A DNA stretch of 49,808 nt, from positions 1 through 49,808 of the forward strand of contig RXIJ01000032.1 in the NCBI GenBank assembly GCA_004212095.1, read 5' to 3'. The notes beneath the pieces are model-generated. The model was not told the DNA's origin, ran no database searches, and saw nothing but the letters and a program-made list of their open reading frames with translations. Position numbers and translations under genes: made by a program. Positions within the stretch are counted from its first letter, which is position 1; every line of letters begins with the position of its first letter. Below are positions 1 through 49,808 of this stretch, one piece after another. This stretch comes from Methanosarcinales archaeon. Its GTDB lineage: Archaea > Halobacteriota > Methanosarcinia > Methanosarcinales > EX4572-44.

Positions 1-565
1 TGTGAGAACTAAAGTTATCCGGTATTGTGATAATCCTTCCTTTCGGGTTTGCCTTCCGACCGTTTTAAGAAACATCGGATATCCTCCTTTTTTGAACGCT
101 TACGAAAACAATAACTGATTGTCCGTTTATTGGATGAAAACCAAGGGTGTTTGCCCTAAGTTTACTGGTATTTTTATAGATGACCGTTTTTCCGAATGAC
201 CATGATTTTTGGGTATTAGATGTTGTTTGCGGGGATGATCTGTCAAAAAATCCTATTATGTCTTTATCAGTTACTTCTGGCAATCTTTTTTTAAAATACC
301 CTCAGCATCTTTTGGTATTATGCCATCGTACCCTTCTTCATTCCAATCGTTCTTGCCAAATATAACCTGTGTTCTTGCTGACACCAACAAAATCCGAAGC
401 CATTTCAACACTTTTATCGTTGTATCTATGCTTGGTAAAATATAGCCTCTTCAACACCGTTGTATCCTTCTTAAGATGTTTGATGCGTTTGGACAAATCT
501 TGAACCGTCAGATGTCTCTTTATTTGAATTTGTCCTGTTTTTACCATTAGTCCGGTGTATGGCAT
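1..565 (-). mobile_element. IS630/Tc1-mariner-family transposase remnant, frame-disrupted and cut by the window edge
   Basis: ORF 338..565 gives an HTH-like N-terminus ending GVSKNTGYIWQER. Shifting one frame continues WNEEGYDGIIPK...DRSSPQTTSNTQKSWSF (ORF 65..283). A third frame at 1..64 reads ...IITIPDNFSSH, a DDE-like aspartate context. At least two frame changes are needed to join the pieces. Confidence 0.6.
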
Positions 566-676
566 CTATAAATCTTAAATGTTTAGTTCGTGACTATAAT
601 CGAGTACGCCGTGATCAAGATATTTGTCTGCGATAATTGTCAAAATTACTGGTTTTTTAGATAGTGCTCCAGATGT

Positions 677-850
677 TTATTTTGCCAGTGCTTTTGGTGA
701 GCGTGCAATTCGTTTTCTTTTGGTACCGTCCGCTGCATACCGCTGTGCTGGGCCTGGTCGTTTATATTTTACCTCACTTCTTGGCATCATTCTAACATGT
801 CCTTTCCTACCTTTTATACGTACCCATTCAATCGAGCCTGTTTTTCCCAT
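677..850 (-). CDS. small basic protein (57 aa), below the ORF-track length cutoff
   Basis: ATG at 848..850 and TAA at 677..679 on the minus strand. It translates to MGKTGSIEWVRIKGRKGHVRMMPRSEVKYKRPGPAQRYAADGTKRKRIARSPKALAK. I prefer it to the low-complexity plus-strand ORF 624..872 over the same DNA. No family is assigned. Confidence 0.35.
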   Translation of the reverse strand: MGKTGSIEWVRIKGRKGHVRMMPRSEVKYKRPGPAQRYAADGTKRKRIARSPKALAK

Positions 851-978
851 ATATTATTCTCCAAAATTCTAATAATTATTTAACAGACTTCACACATACT
901 ACATATATCTTTCTGTTGAATATGCTGTTTGTGCAGTCTCAACTCTTTATAGTTTCTTATATGTATATAAAATAAAAA

Positions 979-1719
979 TTATATTATTATTTCCATCCCA
1001 TCATAACCAAGTGGCCAAGTTTCAATGGCCTCATCATGCGGCTTATAGAGGTGACTTATGTGTGTGAAAATCACTTTTCTTGCTCCTGTCTTTCTATACA
1101 GTTTGAATGCTTCTTCAGAGTTCATATGTTTTATGAGTTTGATGTGGGGGGGTGTTATAGCATCAGCAATGAGAAGGTCTGCCCCCATCATAAGTTCGAT
1201 GCTCTGCTCTGGGATGGCTGGACCAGTGTCTCCAGTAATAACTATTTTTTTGTGATTTTGCTCTATCAGCACGCCCGCACAATCCTTCTGCGGAGGGTGG
1301 ACGACTTTAAATAGCGTGAAGATTGCTCCAGCAATCTCGAATGGTTCATAAAGTCTGACATCGTTTCGTTCCGGATGTAAGAAATGTAAATAACTTAAGA
1401 TGTAGTTTAGGGTGGTTGTTATGCCATACACCGGAACATGTTTTTGCACTCTATAAAATTCCGGATAGCCAGCATAATGATCGTAATGCCCATGAGTCCA
1501 TATACAGGCATCTATGTGAGAGATATTTTCACGAAGCAATTGTTTGCGAAGGTCCGGACCGGTATCGATAAGAACCTTACCTTTTGTTGTTTCAATAAGT
1601 GTGGCAGATCTGAGTCTGCTGCTGCGTCCCCCACGTGATGCATCCTGGCATGTCTCGCAGTTGCAGCCTATCTTTGGTGTGCCTGCCGCATCTCCGGTAC
1701 CAAGTAGCGTAATCTTCAT
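979..1719 (-). CDS. MBL-fold metallo-hydrolase (PhnP-like)
   Basis: It has the HxHxDH motif (WTHGHYDHYAG) and an N-terminal LLGTGDAAGTPKIGCNCETC. Its start overlaps the upstream gene stop by 4 nt. Confidence 0.8.
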   Translation of the reverse strand: MKITLLGTGDAAGTPKIGCNCETCQDASRGGRSSRLRSATLIETTKGKVLIDTGPDLRKQLLRENISHIDACIWTHGHYDHYAGYPEFYRVQKHVPVYGITTTLNYILSYLHFLHPERNDVRLYEPFEIAGAIFTLFKVVHPPQKDCAGVLIEQNHKKIVITGDTGPAIPEQSIELMMGADLLIADAITPPHIKLIKHMNSEEAFKLYRKTGARKVIFTHISHLYKPHDEAIETWPLGYDGMEIII

Positions 1720-2981
1720 GAAACAATTTCTGTTTTTAAAATTATTCGTCGATCAAAGGATTGTATAGCTTTTAAGAGATCCTGCTGGATGAGCTTTGTT
1801 CTGTTTGTGAGTAGAGCGCTTAATACTGCATCCTTAACTACCACTCGCAGATCTGAACCGGAATAGCCATCTGTGAGTTCTGATAGCTCCCCTGTGTTTA
1901 TTTCGCTGTCGATGTTTTTTGTGATACAATCAAAGATACCTTTTCGCACTTGTTTGTCCGGAAGCGGGAAGTCCACTATTTCGTCAAATCTGCGCCATAC
2001 TGCACGATCAAGCAGATGTGGGTGGTTCGTGGCTGCAACGAGAAGAACCCCATCTCTAATAAGACTCGTTTCGTCAATGGCTTTCAGCAGTGTGTTCACT
2101 GCCCGCTTGAGGGCTGCATTCTCATCAGACGAACGATTTTTAGCCACAAAATCAAATTCATCGATGAAGAGAACGCAGGGCGACAGCTCCTTTGATAGAT
2201 GAAACACACGATCGATGTTTTTTGCAGTCTCTCCAAGGTACTGGTCTGTTATCATCGAGAGACGTACTTCTATAAATGGCAGATGCAGTAGTTTTGCTAG
2301 TCCACTTGCTGTACTCGTCTTGCCTGTTCCGGTAGCACCTACAAACAATAGTTTTCCTACCTCAAGGAGCCCTATTTTTTTTAAGTATTCTCTGTGTTGA
2401 ATGGCACTGGAAATCCTCTTAACACCATTCTGCTGCTCTTCTGTTAACACCAGACTATCGAGTGTTTGTTCGATCTCTTCAGGTGCAAGGATGTATACAA
2501 GTTTTAGCATGTCCTCGCTATTCTTTTCAGCAGCAATATCTTTAAGCAGGGAATCTATCCACTGTCTGCTCGCTTCTTTTGGCTTATTGGCTTTTCTGGC
2601 TTTTTCATAACTAATATCAAGCATTTCTTTTTTTTCAAAGTGGTGAGATAGCACCGGATTTTTTTGTATAAGCTCTTTTGCATCCGGTTGTTTTGCAAAC
2701 CATTTGCTTGCAATATCAAATACCGTGATCTTGATCTGTGAACCAAATTCCTCAAATTCAATAAAAGGAAGTTTTTTCAAGGATTCTCTTATGCCATTGA
2801 CACCATATATCCTTTCAACATCAATCTCTGCCACGCAAATCGGTCGAGAAACTGTTTTATTCTTTAAATTCCAATAATATGTTCGGATATGATACGGCAG
2901 GTCATCCACACTGAAAGTTTCGATTTTGTTATACAGTTCAGCAGTCAGTACCAGTTCGGTTACGTTGGTTGTTAAATCCAT
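1716..2981 (-). CDS. AAA+ ATPase (classical AAA clade) with an unassigned ~190-aa N-terminal domain
   Basis: Walker A is GATGTGKTS, Walker B is LFIDEFD, and the second region of homology is ATNHPHLLDRAVWRRF. Confidence 0.85.
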   Translation of the reverse strand: MDLTTNVTELVLTAELYNKIETFSVDDLPYHIRTYYWNLKNKTVSRPICVAEIDVERIYGVNGIRESLKKLPFIEFEEFGSQIKITVFDIASKWFAKQPDAKELIQKNPVLSHHFEKKEMLDISYEKARKANKPKEASRQWIDSLLKDIAAEKNSEDMLKLVYILAPEEIEQTLDSLVLTEEQQNGVKRISSAIQHREYLKKIGLLEVGKLLFVGATGTGKTSTASGLAKLLHLPFIEVRLSMITDQYLGETAKNIDRVFHLSKELSPCVLFIDEFDFVAKNRSSDENAALKRAVNTLLKAIDETSLIRDGVLLVAATNHPHLLDRAVWRRFDEIVDFPLPDKQVRKGIFDCITKNIDSEINTGELSELTDGYSGSDLRVVVKDAVLSALLTNRTKLIQQDLLKAIQSFDRRIILKTEIVS

Positions 2982-3036
2982 TATTATCTACCCTAAAAAA
3001 CTAAGTATTTAAGTAAGTCAAATAAAATATAGTTTT

Positions 3037-4137
3037 CTATAATTTATCTGGCATTACAGGCATAAGGTCTTTCTTCTTCATCCACCAGTATGTCATACAA
3101 CCAGATAATATCATCGATACAAAAAGGAGCAACAAGTACCACCAGAGATCCTCTGGCCCTTTATCACCAAAAAAAGAAGTCCCGTATATGGTTGCAATGG
3201 TATTTGGAACAAGCACCGCTGTTCCTATTACTGTTAGCCATGCCATAAGTAGTGACACCTTATTGTTTAATACCTGGAGCTGGTTGTTGTAGATACTCTG
3301 GAGTATTTCAAGCCCTGACACTAATACCTCTGACATGTGTTCTCCAAGAGCAATCTGGCGATTCACATCGTTTGCAAGGATTGTAAACATCGCCAGCAGA
3401 TGTTCATCATCGCTTATGAGTTCAGCATCACCGTAACGAAGAGAGGATATCACATCAAGGGTTGCCCACAACGCATCAAGATATGCCACCAGTGCATGCT
3501 TCATGTTGTATATCTCTGGTGCAAGCATGGATCTTGAGGATTTTAAATCAAGGAGCGAACGGCTGATCTCATCTCCTTGAGATTCTATCTCCCGCAAATG
3601 GTCAAAGTTTCCATTATTATTCTCATCAATTAATCTGGTAAGTAGAGTTGTTATTTTATCCGGAGTTGAGAGTTTTGGATCTACTTTTTTCAAGAAGGTG
3701 GGCGCATATCTGGAAAATCTTGTAAAACGTACAGCATCGGTGTGGTGAATTGTAATAATCAAATTTTTTTTGATTAGAATTAACAGTGGTGTAACCTTGA
3801 CATCAAATTTTTTCCCGACAACAGCCGGCAGTCTCATCCCAAGTTCTGTATCAAGATCCTCATAGACAGAATAATAGTCACCAAGAAGTGTTGGAACGAG
3901 TGATGAGATAAAACCAACGGAAACCGACAGCTTTTGTGCTTCTTCCATGTCTTTAACTGAAAAGTCTATCCATGCAAGACCGGTACCAGCTAAAAATGGT
4001 ATGAACTCAACTGGTGAATCTGCTATCATTTTAACCTGCCTGCCAGTTGGTGTGAGGGCTATACAAAAAGCCTTTTTTTTGTGCACATCAAATGAAGAAT
4101 CGGGAACGTATTTAAAAACTCCGCTGAGTTCTACCAA
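3037..4137 (-). CDS. corA: CorA-family divalent cation transporter with a variant signature motif
   Basis: 366 aa with two C-terminal TM helices. The loop motif reads YGTSF where CorA has YGMNF. Confidence 0.75.
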   Translation of the reverse strand: MVELSGVFKYVPDSSFDVHKKKAFCIALTPTGRQVKMIADSPVEFIPFLAGTGLAWIDFSVKDMEEAQKLSVSVGFISSLVPTLLGDYYSVYEDLDTELGMRLPAVVGKKFDVKVTPLLILIKKNLIITIHHTDAVRFTRFSRYAPTFLKKVDPKLSTPDKITTLLTRLIDENNNGNFDHLREIESQGDEISRSLLDLKSSRSMLAPEIYNMKHALVAYLDALWATLDVISSLRYGDAELISDDEHLLAMFTILANDVNRQIALGEHMSEVLVSGLEILQSIYNNQLQVLNNKVSLLMAWLTVIGTAVLVPNTIATIYGTSFFGDKGPEDLWWYLLLLFVSMILSGCMTYWWMKKKDLMPVMPDKL

Positions 4138-4154
4138 AATTCCACAAATTTTCC

Positions 4155-4354
4155 AAAACCGTAAGCTTTGTATTGATTCAAAACTCGATTGATTCGCAAC
4201 CGAGAGTTATTTCTGCACAATGAAGTTGTGCAGTTTCTCGAAAACCGTAAGCTTTGTATTGATTCAAAACTCGATTGATTCGCAACCGAGAGTTATTTCT
4301 GCACAATGAAGTTGTGCAGTTTCTCGAAAACCGTAAGCTTTGTATTGATTCAAA
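4155..4354. repeat. tandem repeat, 86-bp unit x ~2.3
   Basis: Unit starts (aaaaccgtaagc) fall at 4155, 4241 and 4327. Each full unit contains the hairpin ctgcacaa-tgaag-ttgtgcag (motif at 4211..4233 and 4297..4319). Confidence 0.9.
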
Positions 4355-4480
4355 TATATTCAAAATATTAGTGATGTGTATGAAACTAAACTTCCAGCAA
4401 GATCTGTTGTGGCTTATTTAGAGTTTATGCTTAGAATTTTTGGAATTTATACCACCAGATATTGAGCAATTACGCTTGGA

Positions 4481-4616
4481 GGGGGTTGTAAACTCTCCCT
4501 GTGTTATGCCAGAACTCTAATTTTTTCATGCGTTCAAACCTGAGAATAGTAGACATTATACTTGAATACACAACCGGGTTGAAACAATACTAACACTCAA
4601 CAACTTTACAAGCCCC
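4481..4616 (+). repeat. ~135-bp dispersed element, copy 1 (forward orientation), upstream of the taw2-like gene
   Basis: gggggttgtaaactct...catgcgttcaaac...caactttacaagcccc aligns along its length with 44618..44750 and with the reverse complements of 7175..7321 and 22366..22484. Confidence 0.85.
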
Positions 4617-4743
4617 GATAGCAACAAAATTTATACGTAATGCAAATAACGTGCAAGAGAGGCTCGAGAAACATTTATGTGCATTATTTCAGATATACTT
4701 GAGATGCTTGCTGGCGATGGGCATATCTAAAAGTCGTGTTTTT

Positions 4744-5571
4744 ATGAAAAAAAAACTCCTTGCACAGCAGTTAGAGAATTGCATTGGTAGTGATGAGCTT
4801 GCACTGCTTCCTCGGAGCTGGTATCTCATAGGTGATGCAATCATTGTTCGGTGGAAAAGTGGGGTAACCGTATGGAAATTGATTGGAGAAGCACTGCTAA
4901 CAATATATCCGCGTGCCAGATACGTACTCTTGGATTATGGTATTTATGGAAACTTTCGAGAACCAAAAAGGGAGTTAATTGCATCCCGTTGTGCCATCAC
5001 ATCTTTTGAGACAATTCACCGGGAAAATGGTTGTCTTTTCAAGATTAATCCAATGCGCATTATGTTTTCAGCAGGCAATCTGCACGAGAGACAGCTGCTA
5101 AATGGAATCTGTGATGATGAAGTGGTTATTGATATGTTTGCTGGAATTGGGTATTTTACTGTCCCTATAGCGGTGCACTCAAAACCAAAAAAGATACTTG
5201 CAATTGAACTAAACGCACAATCGTACCAGTATCTTAAACAGAATATTAAACTGAACAGGATCGAACCACGAGTTGTGGCACTACATGGTGATTGTAGTAA
5301 ACTTACACCAACTAATGTGGCAGACAGGGTGATTATGGGCTATTTATCATCAGAAAAGTACCTTCTGTCTGGCATCACCGCACTAACAAGTGGCGGAACC
5401 CTTCATTACCATGAAGCAGTTCCGGAGGTACTCTATCCACAACGTCCGATCAAACGAATTAAAAGAGCAGCACTTGAGTCAGGATGCGAAATCAAATCAA
5501 TCGGATGCAGACGAGTGAAAAAGTATTCCCCAGGGGTTCTTCACTCATGTTTTGATGTGACAATCAGGTAA
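4744..5571 (+). CDS. Trm5/Tyw2-family SAM-dependent tRNA-modifying enzyme (Taw2-like)
   Basis: SAM motif I is VIDMFAGIGYFTVPIA, and MFSAGNLHER is Trm5/Tyw2-like. ATG 4744 is chosen because the ORF-track GTG 4651 adds an implausible leader. ATG 4717 is also possible. Confidence 0.7.
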   Translation: MKKKLLAQQLENCIGSDELALLPRSWYLIGDAIIVRWKSGVTVWKLIGEALLTIYPRARYVLLDYGIYGNFREPKRELIASRCAITSFETIHRENGCLFKINPMRIMFSAGNLHERQLLNGICDDEVVIDMFAGIGYFTVPIAVHSKPKKILAIELNAQSYQYLKQNIKLNRIEPRVVALHGDCSKLTPTNVADRVIMGYLSSEKYLLSGITALTSGGTLHYHEAVPEVLYPQRPIKRIKRAALESGCEIKSIGCRRVKKYSPGVLHSCFDVTIR

Positions 5572-5595
5572 TCACTTCAAAACATAACAATCTTA

Positions 5596-7014
5596 TTAAC
5601 CGTTAATCTCTTTTAGTATTTGTTCTGGCTTTCCAATGTCAATGAATGATTTCCAGCGTTTAAGGCATGCATCGCGATAATACGACTCGTTTAGAAACTG
5701 GCGTGAAAATCCATATATTGAAAGCTTCTTACGCACATTGTATAGGGTTGCGTCATCAATATCTATCTTCATTTTTCCGGATGTTTTGCCACGATCAAAA
5801 TCTGTCCATGATTTAGCCTTGATAATTCCAGCCCTTTCTGCCTCATCAAACAGGTAAGTCCCTGGCGTAGGAGTAGTAATTCCAACGTATACCATCTCAG
5901 GCTGCATAGATTTTATCAATTTTATAGTCTTATCAATGTCTTCGTAAGTCTCACCAGGAGTGCCAATCATAACATTGCTAACAACGATCAGCCCTTCTTC
6001 CTTACATATTCTCAGTACATCATATGACTGCTTCTCTGTTGTACCCTTGCCGAGAATATCAAGCACCGACTGCGAGCCCGATTCAATCCCGATGCACACG
6101 CTGATGCACCCGGCATCTTTTAACCTGTGTGCCATATCCTTGTTGATGGTGTCGGCCCGGGTGTGACAGTACCAGGCTATTTTTTCACTCAGTCCACGCT
6201 TCTTCATCTCCTCGCAGAACCTGTACGTCCATCGTTTGTTCACTGTAAAAGTATCATCTTCGAGCATGAGTCCGCGAAGATTGTAGCGAGATATTAGGTA
6301 TTCGATTTCATCAAACACGTTTTTAATACTTCGATACCGTGCCCTGTTGCCAAAAATCTTGTTCAGGCAGGGCTGGCAGAACTTGCATGTAAATGGGCAC
6401 CCCCTGCTTGCAAATACATGAAGAGCAGGTGAGGGCAGTGGAAAGTTGGTCACAGGGTTTGAAAGCACTTTATCAAGAGGAAAAATATCTCTTGCCGGGA
6501 AAGGCAGAGAATCAAGATCAGCAATCGGCTCACGTCCTTGATTACGAACTAATTTTCCATCCTTGTAGTATATAATCCCTTTAACAGTGTGCAACCCCCT
6601 CGCACCCTCGAGCGCTTCTATAATTTCCCATACCGTGTGTTCGCCCTCGCCAACCACTACAATGTCCACATCCTTCTCTCTTATAACTTCATCCGAACAG
6701 ACGGTTGGATGAGGGCCTCCGAGCACGACAACAGCACCAAGATGTTTTTTTGCAATACCTGCAATCCGCAGGGCACGCGGCATCTCTATTGTCATAGCAC
6801 CGATACTTACAACATCAGCGCCACTTGCTGCAATACTGTGTGTGGCTTCATCCCAACTATTAAGAAATCGAAGGTCCAATCCTTCGACCTGTACACCATG
6901 CTTTTGCAGATAGCTTCCAATGTATGCAAGACCGATAGGAAGGTAGCTTGTTTTCATGTCAAAAGATTCGCCAGGGGAAACCAACAAAACCTTCAAATCA
7001 ACAACACCAGACAA
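5596..7014 (-). CDS. B12-binding-domain radical SAM protein
   Basis: The N-terminus is a Rossmann-like B12-binding region (LKVLLVSP...GLAYIGSYL). The radical SAM cluster motif is CPFTCKFC (CX3CX2C). Confidence 0.85.
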   Translation of the reverse strand: MSGVVDLKVLLVSPGESFDMKTSYLPIGLAYIGSYLQKHGVQVEGLDLRFLNSWDEATHSIAASGADVVSIGAMTIEMPRALRIAGIAKKHLGAVVVLGGPHPTVCSDEVIREKDVDIVVVGEGEHTVWEIIEALEGARGLHTVKGIIYYKDGKLVRNQGREPIADLDSLPFPARDIFPLDKVLSNPVTNFPLPSPALHVFASRGCPFTCKFCQPCLNKIFGNRARYRSIKNVFDEIEYLISRYNLRGLMLEDDTFTVNKRWTYRFCEEMKKRGLSEKIAWYCHTRADTINKDMAHRLKDAGCISVCIGIESGSQSVLDILGKGTTEKQSYDVLRICKEEGLIVVSNVMIGTPGETYEDIDKTIKLIKSMQPEMVYVGITTPTPGTYLFDEAERAGIIKAKSWTDFDRGKTSGKMKIDIDDATLYNVRKKLSIYGFSRQFLNESYYRDACLKRWKSFIDIGKPEQILKEING

Positions 7015-7048
7015 TACATAATGCAGAGTTTTTTATAGATGGATAAAC

Positions 7049-7122
7049 TGGGCCTGCTGCGATTCGAACGCAGGACCTCACGGTTATCAGCCGTGCGCTC
7101 CACCTGGCTAAGCTACAGGCCC
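7049..7122 (-). tRNA. tRNA-Ile (anticodon GAU), no encoded CCA
   Basis: The reverse complement reads GGGCCTG-TA-...-CACGG-CTGATAA-CCGTG-...-TTCGAATC-...-CAGGCCC-A. This gives a 7-bp acceptor stem, a 5-bp anticodon stem, a loop with GAT at positions 34-36, and a T-loop TTCGAAT. Confidence 0.9.
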
Positions 7123-7146
7123 ATTGTAGAGTAACAAAACAGGCAG

Positions 7147-7163
7147 TATTATATTTAAGTTTT
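7147..7163 (-). promoter_or_regulatory. BRE/TATA-like box for tRNA-Ile
   Basis: The minus strand reads aaaacttaaatataata, centred ~30 nt upstream of the tRNA 5' end. This is the typical archaeal spacing. Confidence 0.45.
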
Positions 7164-7174
7164 CCTTTCTGTGA

Positions 7175-7321
7175 GGGCTGTCAACTTATTGTGTGTTGGC
7201 ATCGTTTCGACCTGGTTGTACATTTAGGCATAATGTCTACTATTCTTAGATTTTTGAACGCATGAAAGAAATTAGAGTTCCGGCATAACACCCAAAGAGT
7301 TTACAGCCCCCTGCATAAGAA
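7175..7321 (-). repeat. ~135-bp dispersed element, copy 2 (reverse orientation), upstream of tRNA-Ile
   Basis: The reverse complement gggggctgtaaactctttgggtgttatgccggaactctaatttctttcatgcgttcaaa... aligns with copies at 4481 and 44618. Confidence 0.85.
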
Positions 7322-7364
7322 AGTCTTAAGTAGTCTAAACGTCATTATTAAAGTGGATGATAAT

Positions 7365-7982
7365 ATGAGTGTTGGACAGGAATTATTGAATGTTCCCTTT
7401 GGGGATATGATAAAAGAGATGGCATTAGCTATCGCAGAGAGTCAACAGGCACTGGATATGAACTCGATAGAGGTTGCACAGGCGCTTGCCGAGATAGAAC
7501 TTCCGGCAGGTAGTGTTATCCTAGCGATCGAGCAACCGGTTGATGAAGATGGCAATCCGACCGGTTCACCCACGCTGGTTACAAACACGGATCCGATGAA
7601 CCTTCTAACATACGGTCTCCAGCCAAGGTTCTATGAGTTCACAGAGTCGATCATCGAAGTGAAGATGACGATCTCGATGAAGACTGAGCGATCGCTTGAG
7701 AGGGAGTATAAGAAAGAGTTTAAGTTCAAGAATAAGACTACATTTGAGAGCAGCTTTAAATCAGGCGGTTTATCAAGCTTCTTATTCGGAAAAGCTAAGG
7801 CAAAACTCAAAACAGAGACCACGGTTGCATACACTTCAACCTACAACGCAAAGTACAAATCCAAGTACACATTCTCAGAGACCGGAACGAGTCTCCTCAG
7901 GACAACTTTGAAGCCGGTACCTCCACCAGAACGCGCGGTACCAACTCTTAAGATACAGGCTCCAGCTTCAGGATCTCCATAA
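7365..7982 (+). CDS. hypothetical protein, paralog A of a pair
   Basis: It shares the pattern P.G..(I/L)K...(I/L)AE(S/A)Q.ALD.NSI ... Y.F.E....E.KM..SMK with ORF 8022..8438. The upstream GTG 7353 is an alternative start. Confidence 0.6.
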   Translation: MSVGQELLNVPFGDMIKEMALAIAESQQALDMNSIEVAQALAEIELPAGSVILAIEQPVDEDGNPTGSPTLVTNTDPMNLLTYGLQPRFYEFTESIIEVKMTISMKTERSLEREYKKEFKFKNKTTFESSFKSGGLSSFLFGKAKAKLKTETTVAYTSTYNAKYKSKYTFSETGTSLLRTTLKPVPPPERAVPTLKIQAPASGSP

Positions 7983-8021
7983 TCCTCCCTTTTTTTTATC
8001 CTTTAAGGAGCGGGATTATTT

Positions 8022-8438
8022 ATGGGAAACGAAGCTGGAAAGAAAGTGGTCATTGAAACGCTCGTAGCACCGCTTGGAAGTATCCTCAAGTCTGTTGGAG
8101 CTTCGCTTGCAGAAGCGCAGCATGCACTTGATGAGAACTCGATTGCAACACAGAATGTGATCGATCTCGCGGTTGAGAATGGTGAGACCAAGTACGATTT
8201 GCAGGCACAATGGTATCACTTTCCCGAGGTTGATCTTGAACTTAAGATGGCTCTCTCGATGAAGGCAGAGGCAGAGGTTGATAAGAAAGGAAAGATACGA
8301 GGGTACAAACCGATTCTAAAATCGGCACCGATAAATGCGGCTTACAAAAACACATATAACTATGATACCAGTGGTTCAAGCCAGATAAAGGCAAAAATCG
8401 TCTCGATACCACCTGTTTCAAAGATTCAAGAAGAATGA
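8022..8438 (+). CDS. hypothetical protein, paralog B of the pair
   Basis: A good RBS (aaggag) lies 8 nt upstream of the ATG. It carries the shared motifs LAEAQHALDENSI and YHFPEVDLELKMALSMK. Confidence 0.65.
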   Translation: MGNEAGKKVVIETLVAPLGSILKSVGASLAEAQHALDENSIATQNVIDLAVENGETKYDLQAQWYHFPEVDLELKMALSMKAEAEVDKKGKIRGYKPILKSAPINAAYKNTYNYDTSGSSQIKAKIVSIPPVSKIQEE

Positions 8439-8439
8439 T

Positions 8440-9549
8440 GTGGTTAGGATGGTAGAGGAATACAGGGTAAAATATGATAGCCTTCGCAGGGATTTTATCG
8501 CAAAGGAGGCAGAGATTGGTGAGCTTAGAACCAATGTAAAGAGGCTCCAGCTTGAGCGTTCGAATATACCACCAGATCGCCTCGTTTCAAGCTTTGGAGA
8601 TGCGCTTGAGAAGATGCAGATCGCCCTTTCAGAGAAGAGTACGCGTGTTAAGTATCTTGTCAGCGATATGGAGGTTGAGTTAAAGACAAATGTGGCATTT
8701 AACGATGATAAGAATGAGATATCCTACCAGCTTCCAAAACTTGATGACACGTTACCTCCTGAAAACCTGAGCACGATCCGTTTCAAGATTAAGATGCTGC
8801 CAGGAGAAAAGGTATCTGGTGAAGAAGTCTTTGACTATGATGAAGTTCCGAACCTCCATTATCTCACGCTCGATGATGCAAAGTACCGGATAACGTTAAA
8901 GGGGTTCACGGTTGGCGAAATCAGTTATGAAAGAACCAATCGGGTTGAACCAGGTGTTGTTCTTTCACAGATTCCATCTCCATTCTCGCTTGCAGCCCCC
9001 AAAAGCCCTGTTGACTTAACGGTCGCAGAGCCTACTCTGAAACTGACAAAAGTCCCAAACCTCACTAGTCTCTCGCTCGAAGAGGCAGAAAAAGTTTTAA
9101 AATCAATTAATCTGGAAAAGGGAAAGATTACAGAGCGAAAAAGCGAATTGTTACCAAATACCGTGATAAAACAGAGTGTCAAAGCCGACGAAGAGGTTAA
9201 AATTGCGACCGTGATTGATCTCGTGGTTGCAAAAGAGAAAGAAAAACCTGTCGATGTGAAACTGACAAAAGTCCCAAACCTCACTGGTCTCCCACTCGAA
9301 GAGGCAGAAAAAGTTTTAAAATCAATTAATCTGGAAAAGGGAAAGATTACAGAGCGAAAAAGCGAATTGTTACCAAATACCGTGATAAAACAGAGCATTG
9401 CAGCTAATAAAGAAGTTAAAATCGGTAGCACGATCAATATTGTGATTGCAGCGAAACAGAGAAAAATAGATCTTCGTTTAAAGAGATCGCAGGCAAGTCT
9501 AAGAAAAGCAAACCCAAGAAAAACCAATAAGAATGTAAAAGCGTTGTAG
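8440..9549 (+). CDS. coiled-coil protein with three PASTA-like repeats and a basic tail
   Basis: The N-terminus has heptad-like sequence (RRDFIAKEAEIGELRTNVKRLQLE). The repeats read KVPNLT(S/G)L(S/P)LEEAEKVLKSINLEKGKITERKSELLPNTVIKQS...I(D/N)(L/I)V(V/I)A, which fits the PASTA consensus (vPdv.G.s..eA...L...gL..g......s...p.g.Vi.Q.P..g..v..g..v.l.vs). Confidence 0.65.
   Translation: MVRMVEEYRVKYDSLRRDFIAKEAEIGELRTNVKRLQLERSNIPPDRLVSSFGDALEKMQIALSEKSTRVKYLVSDMEVELKTNVAFNDDKNEISYQLPKLDDTLPPENLSTIRFKIKMLPGEKVSGEEVFDYDEVPNLHYLTLDDAKYRITLKGFTVGEISYERTNRVEPGVVLSQIPSPFSLAAPKSPVDLTVAEPTLKLTKVPNLTSLSLEEAEKVLKSINLEKGKITERKSELLPNTVIKQSVKADEEVKIATVIDLVVAKEKEKPVDVKLTKVPNLTGLPLEEAEKVLKSINLEKGKITERKSELLPNTVIKQSIAANKEVKIGSTINIVIAAKQRKIDLRLKRSQASLRKANPRKTNKNVKAL
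9038..9475 (+). repeat. in-frame 219-bp tandem duplication (two PASTA units)
   Basis: tgaaactgacaaaagtcccaaacctcact starts at 9038 and again at 9257. The first ~139 bp are nearly identical (a handful of mismatches) and the remainder is clearly diverged. Confidence 0.85.
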
Positions 9550-9570
9550 GATGGATAAAGAGGGTGAGAG

Positions 9571-9819
9571 ATGAACATTGAGACATTTATCGTCCAGTTA
9601 AACAGACCTCTGACGACAAATAAAATTGAAGCTTTCAAAAAAGCGGTGATTGAACGTGGTGGCACAATCAAGCTTGTGGCAAACAAGGGCGCCTTTGTCA
9701 TAAGCATCGATCATATCTTCTCCAATGAACTTAGAGCCATGTCGATTGTAAAGCTCATCGGCGGTGTTGGCATACGCAAGCATAGTGTGCCCCCTATCAA
9801 GAAACGGACTGAAACCTAA
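9571..9819 (+). CDS. hypothetical small protein (82 aa)
   Basis: An RBS-like ggtgag precedes the ATG. It is co-directional with and tightly spaced after the PASTA gene. Its 3' end runs into direct-repeat copy 1. Confidence 0.5.
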   Translation: MNIETFIVQLNRPLTTNKIEAFKKAVIERGGTIKLVANKGAFVISIDHIFSNELRAMSIVKLIGGVGIRKHSVPPIKKRTET

Positions 9820-9902
9820 GTTTGACAGATTCTATTCTTTCTGAAATATAACGCCCCCTCTTTTAGCCTGTAAGTTTTTGTGTTTTGTCAGGAAAATTCA
9901 AT
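9802..9902. repeat. direct repeat copy 1 (~100 bp) flanking the bacterioferritin-like gene
   Basis: aaacgga...cctaagtttgacagattcta...cctcttttagcctgtaagttt..tgtgttttgtcaggaaaattcaat matches 10501..10606 at roughly 90% identity by eye. Confidence 0.85.
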
Positions 9903-9984
9903 TGATAATCCTAATTACTTTAGTAATCAGGACTTACTTACAGAGCAAGCATAAAAGAATGAAAAGGCAGTTGATCAAACTTAT

Positions 9985-10401
9985 CTATTGTTTTAGTTTC
10001 TCTAGCTGTAATCGAAACTCTTTACGGTGTCTTTTTTCTTCATCCAGAATGTGTTTCAACGTTCCAACAGTTTCAGCATCACTTTCACCAATTAAGTCTA
10101 TCTGCTCTTGATACCGCTTAACAGCATAGTTTTCCAAATCATACTGCTTCTGCAAATACCCTTTAAGATCCTCACTCCCAAAATCAAGCTCCTTATGCTC
10201 CATTACCGGAACGCCACCTTTTTTAACGATGAGATCTCCAAGCCAGTTCATATGACGCATTTCATCGATGGCAATGGCTTCGGTCAACCTGCTTGGCACA
10301 CAATTCTTCATGAGGAAAGCGTTTCTCATATAGACCATAGATACTTCAATCTCTAATACAAAATCCTGATTCAACAACCGTATTATCTCTTTATCGTCCA
10401 A
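9985..10401 (-). CDS. ferritin-like / bacterioferritin-family protein
   Basis: It shows the four-helix-bundle di-iron pattern: LNQDFVLEIEVSMVYM, AIDEMRHMNWLGDLI, LENYAVKRYQEQI and ILDEEKRHRKEF. It has a TTG start. Confidence 0.7.
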   Translation of the reverse strand: MDDKEIIRLLNQDFVLEIEVSMVYMRNAFLMKNCVPSRLTEAIAIDEMRHMNWLGDLIVKKGGVPVMEHKELDFGSEDLKGYLQKQYDLENYAVKRYQEQIDLIGESDAETVGTLKHILDEEKRHRKEFRLQLEKLKQ

Positions 10402-10500
10402 AACAACAACATCCTTTTAGTTTTAGTTGTAGAATTAGTAATCTTCATATCATAAAAAAGTTTCGGAATTAAATTATAGTCGCCTGTATAACATTTGATA

Positions 10501-10606
10501 AAACGGAGTGTCTTTTAACCTAAGTTTGACAAATTCTACTCTTTCTGAAAGATGGCGTCCCCTCTTTTAGCCTGTAAGTTGTTGTGTTTTGTCAGGAAAA
10601 TTCAAT
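10501..10606. repeat. direct repeat copy 2
   Basis: See 9802..9902. Confidence 0.85.
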
Positions 10607-10652
10607 CCCTCGAGACCAAAGATATCAAAGACTTCTCCCTGATTAATCCAAC

Positions 10653-10877
10653 TCACCCAAGCTCTGCTGATACTAAAATTCTCAAGTAAAGCTTATAGCT
10701 CACAAGAGCCATTACCAACGAATTTAGATCCTTGCCATTCTTCTCATATTTACCAAAGACAGCAGGAAAACCGGGTTTTTCATACTGCCTACAAACAGCA
10801 AAGATCGTCCCAACCGGAAAATAAATATTATCATTTAGGGTGATACCAAACGTCCCCAGTCTTGTTTGACTAAACAT
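10653..10877 (-). CDS. hypothetical 74-aa ORF, possibly a gene fragment
   Basis: It is only an open frame downstream of pyrF on the same strand, with no recognisable motifs. Confidence 0.2.
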   Translation of the reverse strand: MFSQTRLGTFGITLNDNIYFPVGTIFAVCRQYEKPGFPAVFGKYEKNGKDLNSLVMALVSYKLYLRILVSAELG

Positions 10878-10930
10878 AAACTAAACTCAACTGAGAACAC
10901 TCCTGATAAACTACAACTGTCAAAGTTAGG

Positions 10931-11683
10931 TTACAATACTCCTGCGATATCCTCGATGACATTCAAGCATGCTTGGATCCTGTCAGAGGCCCCTGTTATT
11001 GCCCTGCCTATGACGAGTATGGAAGCGCCATCTTTTACCGCATTTGAAGGAGTCATAACCCTTCTCTGGTCTACCCCTGCCTCTGCCCCCTGCCTCCTGA
11101 TTCCGGGCGTTATAAACATAAAATCAGCAGGAAGCTCGGACCTAATATGCAAAAGATCAGCTCCGCTGCATACTATGCCAGAAAGACCTGCTTCTTCTGC
11201 AAGCTTTGCAAGGCAGAGAACCTGCTCATCAACAGCTCCTGGAATGTTTAACTGGTTGTTCATAATATCCTTATCTATGCTGGTAAGAATCGTCACGCCT
11301 ATGACTTTTGGCTTCTTGGTGACGTCTGCTTCTAAGACTCCTGCAACTGCTGCCTTCATCATCTCTAACCCCCCCAAAGCATGAATATCGAAAATTTCAA
11401 CCCCAAGTTCTGCTGCTGCAACTGCCGCTCCCCTGACTGAGTTAGGAATGTCGTGATACTTGAGATCCAAGAAAACTTCCGAACCATAAGATTGAACAAG
11501 ATTCACAGCCGCTGGTCCAAATCTTGTGAAAGTCTCCTTTCCTATCTTGAAAAGTCCAACAACAGGATTTAGTTCCTCTACTCGGCCCTTAATCTCATCC
11601 ATGCTTTTTAATCCATCAAGTGGCAGACATATCATCTTTCTTGCAGCCTCCTCTTTTTCGTTAAGTTCTCTCATTAATATCAC
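10931..11683 (-). CDS. pyrF: orotidine-5'-phosphate decarboxylase
   Basis: Motifs are LDLKYHDIPNSV, ILTS and ITPGIR. The GTG start abuts the pyrE stop; ATG 11674 is an alternative start. Confidence 0.9.
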   Translation of the reverse strand: MILMRELNEKEEAARKMICLPLDGLKSMDEIKGRVEELNPVVGLFKIGKETFTRFGPAAVNLVQSYGSEVFLDLKYHDIPNSVRGAAVAAAELGVEIFDIHALGGLEMMKAAVAGVLEADVTKKPKVIGVTILTSIDKDIMNNQLNIPGAVDEQVLCLAKLAEEAGLSGIVCSGADLLHIRSELPADFMFITPGIRRQGAEAGVDQRRVMTPSNAVKDGASILVIGRAITGASDRIQACLNVIEDIAGVL

Positions 11684-12355
11684 CTAATTTTTCTTTTCTC
11701 CCCCGGAAAATCCATGTTTTGGCCCCCATCCAGTGGGGTCAGAATTCCACTCCCGAATCAATGTAAGCTTATCGTTCTCAATAAAGTCGTTCTCTGCAGC
11801 AACTCTTATCAAAGTAGAGAAATCTGTCAAAAAAATCGTATTGCATTTACCTTCCTCAAATTTCGTCTTTGCATTTTCAAATTCATACGTGAATATCGCA
11901 ACCACAGCCTGTACGTACGCATCTGCTTCGAGACATGCCTCCACAGCATTAAAACTGCTTCCGCCAGTGCTTATAAGATCTTCTACAACTACAACCTTCT
12001 TTCCAGAGATGTTTCCCCCCTCGATAAGGTTATCTTTTCCATAACCCTTGGATTTTTTTCTGATATACACCATGGGCTTATCGAGGCGATCGGCAACGAG
12101 TGCAGCCCATGATATTGCTGACGAAGCTGTACCTGCAATAATTTCAGGGTCAATCTCTTTTATCTTTTCTGCAAGAGAATCGGCAATGGCACTCCTTTCT
12201 CCAGGGTAAAAAGTCAGTTTTCTGTTATCGCAATAGATGGGGCTTCGCATTCCTGAGACGTATGTGTATGGCGTCTCTGCATTAAGTGTGACTGCTTCTT
12301 TTTCCAGCAGGATTTTTGCTATTTGTTCTTTTGAATCATCTCTCATCAAAAACAA
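11684..12355 (-). CDS. pyrE: orotate phosphoribosyltransferase
   Basis: The PRPP-binding motif is VVVVEDLISTGGS, with SGMRSPIYCDNR near the N-terminus. The likely ATG is at 12346 (MRDDSKEQ). Confidence 0.9.
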   Translation of the reverse strand: MFLMRDDSKEQIAKILLEKEAVTLNAETPYTYVSGMRSPIYCDNRKLTFYPGERSAIADSLAEKIKEIDPEIIAGTASSAISWAALVADRLDKPMVYIRKKSKGYGKDNLIEGGNISGKKVVVVEDLISTGGSSFNAVEACLEADAYVQAVVAIFTYEFENAKTKFEEGKCNTIFLTDFSTLIRVAAENDFIENDKLTLIREWNSDPTGWGPKHGFSGGEKKN

Positions 12356-12423
12356 CTCCCCCTTTTAGGGTACTTGTTTCTTGACGTACAGGGAAGTATA
12401 AATGCACTTTCTTCTCTTGCTAC

Positions 12424-12666
12424 TTATTTTCTATGCACTCGACTGCTTCGCACTCGAGAATTAAAAGTTGCCGGTTATTTTCTATGCACTCGACTGCTTC
12501 GCACTCGAGAATTAAAAGTTGCCGGTTATTTTCTATGCACTCGACTGCTTCGCACTCGAGAATTAAAAGTTGCCGGTTATTTTCTGCGAAAGCGAAGTTG
12601 TACAGTGCTTTCGCAACCAAGAGTTAAAAGTTGCCGGTTATTTTCTGCGAAAGCGAAGTTGTACAG
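12424..12666. repeat. composite tandem array: 3 x 51-bp units followed by ~1.5 x 61-bp units
   Basis: Unit starts (ttattttct) fall at 12424, 12475, 12526, 12577 and 12638. All units share the flanks ttattttct...ttaaaagttgccgg but carry two alternative cores. The 61-bp core contains ttctgcgaaagcgaagttgtacag (12582..12605 and 12643..12666). Confidence 0.9.
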
Positions 12667-12679
12667 ATTATAATGGTTT

Positions 12680-13480
12680 TCATTCACAGCCTCTCCATCT
12701 TACATAATCTGAAACAGGAACTTTCTTCCCTGACTTAATCCTTGCAAAATGATTGAACTCCGGATTGCCTTCCACATCTTTTGATTCAAATACCGGCCCT
12801 TCCTTGCAGACAACCTTGTCCCCACACATACACTGCCCGCACACACCAAATCCACATTTCATATATCTCTCCATGCTTATAAAGCATTTTTTTCGGTGCT
12901 TTTTGCAGATCTCAATCACCCTTGACATCATGATTTCAGGTCCGCAGCAGAAGACCTGGGACACTTTATCAGGAGCAGATAATTTCCCTTCTAAAATCTC
13001 TGTGACAAATCCCTTCTTTCCAAAAGTCCCATCGTCTGTAGTGAAATGAGCATCCTTGAAACGGTTCCTGAAAAGGAGCATATCTTTTGATCTTGCACCA
13101 ATAATACTATTTGACTTCTTTATTTTTTCTATCAATGGAGCCAGCGAAGACACACCACACCCACCCCCAATTACAATAGTACTGGAATCCGGATCAGGGA
13201 ACCCGATTCCATAAGGACCACGTATGCCAATTATGCCTGCTTTCTTCGTGCCAGCAAGTTTCTTCGTGAACTTGCCCTTAACTTCAAATGTTATACCTAT
13301 TCGGTCTTTCTCAAGATAACTTACGCCAAATGGCTTTTCATCAACGCTTGGAATCCATACCATCACAAACTGACCTGGAACAAAACCATCAAGAGTATTT
13401 TTGACAAAAATAGTGAAAAGGTCTTTTGCTTCCTTTTCAATCTCAAGTATCTCCAGTGACATTGGGTAATCATCCCTCAT
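12680..13480 (-). CDS. pyrK: dihydroorotate dehydrogenase B electron-transfer subunit
   Basis: It has an FAD/NAD-binding fold and a C-terminal 2Fe-2S motif CGFGVCGQCMC...C. ATG 13480 is chosen; the ORF-track TTG 13492 lies inside the repeat. Confidence 0.85.
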   Translation of the reverse strand: MRDDYPMSLEILEIEKEAKDLFTIFVKNTLDGFVPGQFVMVWIPSVDEKPFGVSYLEKDRIGITFEVKGKFTKKLAGTKKAGIIGIRGPYGIGFPDPDSSTIVIGGGCGVSSLAPLIEKIKKSNSIIGARSKDMLLFRNRFKDAHFTTDDGTFGKKGFVTEILEGKLSAPDKVSQVFCCGPEIMMSRVIEICKKHRKKCFISMERYMKCGFGVCGQCMCGDKVVCKEGPVFESKDVEGNPEFNHFARIKSGKKVPVSDYVRWRGCE

Positions 13481-13643
13481 ATACAACACCAATTATTTCC
13501 TTTTAGTTTATTTGTTCTACACAACGAAGTTGTGTAGGTAATCATCCCTCATATGTAACACCAATTATTTCCTTTTAGTTTATTTGTTCTACACAACGAA
13601 GTTGTGTAGGTAATCATCCCTCATATGTAACACCAATTATTTC
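13465..13643. repeat. tandem repeat, 72-bp unit x ~2.5, spanning the pyrK start and the pyrD stop
   Basis: ggtaatcatccctcatat starts at 13465, 13537 and 13609. Each full unit contains the hairpin ctacacaa-cgaag-ttgtgtag (motif at 13515..13537 and 13587..13609). Confidence 0.9.
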
Positions 13644-14534
13644 TTTGAGAGACAAATGTCCTTTTTTCTTCATCCAGTCTTCCATCTCGTTTGCAATCTT
13701 CTTGAAAACATCAAACCCCCGATAATATATGCCAGTCCCGACTCCCAGTGCTGATGCTCCAGCCATCATCATTTCGATTGCATCTCTCCCAGTTGTAATT
13801 CCGCCAGTACCAATAATAGGAATCTTTATTGATTGATAGATATCATAAACGCATCTTACTGTAACAGGAGTTATCGCAGGGCCGCTAATACCACCTACCT
13901 TGAAATCCAGTATCGGCTTTCCGGAATCTATATCAATCCTCATGCCAGGCCCATGCGTGTTGCCCATGTTTATTGCGTCTGCACCTGCCTTCTCGGCAGC
14001 TTTCGCCACAATAGTAAGGTCAGGAACATTGGCAGATAGTTTGATTATGATGGGGAGTCTGGTCGCTTTCCTGACTGCTTTTGTTATTCTGTATGTCGCT
14101 TCAGGAGTTCCCTGTCCAGCCAGAACCCCAAATCCCGGTGTATGCGGGCACGATAAAGGAATTTCGATTGCATCAAACTTAATGTCCTTTAACTCCTCAA
14201 TAACAGCGACAAAATCCTCTGCTTTAGTCCCTATTACACTTCCAATTACAGGAACACCGATTTTATCAATATCTGAGAATTCTTTTTTTGCCTCGATCAT
14301 CCCTGGATTTGAGTAACCGACAGCATTCATGAAAACATCTCCAAACGAGAACATGGTAGGATTGTTATGCCCCAATCTTTCCTCTTTAGAGATTGATTTA
14401 ATCGTTACAGCGCCAGCACCATTATCAGCAATCTTATTCATAGAGCCTACAGAGGTGCCCATTATGCCTGAAGCCAATATAAGCGGATTGGATAGCTTCA
14501 TGCCTAAAAAATCTGATTTTATTGTTATCATCAT
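13614..14534 (-). CDS. pyrD: dihydroorotate dehydrogenase (class 1B catalytic subunit)
   Basis: It is a TIM-barrel flavoenzyme with ASGIMGT, NAVGYSNPG, IELPLSCPHT and GGISGPAI, and sits next to pyrK. Confidence 0.9.
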   Translation of the reverse strand: MMITIKSDFLGMKLSNPLILASGIMGTSVGSMNKIADNGAGAVTIKSISKEERLGHNNPTMFSFGDVFMNAVGYSNPGMIEAKKEFSDIDKIGVPVIGSVIGTKAEDFVAVIEELKDIKFDAIEIPLSCPHTPGFGVLAGQGTPEATYRITKAVRKATRLPIIIKLSANVPDLTIVAKAAEKAGADAINMGNTHGPGMRIDIDSGKPILDFKVGGISGPAITPVTVRCVYDIYQSIKIPIIGTGGITTGRDAIEMMMAGASALGVGTGIYYRGFDVFKKIANEMEDWMKKKGHLSLKEIIGVTYEG

Positions 14535-14642
14535 TATTTCGTTAATCTGTTATGGTTTAAGCCACATATGCGCCGCCCCCGATTAAAACCGGGGCATCCT
14601 TGTTAAGTTCCATAACTAATATTATACATATCAGTTTTAAGT

Positions 14643-14849
14643 CTATGCTACTTTTCCCTGTAGCAACTCAAAGAACTCTTCAACGGTTAACCCAGCATCC
14701 CTTATGATGTTTCTGAGTGTTCCTTTTTTCACTACACGATAATTAGGCACTACAACGCGAACTTGGGGATGTTTTTCCATACAAAGTGTGACATGATTGC
14801 CCTTCTGGTGATGTGCGTAAAATACTGCACGTTTTAAGGATTTAATCAC
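14643..14849 (-). CDS. hicA: HicA-family toxin-like protein
   Basis: QKGNHVTL...VVPNYRVVKKGTLRNIIRDAGLTVEEFFELL fits HicA. The homologous frame continues upstream (ITKIPVVSGEQV) without any ATG/GTG/TTG before GTG 14849. Confidence 0.6.
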   Translation of the reverse strand: MIKSLKRAVFYAHHQKGNHVTLCMEKHPQVRVVVPNYRVVKKGTLRNIIRDAGLTVEEFFELLQGKVA

Positions 14850-15275
14850 TTGTTCTCCCGAGACAACAGGAATTTTTGTTATATGGTTACTTCCTTAATA
14901 ACTACTTTATATCTCATTTCCTTACCACCATTTAATAATAGAAATATTTTTGATATTTAAAAGGCTTTCCATCTTCATAGCCTTGCACTTTTTAAATTTT
15001 ATCGATATCCACAGTAAATTTCTTCAAATTAATCTTATAAAAAAACTAAAGCCCGGTGAGGTTTGAGGTAAAATACACGTTGATGTGGGGGTAACTTCCT
15101 TAATTTCACAATATAAAAAATAGCTATCGATATCGATTTCCATGTAAAAAGCAACTTCACCCAATCTACATAGATTATATAGTTAAACACCCAACTTTTA
15201 GGACTTTTGAATGTGTGGCGCAAATTTATTAATCCATGATTTAACGTAGCTTAATTTCTTTGAACATTCAAAAAA

Positions 15276-15299
15276 CTGCACAACTTCACTTTCGCAGAA
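15276..15299 (-). repeat. single copy of the 24-nt motif (reverse orientation)
   Basis: ctgcacaacttcactttcgcagaa is the reverse complement of ttctgcgaaagtgaagttgtgcag. It lies just downstream of the nucleosidase gene stop. Confidence 0.8.
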
Positions 15300-15353
15300 C
15301 TGTACACGGAGCGTACAGTTGTTAATTCTTGATTGAGTTATCAATCAAGTGCA

Positions 15354-16076
15354 TCATATTTCCTTAAGCAGTGTAAACACTGCCTGCTGGCATCTTGATG
15401 TTGCAAGTGGTAGATTCCATACCTGTTCAGACCTGTCCACGACAAGATTACTGATTCCCCGGACTTCAACAAGTGGAACATCATAAATGGTGCACACATG
15501 AGCTGCTGCTGCACCCTCCATGTTTTCGCATATGCCACCAAAAAGACGATGTAAGCGTTCACCTTGTTTTTGTGTGCCTGAGCAGCAAGACATAGTAACA
15601 AATGTACCAGTACGTGGTGCATAGCCGTTATTTTTCAAAACTTCCATAGCGCGTTTAGATAGCTCAGCATCCAGTAAAAATTCATTATAACAGGTGTTCC
15701 CTGGTGTATCAATAGTTGGCAGATTTATCTGTTGAAGATCGCAAAAACCATCTGGCGTGAGAATCCCTTCGTCACCATATACCTCCTTTGTAGCTACTGT
15801 TAAATCTCCGGTTGTTATCCCTGTATCCGTATAAGCTCCAGCACACCCAAACAGAATCACCCTTTGAGGGTTTATTTGTTCCATGATTGCCGTTAATGTG
15901 TGCGATACATTGGTTTTTCCAACCCCGCTTACAACAAGCAGGATCTCATTGCCGGCGAGTTCTCCCAAGTGTGCTTGCCTTTTTCCTATAGTCATTGAGA
16001 TAGTGTTTTTGATTTTATCATTGAGGTGTTCTGCCTCAGCTTTCACAGAACACAACAGTACGGTAATCTCATGCAT
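15354..16076 (-). CDS. PNP/UDP-1-family nucleosidase, futalosine hydrolase (MqnB)-like
   Basis: Motifs are LLVVSGVGKTNVSHT, ILFGCAGAY and ENMEGAAAAHVC, in the style of MTA/SAH nucleosidases. The ~240 aa length is typical of MqnB. The subfamily call is tentative. Confidence 0.6.
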   Translation of the reverse strand: MHEITVLLCSVKAEAEHLNDKIKNTISMTIGKRQAHLGELAGNEILLVVSGVGKTNVSHTLTAIMEQINPQRVILFGCAGAYTDTGITTGDLTVATKEVYGDEGILTPDGFCDLQQINLPTIDTPGNTCYNEFLLDAELSKRAMEVLKNNGYAPRTGTFVTMSCCSGTQKQGERLHRLFGGICENMEGAAAAHVCTIYDVPLVEVRGISNLVVDRSEQVWNLPLATSRCQQAVFTLLKEI

Positions 16077-16246
16077 CCTTTTGCCGGTTTGTATCTTATT
16101 TATTCTTATAGTTTTAGCCCCTGTTGCAAACTTGAGGTCATGGGAATAATTTTCTACGGAAGATATGACTATAGGAACTATTAAATAATCGAGTTACATT
16201 ATGTCCTGAAAAAGAGGTACATTAACATAATTTTTTATGTGAGGAC

Positions 16247-17830
16247 ATGTTTATGGATTTTAAAGTTCTTGTAACTGACCAGATTGCAGAGGAAGGTATT
16301 GAGATACTCCAGCAGAAATTTTTAGTGGATATTGCAACCGATTTAACCTCTGGTGAATTGATTAAGAGAATACCTGTGTACGATGCTCTGATGGTTCGAA
16401 GCCAGACGATGGTGACAAAAGATGTCATCGAAGCTGGCAGTAAGCTAAAAATAATCGGTCGTGCAGGTGTTGGAGTGGATAATATCGATGTGGATGCTGC
16501 CACCCAGAAGGGTGTAGTGGTGGTAAATGCTCCAGAAGGAAACACCATCTCTGCTGCCGAACATACCGTTGCTATGATCCTTGCACTCTCGAGGGAGATA
16601 CCAGATGCACATGCAAGTCTGAAGGCTAAAAAATGGGAGCGTAAGAAATTCCTTGGAGTGGAACTCCGGGGCAAGACTCTTGGGGTTATTGGACTGGGCC
16701 GTGTTGGTGCAGAGGTTGTGCGAAGAGCGATGGGTTTTGAAATGAACGTTCTTGCTTATGATCCATATATTTCAGATGAAATAGCTAGTGAACTTGGAGT
16801 AAAGCTTACAACTGTTGACGACCTCATTAAAAAATCAGACTACATCACAGTTCACGTACCACTGACCGCAAGCACCAGAGACCTGATCGGAACCGTGGAG
16901 TTTGCCAAAATGAAGCCTTCTGCGCGGGTGATAAACTGTGCTCGCGGCGGTATAATCAACGAAGATGCACTATATGATGCGCTCAGACTCGAAAGGATTG
17001 CAGGAGCAGCCATTGATGTATTTGTTGAAGAGCCTCCACTCAAAAGCAAGCTCTTGGAGCTTGATAACATTGTACTCACACCACATCTTGGGGCATCCAC
17101 AGAGGAGGCACAGATAAAAGTAGCAATTACTGTTGCAGAACAGATTAAGAATAAATTATCAGGACAGCAAGTAAAAAATGCTATAAACATGCCCTACGTG
17201 CGTCCAGAGGTTGTGAATATTATCGCCCCGTATGCACACTTGGCAGAAACACTTGGTCTTATTGGTGCACAGCTTGTTGGAGGCAACTATGATGCTGTGG
17301 AAGTCTCTTACCAGGGCGATATTGCAAACAAGGATGTTGATACTGTTACTATAGCTGCTCTAAAAGGCTTGCTGGAGTCTGCTCTTGGTTCGGGTGTGAA
17401 TTATATCAATGCACCGGTAATTGCAAAAGAGAGAAAAATAAAAGTTACTGAAAGCAAATCAGATACTACAGACTGCTACCCAAGTGTCGTAAGCTTGATC
17501 ATTACTTATGGAGATGCTGCCAAGAAAGTAAATGGTATTGTTGTCGGCAGTGAGAATCGCATCGTGCAGATAGATGATTATCACATAAATATCACTGCAA
17601 GTAAATATATGATACTGGTAATACACGAAGATCGACCAAATATAATAGGTCCATGCTGCGTGGTACTTGGAAAGCACAACACCAATATCGCAGGCATGCA
17701 GGTAGGACGCATCAAACAGGGGAGTAATGCCATAATGATTCTAAACATCGACACACCCATAACAGAAGAGATTCTAAAAGAAGTGCAGGCAGTAGATGGC
17801 ATCGTCAGTGCCAGGCAGATAGTATTATAG
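16247..17830 (+). CDS. serA: D-3-phosphoglycerate dehydrogenase (long form with ASB and ACT domains)
   Basis: Motifs are GRAGVGVDNID, the NAD-binding GVIGLGRVGAEV, and NCARGGIINE...TPHLGAST. A C-terminal ACT-like region follows (ILVIHEDRPNIIG). Confidence 0.9.
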   Translation: MFMDFKVLVTDQIAEEGIEILQQKFLVDIATDLTSGELIKRIPVYDALMVRSQTMVTKDVIEAGSKLKIIGRAGVGVDNIDVDAATQKGVVVVNAPEGNTISAAEHTVAMILALSREIPDAHASLKAKKWERKKFLGVELRGKTLGVIGLGRVGAEVVRRAMGFEMNVLAYDPYISDEIASELGVKLTTVDDLIKKSDYITVHVPLTASTRDLIGTVEFAKMKPSARVINCARGGIINEDALYDALRLERIAGAAIDVFVEEPPLKSKLLELDNIVLTPHLGASTEEAQIKVAITVAEQIKNKLSGQQVKNAINMPYVRPEVVNIIAPYAHLAETLGLIGAQLVGGNYDAVEVSYQGDIANKDVDTVTIAALKGLLESALGSGVNYINAPVIAKERKIKVTESKSDTTDCYPSVVSLIITYGDAAKKVNGIVVGSENRIVQIDDYHINITASKYMILVIHEDRPNIIGPCCVVLGKHNTNIAGMQVGRIKQGSNAIMILNIDTPITEEILKEVQAVDGIVSARQIVL

Positions 17831-17834
17831 TCCT

Positions 17835-17945
17835 GTATTTTCAAGGCACAAAGTAGCCAATGGTGATATAGCACTGTACAACTTCGTTTTCGCAGAAATT
17901 AATAGCAAGTATTTTCAAGGCACAAAGTAGCCAATGGTGATACGG
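17835..17945. repeat. tandem repeat, 74-bp unit x ~1.5, around the 24-nt motif
   Basis: gtattttcaaggcacaaagtagccaatggtgata occurs at 17835 and 17909. ctgtacaacttcgttttcgcagaa lies at 17874..17897. Confidence 0.85.
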
Positions 17946-18011
17946 CATGAGTAAAGATTTAAACTACAATCAATAGTTATTTCCGTACACGGAGTGTGCG
18001 GGGGATACAGC

Positions 18012-18824
18012 ATGAGTATGAATCTAAACAAAGAGTTGAGTTTGTTGTTTGAGGGCCATGCAAATCAGTTGAAAGAGCAGTGGATATCTGAGATGAAAAA
18101 GCTTGGTTTTCTTGAACAGGTGAGCGATGATGAAATAGAAAAACAGTTCACTAATCTATGTGATATAGTTGTATCAACCTTAAAAACTGGTAAATATGAC
18201 GATGCTGAAAAATATGCAAGAGATATAGCACAGAAAGCTGTGCTTCAGCACATGACTGTTGACCAGGTTATAGGCGGCATGTTAAAACTTCAGGATGTGT
18301 ATCAATGTTTCATATTTGAAAAATTCAAAGATGATAAAAGACTTTGCGATCTTGTATCTGCTTGTGCAACCGTTATAAATAAAATAGTATCTATCAATGC
18401 TCTTGCTTTTGTTGAAGAGAGCGAGCAGGAGATTCTGCAACAGCAGAAAGAAGCGATGCTTGCTTTATCCATACCAGTACTGCAAATACGGGATGAAATG
18501 CTAATAGTGCCACTGATAGGAATTATTGACTCCGCAAGGTCACAGCAAATCGTGGAGGAACTGTTAAACAAAATTGCTGAGTACCAGGCATCCATTATTA
18601 TTATTGACCTTACAGGAGTTCCAATTATTGACAGCCTGGTAGCAAACCATATAATAAAAACTGTGCAGGCAGCAAAAATGCTTGGTGCAGAAACCATTAT
18701 CACAGGAATAAGCCCACCAAATGCGCAGACACTGGTAAACATTGGTGTTGATATTTCAACATTGATTACAAAAAACAATCTTCGTACAGGTCTTAAGTTA
18801 GCTGACGAAATGCTTCAGAAGTGA
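18012..18824 (+). CDS. RsbR-like stressosome scaffold/sensor (N-terminal sensor domain + STAS)
   Basis: The C-terminal STAS region reads IPVLQIRDEMLIVPLIGIIDSARSQQ...IIIDLTGVPIIDS...GAETIITGISP. The N-terminal ~140-aa helical domain resembles RsbR non-heme globin sensors. Confidence 0.7.
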   Translation: MSMNLNKELSLLFEGHANQLKEQWISEMKKLGFLEQVSDDEIEKQFTNLCDIVVSTLKTGKYDDAEKYARDIAQKAVLQHMTVDQVIGGMLKLQDVYQCFIFEKFKDDKRLCDLVSACATVINKIVSINALAFVEESEQEILQQQKEAMLALSIPVLQIRDEMLIVPLIGIIDSARSQQIVEELLNKIAEYQASIIIIDLTGVPIIDSLVANHIIKTVQAAKMLGAETIITGISPPNAQTLVNIGVDISTLITKNNLRTGLKLADEMLQK

Positions 18825-18825
18825 G

Positions 18826-19200
18826 GTGCCCTGGTTGGATATCCCCATCTTAAAAATTGAGAATTTTCTTGTTGTGACCATTCAGACAGAAATGTCGGAT
18901 GATGAGATATTAAAGCTTCAAAAAGATATATTATCTAGAATTAAAGAAGTTCGTGCATCCGGATTGGTTATTGACATTACTGCCCTTGATGTGGTTGACA
19001 GTTTCATGGGCAGAACTCTTTCAAACATTGCAAACACCGCTAATCTCCTTGGTGCAAAGACTGTTGTTGTTGGAATTCGTCCTGCGGTTGCATTAACACT
19101 TGTAGAACTTGGAATACGTATCAAGTGGAATCTAAATACTGCATTGAACCTCGAAAAAGGCATAGATATGTTAAAAAAATGTATTGAAATAAGAGGTTAG
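18826..19200 (+). CDS. RsbS-like single-STAS protein
   Basis: It reads IPILKIENFLVVTIQTEMSDDE...VIDITALDVVDSF...GAKTVVVGIRP. The conserved Ser context matches the RsbS phosphosite. A GTG start lies 2 nt after the upstream stop. Confidence 0.7.
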   Translation: MPWLDIPILKIENFLVVTIQTEMSDDEILKLQKDILSRIKEVRASGLVIDITALDVVDSFMGRTLSNIANTANLLGAKTVVVGIRPAVALTLVELGIRIKWNLNTALNLEKGIDMLKKCIEIRG

Positions 19201-19211
19201 GTGGTTTCGTT

Positions 19212-19622
19212 TTGAGTGAGATAGAAAAAAGAATATCAATCAAATCCAGTGCAGACATCATTACTGCACGGGGTGTCGGGAGAGAAATGGCGAAACAACT
19301 TGGTTTTAACATCGTTGATCAGACAAAAATAACCACTGCTATCTCAGAACTTACCAGGAACATCGTCACTTATACAGGCAAAGGCAAAGTGATCATAAAA
19401 AGGATACACAGTGATGTTGATAAAAGGGATGGTATGGCAATTATATGTACTGATAAGGGACCTGGTATAGAAAGCATTGAACTTGTTCTCGAAGCTGGAT
19501 ACAGCACATCAAACAGTCTTGGACTTGGACTGTCTGGTGCAAAAATGCTCATGGATGACTTTGACATCAAATCAAAACCTGGAGAAGGTACCAGAGTAAC
19601 GATTAAGAAATGGTTAAGATAA
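19212..19622 (+). CDS. RsbT/RsbW-like GHKL serine protein kinase
   Basis: The N box is SELTRNIVTY, the G1 box is TDKGPGI, and the G2 box is GLGLGLSGAKMLMD. The 136-aa size is typical of anti-sigma-factor-type kinases. Confidence 0.7.
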   Translation: MSEIEKRISIKSSADIITARGVGREMAKQLGFNIVDQTKITTAISELTRNIVTYTGKGKVIIKRIHSDVDKRDGMAIICTDKGPGIESIELVLEAGYSTSNSLGLGLSGAKMLMDDFDIKSKPGEGTRVTIKKWLR

Positions 19623-19628
19623 CACGTT

Positions 19629-19994
19629 ATGCAAGTTGCTACTGAAGTGCTATATGTGAACAGTGAAGCAAGCATTGTAACTGCACGAGAAACGGTGAAA
19701 AAAATTGCAGAAAATATTGGGTTTGATATTTACGATCAATATCGAATTGCTACTGCTGTCTCAGAACTTGCTGAAAATGCAGTAAAATATGCAGATGGCG
19801 GAACCATAGAGTTCCATCCGATTGATAGAGGGCTTGAAATTATCTGCAAGGATTCCGGCAGAAACATGATGCAAAAAAATACTGGGCACGGTCTTGGAAT
19901 CGGTCTTAAAAGCATTGAACATCTGATGGATGAAATGATTATTACAACAGAAGCATACGGAACATGCATCCTAACAAGGAAGTGGCTAAAATGA
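19629..19994 (+). CDS. second GHKL kinase paralog, possibly degenerate
   Basis: SELAENAVKYA and GHGLGIGLKSIEHLMD are present. The G1 position reads KDSGRNM instead of DxGxG. Confidence 0.6.
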   Translation: MQVATEVLYVNSEASIVTARETVKKIAENIGFDIYDQYRIATAVSELAENAVKYADGGTIEFHPIDRGLEIICKDSGRNMMQKNTGHGLGIGLKSIEHLMDEMIITTEAYGTCILTRKWLK

Positions 19995-20581
19995 ATGTTG
20001 GTGTAGTCAGTCGACCAAAGAAGGGTTTTAGTGCAAATGGGGATTCCTACTTGATTGAAAAAATCGATCAGAAAATATTAATCAGTGTTATTGATGGGAT
20101 AGGGCATGGAGTTCATGCAGACAATGCTGCAACCAGATGTGTGAACACCATAAAAAAATACATTCAATCCAGCAAAGATTGCAATCTAATCATTCTTTTT
20201 AATCGATGCCATGAAGCACTTAGAAACACTGATGGCGTGGTCATGGCCTCAGTTCTCATCGATGCACCATGTGACACGATACGCTATGCAGGAATCGGCA
20301 ATATTGCAACACGCATTATCGGTATAAAAAATATTTATCCTATACCAAGAGGGGGTATAGTCGGGTACAACATGCCCGCAGTAAAAGAATACACATATCC
20401 ATACAAAAGAGGAGATTTAATACTTATGTATACAGACGGTATAATCTCAAGAATCAACTCAGACCTGTGCATCAGACTGCAAAACCTTGAAGAACAGAGA
20501 ATAGCGGAAGAACTATTCAAACAGTATGCACGAGAAGATGATGATGCGACGCTGCTTGTAGCGCGTGAGGAGGGTATATGA
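19991..20581 (+). CDS. RsbX-like PP2C/SpoIIE-family phosphatase
   Basis: Motifs are SANGDSYLI, VIDGIGHGVHA and LMYTDGI. ATG 19991 overlaps the upstream stop (ATGA). Confidence 0.7.
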   Translation: MNVGVVSRPKKGFSANGDSYLIEKIDQKILISVIDGIGHGVHADNAATRCVNTIKKYIQSSKDCNLIILFNRCHEALRNTDGVVMASVLIDAPCDTIRYAGIGNIATRIIGIKNIYPIPRGGIVGYNMPAVKEYTYPYKRGDLILMYTDGIISRINSDLCIRLQNLEEQRIAEELFKQYAREDDDATLLVAREEGI

Positions 20582-21663
20582 ATCCCGAAGAACTGAAAGA
20601 GACATATATAGCACTTCTTAATGACTATCTATTTGAAGGAGATGATGAAGCAGCACTCTACAAAGCCTATGAATTCAGCAGAGAGAGTATAAATGAAAGA
20701 GTTGGACTTGAAGAAATAGCTGCTGTCCATATAGATAGTATTGGAAAACTGATTAATAAGGTGCCATTCAATGAAATTCCGCTTATCATCTCAAAATCCT
20801 CTATTTTCCTTCTTGAATTCATTATGAACTTCAGCCTCCTCTATAAAGAATACTTTGAGCTGTGGGAGAGAACCGGCAGTCAGCTGCACGAGGCAATAAC
20901 ACAGACAGGGGATGCACTGACAGCATGTTTAAACCTCGATAAAACTCTTGAAATAATTTCAAGTTTAATACAAAAAACTACTGGAAGCGATTCCATATTA
21001 ATTTATCTATTAAAAAACTCACACCTGAAACATGCACATACAGAGAATATTGTGATAGAAACTCTACCTAAAGAAACTACCATGCACAATACTTTTGCAT
21101 GGGATGCTATATCTGATGCATCGATTAAAACCTTAATAACACCAGAAGATATGAAAAAGTATCCTGCTCCAAAGATTAAAAATGGAATAGAGCCATTATC
21201 TGCTGTTGCAATACCACTCATTGGAAAAAATATGGTCATTGGTGCTGTTGAATGCTACTATGAACTACCTCATAAATTAACCGAACTGGATAATAGTACT
21301 TTACTAAACTTAGCAAGCAGTGCAGCAAAAAGCATAGAGAATATATATCAGATCAAAATAACAAAAGAACACAAAAAAATGTTAACGCCAGATGAAGCAT
21401 CCAGTCGATGTAGAATTGCACGAAGGGTAATACTTGGGGAAGGAGTAGAAGGCTATCATCTTCAAAATAATAAAGTCTGTAGGGGGTTAAAAGGACTGGT
21501 GAAACATCTTGACAGCATCAAAGAAGAAGATGTCAAGTGGGTAGTGAGATGGATAGAGTACCTTGGTGATACTGAACTTGCCCCCCGAATCAAGGCACAT
21601 CCAGAAGAGTTTAAAGAAATCATCAGCGACAGGTATGAACAGCTTGAGAAGTTTGCCCTATAG
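20578..21663 (+). CDS. RsbU-N-terminal-domain + GAF-like domain protein with an unassigned C-terminal domain
   Basis: The first ~90 aa (YIALLNDYL..EAALYKAYEFSRESI....EEIAAVHIDSI) parallel B. subtilis RsbU-N (YHQLLSRYI..ETSLYQAQKFSRKTI....EEIISIHRKVL). The middle region is GAF-like (LAVAIPLIGKNMVIGAVECYY). There are no PP2C motifs. Confidence 0.6.
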   Translation: MNPEELKETYIALLNDYLFEGDDEAALYKAYEFSRESINERVGLEEIAAVHIDSIGKLINKVPFNEIPLIISKSSIFLLEFIMNFSLLYKEYFELWERTGSQLHEAITQTGDALTACLNLDKTLEIISSLIQKTTGSDSILIYLLKNSHLKHAHTENIVIETLPKETTMHNTFAWDAISDASIKTLITPEDMKKYPAPKIKNGIEPLSAVAIPLIGKNMVIGAVECYYELPHKLTELDNSTLLNLASSAAKSIENIYQIKITKEHKKMLTPDEASSRCRIARRVILGEGVEGYHLQNNKVCRGLKGLVKHLDSIKEEDVKWVVRWIEYLGDTELAPRIKAHPEEFKEIISDRYEQLEKFAL

Positions 21664-21734
21664 CCTGAACTCCAGTAAACGCTCATGTTGTTTTACGTTT
21701 ACCGGACTTCATAACTTTTCAGATACGACCTGAC

Positions 21735-22307
21735 TTATTTCGATGTACCTAAAACTGTCTCGTGGAGTTCATACACATCCGAACCATGACATTTGGTACA
21801 ATACACATTTCGTGAAAGATGTATTTTCACCAGGTCTCCATTGGATGGCTGGAATGAATCCGGAGGTGCTGCATGACAATTTTCACATGTTACATGCCCG
21901 GCTTCTGCTTTTGGTATGCTGAGATCTGTTGCTGGGCCATGACAACTTTCACACTTAAGATTTACAGTGCCAGTTCCAATGTGTATAGGATGTACATCAC
22001 TGCCGTGACATTTGAAGCAGTATTTACCACCTTCTTTATGGGGTAACAACGTTCCTGAATCGACATGACACAAATCACATTTTATTGGTTGAGGAGCTGT
22101 GACAACCGTTGTTGGTTTTGGAGTGGGCTCCGGTGTTTGTACTGGTGTTGTTTTTTCCGGGGTTTCCGGAGCTGTTTTGACAGGAGTTTCCGGAGGTTTT
22201 TCAACCGGTGTTTTTGGATCTATGTCTGTGCAACCCATGGATAGTATTACCATTGCTGCAATAATGAGCACTGTACAGATAATTGGGCCTTTTTTTTTAA
22301 AAATCAT
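21735..22307 (-). CDS. pentaheme c-type cytochrome, lipoprotein-like with a Pro/Thr-rich linker
   Basis: The five motifs are CDLCH, CFKCH, CESCH, CENCH and CTKCH. It has a signal peptide ending LSMGC, followed by PETPVKTAPETPEKTTPVQTPEPTPKPT. ATG 22307 is chosen; the ORF-track extension to 22487 runs through the dispersed repeat. Confidence 0.85.
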   Translation of the reverse strand: MIFKKKGPIICTVLIIAAMVILSMGCTDIDPKTPVEKPPETPVKTAPETPEKTTPVQTPEPTPKPTTVVTAPQPIKCDLCHVDSGTLLPHKEGGKYCFKCHGSDVHPIHIGTGTVNLKCESCHGPATDLSIPKAEAGHVTCENCHAAPPDSFQPSNGDLVKIHLSRNVYCTKCHGSDVYELHETVLGTSK

Positions 22308-22365
22308 AACTATTTCACATTTGGTTATAAGAAAAATGTTGTATTTAAGTGTTTTGATATTGGGT

Positions 22366-22484
22366 GGTTGTAAAGTTATTGGATGTTGGCATTGTTTCGA
22401 CCTGGTTGTATATCCGGGTATAATATCTACTGTTCTCAGGTTCGAACAGACGAAAAAAATAACACCTGAGTAATTTGACAGCCA
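22366..22484 (-). repeat. ~135-bp dispersed element, copy 3 (reverse orientation, with an internal deletion), upstream of the pentaheme gene
   Basis: ggttgtaaagttattggatgttggcattgtttcgacctggttgta...taatttgacagcc aligns with 7175..7321. Confidence 0.8.
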
Positions 22485-22570
22485 CACAAAAAAGAAAGAT
22501 ATTTATGTGGTTATAGGTTTATGAGTAATAATAGTAATTATTAGTAAATTAATTAAGGGGTAATAAAAAA

Positions 22571-23239
22571 ATGAAAGGTAAACATATATTGTTGTTGTCC
22601 TGTAGCATTTTAGCTATTGGACTGTTTATACTGCCCTCAACCCTTTCAATGTTTGTGGGACAGCACACATGGTATAGTGTTAAGAATCCGGATGATATGG
22701 AAAATTTATGTGCAAAGTGTCATCAGCCAGAGGTTGAGGAGTGGAACACAAATTTAGCTCGTGGTGGTGCACATGCAACTTTTGAGGTGAATTACGTAGG
22801 CACTTCAGGGTGCAGTATCTGTCATCAGATTAATGAAACAATACTTGAAACTGATTATGGCTTGAATATTACCTCGTTGAAAGGCTATAACTTTGAAGAT
22901 TTCACACGACAAGGTCTAACCAATACAAGTAATTCGGCTGATTTCCAGGGAAATTGGCGAAATCAGACAACCCCACATGCTGCAATAAAGGTAGATTGTG
23001 GAGACTGTCATTACAATGCAACAGTACAATTGGCCGATTCTAGTTCTGCACACAGTGATTTCTACAATCAATCCACAGGTGCTGCAACCGACAGCTCTGC
23101 ATGTATCGGATGCCATACCATGACCGATATCAATATCACATGGTACAAGTTCGGCGGGCTTAATATCAATGCAAGTATAAACACAACAAGTGAGGACTGG
23201 AATATTACCGTTACCACGAATACGACACTCGTGAATTAA
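22571..23239 (+). CDS. membrane-anchored tetraheme cytochrome (NapC/NrfH-like topology)
   Basis: An N-terminal TM helix is followed by CAKCH, CSICH, CGDCH and CIGCH. It is a paralog of 42210..42977, sharing the N-terminus ...SMF.GQH. Confidence 0.8.
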   Translation: MKGKHILLLSCSILAIGLFILPSTLSMFVGQHTWYSVKNPDDMENLCAKCHQPEVEEWNTNLARGGAHATFEVNYVGTSGCSICHQINETILETDYGLNITSLKGYNFEDFTRQGLTNTSNSADFQGNWRNQTTPHAAIKVDCGDCHYNATVQLADSSSAHSDFYNQSTGAATDSSACIGCHTMTDINITWYKFGGLNINASINTTSEDWNITVTTNTTLVN

Positions 23240-23306
23240 GATGATCTTTGATATTGATCATCTTTAATTTTTTTTAAATATTTAATATTTCTATATATGA
23301 TAGACT

Positions 23307-24080
23307 ATGTCGTTTGTAGAAGAGTTTATTGGGATATTATCATCTTCATTTTTTTATTTATTGTATACCAATCAAATTTTATTAATCTTGTTTTTTTTCA
23401 CGTTAATCTTTTTTATAATTTTACGTAATATACATGTGAGAAATTCCACGTTCTTTCCAGATGTTATTAGTACCTTAATAAAAAAAATCACTTACCAAAA
23501 CCAGAAAAAATCTGTCGAAAGCAGGGTGGGACACTATGGCGAGTTATCAAAAAGACAGAGAGTTTTACCGGTGATTGTTCCACTGTTTATTACGATCTTT
23601 ATTGCATACCTCATCCTTAACCACTACGTATTTCTTGCTATTGTAACTTCAGGCAGCATGTCGCCTGCTCTTGAGGTAGAGGATCTGGTTCTCATACAGA
23701 ACCTGCATGTCAACCCACAACAGGGCGAAATTATCATGTTTAACACAAAAAAAGCGAGTATGCCAGTCATTCATCGGGTATATTCAGTATCCGGGGATGC
23801 CATCAAAACAAAGGGTGACGCAGTAGCGTTTCCTGACGACTGGACTCTAAAAAAAGAAAAGATACAGGGAGAAGCTGTATTATTTCAAGATAAACCGATA
23901 ATAGTTAAGAATATTGGTGCATATCTGTTGTTTGATCCAAATAAAGTACAAATTACAAAATATGGGTCTGAAATGTACAGAGCAAGCCAGATTCTTAAAA
24001 ATGTCAAAAAACTTGGATTTACAATATTTATGATCTGCATACTGCTCTATATTTTCCTTGCTGCGAGCAGCAAACACTAA
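23307..24080 (+). CDS. type I signal peptidase (archaeal/Sec11-type S26B) with an extended N-terminal TM region
   Basis: The catalytic Ser box is TSGSMSPALEVEDLVLIQ, the His box is PVIHRV, and KGDA...D follows. A C-terminal TM helix is present. Confidence 0.8.
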   Translation: MSFVEEFIGILSSSFFYLLYTNQILLILFFFTLIFFIILRNIHVRNSTFFPDVISTLIKKITYQNQKKSVESRVGHYGELSKRQRVLPVIVPLFITIFIAYLILNHYVFLAIVTSGSMSPALEVEDLVLIQNLHVNPQQGEIIMFNTKKASMPVIHRVYSVSGDAIKTKGDAVAFPDDWTLKKEKIQGEAVLFQDKPIIVKNIGAYLLFDPNKVQITKYGSEMYRASQILKNVKKLGFTIFMICILLYIFLAASSKH

Positions 24081-24108
24081 ATAACCATATAATCGTTGTT
24101 GATTTAAG

Positions 24109-25155
24109 ATGAGCGGAAAAACCGGTATTTCATTATTTGGAAAGTTTGGTGCTATCTGCATAGTTATTGCTGGAATTTACCTCATATACCTGTCCTATCA
24201 GCCAGTAATTGACCTGTTGTCCGGAGAAAAATTTGAGCAAAAAGATATTATTATAAATCTAACAATCATGCTGCTTGGAGTGGCTACACTGTGTGGTGGG
24301 ATCGATCTTGTAAGAAGAACAATCGCACTTGAGCAACTGATTGATGTTGGGTTTGAAAGTGAAATTTATACGCGACTTGAACCGATCCTTAAAGAAATTG
24401 CAGGAACTCAGGTGATGATTGATAAAATTGAAGAACGTATGAACAGTATGAACACCAATATTGACCGACTCGGAAAGCGTTCAGTCACTCTCACAATCCA
24501 GGGGGGCGGGTCAGCATACGGCATTGATATTGCTTCGGAAATATCGCGTTTTCTTCGATTGGTTTTGTTAATCAATGCCACTCTTGCAGTATTTTTATTC
24601 CTTTTGAGTTTTACACGTGCTTACACACCGTACCTGATAACAATGCTGTACATCATCTGGTGGCTTGAAATCACATACGATTACAACCTCTGGCAGCGGT
24701 CATCCGCATGGGTTTGGGCATTTATCCCGATACTGACTATCCCAATCACAACGATTCTATTTGAGGTAATCTATGGTGGAGGAACACTCATCGGAAGCAT
24801 GACCCTTGGACTTGTAATGTATGCAACGGCATACTTTACATGGAGCAAGTATATTATCGAGGGATGTTTACCATTTGATTTAAATAAGCTGACAAATAAA
24901 ATTCCAAAAGAAAATAAAGGAATAGCACACCTGACAACACTAAAAGAAAAGCTTACTCGAAAGCGTCACGCAATTTCGACATATTTAATTATAAGTTCAC
25001 TCGTTTTTGGATTATTGTTAGTTTTGCAGATGATTAATATAAAATACAACCTGAAATGGATGCCTGCATATTCACCTGACTATCTGGTACTGACAGGTAT
25101 TTTGCTTGTCGTATCGTATATTATAAGTAACAAATTAAGACGTGGGAAAATATGA
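24109..25155 (+). CDS. polytopic membrane protein, unknown function
   Basis: It has about 8 hydrophobic segments plus a soluble coiled-coil-like loop (IDKIEERMNSMNTNIDRL). Its stop overlaps the giant cytochrome start (ATGA). Confidence 0.7.
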   Translation: MSGKTGISLFGKFGAICIVIAGIYLIYLSYQPVIDLLSGEKFEQKDIIINLTIMLLGVATLCGGIDLVRRTIALEQLIDVGFESEIYTRLEPILKEIAGTQVMIDKIEERMNSMNTNIDRLGKRSVTLTIQGGGSAYGIDIASEISRFLRLVLLINATLAVFLFLLSFTRAYTPYLITMLYIIWWLEITYDYNLWQRSSAWVWAFIPILTIPITTILFEVIYGGGTLIGSMTLGLVMYATAYFTWSKYIIEGCLPFDLNKLTNKIPKENKGIAHLTTLKEKLTRKRHAISTYLIISSLVFGLLLVLQMINIKYNLKWMPAYSPDYLVLTGILLVVSYIISNKLRRGKI

Positions 25156-28100
25156 AAAACGCTTGCACTGGACGAACACTACTACTAATCATCGGTTTTC
25201 TTGTTTTGGTGTCCAGTACCTGTACGGTTATTGTTAGGGCGGAAACGTATACAGTGACACTTGGCTACGGGCAGACACCTTATCAGCTTGGATATCTCTC
25301 AAATGGTGATACCACTGGCTGGAACTGGTGGGATACTGAAAATGGAATGCAGCAGAAAAATCTGGTATTAGTGAGTATTATGGAGAACACTGCACCAGTA
25401 AGCGGCCTTTCACCGCAATCATGGATAAGAGATAGTACAACCAAAAAAAGCGGTGGGTACAGCTGGAACGCTGAGAAAGACACACACAGCTGGCACTATA
25501 TTGATAACTATGATACCACTGGTGCACCATGGCAGGATATAGACCTAACCGGTTATCCGAAAACCACAAGCCTGTCAACAAAAATATTCAACTGGCTCAA
25601 GCGATTATTTATCGGGGCAGAAACATCTTCAGACCAGACGATTAACCTGACATTCTGGAATCAGTACAGGATGATAGATAGCAGAGGCTTTGTTAAAGTA
25701 TCGGAAGACATGGGAGCTACATGGGATACACTTGCAGAATATTCAGGCAACAACAGCGGGTGGGTAGAGGAATCAATCAATCTAACACAATACAGCGGAC
25801 AGAAAATATTTGTAGCATTTCATTTCAGTTCAAATAATAATAATGGTGGATGGTGGATCGACGATATAACAGTTGAGGCATCAGATGGTAATATTATCTT
25901 TAGTAATGGTGCAGAGACCAGAGCTCCTAAACTAACAGCGACAATTTATTATCCGCATTATGATTATGCAGGCGATCGTTTCTCAACAAAATCAGAAACA
26001 ATAGAGATTAGTGAGAACTATATTCACCAACTGTATTATGGAACATTCACGTACCCGGATGATGCTTATGCCGGAAGATACACAATTGATTTTAGCACAA
26101 CGATAGGTTCAGAGGATCTGTCGGCATCCACCAGTTTTAACACCACTTTGTGGGGATGTCAAGCAAGAGGCTGCCATGATTCGTGGAGTCCACAGAGCGA
26201 TTTATCAGTGAGAAATCCGGTTACTGCAATGCACCCGGACAATATCACCTCTAACGTAAATGGTAACTGCCTTACGATGTGTCATAGCACTTATGCATCG
26301 CAGTTCCTTCGTGCAACACCAATTCATCTGCATGACATCAAGTATGGCCATGAAGGTGGATTTATTTATGGAGAAAGTGGTTGGGTGACCATTTTTAATA
26401 ATTCAAACACCAACGTGCAGTTGCATCGTAAAACTTCTGTTGGAAGGCAGATTCCACAGCCCAAGTCCACTGTTCCATCACACGTGACAGATGCAGACTG
26501 CACACAGTGTCACACAAGTTTCATTCACAGTCAAAGCGGAGCGGATACGTACGACATTGCAGTGCCACATTCATTGAATGGGTCATATTTAGGTCGAAGT
26601 GGAGTACACTACAATGTATCATGTGAAGCATGTCATGGAATTTATTATAAGAGTGAGGGACACGGCTTGATTTATCCCCCATTTGATGGAGTAACCACAC
26701 TAAATGATACAATCGGAGACTATGAACCAGAGTTCATGTCATACGAAGCAATAACAAAAACATATATTATTGACGTTGATTCCGGAACAATCAATGTGAC
26801 GGTAGATGGAGACGACCCACTGTATGAAATATTTCTCACATTAATAGGGCCGGTAGATGATGTAAACGGTCTGCAGGATTTAAACACCGGAGATAAATGG
26901 CACGGCACGTATACTGTCCCAAGTGTTAATGGAACTGCTATATTTGCAGAAGGTTCGAAGATATGTTATCCTATTGGTGATAAATTATACACTACAAGTT
27001 TTAATGCTGTTCCAAAAAACGGCACATGGATTGCGAAGATATTTTCCAGTTCACATGGAATATTCAATTACACAATAACATCAAACCATCCCATACAGAG
27101 TAAGCCTGTTATTCATATACCATGGAATTGTAGTGAATGCCACAATCCCGGGGCAAGTGGAGATTTATCAGGAGCTAAGACGTCCAGACCGATACCTCTG
27201 TGGGACAACAGAGGGTTATCGTATACTCATGCTGATACTAATGATGATGGTATGGATGATGTTACATGTCGATTATGTCACGATTCATTCCATGATATTT
27301 CAATCAGGAACTGCACTGACTGCCACACACAGCGACCCGGTGGGCATGCTATGGCAGATTATTATGAAATGGGGTATACTGGTTGCATGCTCTGCCATAA
27401 TGATCCGCATGTTGAACCTGAGGCGGCAGCTGGCGGAAACTGCACCGATTGTCATCTTGAAGGTGGTGCAAATGCAACTTCAGGTATACCGATAGTTAAT
27501 AAAACCGGATTCTTTGGCAGTATTCATCGTAACATCACCGGACAGTTCAGTCAAACAAATTATACCCATATCAGTCGTGTATGCTGGGGCTGTCATGTCA
27601 ATTATACGCAGCAGCTCATCGATTCATCTCACACAAAACGTGTTACTGATTTGCCAGCTTGCGAGGACTGCCATGATACTGCAACTCCATTAAACAGTGA
27701 ATACCTCAACCAGACGCCGCTACAGGTAAGAGAGCATCAGCCAAATGGTGAAGATATACAAACAGGTTCAAACTGTACAATATGCCATAACAAATCATTG
27801 ACAATTGCACCACCAACTGAAAATGTAAAATATCCGCGGGCTAAAAACTACATATCTCACTACGGTAGACAGAGAACTGATATGTGGGTGGTTGAAAACA
27901 ATCAGGTTATAACTCACTGTTCGTACTGTCACACCGGTGGTGGACGCGAGTTTTATTGTGTTTTTGTAGACCCAAGTAATGCTGATATTACACATGGGAC
28001 GAACTGCACATCCTGTCATGGTTCAGGTAGAATCCATGATAAAAGCCTGGAAGTTCCAATTATGAGCAAAGACAATGAAGCATGTTTGGTTTGTCATAGC

Positions 28101-31100
28101 AACAAGATCGAATTTGAAGGGGCTGAATTTAGAACCTCAGCGCATGCAAACATTTTTTGTGTAGATTGTCACACGCCACGCCAGGTATTTAAAGATATTA
28201 TTGTCAACAGAGAATCCTATACGTATAACTTTAGCATAGTATCCAACGTTACATGTCTAAACGCCACACTTGATTGGAATGGAAGCAGCACACTTGATAT
28301 GACCCTGTATGCACCTGATACAAACTATACAGGAACAAGGATAAACATCAGTTCACCACAACAGGGAAATTGGACTGCTATTGTACGTGATGTGAGTGGA
28401 GATGCAGAGTTTACCTTAACAATCGATGTGGACATGAAACATGGTGAAAAATGCAAGGCAAAAATTTGTGAAGAGTGCCACATCAGTGGTTTTGCTGATG
28501 CGCCGATTGTTTACGAACACATTCCTAATAAAAGCAGTGTGCCAACCAATGCTTCATGTGCATTATGTCATGCCCAGGGTGCACATCAGGCCACAACAAT
28601 TGAAATCTCAGCATCCCATTACCTTAAGAAAGAACCTATCGAGACAAGAGACTGCATCAGATGTCATACCGGTATTGTTGATGGCTGGGGAAATGCACCT
28701 GATCCAGGAGACCACGCGCACTACACAACAATTAACAAAACACTGGTAGCAAACCAGAAATGGAAGCTCGTTGACAACTATTCACTTACACTGATCGAAA
28801 CAACACGCGATGCTGCAATATTTAAATTTGAAAAAGATGAAGAGATGCTGCGTGAAGAATTAGTAGTAAAGGGTGATGTATTTAAATACGAAGTTCGCGG
28901 CATTGCACCAGGGAAGACAACCATTGTCAATCTTACGGTAAATAGGTTATTCACAGCAAAAGATCATTATGTTGCAGAGTTGTCAGGAACCATACTTGCA
29001 TCACGCATCCACCGTGAAACCGAAAACAAGGCTTGCTGGGAGTGCCATGACAGCCAATATCGTGCAAACGCGCAAGAAGGCACTGATTACTACGTTCTTA
29101 AAAAGGATATTGAAAACGTAACGCTTGCAAGGATGCCTGTTAACCTCACAGACAATGAAACCATCATGCTTGATATCGGAGAGTCTTTGAACCTTACATG
29201 CGGATACATCCTCTATGTTGCGGATGTAAACACCAAACGAGGTGGTGCAAAGCTTCAATTATACAAGAACGAAACACTGGTCGATGATGTGATAATAAAT
29301 GAAGGATGCTACTTTACATACGAAGAACGGTTGCTTGATCGAAAGATCGATGTTATCAGAGTAAAACTTGACCGTGTTTTTATCGGAGCAACTCCTTCTA
29401 TCATACTAAGTGACATTCGGGTTATTGCAGGGAAACAGAAAACATTGAGTGCAACAAAACAGGTACTGCAATCCGGAATGCCTCTGAAATACCTGCCTCT
29501 TGATAGTTACATAACAGTTGGAGAGAAACCTGGAACATTCCATGTGTACACACTCACACCAGGTGGATACAGTTCTGACTGCATTAGCTGCCATTCCGGA
29601 GATGGAGTTGCACCGGTTAAAATTGATATTGATCTATTCAAACGCGGTGTGCATGCTGGTTTGAAAAAAGATGCAGACTATTCTAGTTTCATCACCGATG
29701 ATGCAAACAAAGCATGCTGGGCATGTCATGGCAATGGCAGCAGTGGTGAACCGGTTAGACATCCGACACCATACTTTGGTAATTGCACGCCGCAAACCTG
29801 TATCCATTGTCATGGACACACAAAGTTTGGGGCAAAGCAGGTTCACACACACTATCAGGGTGCTGAAATCTCAACCACTTCCGCATGCTGGGATTGTCAT
29901 TCAAATATGTTACTGGAAGACAAGCACACACAAGCTTCAGCGTCTCATTATTCAACACGAGAAGACCTGTTAAACACATCAGATTGCAGTGTGTGCCACA
30001 ACAACGAAACCAATGCACCGGAGTGGGGTAGTGCCCCACAGGTTATAAAACACAATTCAAACAATACCTGTACACGCTGCCATGCCGGTGAAGGATTAAC
30101 TAATTTCCATGAGCGCGGCATAACCATAACACGGGAGTGTAAAGACTGCCATGTGAACAAAGAACGTTGTGATCAGCTCAATCTTACAGTCATCCGCACT
30201 CATTATCCAGGTGCACCAGAAGATAGTGCAGACACCATGAAAAATTATAACTACACGTGTGAGATGTGTCACAATGCGACAAATACCACGCTGCATGAAT
30301 CCCTTGAAGTCGTGCGCGGTAATCAGACAATGGGTTACTGCTTCCAGTGCCACAGCATCGAAGGAGAGTTTTCACACAAACCAGAAGCCCAGATAAAAGT
30401 ATTCAGGCATGGGTGCGGGATAAAAGTAAAATCCGGTTGCGAAGTTTGCCATGATCCAAAAGGCGTGAGTATATTCCATGCACCAAGCATGGTCGGTAAA
30501 ACAGGCATTGTTGGTGCAAGAAACTTTGCACTCGACTGCATTGAATGCCATAAAGAACACGAGGGAAGGGAATATCAACCATTTGAAGGCATCAGGTGCA
30601 TCGACTGCCATACCGAATATGGGGCATCCCATTACTCGACTGCAGAGATAGAGATTGTAAACAGAACCGAAACATGTGAGCTGTGCCATAACCCGGAAGC
30701 GGATTTTTATCACAATCTTACGCACATCGAAGCCAATGTCAGTAAGGAAGCATTAAGACCGTGTTATGTCTGTCACGGCGAAGAAGTTGATCTTTTCAAT
30801 GAAACACAACAAAAAGCAGTAGGCATCACCCGTGGAACTATGGCAACGATAGGCAACGTCTCAGACAAGCCGCTTAGAACCTGCAGCTCCTGTCACAATG
30901 CCACCGGTGAAAGCAGATTCCATTTTGACACATATTCACGTGGTACTGTGCAGAACCCTGACTGGAAGGACTGGACCCCCGGAAATATAACAGGATGCAA
31001 GGACTGTCACACATACCACGGCGGATACTCACCATTCAATGCAACAAATATGGGAACGGAAGGAAGATCCCCCAGGGGCACAGCACACGGTTTTGCACCA

Positions 31101-31583
31101 AACTGTACGATCTGTCATGGTGGTAATAACCCTATCAGCTTCCACAGTCTTGCAGCAACTGAATTCCTGCCACGCGTGGTTGTAACGCTTGAACCGGATA
31201 CAGTTCCTATAGGGGAGGTTAGCATTCTCAGAGTTACCGTAGTGCTTCCGCCATTGATGAAGATCACTCGTGCAGAGTACTTCATTGACATACCTGGAAT
31301 CAAAGGTAAAGGAAAGCACCTGAAATATATAATAGGAGAAAACGGTGAATCATCGGCAGTCGTTGGTGATACGATAAATACTTCTATGATGTCTTATGGA
31401 GATCATTTTATTTTCGTGCAGGTAAAGGATTCTGCGGGACACTGGAGCAAAACAGGTATCGGAATGTTTAAAGTAGTAAAGCCGAGGAAACTTGTGATAA
31501 CAGAATTTATAATAAAAATTTGTATACCTGCTACAATAATCATATTTGGTTTGTTGTATTTTATCTGGAGAAGGTTTAGATGA
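25152..31583 (+). CDS. giant multiheme c-type cytochrome (2143 aa, 35 CxxCH) with an S-layer-type domain and a C-terminal TM anchor
   Basis: It has a signal peptide (LLLIIGFLVLVSSTC). A non-heme ~330-aa beta-sandwich-like head follows (SEDMGATWDTL...GQKIFVAFHF...GWWIDDITVE). I hand-counted 35 CxxCH plus CQARGCH and CLTMCH variants. There are many NxS/T sequons, and the C-terminus reads IPATIIIFGLLYFIWRRFR. Confidence 0.9.
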   Translation: MKNACTGRTLLLIIGFLVLVSSTCTVIVRAETYTVTLGYGQTPYQLGYLSNGDTTGWNWWDTENGMQQKNLVLVSIMENTAPVSGLSPQSWIRDSTTKKSGGYSWNAEKDTHSWHYIDNYDTTGAPWQDIDLTGYPKTTSLSTKIFNWLKRLFIGAETSSDQTINLTFWNQYRMIDSRGFVKVSEDMGATWDTLAEYSGNNSGWVEESINLTQYSGQKIFVAFHFSSNNNNGGWWIDDITVEASDGNIIFSNGAETRAPKLTATIYYPHYDYAGDRFSTKSETIEISENYIHQLYYGTFTYPDDAYAGRYTIDFSTTIGSEDLSASTSFNTTLWGCQARGCHDSWSPQSDLSVRNPVTAMHPDNITSNVNGNCLTMCHSTYASQFLRATPIHLHDIKYGHEGGFIYGESGWVTIFNNSNTNVQLHRKTSVGRQIPQPKSTVPSHVTDADCTQCHTSFIHSQSGADTYDIAVPHSLNGSYLGRSGVHYNVSCEACHGIYYKSEGHGLIYPPFDGVTTLNDTIGDYEPEFMSYEAITKTYIIDVDSGTINVTVDGDDPLYEIFLTLIGPVDDVNGLQDLNTGDKWHGTYTVPSVNGTAIFAEGSKICYPIGDKLYTTSFNAVPKNGTWIAKIFSSSHGIFNYTITSNHPIQSKPVIHIPWNCSECHNPGASGDLSGAKTSRPIPLWDNRGLSYTHADTNDDGMDDVTCRLCHDSFHDISIRNCTDCHTQRPGGHAMADYYEMGYTGCMLCHNDPHVEPEAAAGGNCTDCHLEGGANATSGIPIVNKTGFFGSIHRNITGQFSQTNYTHISRVCWGCHVNYTQQLIDSSHTKRVTDLPACEDCHDTATPLNSEYLNQTPLQVREHQPNGEDIQTGSNCTICHNKSLTIAPPTENVKYPRAKNYISHYGRQRTDMWVVENNQVITHCSYCHTGGGREFYCVFVDPSNADITHGTNCTSCHGSGRIHDKSLEVPIMSKDNEACLVCHSNKIEFEGAEFRTSAHANIFCVDCHTPRQVFKDIIVNRESYTYNFSIVSNVTCLNATLDWNGSSTLDMTLYAPDTNYTGTRINISSPQQGNWTAIVRDVSGDAEFTLTIDVDMKHGEKCKAKICEECHISGFADAPIVYEHIPNKSSVPTNASCALCHAQGAHQATTIEISASHYLKKEPIETRDCIRCHTGIVDGWGNAPDPGDHAHYTTINKTLVANQKWKLVDNYSLTLIETTRDAAIFKFEKDEEMLREELVVKGDVFKYEVRGIAPGKTTIVNLTVNRLFTAKDHYVAELSGTILASRIHRETENKACWECHDSQYRANAQEGTDYYVLKKDIENVTLARMPVNLTDNETIMLDIGESLNLTCGYILYVADVNTKRGGAKLQLYKNETLVDDVIINEGCYFTYEERLLDRKIDVIRVKLDRVFIGATPSIILSDIRVIAGKQKTLSATKQVLQSGMPLKYLPLDSYITVGEKPGTFHVYTLTPGGYSSDCISCHSGDGVAPVKIDIDLFKRGVHAGLKKDADYSSFITDDANKACWACHGNGSSGEPVRHPTPYFGNCTPQTCIHCHGHTKFGAKQVHTHYQGAEISTTSACWDCHSNMLLEDKHTQASASHYSTREDLLNTSDCSVCHNNETNAPEWGSAPQVIKHNSNNTCTRCHAGEGLTNFHERGITITRECKDCHVNKERCDQLNLTVIRTHYPGAPEDSADTMKNYNYTCEMCHNATNTTLHESLEVVRGNQTMGYCFQCHSIEGEFSHKPEAQIKVFRHGCGIKVKSGCEVCHDPKGVSIFHAPSMVGKTGIVGARNFALDCIECHKEHEGREYQPFEGIRCIDCHTEYGASHYSTAEIEIVNRTETCELCHNPEADFYHNLTHIEANVSKEALRPCYVCHGEEVDLFNETQQKAVGITRGTMATIGNVSDKPLRTCSSCHNATGESRFHFDTYSRGTVQNPDWKDWTPGNITGCKDCHTYHGGYSPFNATNMGTEGRSPRGTAHGFAPNCTICHGGNNPISFHSLAATEFLPRVVVTLEPDTVPIGEVSILRVTVVLPPLMKITRAEYFIDIPGIKGKGKHLKYIIGENGESSAVVGDTINTSMMSYGDHFIFVQVKDSAGHWSKTGIGMFKVVKPRKLVITEFIIKICIPATIIIFGLLYFIWRRFR
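28731..29446 (+). other. S-layer family duplication (DUF1608-like) domain region inside the giant cytochrome
   Basis: There are two sub-repeats of the pattern seen in Methanosarcinales S-layer proteins: WKLVDNYSLTLIETTRDAAIFKFEKDEEMLREELVVKGDVFKYE and LNLTCGYILYVADVNTKRGGAKLQLYKNETLVDDVIINEGCYFTYEE...VKLDRVFIG. One CWECH lies between them. Confidence 0.55.
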
Positions 31584-33439
31584 ATATTGGTGGAGCGCTT
31601 CTATACACCAGTTTCATATTCACAGTTCTTGCTGTTATATTTTTAATTATCAAACAGGTAAAAATTGGTCTCTGGTCTGCTGGAATAGCAGCCGTCTCCA
31701 TTACCGCATCTGTGTTAGCATTGTCTTATGCATTCGTTTCACTTGATTTTAGCACATATTATGTCTGGATGTTTGGTAGTGACGTGCTTACGATTGGTTA
31801 CAGACTCGCAGCTATGCTGGTGGGGCAAGATGGAACATATCTTGTATGGGCATGGCTTTCTATTTTGATCACATTTATCAATCTCAAGCGACATAGACAA
31901 AATACAAACCAGTACGATAGCATTTATGCACTTGCTGCATGCAGTTTTTTACTGCTTCTAACAATTATAATGAATCCATTCAGATCTGTACTTATTGGTG
32001 AAGGTGCATCAATACCAGCTATCGGAAACAGCATCAACCCGGCACTTGTGGACATACTGATGCCAATTCATATTTTCACAGCGTTTGCAGCATACGCCTT
32101 TGCACTGGTCCCGGCAGCAGTTTCAATAGCATATCTTACAACAGGCAAAAAACATCGCATTAAAGACTATCTTCGATTATCCTGGTTATTTTTAAGTATC
32201 AGCATTATTTTAGGAGGAATATGGGCAAACAGGCTTCTTGGGTGGACAGGCTTTTGGCAGTGGGATCCAATCCAATCAGTAACACTTGCAACATGGCTAC
32301 TCATAACAGCAGCACTGCATGCGGAAATCAGGTTTAATGTCGGTGAGTACCGCAGACTCTTTCCGCTTCTTTGCATATACAGTTTCATAGGCTGTATATG
32401 TATTACTTTCGTAGCACGAAGTGGCATATATAATTCAATTCACACATTTTTAGAAACACCAACATTTTTAGTGCTTCTTATTTTTATTCTTATTATAATA
32501 ATTATATCAGCATTATTCGCTTTACTATTTAGTGAAAAAATCGCCATAAAATCATCACCTTTGAGTTCGGCCTTTGCCCCATACAACACCTTTTATTTCA
32601 CAATTCTACTGTTAATAGTTCTTGCCTTTATAGCGTTCTGGGGACCAAACATCTGTTTGGTTCTTCAATATATGGGATACAGGACTGTTGTATCTACTGA
32701 ATTTTATAATGGCATGTTATATATTCCAACTATTCTTTTGGCATATCTTACAGGTATCTGTATGTTGTATGGAAAAGTGAAAAATAAAATAATTGCCTAT
32801 GTAACTGCTATATTTCTTATCATAAATACCATACTTGTATTTGCGACACAATATAGCCCTGTGATACTTATTCTTCCAGCATTTTTTTTTATTACAAGCA
32901 ATACTCTGTTCAGGATAGTTCATGATACCAGGATAAAAAACAGAACAGTATTTATACATAGAGCCGGGGTCGGTATTATCCATCTTGGATTTGGTTTTGC
33001 ACTGCTCGGAGCTGTAGTCAGTATGTCTCTATCAACAGTTGATAACTTCAGTTTTGCTTTGAACGAAGAAAATGTTTACAAAGAAAATGCAGATGTTTGT
33101 GTGAAACTACTCGACTTTAAAGTTAACAAAGTTGGGTCTAACTGGATTCAAACCGCAAACATCGAACTAACTGAAGGCGACAGAACAAACAACCTGACTG
33201 CAACATTTATGAAACACCGCCAGTTTGGATTTGTCAGCAGACCTGCTGTAAAGTATAGCTTGTTATCAGCCACCATAGTTGACCTGAAAGGAATGCCTCC
33301 GTGTCGACTCGAAACAGGACACGTTGACCTGGTAGTTAACCGGTATCCACTTTTAAATGTATTATGGGCAGGATGTACTTTGCTGCTTGCAGGAGTTATC
33401 CTCACACTTCTATCCAGATTCATGCGCAGAAGACGATGA
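31580..33439 (+). CDS. ccmF: cytochrome c maturation heme lyase, CcmF family
   Basis: The WWD signature is LGGIWANRLLGWTGFWQWDPIQS. It is polytopic (about 13+ TM segments). Its start overlaps the giant gene stop (ATGA). Confidence 0.85.
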   Translation: MNIGGALLYTSFIFTVLAVIFLIIKQVKIGLWSAGIAAVSITASVLALSYAFVSLDFSTYYVWMFGSDVLTIGYRLAAMLVGQDGTYLVWAWLSILITFINLKRHRQNTNQYDSIYALAACSFLLLLTIIMNPFRSVLIGEGASIPAIGNSINPALVDILMPIHIFTAFAAYAFALVPAAVSIAYLTTGKKHRIKDYLRLSWLFLSISIILGGIWANRLLGWTGFWQWDPIQSVTLATWLLITAALHAEIRFNVGEYRRLFPLLCIYSFIGCICITFVARSGIYNSIHTFLETPTFLVLLIFILIIIIISALFALLFSEKIAIKSSPLSSAFAPYNTFYFTILLLIVLAFIAFWGPNICLVLQYMGYRTVVSTEFYNGMLYIPTILLAYLTGICMLYGKVKNKIIAYVTAIFLIINTILVFATQYSPVILILPAFFFITSNTLFRIVHDTRIKNRTVFIHRAGVGIIHLGFGFALLGAVVSMSLSTVDNFSFALNEENVYKENADVCVKLLDFKVNKVGSNWIQTANIELTEGDRTNNLTATFMKHRQFGFVSRPAVKYSLLSATIVDLKGMPPCRLETGHVDLVVNRYPLLNVLWAGCTLLLAGVILTLLSRFMRRRR

Positions 33440-33445
33440 TTGGTT

Positions 33446-33985
33446 TTATTGGACTTTGAGATGCCACCTTTTTTTAAATACCATAATAATATGGCATACA
33501 TCCTCATCAGCAATGAGTGATGCAGTAACACTCATATCAGTCATAAAAGATAATGCTCCTTCAAATAATCCATTGATATTTTTGCAATGCATGTTTCTCA
33601 TAGATCTGCCCCAGCCTCTATGCATTTTTTTTATCATGCATTCGTTAAGCTGCAATTTTGCTGTGTATTTCTTTTCCGTGTCTTTTCGATCTATAACTTC
33701 TATAGAATAACAATGTTTGACGTGCTCAATAAATTCTTCGATAGCAGTTTTTGGGTGTTTCCCTGTTCCAAGTTTTTTGCCGATGTGCTTACCCCTGTTT
33801 TTGCCGATATCATACAGCAATTCTTCTGTAACCTCAACACCATTTGCTTCTTCAAGTACTTCAATCACTCCACTAAGTAATTCAATCACTTCTTCTACAG
33901 GTTTCAAGTAGCCATTTTCAACAGCATGCTCGAGGTTTGAATGCGTATTATTCTGCTGAATATCAAAAGAGTTATGTTCTAACAA
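33446..33985 (-). CDS. V4R-domain-like small-molecule-binding protein
   Basis: The C-terminal pattern C..INGLFEGALSFMTDMSVTA...EDVCHIIMV resembles 4-vinyl-reductase (V4R) domains (C..G...G......C.f.i). Confidence 0.45.
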   Translation of the reverse strand: MLEHNSFDIQQNNTHSNLEHAVENGYLKPVEEVIELLSGVIEVLEEANGVEVTEELLYDIGKNRGKHIGKKLGTGKHPKTAIEEFIEHVKHCYSIEVIDRKDTEKKYTAKLQLNECMIKKMHRGWGRSMRNMHCKNINGLFEGALSFMTDMSVTASLIADEDVCHIIMVFKKRWHLKVQ

Positions 33986-34375
33986 TTTTCATCACCCAAA
34001 ATTATTACATTCTATTTTGATTAATATTTTTTATATGTTATAAGGATTTTGGCGTACTCCCGCCTATGAATTGCTTGGAATCATTGTGCAGAGTTAAAAT
34101 GAAATACCATTAAATAGTTGTAACATGTACAATCTCTTACCTTTATTCAAAGGAGAACACCAGACGAGACAAAACGGTCTTATGAATTTACAAATGAAGT
34201 CAAACAATTCGTGCTGGAAAAACTCACAATTCATAATAATAATAAGAATACAATGAAATACGTTTTGAATGATTGAACGATTGTGTTTATGAGCTATAAG
34301 TTCAGGTAACGGAGAATAGATAATAATAAATCATAACACAGCATAGAGTAAATTTCCAACACTGATGAAACAATC

Positions 34376-37300
34376 ATGATGTTCCGACACCAGATAACCG
34401 GGTTACTGCAGGATGGTATAATACGTAAGATACACTTTATGAGCTGTGCTTCTATCCTTTTTCTCTCTGCCTGTATACTCATAATCTTCTGCGGGCTTGC
34501 CGGAGCTGCTGACTACGACGAAATCAGCGTCACCACTGCAAATGATGAAGCTTGGAGCACGAATCTTAGCAACAGCGTGAGCAATGTGGCCGGGAATATT
34601 ATTGTGAACGATGGCGCGGTGCTCTTGATTGGGAATGCGACGATACGGATGGCTAGCACATATTCTAACAAGTATTCTATCATAGTGTGTGACAAAGGCA
34701 CGCTTAACGTGAATGGTTCAACGATCACGCGAAACAACTACTACTACGGCTGGCGATATGAAAGCGGAAGCCATGGCAATGTTGCGAACAGTACGGTTGA
34801 GTTCTGTATTTATAATAATGGTTTTAAGATAGAAACGAATGAGGCTGTTCCTCTTTTCAATGTCACGTTTGATCATGGGGATGTAGGCTATTCATCGGAT
34901 TGTTATGGCATCTACATGAACTCAGCAAGCAATGCGAGTATCAGGAACTGCACGATAAAGACATCATCGGGACAGAGTTACTCGAATCGCAGATACACTT
35001 ACGGCATCTACATCAAGAACTCTGACTGCTGCAATCTAACAGGAAACACAGTCACAGACAGCGGAGACGATGGCATCTTTGTGCAGAACGGAGACAACGC
35101 AACTCTGCTCATCAACAACCTGTCCGGAAACAGGGAGGGGATTCGTCTTGATTCCTGTCCAAACAGCAACCTTAGCAGCAACATAGTTGTAGACAGCAGC
35201 AAACATGGAATAAACATCACGTCCTCTCAGAACTGCATTCTCAGATCCAATGTCATCATCAATTGTTCTAACTACTACCACCTCTATGTCACAGGAAACT
35301 ATGATCAAGACATCGACACCACTAACACTGTGAATGGGGGGCGGGTGTACTACAATTGCATAGATAGTAATGTTACGATCACTGATTCGAACATCGGGCA
35401 TGTCACAATCGTTGATTGCAGCGATGTGTGGTTTACTGGCTGCACGATACATAACGGAGACGGCATCCGGATCATCGGGTCTTCATCGAATGTGAGCATC
35501 AGGAACAGCACGATTGAGAACAACACTATGTACGGCATCAATCTCGAATCGACAAGTTGGAATAACATAACATCCGTAATCATTGAAAATAATACAAAGC
35601 AGGGGGTTTATCTTGCTGGTTCGAGCAACAACATCATAAACGACAGCGATATTCTGAATAACAACAATTATGGAGTTCATTCCGAAGGATCGAGCAGTTA
35701 CAATAATATTAATCACAACAATATCACAAACAATACCCAAGGAGGTATCTGTTTGGACGGGGCTGGGCATGACGACGTCACATATAATAATGTGTTAGAG
35801 AACCGTGGCGATGGCGGCATCTGCATAGGTACACATCATTATAGCTCCCTAAGCACGCAAAATACTCTTGCCAACAACACTATACTATCGAACAACAAAA
35901 CAGGTATTGGGGTATATACAAATTATAATTATTTGAGTAACAACACCATATCATCACTCAGCGGACAGTACGCACTGAAAGTCTCTTATGCCATGAATTC
36001 TTTTTATAATTACATCTGGCGAAACAACACAGCAAACGGCGAACAAATAAACTACTATTACGATGAGCACGACAAGATCACCGAACTGGATGATAACATC
36101 ATCGAAAATAAGTACCTCTCTGCATCCAATGTGAGCAATGTCGGAAAGATCACGCTCATCAATTGCACCAACCTCATCGTGAGAGACTGTGAATTTTCGA
36201 ATTCCAGTAATTATGGCATCTTTTTACGGAATTCTGACAACAATAACCTGACAAACAACACCATATCAAATAACTACAATGGCATCTGGCTGTACGGTTC
36301 ATCTGAGAACAACATCATTGATCTCAATACGATAAGTCCAAGCAACCGGTATGGAGCGTATTTCGAAGAAGATTCGGATTACAACAACATAAAAGACAGC
36401 AGTTTCGCAGCCATGACATTCAATGGAATGTACATATCCTCAGATCACACCACAATTACCAGCACAACGATCTCATCCGTGGATGAGTATGGACTATACA
36501 CCAAAAAAGCACATTACACTAATCTCACAAACATAACGATCACCTCAATATCATCACACGGCGTATATTTAGATACGTCCAACTATATCACTATAACAGA
36601 TTCAAACGTCACCGCAAACAACAAGGGCGTGAACTGTTTCAAATCAGATCACGCCGAGATCGCGAATACCACGATCAGAGGCGAAGACGGTATTTATATG
36701 TCAAAATCCAACTGGGGAAACCTCACGAATAACGCAATCGATGCAACACTGAGGGGAATATTCCTTAACACATCGAAGGATCAAAACTTAATAGAAAACA
36801 ACATCACAAACTACACGATTACAGGCGTCCTGCTTGAGGAGTACTCAACGAACACAACGATCATCGGTAACGATTTTCAGCGCAATTCCTCAGAGTTCGA
36901 CATCACCCTAAATGACTCAAACGGTTGTGTGATCGCACCGAACAACACAGTCACTGCGAATTACACTTTTTACCTTACAAACGACACCAGACTCGCAACA
37001 CTCGATACGGTATTCAACAAGACGAAGGTCTGCTACGAGGATACTTCAAATCTGACACTGATGTGGAGAATCGATGTACTCTGCTGGGACAACTACCACA
37101 AGGAAGCGATAATGTCCAATCTCACGGTGCAGTATAGCGATCTTAGCGATGCCAATGGATTACTGTGCTGGGAGGGGGAAATATCAGCGGGGGCAGCAGT
37201 TGAGGGTCAGCAGAACGGTCGGCTGAGCGGTAACCCATTTGATTACTGGGGACCGCCCACATCAGGTGATAACTGGCTTCCGATCATCGAGTACAAAGAG

Positions 37301-40300
37301 AACGTGACAGGGAAGACTACATACCAGTCGATGAACTGCACCGCAATTAGCAAGTGGGACGTGCTGTATGGTAAGACCAGGACATATCGGAATGTCACGA
37401 CCACGATCACAGAACCGGGAGTTACAATTCTCATAGACACCGGTTACACGCCAAACGGCAAGTGTTACTACTGCCATGTGGATAAATACGTGTTTACAAA
37501 CACGTCGCACTGGACGGAGTATGAAGAGACTGTCCTGGAGGGGGATGAGTACACCCCTGGGCGGTGCGTTGACTGTCACAATGAGAACGATTCCATTGAT
37601 ATTCCGCACGGAAACGAGAGCGGAAAGGATCTGTTGTACACTCAAAGCCCACAGTTATGCTACACCGGCAGAACTGGTGGTCTTAACTGCCACGGCGCGA
37701 ATGCAACACAGACGCGGCTTGTTCAGGAGACAGAGTTCAACCGGACGACCCATCACCCGCTCGGGGACGGAAAACTATCATGCAAGGCATGCCATGACAA
37801 TCATGGAACTGAGTATCGGTATGATCTGTTGAAGTATTATACAAATGGTACCAATCCGGACACTGGTTCATTGGAGCAGGGATATGACTCGAGTTATTAT
37901 GCGCTCTGCTTCGTGTGTCATCTCGAGGAAAAACTTGTGGCAAAGATGTCAGGCGAGACCGGTCATCTTGCAAACTACATGAACCAGACGAACTTTCGGG
38001 ATGAGTATTATGTCACATGGGGTTTCAGTTCCGGAGGTACTGGTGGATCTACAAAATTCAAGAACATCCATTCTCCGCAGGAGGAAGCAGGTTTATGGGA
38101 CACCACGCACCCAGAGTATAACTGCTATTCTTGTCATAACCCACATGGCAGCGATAATCCGGCAACGACGCGTTTTATAGCAAATGGGGGACCCTTAAAT
38201 TACACCTACATCACCAATGTCTCGCCTCCGGATAACATATTATGGGAAGTATTGAATTATGCGAACTGGAATAATACAACCTTAAACAAAGGCGGTGGAC
38301 TTTATCTGTCAGGGCCTGGGGCTGGTTGCGGTTGCCACCCCCCAGACTGGGCATCCCTTAAGACTAATTATTTCACCTACCGCACATACATCAACTACAC
38401 CCCTGCTGGCGGTGCGGGCTGCCTCGAGTGCCACGACAACAATGCTTCCGCGTACAACACCGACCCGATCCGTCCGATCGTGAACCTGACCGCGGTAAAA
38501 CTTGCGACACACACCAATCTAAGCGGTGCGTTCAGAACAGGTAGCATTCTTCAGGGAACTGACAAAAATTTCACTGAATGGCTCGAATATCGCGAGTACA
38601 CCATTCCACAGATCGCGAATATTACCGAAGACAATGCAATCTGTTGGACATGCCACTGCACCAATGGAACACCACCAAGTCCGTATTTCCATCCCGATCG
38701 AGCACTGAATCCGTACAAATGTGCAAAGTGCCATGGACCTTACTATGGTCAGCCGCCGCACACGCAGGGGCTTGTTGCAGCGGTCGATAACCATGGTCCG
38801 ACCACGAAGGGCGCGGAATCGATCCTTATCCAGACCAATGTCAGAATTGGCGGTTCATGTGACGACTGCCATGCGTCAAGCAAACTGCCAGATAATATGA
38901 TAGATACTTCCGATCCAAACGATGATCTCGAGGTCTGGAAATGGGGATCCGGAGAAGATGGTTATGGTGACGACAACCATTGGCGCCCTTATCAAGGCAG
39001 ATCAACGATGGGCGACGTCTCGCACTACGGACTGAACAAAACACAGGGGCTTGCACTTGAAATTGATAACCCGCTATTCGACACCTCTGACTGTCTCGTC
39101 TGCCATTGCAATTCCACAAACGGAACGATCTGGGGAAACGCCACAAACATCAGCGGGAATATGTACGGCGCTGATACCACTAACGTCTCTGAGTGTTACA
39201 CCTACTGTCATGTCAGACCTGATTGGGTCAGTAGTGTCAACGAGAGCACACTTACACACTTCCACAACAAATCGATATACGCAGGCGGCGGTCCGAACTG
39301 TGTCTTATGCCATGATGTGACTAGTATTTATGGTGTGCAGTCGCTCGTAAATTCCACTGCGATAGCAGAGGGCATTCACGGAAACGTGCTCAACAACACA
39401 CTCGTTCAGGAAAGCTACAGGATGGATAACAGGTCAAACCCGTGCTGGGGCTGTCACCAGAGCGATGGCAAGATCCCTAAAGGTATGGGTGACCGGAACG
39501 GAGCCACAGACGTAGATGGCAACGGAATCATAACAGTTGAGGAACTGCCCTACACCTGCGAGGACTGTCATGCACGAAGCGAGGCATGGAGCGGTGCAAC
39601 GAGCGATGGACATACGTGGGAGAGTGCAAGCGATCCCGCTCTCGGTCTGAGCAGGCTGCCCCCTGAGATTACTGCCCATTATCCGAACTCAACACATGTC
39701 AGGACGACCCATCACAGCGACAATGGCAGGTGCGTTGACTGCCATAACAACAGCTTTAATTCCGATAACAATGATACCGCTTACAAGGAACTTGGACACA
39801 CGATTTTCTCAGGTGTCTCACACTACGGTACCTCTAAAGATCTCCTCACCCCAACCAAGATGTGTCGATACTGCCACGATAACACAACAAGTGCAAGAGC
39901 CAACGCAACACTCTATGGCAATGCAACCGCAAACAAGCACGGCAACTTCACAGACGAAGCAAATCCGGATGACGGCTGTTACCGCTGCCACACACAAAAC
40001 GAGACACCTATTGACTTCCACAACATGAACGCAGGGGGTATCCCTGGGGATCCTGACTGCCTCAAGTGTCATAGCACCAACGGGACTTCGGAAAGACGCA
40101 GGATTGATGAGATTGCATATATGGGTGCGATCCACGCCGGGATGAACAATGCGAGTGTCGATGGCGACATCAACAAGTCGTGCTGGGTCTGTCATTTCCC
40201 GGAAGGTGTTGGCATGGATGAGCACAGCAACCGGCGAGAGCCTGCCTACCACTGTTACGACTGCCACAACAAAGACAACACCACAGTATTCGGCAATGTG

Positions 40301-41797
40301 AGCGATGCACCTGAGGTGCACAACCACTTCAAGAGTGGAACCTGCATAGAGGCATACTGGACACGCCCCACAGATTCAGACTCATGCATGGGCTGCCACG
40401 ACCAGTCAGAGATGCGCTATACATTCGATGAAAACGAGACGAATCCATACTTCACTAACTTCTCGATTACATCTCATTACGGCGACAATCGAACAGATAT
40501 TGTCACTACATATATCGAAAATGGCACGGAAGATTATTGCGGTTACTGCCATCAGAATATGTCGACTGTATTCGTAGAGCAGCAATCCATGAAAAATGTC
40601 AGCCACTATCATAATCAGGCGTGTGATGAGTGCCATAGCGTAGGTAGGCTCCACAGTGACACATTACAACGGGTACAAACTGATTCGAACTGCACCAACT
40701 GCCATGCAACATATGGATCTGTTCAGAAGGGCTTGAAGTATAAAATTAATGTCACAGCAGTAAATTTAGGAGTGCATGAAAATGTGAATGAGAACATGAA
40801 TTCAGTTGCAATGACAGTAGGGGATGTGAACAACTCCAAGTGTTGGGGTTGCCATGTACCAGAGGGAGCGTTACCGGAAGGTGGGCACAGAGACACCTTT
40901 AACAACGATGCATATCTCTGCTATGACTGCCACAACGGAACCAAAGCGTACCAGAACGTGACGAACGCAACCGCTGTTTACAACCACTTTAAAAGCGGCA
41001 TCAACATCTATGCGCGCACCACCGCGGAGACGAACTCGGAGTCCTGTGGATACGGCTGCCACAACCTCACCACCATGAAAGTACCTGGTTTTGATGCTGG
41101 CGGAAACGCAACCTATCTTCAGAACCTCTCACAGGCATCACACTACCCCAAAAGCCGTCCGGACATCGCCATTCAGAGCAATCTCTCAGACTGCACATGG
41201 TGCCACAGGAATTCGACAAACGAGTTCATTGAAATCTTTGAGTGTGCTGGTTCGCAGAATTACACCGAGAATATTCCGCATGCAACCAGAACAGAATCCT
41301 GCACCATCACAGAGTGCCACAACACAGGACGGATACACGACCAGAACCTGACAATCCCAACTATATCATGGGAGCAGGACTGCGGCAACTGCCATTTTGG
41401 ATTGGCTGATTCTGCTGCAAGTAAATATTATGTGAATGAGACGATGTTTAATTATGGCGTGCATGCAACTGTAAAATGTACAGAATGTCATATCTATACC
41501 GATCAGCCTGTTAACTGGCATCCAATCGAGGAATATACATGGAAATGGTGCGAGTGCTGCCATTCGTATCAGTCAGACTTAATCAACGAGAGCGATCGAC
41601 ACAATGTGACAGATAATCCACTAACATATCTGGTTGAGGAAACATGCGTACTCGAGATTGCAAACTGCACAACCTGCCATAATGCAACGGCTTATGAAAA
41701 TGCAAAGTCAAACTTCAACTCAAGCGCTGAACATGAGTGCAGATGGTGCCATGAATATCCGGACAAAGGCAATAAAACAATCCAGGGCTGGTATTGA
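34376..41797 (+). CDS. giant fusion protein (2473 aa): right-handed parallel beta-helix region + 31-heme c-type cytochrome region
   Basis: A signal peptide starts at alternative ATG 34439 (MSCASILFLSACILIIFCGLAGA). Residues ~45-900 are full of PbH1/NosD-like coils (N.T...N.I..N...GI.L..S..N.I..N). From CYYCH onward I hand-counted 31 CxxCH plus about 6 spacing variants. No C-terminal TM helix is present. Confidence 0.9.
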   Translation: MMFRHQITGLLQDGIIRKIHFMSCASILFLSACILIIFCGLAGAADYDEISVTTANDEAWSTNLSNSVSNVAGNIIVNDGAVLLIGNATIRMASTYSNKYSIIVCDKGTLNVNGSTITRNNYYYGWRYESGSHGNVANSTVEFCIYNNGFKIETNEAVPLFNVTFDHGDVGYSSDCYGIYMNSASNASIRNCTIKTSSGQSYSNRRYTYGIYIKNSDCCNLTGNTVTDSGDDGIFVQNGDNATLLINNLSGNREGIRLDSCPNSNLSSNIVVDSSKHGINITSSQNCILRSNVIINCSNYYHLYVTGNYDQDIDTTNTVNGGRVYYNCIDSNVTITDSNIGHVTIVDCSDVWFTGCTIHNGDGIRIIGSSSNVSIRNSTIENNTMYGINLESTSWNNITSVIIENNTKQGVYLAGSSNNIINDSDILNNNNYGVHSEGSSSYNNINHNNITNNTQGGICLDGAGHDDVTYNNVLENRGDGGICIGTHHYSSLSTQNTLANNTILSNNKTGIGVYTNYNYLSNNTISSLSGQYALKVSYAMNSFYNYIWRNNTANGEQINYYYDEHDKITELDDNIIENKYLSASNVSNVGKITLINCTNLIVRDCEFSNSSNYGIFLRNSDNNNLTNNTISNNYNGIWLYGSSENNIIDLNTISPSNRYGAYFEEDSDYNNIKDSSFAAMTFNGMYISSDHTTITSTTISSVDEYGLYTKKAHYTNLTNITITSISSHGVYLDTSNYITITDSNVTANNKGVNCFKSDHAEIANTTIRGEDGIYMSKSNWGNLTNNAIDATLRGIFLNTSKDQNLIENNITNYTITGVLLEEYSTNTTIIGNDFQRNSSEFDITLNDSNGCVIAPNNTVTANYTFYLTNDTRLATLDTVFNKTKVCYEDTSNLTLMWRIDVLCWDNYHKEAIMSNLTVQYSDLSDANGLLCWEGEISAGAAVEGQQNGRLSGNPFDYWGPPTSGDNWLPIIEYKENVTGKTTYQSMNCTAISKWDVLYGKTRTYRNVTTTITEPGVTILIDTGYTPNGKCYYCHVDKYVFTNTSHWTEYEETVLEGDEYTPGRCVDCHNENDSIDIPHGNESGKDLLYTQSPQLCYTGRTGGLNCHGANATQTRLVQETEFNRTTHHPLGDGKLSCKACHDNHGTEYRYDLLKYYTNGTNPDTGSLEQGYDSSYYALCFVCHLEEKLVAKMSGETGHLANYMNQTNFRDEYYVTWGFSSGGTGGSTKFKNIHSPQEEAGLWDTTHPEYNCYSCHNPHGSDNPATTRFIANGGPLNYTYITNVSPPDNILWEVLNYANWNNTTLNKGGGLYLSGPGAGCGCHPPDWASLKTNYFTYRTYINYTPAGGAGCLECHDNNASAYNTDPIRPIVNLTAVKLATHTNLSGAFRTGSILQGTDKNFTEWLEYREYTIPQIANITEDNAICWTCHCTNGTPPSPYFHPDRALNPYKCAKCHGPYYGQPPHTQGLVAAVDNHGPTTKGAESILIQTNVRIGGSCDDCHASSKLPDNMIDTSDPNDDLEVWKWGSGEDGYGDDNHWRPYQGRSTMGDVSHYGLNKTQGLALEIDNPLFDTSDCLVCHCNSTNGTIWGNATNISGNMYGADTTNVSECYTYCHVRPDWVSSVNESTLTHFHNKSIYAGGGPNCVLCHDVTSIYGVQSLVNSTAIAEGIHGNVLNNTLVQESYRMDNRSNPCWGCHQSDGKIPKGMGDRNGATDVDGNGIITVEELPYTCEDCHARSEAWSGATSDGHTWESASDPALGLSRLPPEITAHYPNSTHVRTTHHSDNGRCVDCHNNSFNSDNNDTAYKELGHTIFSGVSHYGTSKDLLTPTKMCRYCHDNTTSARANATLYGNATANKHGNFTDEANPDDGCYRCHTQNETPIDFHNMNAGGIPGDPDCLKCHSTNGTSERRRIDEIAYMGAIHAGMNNASVDGDINKSCWVCHFPEGVGMDEHSNRREPAYHCYDCHNKDNTTVFGNVSDAPEVHNHFKSGTCIEAYWTRPTDSDSCMGCHDQSEMRYTFDENETNPYFTNFSITSHYGDNRTDIVTTYIENGTEDYCGYCHQNMSTVFVEQQSMKNVSHYHNQACDECHSVGRLHSDTLQRVQTDSNCTNCHATYGSVQKGLKYKINVTAVNLGVHENVNENMNSVAMTVGDVNNSKCWGCHVPEGALPEGGHRDTFNNDAYLCYDCHNGTKAYQNVTNATAVYNHFKSGINIYARTTAETNSESCGYGCHNLTTMKVPGFDAGGNATYLQNLSQASHYPKSRPDIAIQSNLSDCTWCHRNSTNEFIEIFECAGSQNYTENIPHATRTESCTITECHNTGRIHDQNLTIPTISWEQDCGNCHFGLADSAASKYYVNETMFNYGVHATVKCTECHIYTDQPVNWHPIEEYTWKWCECCHSYQSDLINESDRHNVTDNPLTYLVEETCVLEIANCTTCHNATAYENAKSNFNSSAEHECRWCHEYPDKGNKTIQGWY
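34510..37080 (+). other. parallel beta-helix (PbH1/CASH/NosD-like) repeat region of the fusion protein
   Basis: It contains dozens of ~22-25-aa coils, for example NCTIKTSSG.., NLTGNTVTDSGDDGIFVQNGDNATLLINNLSGNREGIRLDSCPNSNLSSNIVVDSSKHGINITSSQNCILRSNVI. Confidence 0.7.
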
Positions 41798-41803
41798 AAA
41801 ACC

Positions 41804-42220
41804 ATGGGGTTAAAAAAAGTAATTATAGCTGTAATTGCGGTCATGTTAATCATAGGTATAGCCGGTGCGATGTTTTCTAACAGCCATGAATTATACAGCT
41901 ATAAAAATGAGACTGACCCGTGGAAGTTTTGCAACAAGTGCCATCCTTCATCAGTAGCAAATGTTGGTGCTGGTGTACATAGTGATGTGAATTGTTTATG
42001 CCATGGCTACAATCCAAACACAACTCCACCGGTTAATATGATACACAATCTTACCCGGAATATTTATTGTACCAATTGTCACTCAAATTACAATGAAAAA
42101 ACTGGTGATATTACACTCTATACAGGAATAAGTGGATTAAACCAGTCTGCACATTACATAATAAGTAGATCAGATTCCCAATTATATAATAATAGTATGG
42201 AGTTCTTCAATGAAACGTAG
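41804..42220 (+). CDS. small membrane-anchored c-type cytochrome (2 CxxCH + 1 CxCH)
   Basis: An N-terminal TM helix is followed by CNKCH and CTNCH, plus CLCH. Confidence 0.75.
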   Translation: MGLKKVIIAVIAVMLIIGIAGAMFSNSHELYSYKNETDPWKFCNKCHPSSVANVGAGVHSDVNCLCHGYNPNTTPPVNMIHNLTRNIYCTNCHSNYNEKTGDITLYTGISGLNQSAHYIISRSDSQLYNNSMEFFNET

Positions 42221-42977
42221 TAATATTATATTATTACTATTTGCCTTAATGTCGCTTGCAATGTTTGTGATGCCTGACATATTTTCAATGTTTAGTGGGC
42301 AGCACGTCTTTTATAATCAGATAAACTGTCAGAAATGCCATGAAGAAGAATACGGAGAGGTGTGGGCTACATCAGCAGCAGGGGATGCACACATCAGAGC
42401 TGCAAACAACACCAATTACACCACATACCTTGTAATTGGCGGTATTAATTATCATCAATCAAGTGGCACCATTAACACAGTAGAAGATAAGATCTGGACA
42501 TGGAATGGAAGTTTGTGGATCAATGACACAGAATCAAGATTGGAAAAGTTAGATGCGGATGGCAGCAATGAAATCGATGGAAATGAAATCTGCCACCTCT
42601 GCCATAATTCATCACTGGCAGATAAACACAGTCATGGACTTATCGTAAGAACGTGCGATGATGACTGGTGCCATGGAAATAGAAATTATACGTTCAATGA
42701 TCCTCAGTTATTCAACACATTGCCAACAGTTGATGCTGGAAATATTTTGAATGAATCGAACAATCTTCATAATGCATTCTATCTAAGTCTGGTTAATGAG
42801 CCAACCGGATTTGTGGCAGGTGAACCATTCAACCATACTCCAGGAAATCTTGCCGGTGATTATACTTCAAAGAGCTATCTGGCATGCATTAGTTGTCACT
42901 CAACTGTCCGGGTAGATATAACAATCGCCCAAAGTAGGTCCAATCATACAGGCGAAAAACGGCGAAAATATTCATAA
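42210..42977 (+). CDS. membrane-anchored multiheme cytochrome, paralog of 22571..23239
   Basis: It has the same N-terminus (LAMFVMPDIFSMFSGQHVFY). The motifs are CQKCH, CHLCH, CISCH and CDDDWCH, the last at the position of the paralog's CGDCH. Confidence 0.8.
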   Translation: MKRSNIILLLFALMSLAMFVMPDIFSMFSGQHVFYNQINCQKCHEEEYGEVWATSAAGDAHIRAANNTNYTTYLVIGGINYHQSSGTINTVEDKIWTWNGSLWINDTESRLEKLDADGSNEIDGNEICHLCHNSSLADKHSHGLIVRTCDDDWCHGNRNYTFNDPQLFNTLPTVDAGNILNESNNLHNAFYLSLVNEPTGFVAGEPFNHTPGNLAGDYTSKSYLACISCHSTVRVDITIAQSRSNHTGEKRRKYS

Positions 42978-43387
42978 ATCGCTCTTATTTTATGTGATAG
43001 TGTTGACGCTGCAATGCCTCCAAATATTGTGCTTAAAATATCCGGGATTTTAAGAGTGTTTACAATAAACTGTTGGAATGCGATGAAGTTTTTTGGATGA
43101 CACGTAATACCATGAATAATCACCGGTTTAAAATAGTAAATAAACAGATATCCGGTAAAAAGCGACATTACAGCAACCACTCCAAAATAGCATAGACCAA
43201 TTGCTGAAATATCCCTATTATTCTCTTTATTGTATCTGCTCAAAACCACAAGCCCTATTCCACTAACAAACCCGGCGATTACAGCAACAATTGGTGCAAA
43301 ATAATTAACAAGTAAAACAAATAGGCTATAGATAATACCTCCAGCAACAACACTTGCTGTGGTTGCAATCAAAAAATTCCTTATCAT
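42944..43387 (-). CDS. small membrane protein (about 4 TM), unknown function
   Basis: It has hydrophobic segments throughout. It converges on and overlaps the 3' end of 42210..42977. Confidence 0.5.
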   Translation of the reverse strand: MIRNFLIATTASVVAGGIIYSLFVLLVNYFAPIVAVIAGFVSGIGLVVLSRYNKENNRDISAIGLCYFGVVAVMSLFTGYLFIYYFKPVIIHGITCHPKNFIAFQQFIVNTLKIPDILSTIFGGIAASTLSHKIRAIYEYFRRFSPV

Positions 43388-43407
43388 TAGATCAACATAT
43401 GTTTTAA

Positions 43408-43683
43408 CTAAATTGCATCTGTCAGTTTTAGCTTCGCCTCAATTAAATTATCCCATGCTAAAGATTTATTATTATCCAAAGCATGCAATCCCTCTAATAT
43501 TTTTAATTTCACTTCTCGGATATCCGCGCCTGCCTTTTTAGCTTGTTGCATGTGACTTTCAGTTCTCGAAATAGCGACTCTTAGGTCATGCTCTGTCCAG
43601 ATTTCTATTTCTTCTTTTTCACCCATCTTTTCACACATCCTTTGAGCCCCAACCCCTCTACACATGGATGAATTCAGGTGCAT
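43408..43683 (-). CDS. hypothetical small helical protein
   Basis: The evidence is the open frame only. The start is ambiguous (several in-frame Met). Confidence 0.35.
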   Translation of the reverse strand: MHLNSSMCRGVGAQRMCEKMGEKEEIEIWTEHDLRVAISRTESHMQQAKKAGADIREVKLKILEGLHALDNNKSLAWDNLIEAKLKLTDAI

Positions 43684-43808
43684 CCATATGCTGGGCTTTA
43701 ATTCTTCTTTCTCTTGATTCTATTTATGTAAAAAAATAAAAGAAAGAGAGTGAGAATTTACTCCCCCCTGTCTTTTAATCTATGTTTTATCGCTGTGTAG
43801 GTTTGTTT

Positions 43809-44333
43809 CTATCGGATAAGTTCTTTTAATTTTTTTAACTCTATTACATGGTTTTTAACATCTTCTTCTTCTGCATATCTTAGATCGTTGGTTCTTAAAT
43901 CGATCTTCTTGATAAATTCTTCAACAGGTATTCTCGCAATCTCCCCAAGCGTACCTACAAGCTCTTTAATTTTTTGTGGATGCATTCGCAACTCAATTGC
44001 TTGTGCAATCAACGGTTGAACAATATCTTTTGCACAATTCACAAATTCAGGTATAACTAAATTTACGCATGCTTCTTCACCGCATCGGACAATTACCATT
44101 GATCTGTCGCTCTGATAGTTTTTCAAAGAGCCTCCATGGCCAAAATAGCACGCGTGTGCTCTCACGATATAGCATCCTGGAGGAACTTGTAGTTCCCTAG
44201 GGAGGTCACCCCATGAAGCTGTTTCGATTACCCTACCATGACAATCAACAACAGTTACACCGGCCTTTTTAGCAAGCTCACATTTCAGATCACGGACCCA
44301 TACATTTAGTTTTGCAAATCCCATTTTTTTCAT
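43809..44333 (-). CDS. hypothetical protein (N-terminal beta-sandwich-like region, C-terminal helical region)
   Basis: An RBS (aggag) precedes the ATG, and a TATA-like ctatataaata lies ~30 nt upstream. No family is recognised. Confidence 0.55.
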   Translation of the reverse strand: MKKMGFAKLNVWVRDLKCELAKKAGVTVVDCHGRVIETASWGDLPRELQVPPGCYIVRAHACYFGHGGSLKNYQSDRSMVIVRCGEEACVNLVIPEFVNCAKDIVQPLIAQAIELRMHPQKIKELVGTLGEIARIPVEEFIKKIDLRTNDLRYAEEEDVKNHVIELKKLKELIR

Positions 44334-44617
44334 TCATCTCCTACTTATTCGGGTATTTATATAGCGCCCCTTATGGGCGCTCTGATGCCACCCTTACCAC
44401 AGTACCCGAAGGCAAATCCCTGTGCATCTTGAATTTTTTGAACCGTGGTTTTTTCTTTTGGCACATACTATTAAGTCTCACCCTTCCCACTCTGCAATGA
44501 ATTGCAGATTATCCGTGCCTCCTTCGGGATTGGTATTACTTTTTTAAATCATTATACCCCGCAGTAATGAGCAATAAACTTGTTAGCGTTTTTCATTTAT
44601 AAAGGTTTCGTTTTTAT

Positions 44618-44750
44618 GGGGCTGTAAACTCTCCGGGTGTTATACCAGAACTCTAATTTCTTTCATGCGTTCAAACATAGAACAGCAGATATTATACCTG
44701 AATACACAACCAAGTCGAAACAATGCCAACACCCAATAACTTTACGAGTC
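44618..44750 (+). repeat. ~135-bp dispersed element, copy 4 (forward orientation), upstream of the lipoprotein/cytochrome operon
   Basis: ggggctgtaaactctccgggtgttataccagaactctaatttctttcatgcgttcaaac...caataactttacgagtc. Confidence 0.85.
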
Positions 44751-44796
44751 CATAATTTGCAAAAGCTTATATTGTATTAAATATTATATTTTGATT

Positions 44797-45198
44797 ATGA
44801 GGTCGATTATTGTTGTTATATTATTCATGGTGCTGTTCTTTGCGTCTGGTTGTGTTGATAAGGATAAACCAGTCGTAACAACCAAAATAACAATCATGGA
44901 AACAGACGGGGAACCTCAAATCACACAACTACAGGTGGAAACAGACAGTGTAAACAGATTAGAAGAATATCGCGACATGTCACCACCATTTCCATGTGTA
45001 GCTCTTACCGTCATAAAAGACATGCGAGAAATCGGCTACCGACGATACAAAAGCTACACAGGCGAGGGTGAATACGAGATAACAACAGACCTTAGAACAG
45101 TACCAGATACTGGAAACACTGTCGATGTGATTGTAAAGGTGTATGATGGAATGGGTAACACTCTTTGCAAAAAAAGGACACCACTGCAGTGGCAATGA
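44797..45198 (+). CDS. secreted lipoprotein-like protein, unknown function
   Basis: The signal peptide has a lipobox-like FFASGC. A TATA-like aaaagcttatattg lies at 44761..44774. The stop overlaps the next start (ATGA). Confidence 0.6.
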   Translation: MRSIIVVILFMVLFFASGCVDKDKPVVTTKITIMETDGEPQITQLQVETDSVNRLEEYRDMSPPFPCVALTVIKDMREIGYRRYKSYTGEGEYEITTDLRTVPDTGNTVDVIVKVYDGMGNTLCKKRTPLQWQ

Positions 45199-45683
45199 AA
45201 GATATACCATACATCATAACAATGGTTCTGACAGGTGTAATTCTTATATCCAGTATCGTGTATATTGCAGCCACAACCAACGTTTTTACATCAAGCAATG
45301 TCACAAACCCACAAATAATAATACCTGAATTCGAAGAGATACCGGAACAAGCAATTGAATGTAATATCTGCCATAAGCAACCGGAAAACCTCACCAGACA
45401 TAAAGACGGGGGGAAATATTGTAAAGCATGTCATGGGGCAGACCTGCATGGCCTGCATACCAGTGATAAAACAGTGGACTTGTCCTGTCAATACTGCCAC
45501 ACAGACAATGCAACCACACCTCAACGTCTGCCTGGTCATGAAAGTATCTGTGATACCTGTCATAATTACTACGATCCGCTGAAGCCAAGCTCTGGGAATA
45601 TCATAGACATACATGTCAAAAAAGGCTATACATGCGATCTTTGTCACATACAGGATCTTCAAAGCCTCCATGAACGATCTTAG
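45195..45683 (+). CDS. membrane-anchored pentaheme c-type cytochrome
   Basis: The motifs are CNICH, CKACH, CQYCH, CDTCH and CDLCH. HKDGGKYCKACHGADLHGLH parallels HKEGGKYCFKCHGSDVHPIH in 21735..22307. Confidence 0.85.
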   Translation: MKDIPYIITMVLTGVILISSIVYIAATTNVFTSSNVTNPQIIIPEFEEIPEQAIECNICHKQPENLTRHKDGGKYCKACHGADLHGLHTSDKTVDLSCQYCHTDNATTPQRLPGHESICDTCHNYYDPLKPSSGNIIDIHVKKGYTCDLCHIQDLQSLHERS

Positions 45684-45777
45684 AATTCCAGCATCGCCGA
45701 TGGAAAACAAAAACTCAAGATTTATAAATGATGGGGTTGGAACTACATAATTAAATTATAAAAGGTTATAAATTTCA

Positions 45778-46362
45778 ATGAATAGTGTCAAAGGATTTAA
45801 AATAGGAATCATCGTAGTAATAATTGTTATTATCTCTACAGCAGTTATCATGTATCAACCCGATACAGATAAAACAAAAGCAAGCACAATAGATGAAATA
45901 ACCACACCGTTGCCAGCTCCAGTTACAACAGTAGTTGCAATACCTTCTTCCACGACCACTTCGCAGACAGATACAACATATAATTCATGTGAGAATTGCC
46001 ATTTAACAGATAAACGCAGCATACCTCAAGCAGATAGCCTGCACAATGAAATGGCACGATACTGCATGCTCTGCCATACGATAGAACACAACTCCCATCC
46101 AATGGAAGATGAGGGTGTTTCATGTAACGATTGCCATGGAGAAAAGGGTGCAGTTCCTACTCTGGAAGAGGGTGCAGTTAGATGTGGAAAATGTCATAGC
46201 TATCCAGACCCAATAGAAACATGCAATGGTAACTTAATTACAGTGCATCGTCCACGTGGTGTAGCATGTTCTAACTGTCACGGAGACGATGTGTTGGCAA
46301 TACACCTATCTGGTAAGAATGTGTACATTGAGGATATGCTGCAATATCTTGAGCGAACATAG
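45778..46362 (+). CDS. membrane-anchored pentaheme c-type cytochrome
   Basis: The motifs are CENCH, CMLCH, CNDCH, CGKCH and CSNCH. It has an N-terminal TM helix and a Thr/Pro-rich linker, and the same family layout as 45195 and 21735. Confidence 0.85.
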   Translation: MNSVKGFKIGIIVVIIVIISTAVIMYQPDTDKTKASTIDEITTPLPAPVTTVVAIPSSTTTSQTDTTYNSCENCHLTDKRSIPQADSLHNEMARYCMLCHTIEHNSHPMEDEGVSCNDCHGEKGAVPTLEEGAVRCGKCHSYPDPIETCNGNLITVHRPRGVACSNCHGDDVLAIHLSGKNVYIEDMLQYLERT

Positions 46363-46428
46363 TATACTATGACATTTCTAAAATTAACACAACTTTAATA
46401 AATACCATATTTTGCCATCTGTACTTTT

Positions 46429-47730
46429 TTATTTCCCCATGTTGCTGCTCGTATCACCAGTATCTTCGCTGTAAATATTATGTTCAATCATTGATTCGAA
46501 CATGAAGTATTTTTCTACATAACCGCGCAGTTCCTCGTCTGATATACAGGACACTCGCTGCTCTGTATCATACAATCGATGAATCTCTCTCTGGATTGCT
46601 TTTATACGCCTGTCATGTTTGTCAAGAGTAATTGTCACACGCATCAGTTTATTCAATGTCTCTTCTACTTTATGCCGGATCACTTCAAGTCCGGAAGAGT
46701 CCCCAATCAGAAGCTGCCTGGTTGCTCCTATCAACTCTGGCGGATAAGGCTCGTATGTAAATGGGTTTTTGATAACACCTGCTGAGTGGATTCCACTTTC
46801 ATGTGCAAATACATTTCGACCCACAAGTGCTTTGTTACATGGTATGCGAATTCCAATTTCATCCTCCATAAAACGAGAGAATTCACTGATAGTGCTTAAG
46901 TCATATTTATCAAAACCTTCCACCCTCTGCTTTAAAAATAGCAATATCTTCTCAAGTTCGGCATTACCAGCACGTTCCCCTATACCAAGGAAGGTGACAC
47001 TTGTCCAGTTAGCACCATGCCAGTAAGCTGAAATAGTGTTTGACACACCGAACCCAAAGTCATCATGCATGTGCGATTCAATATTCTTTACCCCAATTTC
47101 CTTCAATCCATTGATAATATAAGGTATCCCGTATGGTTCGCTCACATCCACAAATGGTACTCCAAAACCAAGCGTGTCACATGGTCTAATAATGCAGTTG
47201 GGGTCTATCTCAATTAGTTCTTTTACCAGCGGGAATACGAAATTATTGATATCTGAACGGGTAATATCCTCAATGTGAGCACGTGTACGAAGCCCATGAT
47301 CCACTGCATACTGCAAAGTTTCAATATACTTGCCCCGTGCTTCTTCTCTATTTTTAAGACCCATCTTCTCAATAATGTGTGAATCTGACACCGACATGAG
47401 GATACCAGTTTCTTCTATTCCCTCCATACTCAGTACAGAATCGATATCCTTTGGATTAGATCTTGCCCAACCCGTCACTTCGGGGCATTCATACCCGTAA
47501 TCAAGCATGTCACGCACTGCTGCACGATCCCGCTCATTGAACACAAAAGCTTCAAGCTTTTCAATACACATTTTATGCAGGTAATCGTATATCTTCAGCT
47601 TGTGGCGTTTCTTAAGTACTATTCCTGCCATCTGAGAGCCATCACGGATCGTGCTATCGCTGATATACACGTCCTGTCCATGGGGCAGCTTAATCTTAGG
47701 CAAATCTTCGTATGAACGATATTCTTTCAT
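46429..47730 (-). CDS. HMGL-like acyltransferase of the 2-isopropylmalate / homocitrate / citramalate synthase family
   Basis: Motifs are ISDSTIRDGSQM, the metal-binding HMHDDFGFGVSN, and HESGIH. ATG 47730 is chosen; the ORF-track extension to 47811 reads into the tandem repeat. Confidence 0.8.
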   Translation of the reverse strand: MKEYRSYEDLPKIKLPHGQDVYISDSTIRDGSQMAGIVLKKRHKLKIYDYLHKMCIEKLEAFVFNERDRAAVRDMLDYGYECPEVTGWARSNPKDIDSVLSMEGIEETGILMSVSDSHIIEKMGLKNREEARGKYIETLQYAVDHGLRTRAHIEDITRSDINNFVFPLVKELIEIDPNCIIRPCDTLGFGVPFVDVSEPYGIPYIINGLKEIGVKNIESHMHDDFGFGVSNTISAYWHGANWTSVTFLGIGERAGNAELEKILLFLKQRVEGFDKYDLSTISEFSRFMEDEIGIRIPCNKALVGRNVFAHESGIHSAGVIKNPFTYEPYPPELIGATRQLLIGDSSGLEVIRHKVEETLNKLMRVTITLDKHDRRIKAIQREIHRLYDTEQRVSCISDEELRGYVEKYFMFESMIEHNIYSEDTGDTSSNMGK

Positions 47731-47766
47731 ATAAACCTCTCCAACCTGTACACTGCGTATGCAGAG

Positions 47767-47938
47767 CCACACAACTTCGTCGTGTGGAAATAACTCTCGA
47801 TTGCAAACCACTGCACAACTTCGTTATGCAGAACCGTACATTCCGTGTGCGGAAATAGATCTCGATTGCAAACCACTGCACAACTTCGTTATGCAGAACC
47901 GTACATTCCGTGTGCGGAAATAGATCTCGATTGCAAAG
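47767..47938. repeat. tandem repeat, 65-bp unit x ~2.2, plus a degenerate leading copy
   Basis: ctcgattgcaaaccactgcacaacttcgttatgcagaaccgtacattccgtgtgcggaaatagat starts at 47796, 47861 and 47926. The motif occurs at 47811..47833 and 47876..47898, with a degenerate copy at 47767..47789. Confidence 0.9.
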
Positions 47939-48163
47939 CAATCTAGTAATCGAGTGTAAGATAAACAAATGCGTTTATACTTTCCTATACGTTTTTAAAA
48001 AATATAATAAACAATTACAATAGCCAGCATATATTATAAATTTAACCTTGGTTTTGAACTTTCACAGTACCAGAAAAATCTCAATTTTTGAGGGCTATAT
48101 TTTTTAGTGTTAAAGTGCTATATATTAATTGTGAATGTTTCTAAGCTATGGATGTGATGTTGT

Positions 48164-49174
48164 TTGATTAAAGAAGCAATGCTGTATACATCGATGAAAG
48201 ATTGTAAAGTCAAGTGCCAGGTATGCAATCGAGAGTGCATAATCTCTGAGGGTAATTATGGTTTCTGCAGAACCCGGCAGAATAAAAATGGCAAGCTGTA
48301 CACATTGATTTATGGTGTTGTATCCAGTGCATCTGTTGACCCAATTGAGAAGAAACCACTGTATCATTTTATGCCTCGCAGTACGAGTTATTCTCTTGGT
48401 ACCATTGGCTGTAATTTTAGATGTAAGAACTGCCAGAATTATACTATTTCGCAGGTGCGTATTGACGAGGCGAATACTGTTGAAATACTTCCGGAAGACG
48501 CTCTCAACCGTGCCGTGTCTTTAGGATGCCTAAGCATTTCATTCACTTACAATGAACCTGCAATATGGTTTGAGTATACCTATGATACTGCAAAACTGGC
48601 ACACGAGGCAGGGATTGCTACTGTGTATGTTACAAATGGATACATCAGCGAGAAGGCACTTCTAACGATTGCACCATATATCGATGCTTTTAGCGTTGAC
48701 ATTAAATCATTTAGAGATGGTTTTTATAAAGAAATATGCAATGCTAAACTTGCACCAGTACTTAGATCTGCAAAACTTGCAAGAGAACTTGGTATGCACG
48801 TAGAAGTTGTAAACCTTATTATTCCAACACTTAACGATTCCTTAGAGGAAATAAGAGAACTTGTGCGGTGGGTACGTGACAATCTTGGTGATTACACACC
48901 GATGCACTTTACACGTTTTTATCCTTATTATAAATTGGATAAATTACCGCCCACACCACTTCGTACACTTGAAGACGCTTACAGCATTGCTGAAGAGGAA
49001 GCTATGAAATACGTGTACATTGGAAATGTGCCTGACACAAAAAAAGATAACACCTACTGCCCAAACTGTGGTGAACTGTTAATCAGACGGCATGGTTTTG
49101 ATGTAACATGTTATGGACTCACTTCTGATAACAAATGCCAGAAGTGTAACACTGAGATAAAAATCAGACGCTGA
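48164..49174 (+). CDS. AmmeMemoRadiSam-system-type radical SAM enzyme (PFL-activase-related)
   Basis: The N-terminal Cys cluster is CQVCNRECII..GNYGFC. DPIEKKPLYHF follows, and the radical SAM motif is CNFRCKNC. A C-terminal CPNCG...CQKC is also present. Confidence 0.8.
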   Translation: MIKEAMLYTSMKDCKVKCQVCNRECIISEGNYGFCRTRQNKNGKLYTLIYGVVSSASVDPIEKKPLYHFMPRSTSYSLGTIGCNFRCKNCQNYTISQVRIDEANTVEILPEDALNRAVSLGCLSISFTYNEPAIWFEYTYDTAKLAHEAGIATVYVTNGYISEKALLTIAPYIDAFSVDIKSFRDGFYKEICNAKLAPVLRSAKLARELGMHVEVVNLIIPTLNDSLEEIRELVRWVRDNLGDYTPMHFTRFYPYYKLDKLPPTPLRTLEDAYSIAEEEAMKYVYIGNVPDTKKDNTYCPNCGELLIRRHGFDVTCYGLTSDNKCQKCNTEIKIRR

Positions 49175-49311
49175 ATGCTTCACCACTGGTTTTTACAGGT
49201 AACCGGGATTATCCAAAAGGATTTTGAGGAGTTAATGATCGTGGAAAAGTACTGTGAACAGATATTGTTTTCTGAACAAATCATGTTTGATGGTTATGGG
49301 GTGAAAAGACG

Positions 49312-49808
49312 GTGAGATGTTTTAGCAGTCGTAAAATATTAATTGTTGTTTTCTCGGCAGTCTTGATTTTTATTCTTGCAGGGTCGACGAGTGCAAAAGA
49401 TACCAGGATCGTTGATCTTTATTCGAATATCGAGTCTGCTGATGTTACAATCTGCTCAGAGGGAGATTATGCGAACGTGACCATCGGTGCAGACCTGATA
49501 TTTAGTGGAGACGTGCTGAAATCAACAAAATTTATTATTGGGGGGGCTCTGGCCGGGACTGATATAACAAAGGCGATGTCATGGAATATAAGCAGCCCTG
49601 AAGATGGTTTATATATCGTTAGAATGACTCTGTTTGTTGATGACAGGGTGTTGGAGAGAAAATATTACAACTTTTCGTATGGTTGGGGCATACAGGAAAT
49701 ACCAGAGGTATTCATTAAAGATATTAACTCCGATTCCAGTGGTGTTAGCGTTATTTTAAGACCGAACATTCCCAGAATTGGTTCGGAACAGGAGTTTGTA
49801 CTGGCAGA
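49312..49808 (+). CDS. partial ORF (3' end outside the window), secreted protein of unknown function
   Basis: The frame is open from GTG 49312 to the window end. The signal peptide is RKILIVVFSAVLIFILAGSTSA. It is absent from the ORF track because it has no stop. Confidence 0.4.
   Translation, partial: MRCFSSRKILIVVFSAVLIFILAGSTSAKDTRIVDLYSNIESADVTICSEGDYANVTIGADLIFSGDVLKSTKFIIGGALAGTDITKAMSWNISSPEDGLYIVRMTLFVDDRVLERKYYNFSYGWGIQEIPEVFIKDINSDSSGVSVILRPNIPRIGSEQEFVLA

Follow-up and report, generated by a model that had tools for sequence, protein, structure and literature searches.

The 49,808-nucleotide stretch of DNA analysed here (the window) carries, between positions 21,735 and 46,362, an island of eight multiheme cytochrome genes. 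Translation of these genes gave, in the order of their position, 5, 4, 35, 31, 2, 3, 5 and 5 CxxCH motifs, which reproduces exactly the per-gene counts and the total of 90 claimed in the initial annotation. When the entire window was scanned in all six frames, 90 of 96 such motifs lay in frame within the eight genes, and a chance control, in which residues were shuffled within the eight proteins, left a mean of 0.48 motifs (maximum 4). The spacing variants that had been put at about ten are present and number nine (CxCH, Cx3CH, Cx4CH and Cx9CH). One N-terminal hydrophobic segment was found in all eight proteins, in agreement with the claimed signal or anchor helix, and hydropathy together with the absence of family matches confirmed the unassigned membrane proteins among the cytochrome genes.

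The first operon (22571–33439) starts with the tetraheme cytochrome cyt4 (22571..23239, + strand), followed by a type I signal peptidase of the archaeal/ER type (23307..24080, +), as had been claimed (58 bits with NCBIfam sigpep_I_arch, cutoff 51.85; Pfam Peptidase_S26). The peptidase has three hydrophobic segments, and its N-terminus is extended, as is specific to its family, by about 85 residues that include an extra membrane helix. The catalytic residues S117, H156 and D171 are invariant in 11 orthologs. The stop of the next gene (24109..25155, +) overlaps the start of the MHC-B gene by 4 nt. Its polytopic membrane product, presumed to correspond to the “8x TMH” protein that Chadwick et al. 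(2022) describe, gave no match in Pfam or NCBIfam, and none of the 94 clusters of its homologs carries a Pfam domain or a functional name, the few named ones being “hypothetical protein”. Hydropathy indicates six hydrophobic segments. Structure prediction was of poor quality, the low-confidence AF2 model containing ten helices (H9-345), some of them too short or too long for single transmembrane spans. Four tryptophans (W184, W185, W203 and W245) are invariant, and the gene adjoins MHC-B-like genes in several arrangements.

ANME MHC-B itself (25152..31583, +; 2143 aa) contains 35 CxxCH motifs and invariant Cx4CH and Cx3CH sites; 33 of the 35 canonical motifs and both spacing variants are invariant in 12 orthologs. 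An N-terminal InhA-like MAM domain (PF20773, 27.1 bits against 26.9) is followed by an S-layer (DUF1608) domain (PF07752, E = 2e-11) and a C-terminal membrane helix (TM 2120–2138), and the family profile matches the MA0829 S-layer structure 3U2G (E = 4.6e-7). The hemes are distributed 17 + 1 + 17, with the single, invariant motif lying in the linker between the two halves of the S-layer domain. HExxH was not found in the MAM domain, so M6 protease activity is not expected. The last gene, encoding CcmF2 (31580..33439, +), shares its first 4 nt with the end of the MHC-B gene. The claim that the island has its own ccmF was borne out (Pfam Cytochrom_C_asm, E = 7.5e-16; PDB CcmF 6ZMQ, E = 4.7e-28), and this dedicated paralog of CcmF-type heme lyases retains as invariant residues the WWD motif (W226 Q227 W228 D229 P230) and four histidines (H164, H247, H288 and H468). 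The CcmF2 family is tight (66 clusters at or above 550 bits, the next match at 244 bits), and its gene directly follows an MHC-B-type gene in 20 of 20 archaeal loci.

Converging on CcmF2 is orf179 (33446..33985, −), a small cytoplasmic protein with neither signal peptide nor TM helix, whose homologs adjoin CcmF2 in five loci. It had been annotated as a V4R protein, an assignment that the window copy does not support: its only Pfam match is ATC_hydrolase (E = 0.015), no match was found in the PDB, and just one of nine homologs touches Pfam V4R (E = 0.0019). The adjacent operon (34376–42977) is headed by ANME MHC-C (34376..41797, +; 2473 aa), with 31 CxxCH motifs and five spacing variants. In MHC-C, a heme-free right-handed beta-helix of about 1000 residues, pectin-lyase-like (Pfam Beta_helix, E = 1.4e-55; NosD, E = 3e-45), precedes the heme region; there is a single N-terminal TM, with neither an S-layer domain nor a C-terminal helix. 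The GC3 of MHC-C is 0.548, against 0.27–0.49 for every other gene, and because its codon composition differs from that of all its neighbours, MHC-C may have a history separate from theirs.

Smaller genes surround the two giants. The three pentaheme cytochromes, each with five CxxCH motifs, are paralogs. In cyt5_A (21735..22307, −; Pfam Cytochrome_C7 and c3_2, barely above cutoff), the N-terminal helix has a lipobox-like SMGC at its end, after which comes a linker of about 50 residues rich in Pro and Thr, and an ortholog occupies the same place in Candidatus Argoarchaeum ethanivorans (locus L030, 4472–5044). An N-terminal helix is likewise present in cyt5_B (45195..45683, +; Pfam c3_2), a homolog of which lies directly upstream of a fused giant in two ANME-3 loci, and in cyt5_C (45778..46362, +; Pfam Cytochrome_C7), which also has a Ser/Thr-rich linker. 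Behind MHC-C lie cyt2 (41804..42220, +), with two CxxCH, one CxCH and an N-terminal helix (91% identical to its A. ethanivorans ortholog), and cyt3 (42210..42977, +), a cyt4 paralog with three CxxCH and one Cx4CH that shares with cyt4 the N-terminal motif P..S.F.GQH. They are followed by mem147 (42944..43387, −), a small membrane protein with hydrophobic segments and no family match, and by orf135 (44791..45198, +), the last 4 nt of which are also the first of cyt5_B. The orf135 product is a putative lipoprotein: it has an ASGC lipobox-like signal and, in the signal region, weakly matches a lipoprotein family. Homologs of orf135 lie directly upstream of cyt4 in the loci L004, L009, L012 and L032, and in the first three of these a mem147 homolog stands divergently beside the pair.

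The host is a relative of GoM-Arc1/Argoarchaeum, an ethane oxidiser sister to Methanoperedens. Positions 17314–43320 of the window (~26 kb) are collinear with contig RPGO01000030.1 of Ca. Argoarchaeum ethanivorans at 76%–93% nucleotide identity, with one insertion of ~3.1 kb present only in A. ethanivorans. For the window, the figure is 92%–93% nucleotide identity. Amino acid identity to the orthologs is 78% for MHC-C, in which all 31 hemes are conserved, 84% for orf179 and 87%–94% for the other compared protein-coding genes. Composition shifts inside the region, where GC rises to 0.50 at 37–41 kb, might suggest an assembly chimera. The region is nevertheless not chimeric, since it is collinear with an independent assembly, and the A. 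ethanivorans MHC-C ortholog shows the same GC3 anomaly. As for clustering of the motifs by chance, 90 in-frame motifs were observed against 0.48 expected. Both explanations were rejected, their probability being negligible.

The core of the island (signal peptidase, “8x TMH”, ANME MHC-B, CcmF2 and ANME MHC-C) is the cluster described in detail, Ca. Argoarchaeum included, by Chadwick et al. (2022, PMC9012536), and all the defining features of that cluster that can be tested here were found. The view of the system as only partly described thus does not hold, while its recognition as a cytochrome island for extracellular electron transfer of the ANME/Methanoperedens type is supported. Island genes also sit together in the genomes of relatives. 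The order cyt4–peptidase–8xTMH–MHC-B–CcmF2 recurs in at least 10 loci from GoM-Arc1, Methanoperedens-like archaea, ANME-2 and other Methanosarcinales. In the distant locus L032, cyt2, cyt3, orf135, cyt4, peptidase, 8xTMH and MHC-B are contiguous; cyt2 is upstream of cyt4 in L010 as well. In ANME-3 HMMV2 and Methanoperedenaceae FeB_1, regions homologous to MHC-C are fused to the C-terminal part of MHC-B, giving a single protein with MHC-C-like and MHC-B-like parts.

The gene at the head of the first operon had been read as a quinol-facing anchor cytochrome of a complete inside-to-outside conduit, that is, as a NapC/NirT/CymA-type anchored quinol (methanophenazine) dehydrogenase feeding MHC-B and then MHC-C. 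Like CymA, cyt4 has four hemes and a single hydrophobic helix at its N-terminus, its invariant H32 lies a few residues past the helix, weak similarity to NapC/NirT (E = 0.0052) and NrfH (E = 0.006 to 0.035) is detectable, and a CymA-like small MHC could fill such a role (Chadwick 2022, PMC9012536). However, the scores against NapC/NirT (Pfam, 17.0 bits; cutoff 24.1) and NrfH (NCBIfam, 16.6 bits; cutoff 134) are far below the curated cutoffs. The same family profile that reaches E = 0.035 with NrfH fits the Archaeoglobus veneficus cytochrome nanowire subunit (AvECN, PDB 8E5G) twenty orders of magnitude better (E = 2.2e-22), in a match spanning both halves and the N-terminal motif; the window protein alone gives E = 5.5e-12. 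Among 35 cyt4 sequences the four CxxCH motifs, four further histidines (H32, H68, H136 and H161) and P22/T24/S26 are conserved. The latter form an invariant −5/−3/−1 site of classical signal peptidase I type at the end of the helix, which is why the helix is probably removed on maturation, and the next gene encodes a dedicated signal peptidase. Ten loci retrieved through CcmF2 share this gene order, as does L032. Structure prediction of cyt4 was of too low a quality for its fold to be assessed. Its profile identifies it as a homolog of extracellular AvECN and not as a NapC/NirT anchor, and a function as quinol dehydrogenase is unlikely. Moreover, neither the island nor the rest of the window encodes a cytochrome b, a NapH-like protein or another membrane quinol/methanophenazine oxidase. 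The conduit is therefore not complete, and the window does not encode the transfer of electrons from their membrane carrier to the cytochromes.

Giant multiheme proteins are thought to pass respiratory electrons through the protein shell of the cell to the outside. We estimate a probability of about 0.8 that the locus is an extracellular electron transfer island of a Candidatus Argoarchaeum-like (GoM-Arc1) alkane oxidiser, built from modules defined for ANME archaea. Judging from domain order, MHC-B would be anchored in the cytoplasmic membrane by its C-terminal helix, with about 17 hemes crossing the space beneath the S-layer and about 17 more, together with the non-catalytic MAM-like domain, outside it. 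CcmF2, with all catalytic residues kept, would attach heme to MHC-B, probably including the Cx3CH and Cx4CH sites, and the dedicated peptidase would remove signal peptides. The second operon would contribute secreted MHC-C, its 31-heme chain hanging from the beta-helix, which probably binds a surface or partner cell; the AvECN-like and pentaheme proteins may serve as relays or filaments on both sides of the S-layer. The lead that emerges is a putative nanowire-subunit gene at the head of an S-layer-conduit operon.

The electron path could end at a sulfate-reducing partner or at a mineral. Respiration of insoluble metal oxides or humic substances by the same machinery is a possibility of some weight, though the less expected one. 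Orthologous clusters occur in the Methanoperedenaceae MAGs FeB_1 and MnB_21, MHC-based reduction of Fe(III) and Mn(IV) by this family has been described (review PMC13046784), and comparable giants are otherwise confined to the iron reducers Geoglobus and Ferroglobus (Chadwick 2022, PMC9012536). On the other hand, sulfate reducers have served as partners in the cultivation of GoM-Arc1 archaea, and sequence does not discriminate between acceptors. Considerably more doubtful is the idea that the giants are mainly adhesins or surface remodellers (a beta-helix carbohydrate binder or lyase, a MAM-like domain) with secondary or redox-sensing heme chains. Partner-cell recognition by MHC-C has been suggested (Chadwick 2022, PMC9012536), and its heme-free NosD-type repeats, its rate of evolution, the fastest in the island, as expected for an exposed recognition protein, and the MAM-like domain of MHC-B would fit. 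Yet each giant has 31 to 37 heme sites, almost all invariant over distant lineages, the cluster has a dedicated heme lyase, and the MAM-like domain lacks HExxH; electron transfer and adhesion can also coexist.

Some points count against the reading as an extracellular electron transfer island, among them the absence of a membrane quinol or methanophenazine oxidase from the window and the deviating codon composition of MHC-C. For Ca. Argoarchaeum, an interaction by way of a sulfur shuttle had been put forward in place of direct electron transfer (Hahn et al. 2020). In an ANME-2c culture, large MHCs were at a low transcript level (Chadwick 2022, PMC9012536). The present host shares the cluster type with ANME archaea but belongs neither to ANME-2 proper nor to the metal reducers of the Archaeoglobales.

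Publications already cover the gene cluster of the island at 21735-46362, along with its components and the role proposed for it, and the available text of Chadwick et al. 2022 (PMC9012536) reports the cluster for Candidatus Argoarchaeum as well; the description of the system as only partly described in the initial annotation therefore has to be withdrawn. The present analysis adds the homology of cyt4, the gene with which the operon begins, to the subunit of the Archaeoglobus veneficus extracellular cytochrome nanowire (AvECN) and the conserved cleavage site of its product, the 17 + 1 + 17 heme layout of one giant cytochrome (MHC-B), and the composition of the gene for the other (MHC-C). The AvECN homology is the single point that goes beyond the literature examined.

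Relatives were found with a profile of the CcmF-like protein, which returned 20 archaeal loci when each GTDB species was represented by a single genome. The best of them, on contig RPGO01000030.1 of Candidatus Argoarchaeum ethanivorans Eth-Arch1, encodes a protein with 91% amino acid identity; the GoM-Arc1 genomes Methanosarcinales ex4572_44 and GoM-Arc1_E37 form a second tier (58-59%), and Methanoperedens, ANME-2 and ANME-3 genomes stand at 43-49% for the same protein. Nucleotide identity between the window and the A. ethanivorans contig is 93.2% over 17314-22362, 91.8% over 22356-34107, 76% over 34252-34843 and 84.8% over 35001-43320. In structure, the two differ only between cyt5_A and cyt4, where the A. 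ethanivorans contig carries about 3.1 kb (L030:5101-8199) that the window lacks; this insertion contains DDE-transposase fragments and three small ORFs, with two copies of a short repeat at the site. This collinearity at the DNA level, one insertion apart, identifies the window as a second species of the genus-level group of A. ethanivorans and excludes a chimeric assembly, a concern named beforehand. An exact look-up of the CcmF product of the window in public assemblies gave no record. The window supplies a second Argoarchaeum-type copy of the MHC-B cluster.

Translation of the eight cytochrome genes at the coordinates first proposed for them reproduced both the total of 90 CxxCH motifs and the count for each gene: 5 in cyt5_A (21735-22307, minus strand), 4 in cyt4 (22571-23239), 35 in MHC-B (25152-31583), 31 in MHC-C (34376-41797), 2 in cyt2 (41804-42220), 3 in cyt3 (42210-42977), and 5 each in cyt5_B (45195-45683) and cyt5_C (45778-46362). 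Scanned in all six frames, the 49.8-kb window yielded 96 motifs, 90 of them in frame in these genes, two within the island in other frames and four beyond the island. Shuffling the residues of the eight proteins gave a chance level of 0.48 motifs on average and 4 at most. Nine spacing variants were counted where about ten had been estimated, namely Cx4CH and Cx3CH in MHC-B, CxCH, two Cx3CH, Cx4CH and Cx9CH in MHC-C, CxCH in cyt2 and Cx4CH in cyt3. The expectation of a signal or anchor helix at the start of every cytochrome was also borne out, as each has exactly one N-terminal hydrophobic segment; MHC-B has a second one at its extreme C-terminus.

The plus-strand genes from 22571 to 33439 form one tightly packed unit. 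The gene for cyt4, with its four hemes, is followed after a 67-nt gap by a signal peptidase gene (23307-24080) and, 28 nt further on, by the gene for a 348-aa membrane protein ('8x TMH', 24109-25155), which overlaps by 4 nt the gene for the 2143-aa MHC-B; this in turn overlaps the CcmF-like gene (CcmF2, 31580-33439) by 4 nt. A small gene, orf179 (33446-33985, minus strand), converges on the end of the unit, and 390 nt on begins the gene for the 2473-aa MHC-C, followed by cyt2 and cyt3 with a mutual overlap of 11 nt. Three minus-strand genes, mem147 (42944-43387), orf91 (43408-43683) and orf174 (43809-44333), come next, then orf135 (44791-45198), which overlaps cyt5_B by 4 nt, and finally cyt5_C. 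The upstream end of the island is occupied by cyt5_A.

The order cyt4-peptidase-8x TMH-MHC-B-CcmF2 recurs in ten loci of relatives (L001, L002, L004, L009, L010, L012, L013, L014, L015 and L016). Directly upstream of cyt4 in L004, L009 and L012 lies the pair of mem147 (minus) and orf135 (plus), and the distant locus L032, whose MHC-B is 38% identical, has the order cyt2-cyt3-orf135-cyt4-peptidase-8x TMH-MHC-B. To judge from these four loci, the small genes dispersed over the right half of the island are part of the MHC-B module in other genomes. In L027 and L031, the 8x TMH gene comes after an MHC-B-like gene, a second multiheme cytochrome gene, a CcmF gene and an Rpp14 gene. The conserved orders contradict a scattering of these genes in relatives, which would have spoken against a coherent locus. 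Two minus-strand genes, orf91 and orf174, showed no family match and no homolog in any fetched locus; they lie among conserved island genes, beside a copy of a MITE-like repeat, and are not assigned to the system.

In the available text of Chadwick et al. 2022 (PMC9012536), MHC-B is defined by an S-layer domain, one heme motif in the flexible linker of that domain, a heme-free 'peptidase M6-like' N-terminus and a C-terminal transmembrane helix. All four features were recognised in the predicted 2143-aa giant, which is accordingly classified as an ANME MHC-B. Its S-layer (DUF1608) domain matches Pfam PF07752 (E = 2.1e-11, 43.8 bits vs a cutoff of 30), and the ortholog profile of residues 1160-1485 matches MA0829, an S-layer protein of Methanosarcina acetivorans with a known crystal structure (3U2G, E = 4.6e-7), a hit that needs the profile, since the region as a single sequence found no match in the PDB. 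The CxxCH at residue 1295, invariant in 12 orthologs, separates two halves of about 120-180 residues that resemble each other and are otherwise heme-free; of these, the second alone aligns to 3U2G and the first was assigned by internal similarity in the alignment. Residues 195-262 match Pfam InhA-like_MAM marginally above the cutoff (27.1 vs 26.9 bits), and canonical heme motifs begin at residue 450. No HExxH motif was found in MHC-B, and therefore only the non-catalytic part of the M6 family would be represented. The C-terminal hydrophobic helix covers residues 2120-2138 of 2143. Among 12 full-length orthologs of 49-93% identity, 33 of the 35 CxxCH and both variant motifs are invariant. Seventeen hemes precede the S-layer domain, one lies in it and 17 follow; with the C-terminus in the membrane, this order of domains suggests that half of the heme chain would lie below the S-layer and half outside.

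The CcmF-like protein matches Pfam Cytochrom_C_asm and the Thermus CcmF structure 6ZMQ (E = 4.7e-28). In 22 members of the family, neither the WWD motif (WxGFWQWDP) nor residues H164, H247, H288 and H468 vary, which makes the protein look catalytically competent; the motif and the first three of these histidines align to 6ZMQ. The four conserved histidines of CcmF comprise two heme-b ligands and two periplasmic residues, and their spacing here resembles that of H173/H261/H303/H491 in E. coli. In a search of 5.8 billion proteins, the family comprised 66 clusters at 550 bits or more, with the next at 244 bits and bacterial CcmF at 139 bits or less, and an MHC-B-type gene ends at the start of CcmF2 in 20 of 20 archaeal loci. 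CcmF2 is described in the available text of Chadwick et al. 2022 (PMC9012536) as a separate CcmF clade, found only in ANME and Argoarchaeum and always beside MHC-B, and is suggested there to serve MHC-B owing to its size or modified heme motifs. By its score gap and gene position, the window protein fits this CcmF2, and it may be specific for variant heme motifs.

Two genes lie between cyt4 and MHC-B. The signal peptidase scores 58 bits with NCBIfam TIGR02228 (cutoff 51.85), its catalytic S117 (GSMSP), H156 (VIHR) and D171 (GDA) are invariant, and it is assigned to the archaeal/ER-type signal peptidase I, with Ser/His(/Asp) instead of Ser/Lys; its N-terminal extension is unusual and has an extra helix. 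The 8x TMH protein found no family match in Pfam or NCBIfam. Its homologs fall into 94 clusters with no functional name and no Pfam domain, the few named ones being 'hypothetical protein', and residues W184, W185, W203 and W245 are invariant. Hydropathy gives six hydrophobic segments and the AlphaFold2 model ten helices, the model (45 homologs) being of low quality with pLDDT 55 and pTM 0.32. Position and properties identify this 348-aa polytopic protein with the predicted '8x TMH' protein, for which the available text of Chadwick et al. 2022 (PMC9012536) proposes a heme-handling role.

The 2473-aa giant is classified, from its predicted architecture, as an ANME MHC-C. About 1000 heme-free residues at its N-terminus match a right-handed beta-helix (Pfam Beta_helix E = 1.4e-55, six stretches; NosD E = 3.1e-45), and the 31 CxxCH come after it, with the first heme motif at residue 1030. 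No PF07752 S-layer match was found in MHC-C, and a C-terminal helix is absent, its sole hydrophobic segment being N-terminal (24-42). Three genomes, ANME-3 HMMV2, a related Methanosarcinaceae MAG and Methanoperedenaceae FeB_1, have a single gene immediately ahead of CcmF2 in which a region homologous to MHC-C is joined to the C-terminal two-thirds of MHC-B. This fusion in some lineages and the adjacency of the genes in the window argue that MHC-B and MHC-C work together, with the beta-helix part outermost. The GC content at third codon positions is 0.548 in MHC-C and 0.27-0.49 in the other 37 genes of the window (MHC-B 0.38, CcmF2 0.32); the A. ethanivorans ortholog has the same value of 0.548, and no island gene is less conserved than MHC-C between the two species (78% amino acid identity). 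The composition points to an old lateral acquisition or to a gene-specific codon bias.

The first gene of the operon had been read as a quinol-facing anchor cytochrome, an assignment that is not supported. As a NapC/NirT/CymA quinol dehydrogenase, cyt4 reaches 17.0 bits with Pfam Cytochrom_NNT against a cutoff of 24.1, and as NrfH 16.6 bits with NCBIfam NrfH against 134.2. In the PDB, the family profile matches NrfH (2J7A) at E = 0.035 vs 2.2e-22, in two stretches, for the AvECN entry 8E5G, which the window cyt4 as a single sequence also matches (E = 5.5e-12). The nanowire structure was reportedly presented by Baquero et al. 2023 in Cell. All four CxxCH of the cyt4 family and the histidines of its GQH, GAH, AHAA and EAH motifs align with AvECN; 8E5G is the extracellular cytochrome nanowire of A. 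veneficus (PMC12954529). We therefore regard cyt4 as a homolog of the AvECN subunit; AvECN forms filaments, and cyt4 may do so. P22 and S26 are the same in all 35 members of the family, and T24 in nearly all. Where the hydrophobic helix ends, P22, T24 and S26 occupy positions -5/-3/-1 of a classical signal peptidase I site, so that this helix is probably a cleaved signal peptide and not an anchor. An AlphaFold2 model of cyt4 from 35 sequences was of low quality (pLDDT 55, pTM 0.30), and Foldseek against the PDB gave one meaningless match. In the right half of the island, cyt3 is a paralog of cyt4 that shares the N-terminal motif.

AvECN homologs occur in Methanoperedenaceae, where filaments were not seen (2026 review, PMC13046784). 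The literature examined contains no statement that an AvECN homolog heads an MHC-B operon, and the first tetraheme gene of the operon is not discussed in the available text of Chadwick et al. 2022 (PMC9012536). The second heme site varies in the family: it is G-C-F-C-H (CxCH) and not CxxCH in the orthologs L015:353-1042, L013:1008-1724, L016:1010-1723, L009:962-1654 and L004:993-1706. The window and GoM-Arc1 copies keep CSICH there, and CxCH also occurs in cyt2 and MHC-C of the window. In an archaeal metagenome contig (L024:8001-13248), a cyt4/AvECN-like homolog of 32% identity is followed by three PMT_2-type glycosyltransferase genes in place of the peptidase and 8x TMH genes, which hints at cytochrome glycosylation in that lineage.

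For orf179, named a V4R protein in the initial annotation, there was no match to Pfam V4R (PF02830) at E up to 10 and none in a PDB search, and one of its nine homologs matches V4R at E = 0.0019, so that the name is not upheld. The profile of the pentaheme paralogs cyt5_A, cyt5_B and cyt5_C found only generic c3/c7/NrfH-like matches in the PDB; two of the three have long Pro/Thr- or Ser/Thr-rich tethers.

Several neighbouring elements were also observed. A MITE-like repeat, some 130-150 bp long and bounded by terminal inverted repeats of about 25 bp (GGGGnTGTAAAGTTATTGGGTGTT ... ATAACACCCGAAGAGTTTACAGCCCC), is intergenic at 4501-4611 (-), 7176-7308 (+), 22366-22495 (+) and 44620-44745 (-), with one copy immediately preceding cyt4 and another preceding orf135. 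It recurs in relatives at L014:732-861, L030:6499-6627 and L030:8213-8338, and the two A. ethanivorans copies flank part of the IS-containing insertion between cyt5_A and cyt4. An Rfam scan of the window found one tRNA only and no match for the repeat. Immediately upstream of the island, at 17994-21663, lies a partner-switching, stressosome-like module of two STAS proteins, two HATPase_c kinases, a SpoIIE phosphatase and an RsbU_N+GAF protein, with the same order in A. ethanivorans. Further upstream in this archaeal contig, the gene at 8440-9549 encodes a protein in which three PASTA domains were recognised (E = 1e-34); it is preceded by two ORFs with no family match, a tRNA gene (7049-7122, -) and a MITE-like copy. 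Local GC is slightly raised (0.44-0.45), and 7049-9549 may represent an integrated element.

Foremost among the candidates for electron transfer from methane- and short-chain-alkane-oxidising archaea to partner bacteria or minerals are giant S-layer cytochromes; this transfer controls a large marine hydrocarbon sink. The locus had been presented as a complete inside-to-outside conduit. Neither the island nor the rest of the window encodes a recognisable cytochrome b, NapH-like protein or other membrane quinol/methanophenazine oxidase, so the window by itself does not encode a complete conduit. What was observed and bears on the mechanism are domain architectures, conserved heme sites and catalytic residues, operon packing and synteny. 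In line with the published model, electrons would leave the membrane carrier via a component encoded outside the window, and small cytochromes, with the pentaheme paralogs as candidates, would pass them to the inner half of MHC-B. The S-layer would be crossed through the linker heme of MHC-B. Outside, electrons might run from the outer half of MHC-B to MHC-C and possibly on to AvECN-like filaments and a partner or mineral.

The most far-reaching reading of the operon, to which we give roughly one chance in four, is that cyt4 is a filament subunit of the AvECN type, that the peptidase and the 8x TMH protein are the machinery for its processing and assembly, and that MHC-B is an S-layer socket which charges the filament. 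It draws on the unique N-terminal extension of the co-conserved peptidase and on the conserved cut site of cyt4 (P22/T24/S26). If true, GoM-Arc1 and ANME-2 archaea would build cytochrome nanowires rooted at a defined S-layer conduit, and one operon would offer a way to find the conductive link that has long been sought in consortia oxidising methane and ethane. As a homolog of a solved archaeal nanowire subunit, cyt4 is a concrete and testable candidate for the extracellular wire in such consortia. Moreover, the conservation of all heme sites and catalytic residues in the window copy strengthens the case that ethane oxidisers use ANME hardware rather than a sulfur shuttle.

The closest known system is the MHC-B/CcmF2/signal peptidase/'8x TMH' cluster of Chadwick et al. 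2022 (PMC9012536, Figs 11-12), which, in the available text, has the same genes in the same order, the same MHC-B architecture, and CcmF2 directly downstream. The window cluster differs from it in the lack of HExxH in the M6-like part, and from that of A. ethanivorans in species, with 91-93% amino acid identity for the cluster proteins and about 92% nucleotide identity. MHC-C as described there likewise combines a large heme-free pectin-lyase/beta-helix N-terminus with a long heme chain, and has neither an S-layer domain nor a C-terminal helix; in the window and in A. ethanivorans, its gene lies 0.9 kb downstream of CcmF2, adjoining the MHC-B operon, and is neither placed elsewhere nor part of a fusion of the kind seen in ANME-3 HMMV2 and FeB_1. 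Dedicated heme lyases of the NrfE/NrfI type are likewise paralogous lyases beside one presumed client cytochrome with non-standard heme motifs, which in the presumed client MHC-B are Cx3CH and Cx4CH, both invariant; CcmF2 differs in probably forming its own archaeal clade. AvECN (262 aa) and cyt4 (222 aa) have low similarity beyond the N-terminal 70 residues; both are tetraheme, and the N-terminal segment LPSTxSxFxGQHxWY is common to AvECN and the cyt4 family. The MtrCAB and porin-cytochrome conduits of Shewanella and Geobacter resemble the proposed arrangement in having a heme chain through the outermost layer, fed by small periplasmic cytochromes, and both giants show weak matches to Pfam MtrC/MtrF domain II/IV. 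The archaeal system is not a member of that family, and has no porin and no outer membrane; the passage would instead be provided by an S-layer domain built into the cytochrome.

Follow-up and report, generated by a model that had tools for sequence, protein, structure and literature searches.

The 2473-aa protein encoded at positions 34376..41797 (+) of the window (the entire 49,808-nucleotide stretch analyzed here) is, judging from its sequence, an ANME MHC type C (MHC-C) from a close relative of Ca. Argoarchaeum ethanivorans. This identification is based on collinear homology, on the presence of all published MHC-C features, and on the synteny of the window with a Ca. Argoarchaeum ethanivorans scaffold. 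Collinear homologs covering 88–99% of the MHC-C length form about 40 clusters, and the same architecture was found at 24 genome loci, the hosts being Ca. Argoarchaeum, Ethanoperedens, ANME-2a/b/c, ANME-3, and some Methanoperedenaceae. AEth_01367 shares 78% identity with the window protein, and the ANME-2 and Methanogaster homologs (HF977_16080 and C4B59_04635 among them) are 56–65% identical over 88–99% of the length. The preliminary description proposed looking for this domain order in other assemblies, and it is indeed present in ANME-2a/b/c, ANME-3, and some Methanoperedenaceae; its suggestion that the combination of a helix with a cytochrome was uncharacterized did not hold as far as description goes. 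Under the name ANME MHC type C, such proteins, their N-terminus termed “pectin lyase-like”, have been reported from methane- and ethane-oxidizing archaea (Chadwick et al. 2022, PLoS Biol, PMC9012536), and the pairing of MHC-C with MHC-B, along with the MHC-D fusion, has been discussed (Sci Adv 2025, PMC12180501; bioRxiv 10.1101/2024.05.23.595608). The architecture itself is already known; the window protein adds a further member.

The MHC-C open reading frame is single and unbroken (an alternative start, M22, lies at 34439) and encodes, in this order, a signal peptide, a beta-helix, a linker, and a region of ~35 hemes; given this unbroken frame and the conservation of the architecture in homologs, the fusion of a helix to a cytochrome is genuine. 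The signal peptide (residues 1–44; 34376..34507 (+), the next nucleotide being 34508) was delineated from hydropathy and homolog N-termini, with predicted cleavage at AGA/A (residues 42–45), and overlaps the only hydrophobic segment of the protein (residues 18–47). Hydropathy analysis detected no C-terminal TM in MHC-C, and the Pfam scan produced no match to the S-layer domain PF07752, which the neighboring MHC-B does contain. Thus, as initially described, a signal peptide is present and a C-terminal anchor is absent: MHC-C is shown to be a Sec-type secreted protein that lacks a membrane anchor of its own. A Cys-Gly pair six residues ahead of the cleavage site is conserved across homologs; a lipobox at this position was rejected as non-canonical because the Cys follows F, M, I, or L in place of G, A, or S. 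The protein is rich in sequons, 44 of them on the beta-helix, and is probably N-glycosylated. A self-BLAST search revealed no internal repeats at E<=1e-3.

The right-handed parallel beta-helix (residues ~45–875; 34508..37000 (+)) is supported by Pfam, AlphaFold2, and Foldseek. The N-terminal half of MHC-C matches the Pfam families Beta_helix (E=1.4e-55) and NosD (E=3e-45). In the AlphaFold2 model of residues 40–1035 (mean pLDDT 81.5, pTM 0.71), an N-cap helix (57–64) precedes an all-beta region (residues ~65–875) of short strands in triplets that form about 30–32 coils; at 4.8 A per coil, the modeled rod would be roughly 15 nm long. Foldseek matched this model to right-handed beta-helix proteins exclusively, with PL6 alginate lyases, AlgE4/AlgG C5-epimerases, GH87, and depolymerase tailspikes at the top and a probability of ~1 for the HK620, CBA120, Det7, and K1 lyase tailspikes; given TM-scores of 0.1–0.3 and identity of about 10%, only the fold class is shared. 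A phmmer search of both MHC-C halves against PDB produced no matches. Structure prediction therefore upholds the fold claimed initially for residues ~45–900, with the helix ending near residue 875 instead of 900; the coils, originally called uninterrupted, include two conserved ~40-aa junction inserts, YDQDIDTTNTVNGG at 309–322 and NTANGEQINYYY at 551–562.

Conservation along the helix is concentrated in the N-cap region (residues 51–150), the junction motifs, and the helix end. Only 2 of the 90 highly conserved helix positions are charged, none of them basic; the sole charged residues conserved at 90% or above in the 825-aa helix are D314 and D842, and no conserved acidic or basic cluster was found among homologs down to 32% identity. 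Whole-coil indels occur throughout the helix, and Tandem Repeats Finder detected no DNA-level coil repeats that would account for them. Across homologs, the heme-free N-terminus ranges from 730 to 1134 aa, the heme count being steady at 30–34. Helices homologous to that of MHC-C are found in archaeal S-layer/dockerin proteins, and in one variant of the family the helix is preceded by additional DUF2341 and LamG domains.

Between the helix and the hemes lies a separate conserved stretch of 155 aa, a beta-rich, family-specific linker (residues 876–1029; 37001..37462 (+)), defined by database search, model, and identity. A search of 1.84e9 representatives with the linker yielded 8 matches, all consistent with MHC-C-family proteins or fragments, and, as far as sequence searches reach, the linker is found only in the MHC-C family. 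The linker is 0.57–0.69 identical among homologs; an AlphaFold2 model of the linker with the first hemes, built from a 42-sequence alignment, is poor, with a mean pLDDT of 50.7. The junction (residues 851–1050) ranks among the best-conserved stretches of MHC-C. That two separate genes were fused by an assembly or frame error, a concern raised in the preliminary description, is exceedingly improbable because the junction is collinear in about 40 independent clusters and at 24 genome loci from different projects.

The multiheme region spans residues 1030–2388 (37463..41539 (+)). The 31 CxxCH motifs counted originally are all there, spread from residue 1030 to residue 2455, together with four non-canonical motifs (CxxxCH at 1607 and 2224, CxxxxCH at 2309, and CxCH at 1318), each conserved in homologs, for a predicted total of about 35 heme sites. 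Pfam cytochrome families match the C-terminal half of the protein, including PF22113 (MtrC/MtrF domain II/IV; 92.5 bits against a cutoff of 30, in 4 stretches); the full-length OmcA/MtrC NCBIfam model did not match MHC-C. Residues 2105–2391 are homologous to residues 763–1027 of MHC-B. The multiheme region is followed by a C-terminal module (41540..41797 (+)) that contains WKWCECCH and a tail with PDKGNKTIQGWY; this module is kept in the unfused window protein and lost in the MHC-D fusions.

MHC-C is part of a 25-kb island with 90 CxxCH motifs that also encodes MHC-B, which spans the S-layer and is anchored in the membrane, a CcmF2 dedicated to it, and a signal peptidase. Upstream of MHC-C, all on the + strand, are genes for a 4-heme cytochrome (22571-23239), an S26 signal peptidase (23307-24080), a multi-TM protein that matches the published “8x TMH” gene (24109-25155), ANME MHC-B (25152..31583; 2143 aa, 35 CxxCH, with an InhA/M6-like MAM domain, an S-layer domain, and a C-terminal TM), and a CcmF2-type heme lyase paired with MHC-B (31580..33439). 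MHC-B is proposed to be the docking partner of MHC-C. A Borg or other extrachromosomal origin of the window is unlikely because it contains housekeeping genes and is syntenic with the Argoarchaeum scaffold. Rfam and tRNA scans of the window identified a single tRNA-Ile, far from the MHC-C locus, and a scan for sigma-70 promoters and terminators, a model not relevant to an archaeon, remained at or below the shuffle expectation.

Downstream of MHC-C are two small cytochrome genes, noted in the preliminary description as possible membrane anchors: small1 (41804..42220 (+); 138 aa, 2 CxxCH and a conserved CxCH) and small2 (42210..42977 (+); 255 aa, 3 CxxCH and a conserved CDDDWCH). Both are conserved partners of MHC-C, and the anchoring role is not supported: in each, the N-terminal hydrophobic segment closes with an AxA-like motif and may be a cleaved signal peptide. 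They co-occur with a convergent gene for a 147-aa membrane protein (42944..43387 (-)) with long hydrophobic stretches at residues 5–52 and 59–86. The type of the MHC-C tail tracks the presence of small1 and small2 across >30 loci, an association that is phylogenetically structured and thus reflects few independent events. The PDKGNxTxQxWY tail is accompanied by small1, small2, and the 147-aa protein at all 5 genome loci (5/5), and the association holds for 11 of 12 metagenome loci with both small genes. Where the tail is of the short YPD(D)(W) type, neither small gene is present (6/6 and 6/6 loci), and the remaining tail types come with just one of the two.

Another line of evidence on the orientation of the complex comes from natural fusions. 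Four proteins (P0033, P0035, P0037, and P0038) join MHC-C residues ~20 to 2110–2372 to MHC-B residues ~700–764 to 2143, that is, to the part of MHC-B with the S-layer domain and the C-terminal TM. Missing from these fusions are the N-terminal ~700 aa of MHC-B and the WKWCECCH/tail module of MHC-C, and the breakpoints fall in the module that MHC-C and MHC-B have in common. Because it is the C-terminal end of MHC-C that is joined to the S-layer- and membrane-anchored part of MHC-B, the fusions speak for a helix that would be a binding tip at the far end and against a spacer close to the cell. That small1 and small2 are lost in the fusions may be incidental to the deletion from which these arose. 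Counting against docking on MHC-B, both small genes are absent in Methanogaster as well, and MHC-C does not adjoin MHC-B there.

The best explanation, to which we assign moderate confidence, is that MHC-C belongs to a large extracellular cytochrome system in marine alkane-oxidizing Methanosarcinales, docks MHC-B through its C-terminus, and carries the helix as a distal, non-catalytic tip. MHC-B would be the exit route of electrons from the cell. MHC-C would attach to it by non-covalent contacts, made by its own C-terminal heme module and tail with the outward-facing, peptidase-M6/MAM-like N-terminal part of MHC-B, and small1 and small2, where present, would probably assist as adaptors; we infer this docking from gene fusion and gene neighborhood only. 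The chain of ~35 hemes would lengthen the wire to tens of nanometers off the S-layer, and the phage tailspike-like beta-helix at its end would hold it on the polysaccharide of a partner bacterium or on the consortium matrix. Since some 15 nm would separate the helix tip from the heme closest to it, a tip that binds a partner surface would have to do so laterally or inside the matrix. A surface or matrix binder, one of the two roles envisaged in the preliminary description, agrees with the published hypothesis and with the distal topology suggested by the fusions.

The other role envisaged there, a cell-proximal stalk that holds the wire ~15 nm out past the S-layer with small1 and small2 anchoring the complex, is distinctly unlikely, although the length expected for the coils and the variability of their number would suit a length-tuning element, the conserved partners include a membrane protein, and the conserved Cys-Gly could in principle be lipidated. 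Opposed to this are the SPase-I-type AxA site at the N-terminus and the misfit of the residues preceding the Cys with a lipobox; moreover, the membrane anchor and the S-layer domain are C-terminal, opposite the helix, in all fusions, the tail that covaries with small1 and small2 is likewise C-terminal, and the hydrophobic segments of these two proteins look cleavable. We regard as unlikely, too, a scaffold in which the helices self-assemble, either as trimers of the tailspike kind or as polymers joined end to end or side by side, and thereby gather several heme chains into a cable. Obligate trimers are common among the tailspike fold neighbors, and the conservation of the N-cap region, junction motifs, and helix end would be compatible with such contacts, but the many sequons on the helix could hinder tight lateral packing and the model predicts neither a coiled coil nor a trimerization neck.

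That the helix is an enzyme for remodeling capsule or EPS (a lyase, epimerase, or hydrolase active on polysaccharide), with the cytochrome fused just for co-localization, appears very unlikely. The top Foldseek matches and the InterPro-style annotation (“pectin lyase-like”) point in this direction, but those structures have only the fold class in common with MHC-C, the search against PDB gave no sequence-level match to solved enzymes, and the NosD score, 65 bits, falls far short of the cutoff of 300. A PL1, PL6, or AlgE/AlgG-type enzyme was rejected because conserved catalytic acid/base and Ca2+-binding residues are lacking on the helix face, D314 and D842 being the only highly conserved charged residues. 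The helix is argued to be a non-enzyme because it lacks a conserved charged cluster, even in distant homologs, and varies in coil number through whole-coil indels; the tailspikes and polysaccharide-binding helices among the fold neighbors additionally support a non-catalytic, adhesin-like role. A bolder extension of the distal-tip model, which we consider conceivable and rather doubtful, is that MHC-C is an exchangeable “plug” of a modular wire of >100 hemes (MHC-B, small1/small2, and MHC-C) that recognizes the partner or the matrix. The tailspike-like helix would then confer wiring specificity, with recombination and the gain or loss of coils as its sources of diversity, the C-terminal tail and the adaptor cytochromes would evolve in concert, and MHC-D fusion would repeatedly replace the docking interface.

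The locus bears on the question of how electrons pass from alkane-oxidizing archaea to sulfate-reducing partners; in the case of Ca. Argoarchaeum, the literature disagrees even on the mode of coupling, and a genome of this type holds the complete MHC-B/MHC-C apparatus. Together, the distal position of the helix, the covariation of tail and adaptors, and the breakpoints narrow the docking idea from the literature to definite contacts that can be tested among the C-terminal module of MHC-C, small1/small2, and the N-terminal domain of MHC-B.

Compared with known systems, the window protein is closest in all respects examined to the deposited MHC type C members (56–78% identity): like them, it is a giant multiheme cytochrome of archaea whose long N-terminal part is a heme-free, “pectin lyase-like” beta-helix; it has neither an S-layer domain nor a C-terminal TM, some of its heme motifs are modified by additional residues between the two cysteines, and its locus, of the Methanocomedenaceae type, includes MHC-B and the cytochrome maturation gene CcmF2. 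It differs in coming from a GoM-Arc1/Argoarchaeum-type ethane oxidizer, little treated in PMC9012536, and in gene order (MHC-B, CcmF2, MHC-C), whereas the ANME-2 locus L004 starts with MHC-C. MHC-D shares with it the helix, the linker, and the greater part of the hemes; the Pfam scan and hydropathy show the window protein to be unfused, with the WKWCECCH/tail module retained, and it is not assigned to MHC-D. With NosD, a periplasmic copper-binding beta-helix, MHC-C has in common the PbH1/CASH repeat type, which explains the Pfam match; membership was rejected (65.5 bits against the TIGR04247 cutoff of 300, no nos gene context), and no nos-type family was matched among the window ORFs scanned against Pfam. 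The Shewanella MtrCAB/OmcA outer-surface decaheme conduits are comparable in the Pfam MtrC/MtrF domain II/IV matches that MHC-C gives along its hemes and would be analogous in role, moving electrons across and beyond the outermost cell layer; unlike them, MHC-C has no beta-barrel partner, carries about 35 hemes versus 10, and combines an archaeal S-layer context with a beta-helix appendage. Finally, phage tailspike and depolymerase receptor-binding proteins similarly place a long right-handed parallel beta-helix distally on an extended appendage and bind polysaccharide along it, as might MHC-C by analogy, but there is no detectable sequence relationship, the MHC-C helix has no conserved catalytic residues, and it is fused to hemes where that of the tailspikes is fused to a virion adaptor.

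The MHC-C gene is a single unbroken open reading frame (34376..41797, + strand) that encodes a 2473-aa protein. Its N-terminal third matches the Pfam families Beta_helix (1.4e-55) and NosD (3e-45), and the remainder matches MtrC/MtrF domain II/IV along with cytochrome c7/c3 families. The heme region contains 31 CxxCH motifs, from residue 1030 to 2455, as well as 4 non-canonical motifs (CxxxCH at 1607 and 2224, CxxxxCH at 2309, and CxCH at 1318), all retained in homologs (CYTYCH, CGYGCH, CxxxxCH before GRIHD, and CGCH). The sole hydrophobic segment in the hydropathy profile spans residues 18-47 and ends in AGA|A, so that a signal peptide is predicted, with no C-terminal anchor, in agreement with the preliminary description of this 31-heme fusion. 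A Cys-Gly pair 5-6 residues before the predicted signal peptidase site (CG[LV]A[GE]A|A, 34490-34507) is at least 90% conserved among the N-termini of the homologs (P0002-P0042); it is unusual for a signal peptide and does not fit a canonical lipobox. N-x-S/T sequons exceed composition-matched shuffles in the helix (z=3.4) and in the heme region (37463-41797; z=11.9), where 68 sequons were found against 21 expected, about a 3-fold excess, and 25 are conserved in at least 80% of the homologs; this would fit an N-glycosylated surface protein.

In the AlphaFold2 model of residues 40-1035, built from an alignment with 22 homologs (mean pLDDT 81.5, pTM 0.71), residues ~65-875 are predicted to form triplets of short beta-strands preceded by an N-cap helix (57-64). 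Superposition of the sequence on the predicted secondary structure gives ~30-32 coils and, at a rise of 4.8 Å per beta-helix coil, the helix would be about 15 nm long if its axis is straight. The regular coils are broken by two conserved ~40-residue inserts, YDQDIDTTNTVNGG at 309-322, modelled with high confidence, and NTANGEQINYYY at 551-562, with moderate confidence (about 70). A Foldseek search of PDB and BFVD with this model matched right-handed beta-helix proteins exclusively, upholding the proposed N-terminal beta-helix; the neighbors include PL6 alginate lyases, AlgE4/AlgG epimerases, GH87, and many phage tailspikes/depolymerases, and the values (probability ~1, TM-scores 0.1-0.3, identity ~10%) denote a fold class, not a family. 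A phmmer search of PDB with each half of MHC-C produced no match. The linker between helix and hemes (876-1029) is poorly modelled even with 42 sequences and is among the best-conserved stretches of MHC-C (identity 0.57-0.69); it was detected in just 8 proteins of 1.84 billion representatives, all consistent with MHC-C family members or fragments. Because the linker is conserved and restricted to this family, the helix-heme junction is a family-specific module, not a seam.

The protein search retrieved about 40 clusters with collinear MHC-C architecture (31-78% identity, 85-99% coverage, 30-34 CxxCH), including Ca. Argoarchaeum ethanivorans AEth_01367 (78%), ANME-2 cluster HF977_16080, and Ca. 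Methanogaster C4B59_04635. The same domain order, sought in species-representative genomes, was found at 24 loci in 23 genomes, namely those of Argoarchaeum, Ethanoperedens GB37, ANME-2 cluster, Methanogaster, ANME-3 HMMV2, and Methanoperedenaceae FeB_1. These clusters and loci effectively exclude an assembly or frame artefact. Ethanoperedens GB37 encodes two MHC-C paralogs about 16 kb apart (L022 and L029, LR991653.1 973500-1012318). The window is syntenic, gene for gene, with the Argoarchaeum scaffold RPGO01000030 (MHC-C neighbors: 87-94% protein identity, dS 0.10-0.23), and its first 17 kb consist of housekeeping genes; the locus is chromosomal and the host is an Argoarchaeum-type (GoM-Arc1) archaeon. 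MHC-C itself (34376-41797 versus 10001-17602 of the Argoarchaeum locus L001) has a mosaic dS of 0.57, with some segments at 0.16-0.29 and others at 0.7-1.3 (dN/dS 0.1-0.43), a pattern that points to recombination involving divergent alleles, or else to an assembly chimeric between strains, and not to positive selection. On this otherwise archaeal contig, a 369-aa protein (8440-9549, +) contains three PASTA domains (E=1e-34), which are typical of bacterial peptidoglycan-sensing proteins.

Of the 90 positions of the helix conserved in at least 90% of 22 sequences, two carry a charged residue (D314 and D842), no basic residue occurs, and the others are N, I, S, G, Y, and L. Across the family, the N-terminal part without hemes measures 730 to 1134 aa, with a fixed heme count, and the indels are whole coils lost or gained; the Argoarchaeum ortholog (78% identity) has about 107 extra residues after residue ~168, and no DNA tandem repeats explaining this difference were found at residues ~168-210 (about 34880-35010). 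Moreover, archaeal S-layer/dockerin proteins contain related helices, and in a Methanosarcinaceae MHC-C variant (P0036) the helix is preceded on its N-terminal side by DUF2341 and LamG domains. Together, these features make an enzyme less likely and favor a binding or structural rod of variable length.

Natural fusions with MHC-B, the giant cytochrome encoded at 25152-31583, bear on the choice between binding and spacing. In four proteins (MHC-D: P0033, P0035, P0037, P0038), MHC-C from ~20 to 2110-2372 is followed by MHC-B from ~700-764 to 2143; neither the WKWCECCH/tail module of MHC-C nor the N-terminal ~700 aa of MHC-B is present. The breakpoints lie inside a heme module common to both giants (MHC-C 2105-2391, 40688-41548; MHC-B 763-1027, 27438-28232; 26% identity). 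In the ANME-2 locus L004, the order on one strand is MHC-C, small1, small2, ..., peptidase, multi-TM, MHC-B, and in the fusion loci it is p172, MHC-D, CcmF2 (the paired heme lyase). Given the shared module and the L004 gene order, a ~7-kb deletion between homologous modules would account for the fusion, consistent with recombination-driven deletion between adjacent genes. Both segments that the fusions have lost are likely to form the non-covalent MHC-C/MHC-B interface. Since the helix is N-terminal in the fusions and the S-layer domain and TM segment are C-terminal, we infer that helix and membrane anchor occupy opposite ends, the S-layer domain being on the anchor side, and that the helix would be the distal tip. 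Thus, of the two roles initially proposed for the helix, binding is the favored reading and a rigid spacer is disfavored.

Two small cytochromes, small1 (41804..42220, +, 138 aa) and small2 (42210..42977, +, 255 aa), follow MHC-C in the window, Argoarchaeum, ANME-2 HF977, and CSMAG_887, and also in a clade with MHC-C just 31% identical. They are accompanied by a convergent 147-aa membrane protein (42944..43387, -), which in the distant clade is not adjacent but lies about 4.5 kb downstream. The small2 family comprises 45 clusters, several of which share contigs with MHC-C. In the window and at loci L001, L004, L005, L019, and L030-L067, the C-terminal ~12 residues of MHC-C (41759-41794) fall into types that covary with the small genes downstream (41804-43387); the counts cover those loci whose downstream sequence is long enough for a call. 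The tail PDKGNxTxQxWY goes with small1, small2, and the 147-aa protein (both small genes at 5/5 genome loci and 11 metagenome loci, small2 only at 1 metagenome locus), and the short tail YPD(D)(W) with neither small gene (6/6 genome loci, 6/6 metagenome loci). LPD[KR]IFPEGVxV is found with small2-like only (2 genome loci, 1 metagenome locus) or neither (1 genome locus), and PDK(T/V)YE and similar tails, seen at no genome loci, with small1-like only (3 metagenome loci, one with only 560 nt downstream). This covariation, not described in the passages covered of the MHC-C papers, supports a functional link between the tail and small1/small2, in a sample that is phylogenetically clustered and holds few independent events. 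The preliminary description took these cytochromes for membrane anchors; the partnership with MHC-C is supported, but each has an N-terminal hydrophobic segment that terminates in an AxA-like motif (IAGA|M and SLA|M, respectively), so that anchoring is no more than putative.

The 25-kb cytochrome island totals 90 CxxCH. Additional small cytochromes with N-terminal hydrophobic or lipobox-like segments are encoded at 21735-22487 (-) and within 44791-46362 (+), with five hemes each for the genes at 21735, 45165, and 45778; the gene at 44791 encodes a lipobox protein (FASGC). In most loci, MHC-C or MHC-D has a relative of the 45165 gene next to it. Between CcmF2 and MHC-C lies a 179-aa ORF (33446-33985, -) without a hydrophobic segment; its Argoarchaeum homolog has no Pfam match on record, and it is kept near MHC-C or MHC-D in L001, L004, L012, L019, L023, and L025. 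Directly upstream of the island is a partner-switching, stressosome-like set (17994-21663, +): two STAS, two RsbT/RsbW-like HATPase_c_2, SpoIIE phosphatase, and RsbU_N+GAF.

Contrary to the initial impression that this combination was uncharacterized, the architecture is already published as MHC-C: the finding is real, yet it concerns a member of a known family. In Chadwick et al. 2022 (PMC9012536), ANME MHC types A, B, and C are defined, and a tailspike analogy suggests that the MHC-C N-terminus recognizes the partner's cell wall. Docking of MHC-C on the M6-like domain of MHC-B, with the helix touching the partner, is proposed in later work (PMC12180501, bioRxiv 10.1101/2024.05.23.595608); here, the mechanism of the system is purely a matter of comparative inference. 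Type B, as described in PMC9012536, has a peptidase M6-like domain at its N-terminus, an S-layer domain, and a TM segment at its C-terminus; it always adjoins a dedicated CcmF2, often with genes for a signal peptidase and "8x TMH" alongside. Following a 4-heme cytochrome (22571), the window reproduces this neighborhood exactly: an S26 signal peptidase (23307), a multi-TM gene (24109), MHC-B (25152-31583; 35 CxxCH, InhA-like MAM domain, S-layer domain, TM at 2113-2141), and a CcmF-like gene (31580).
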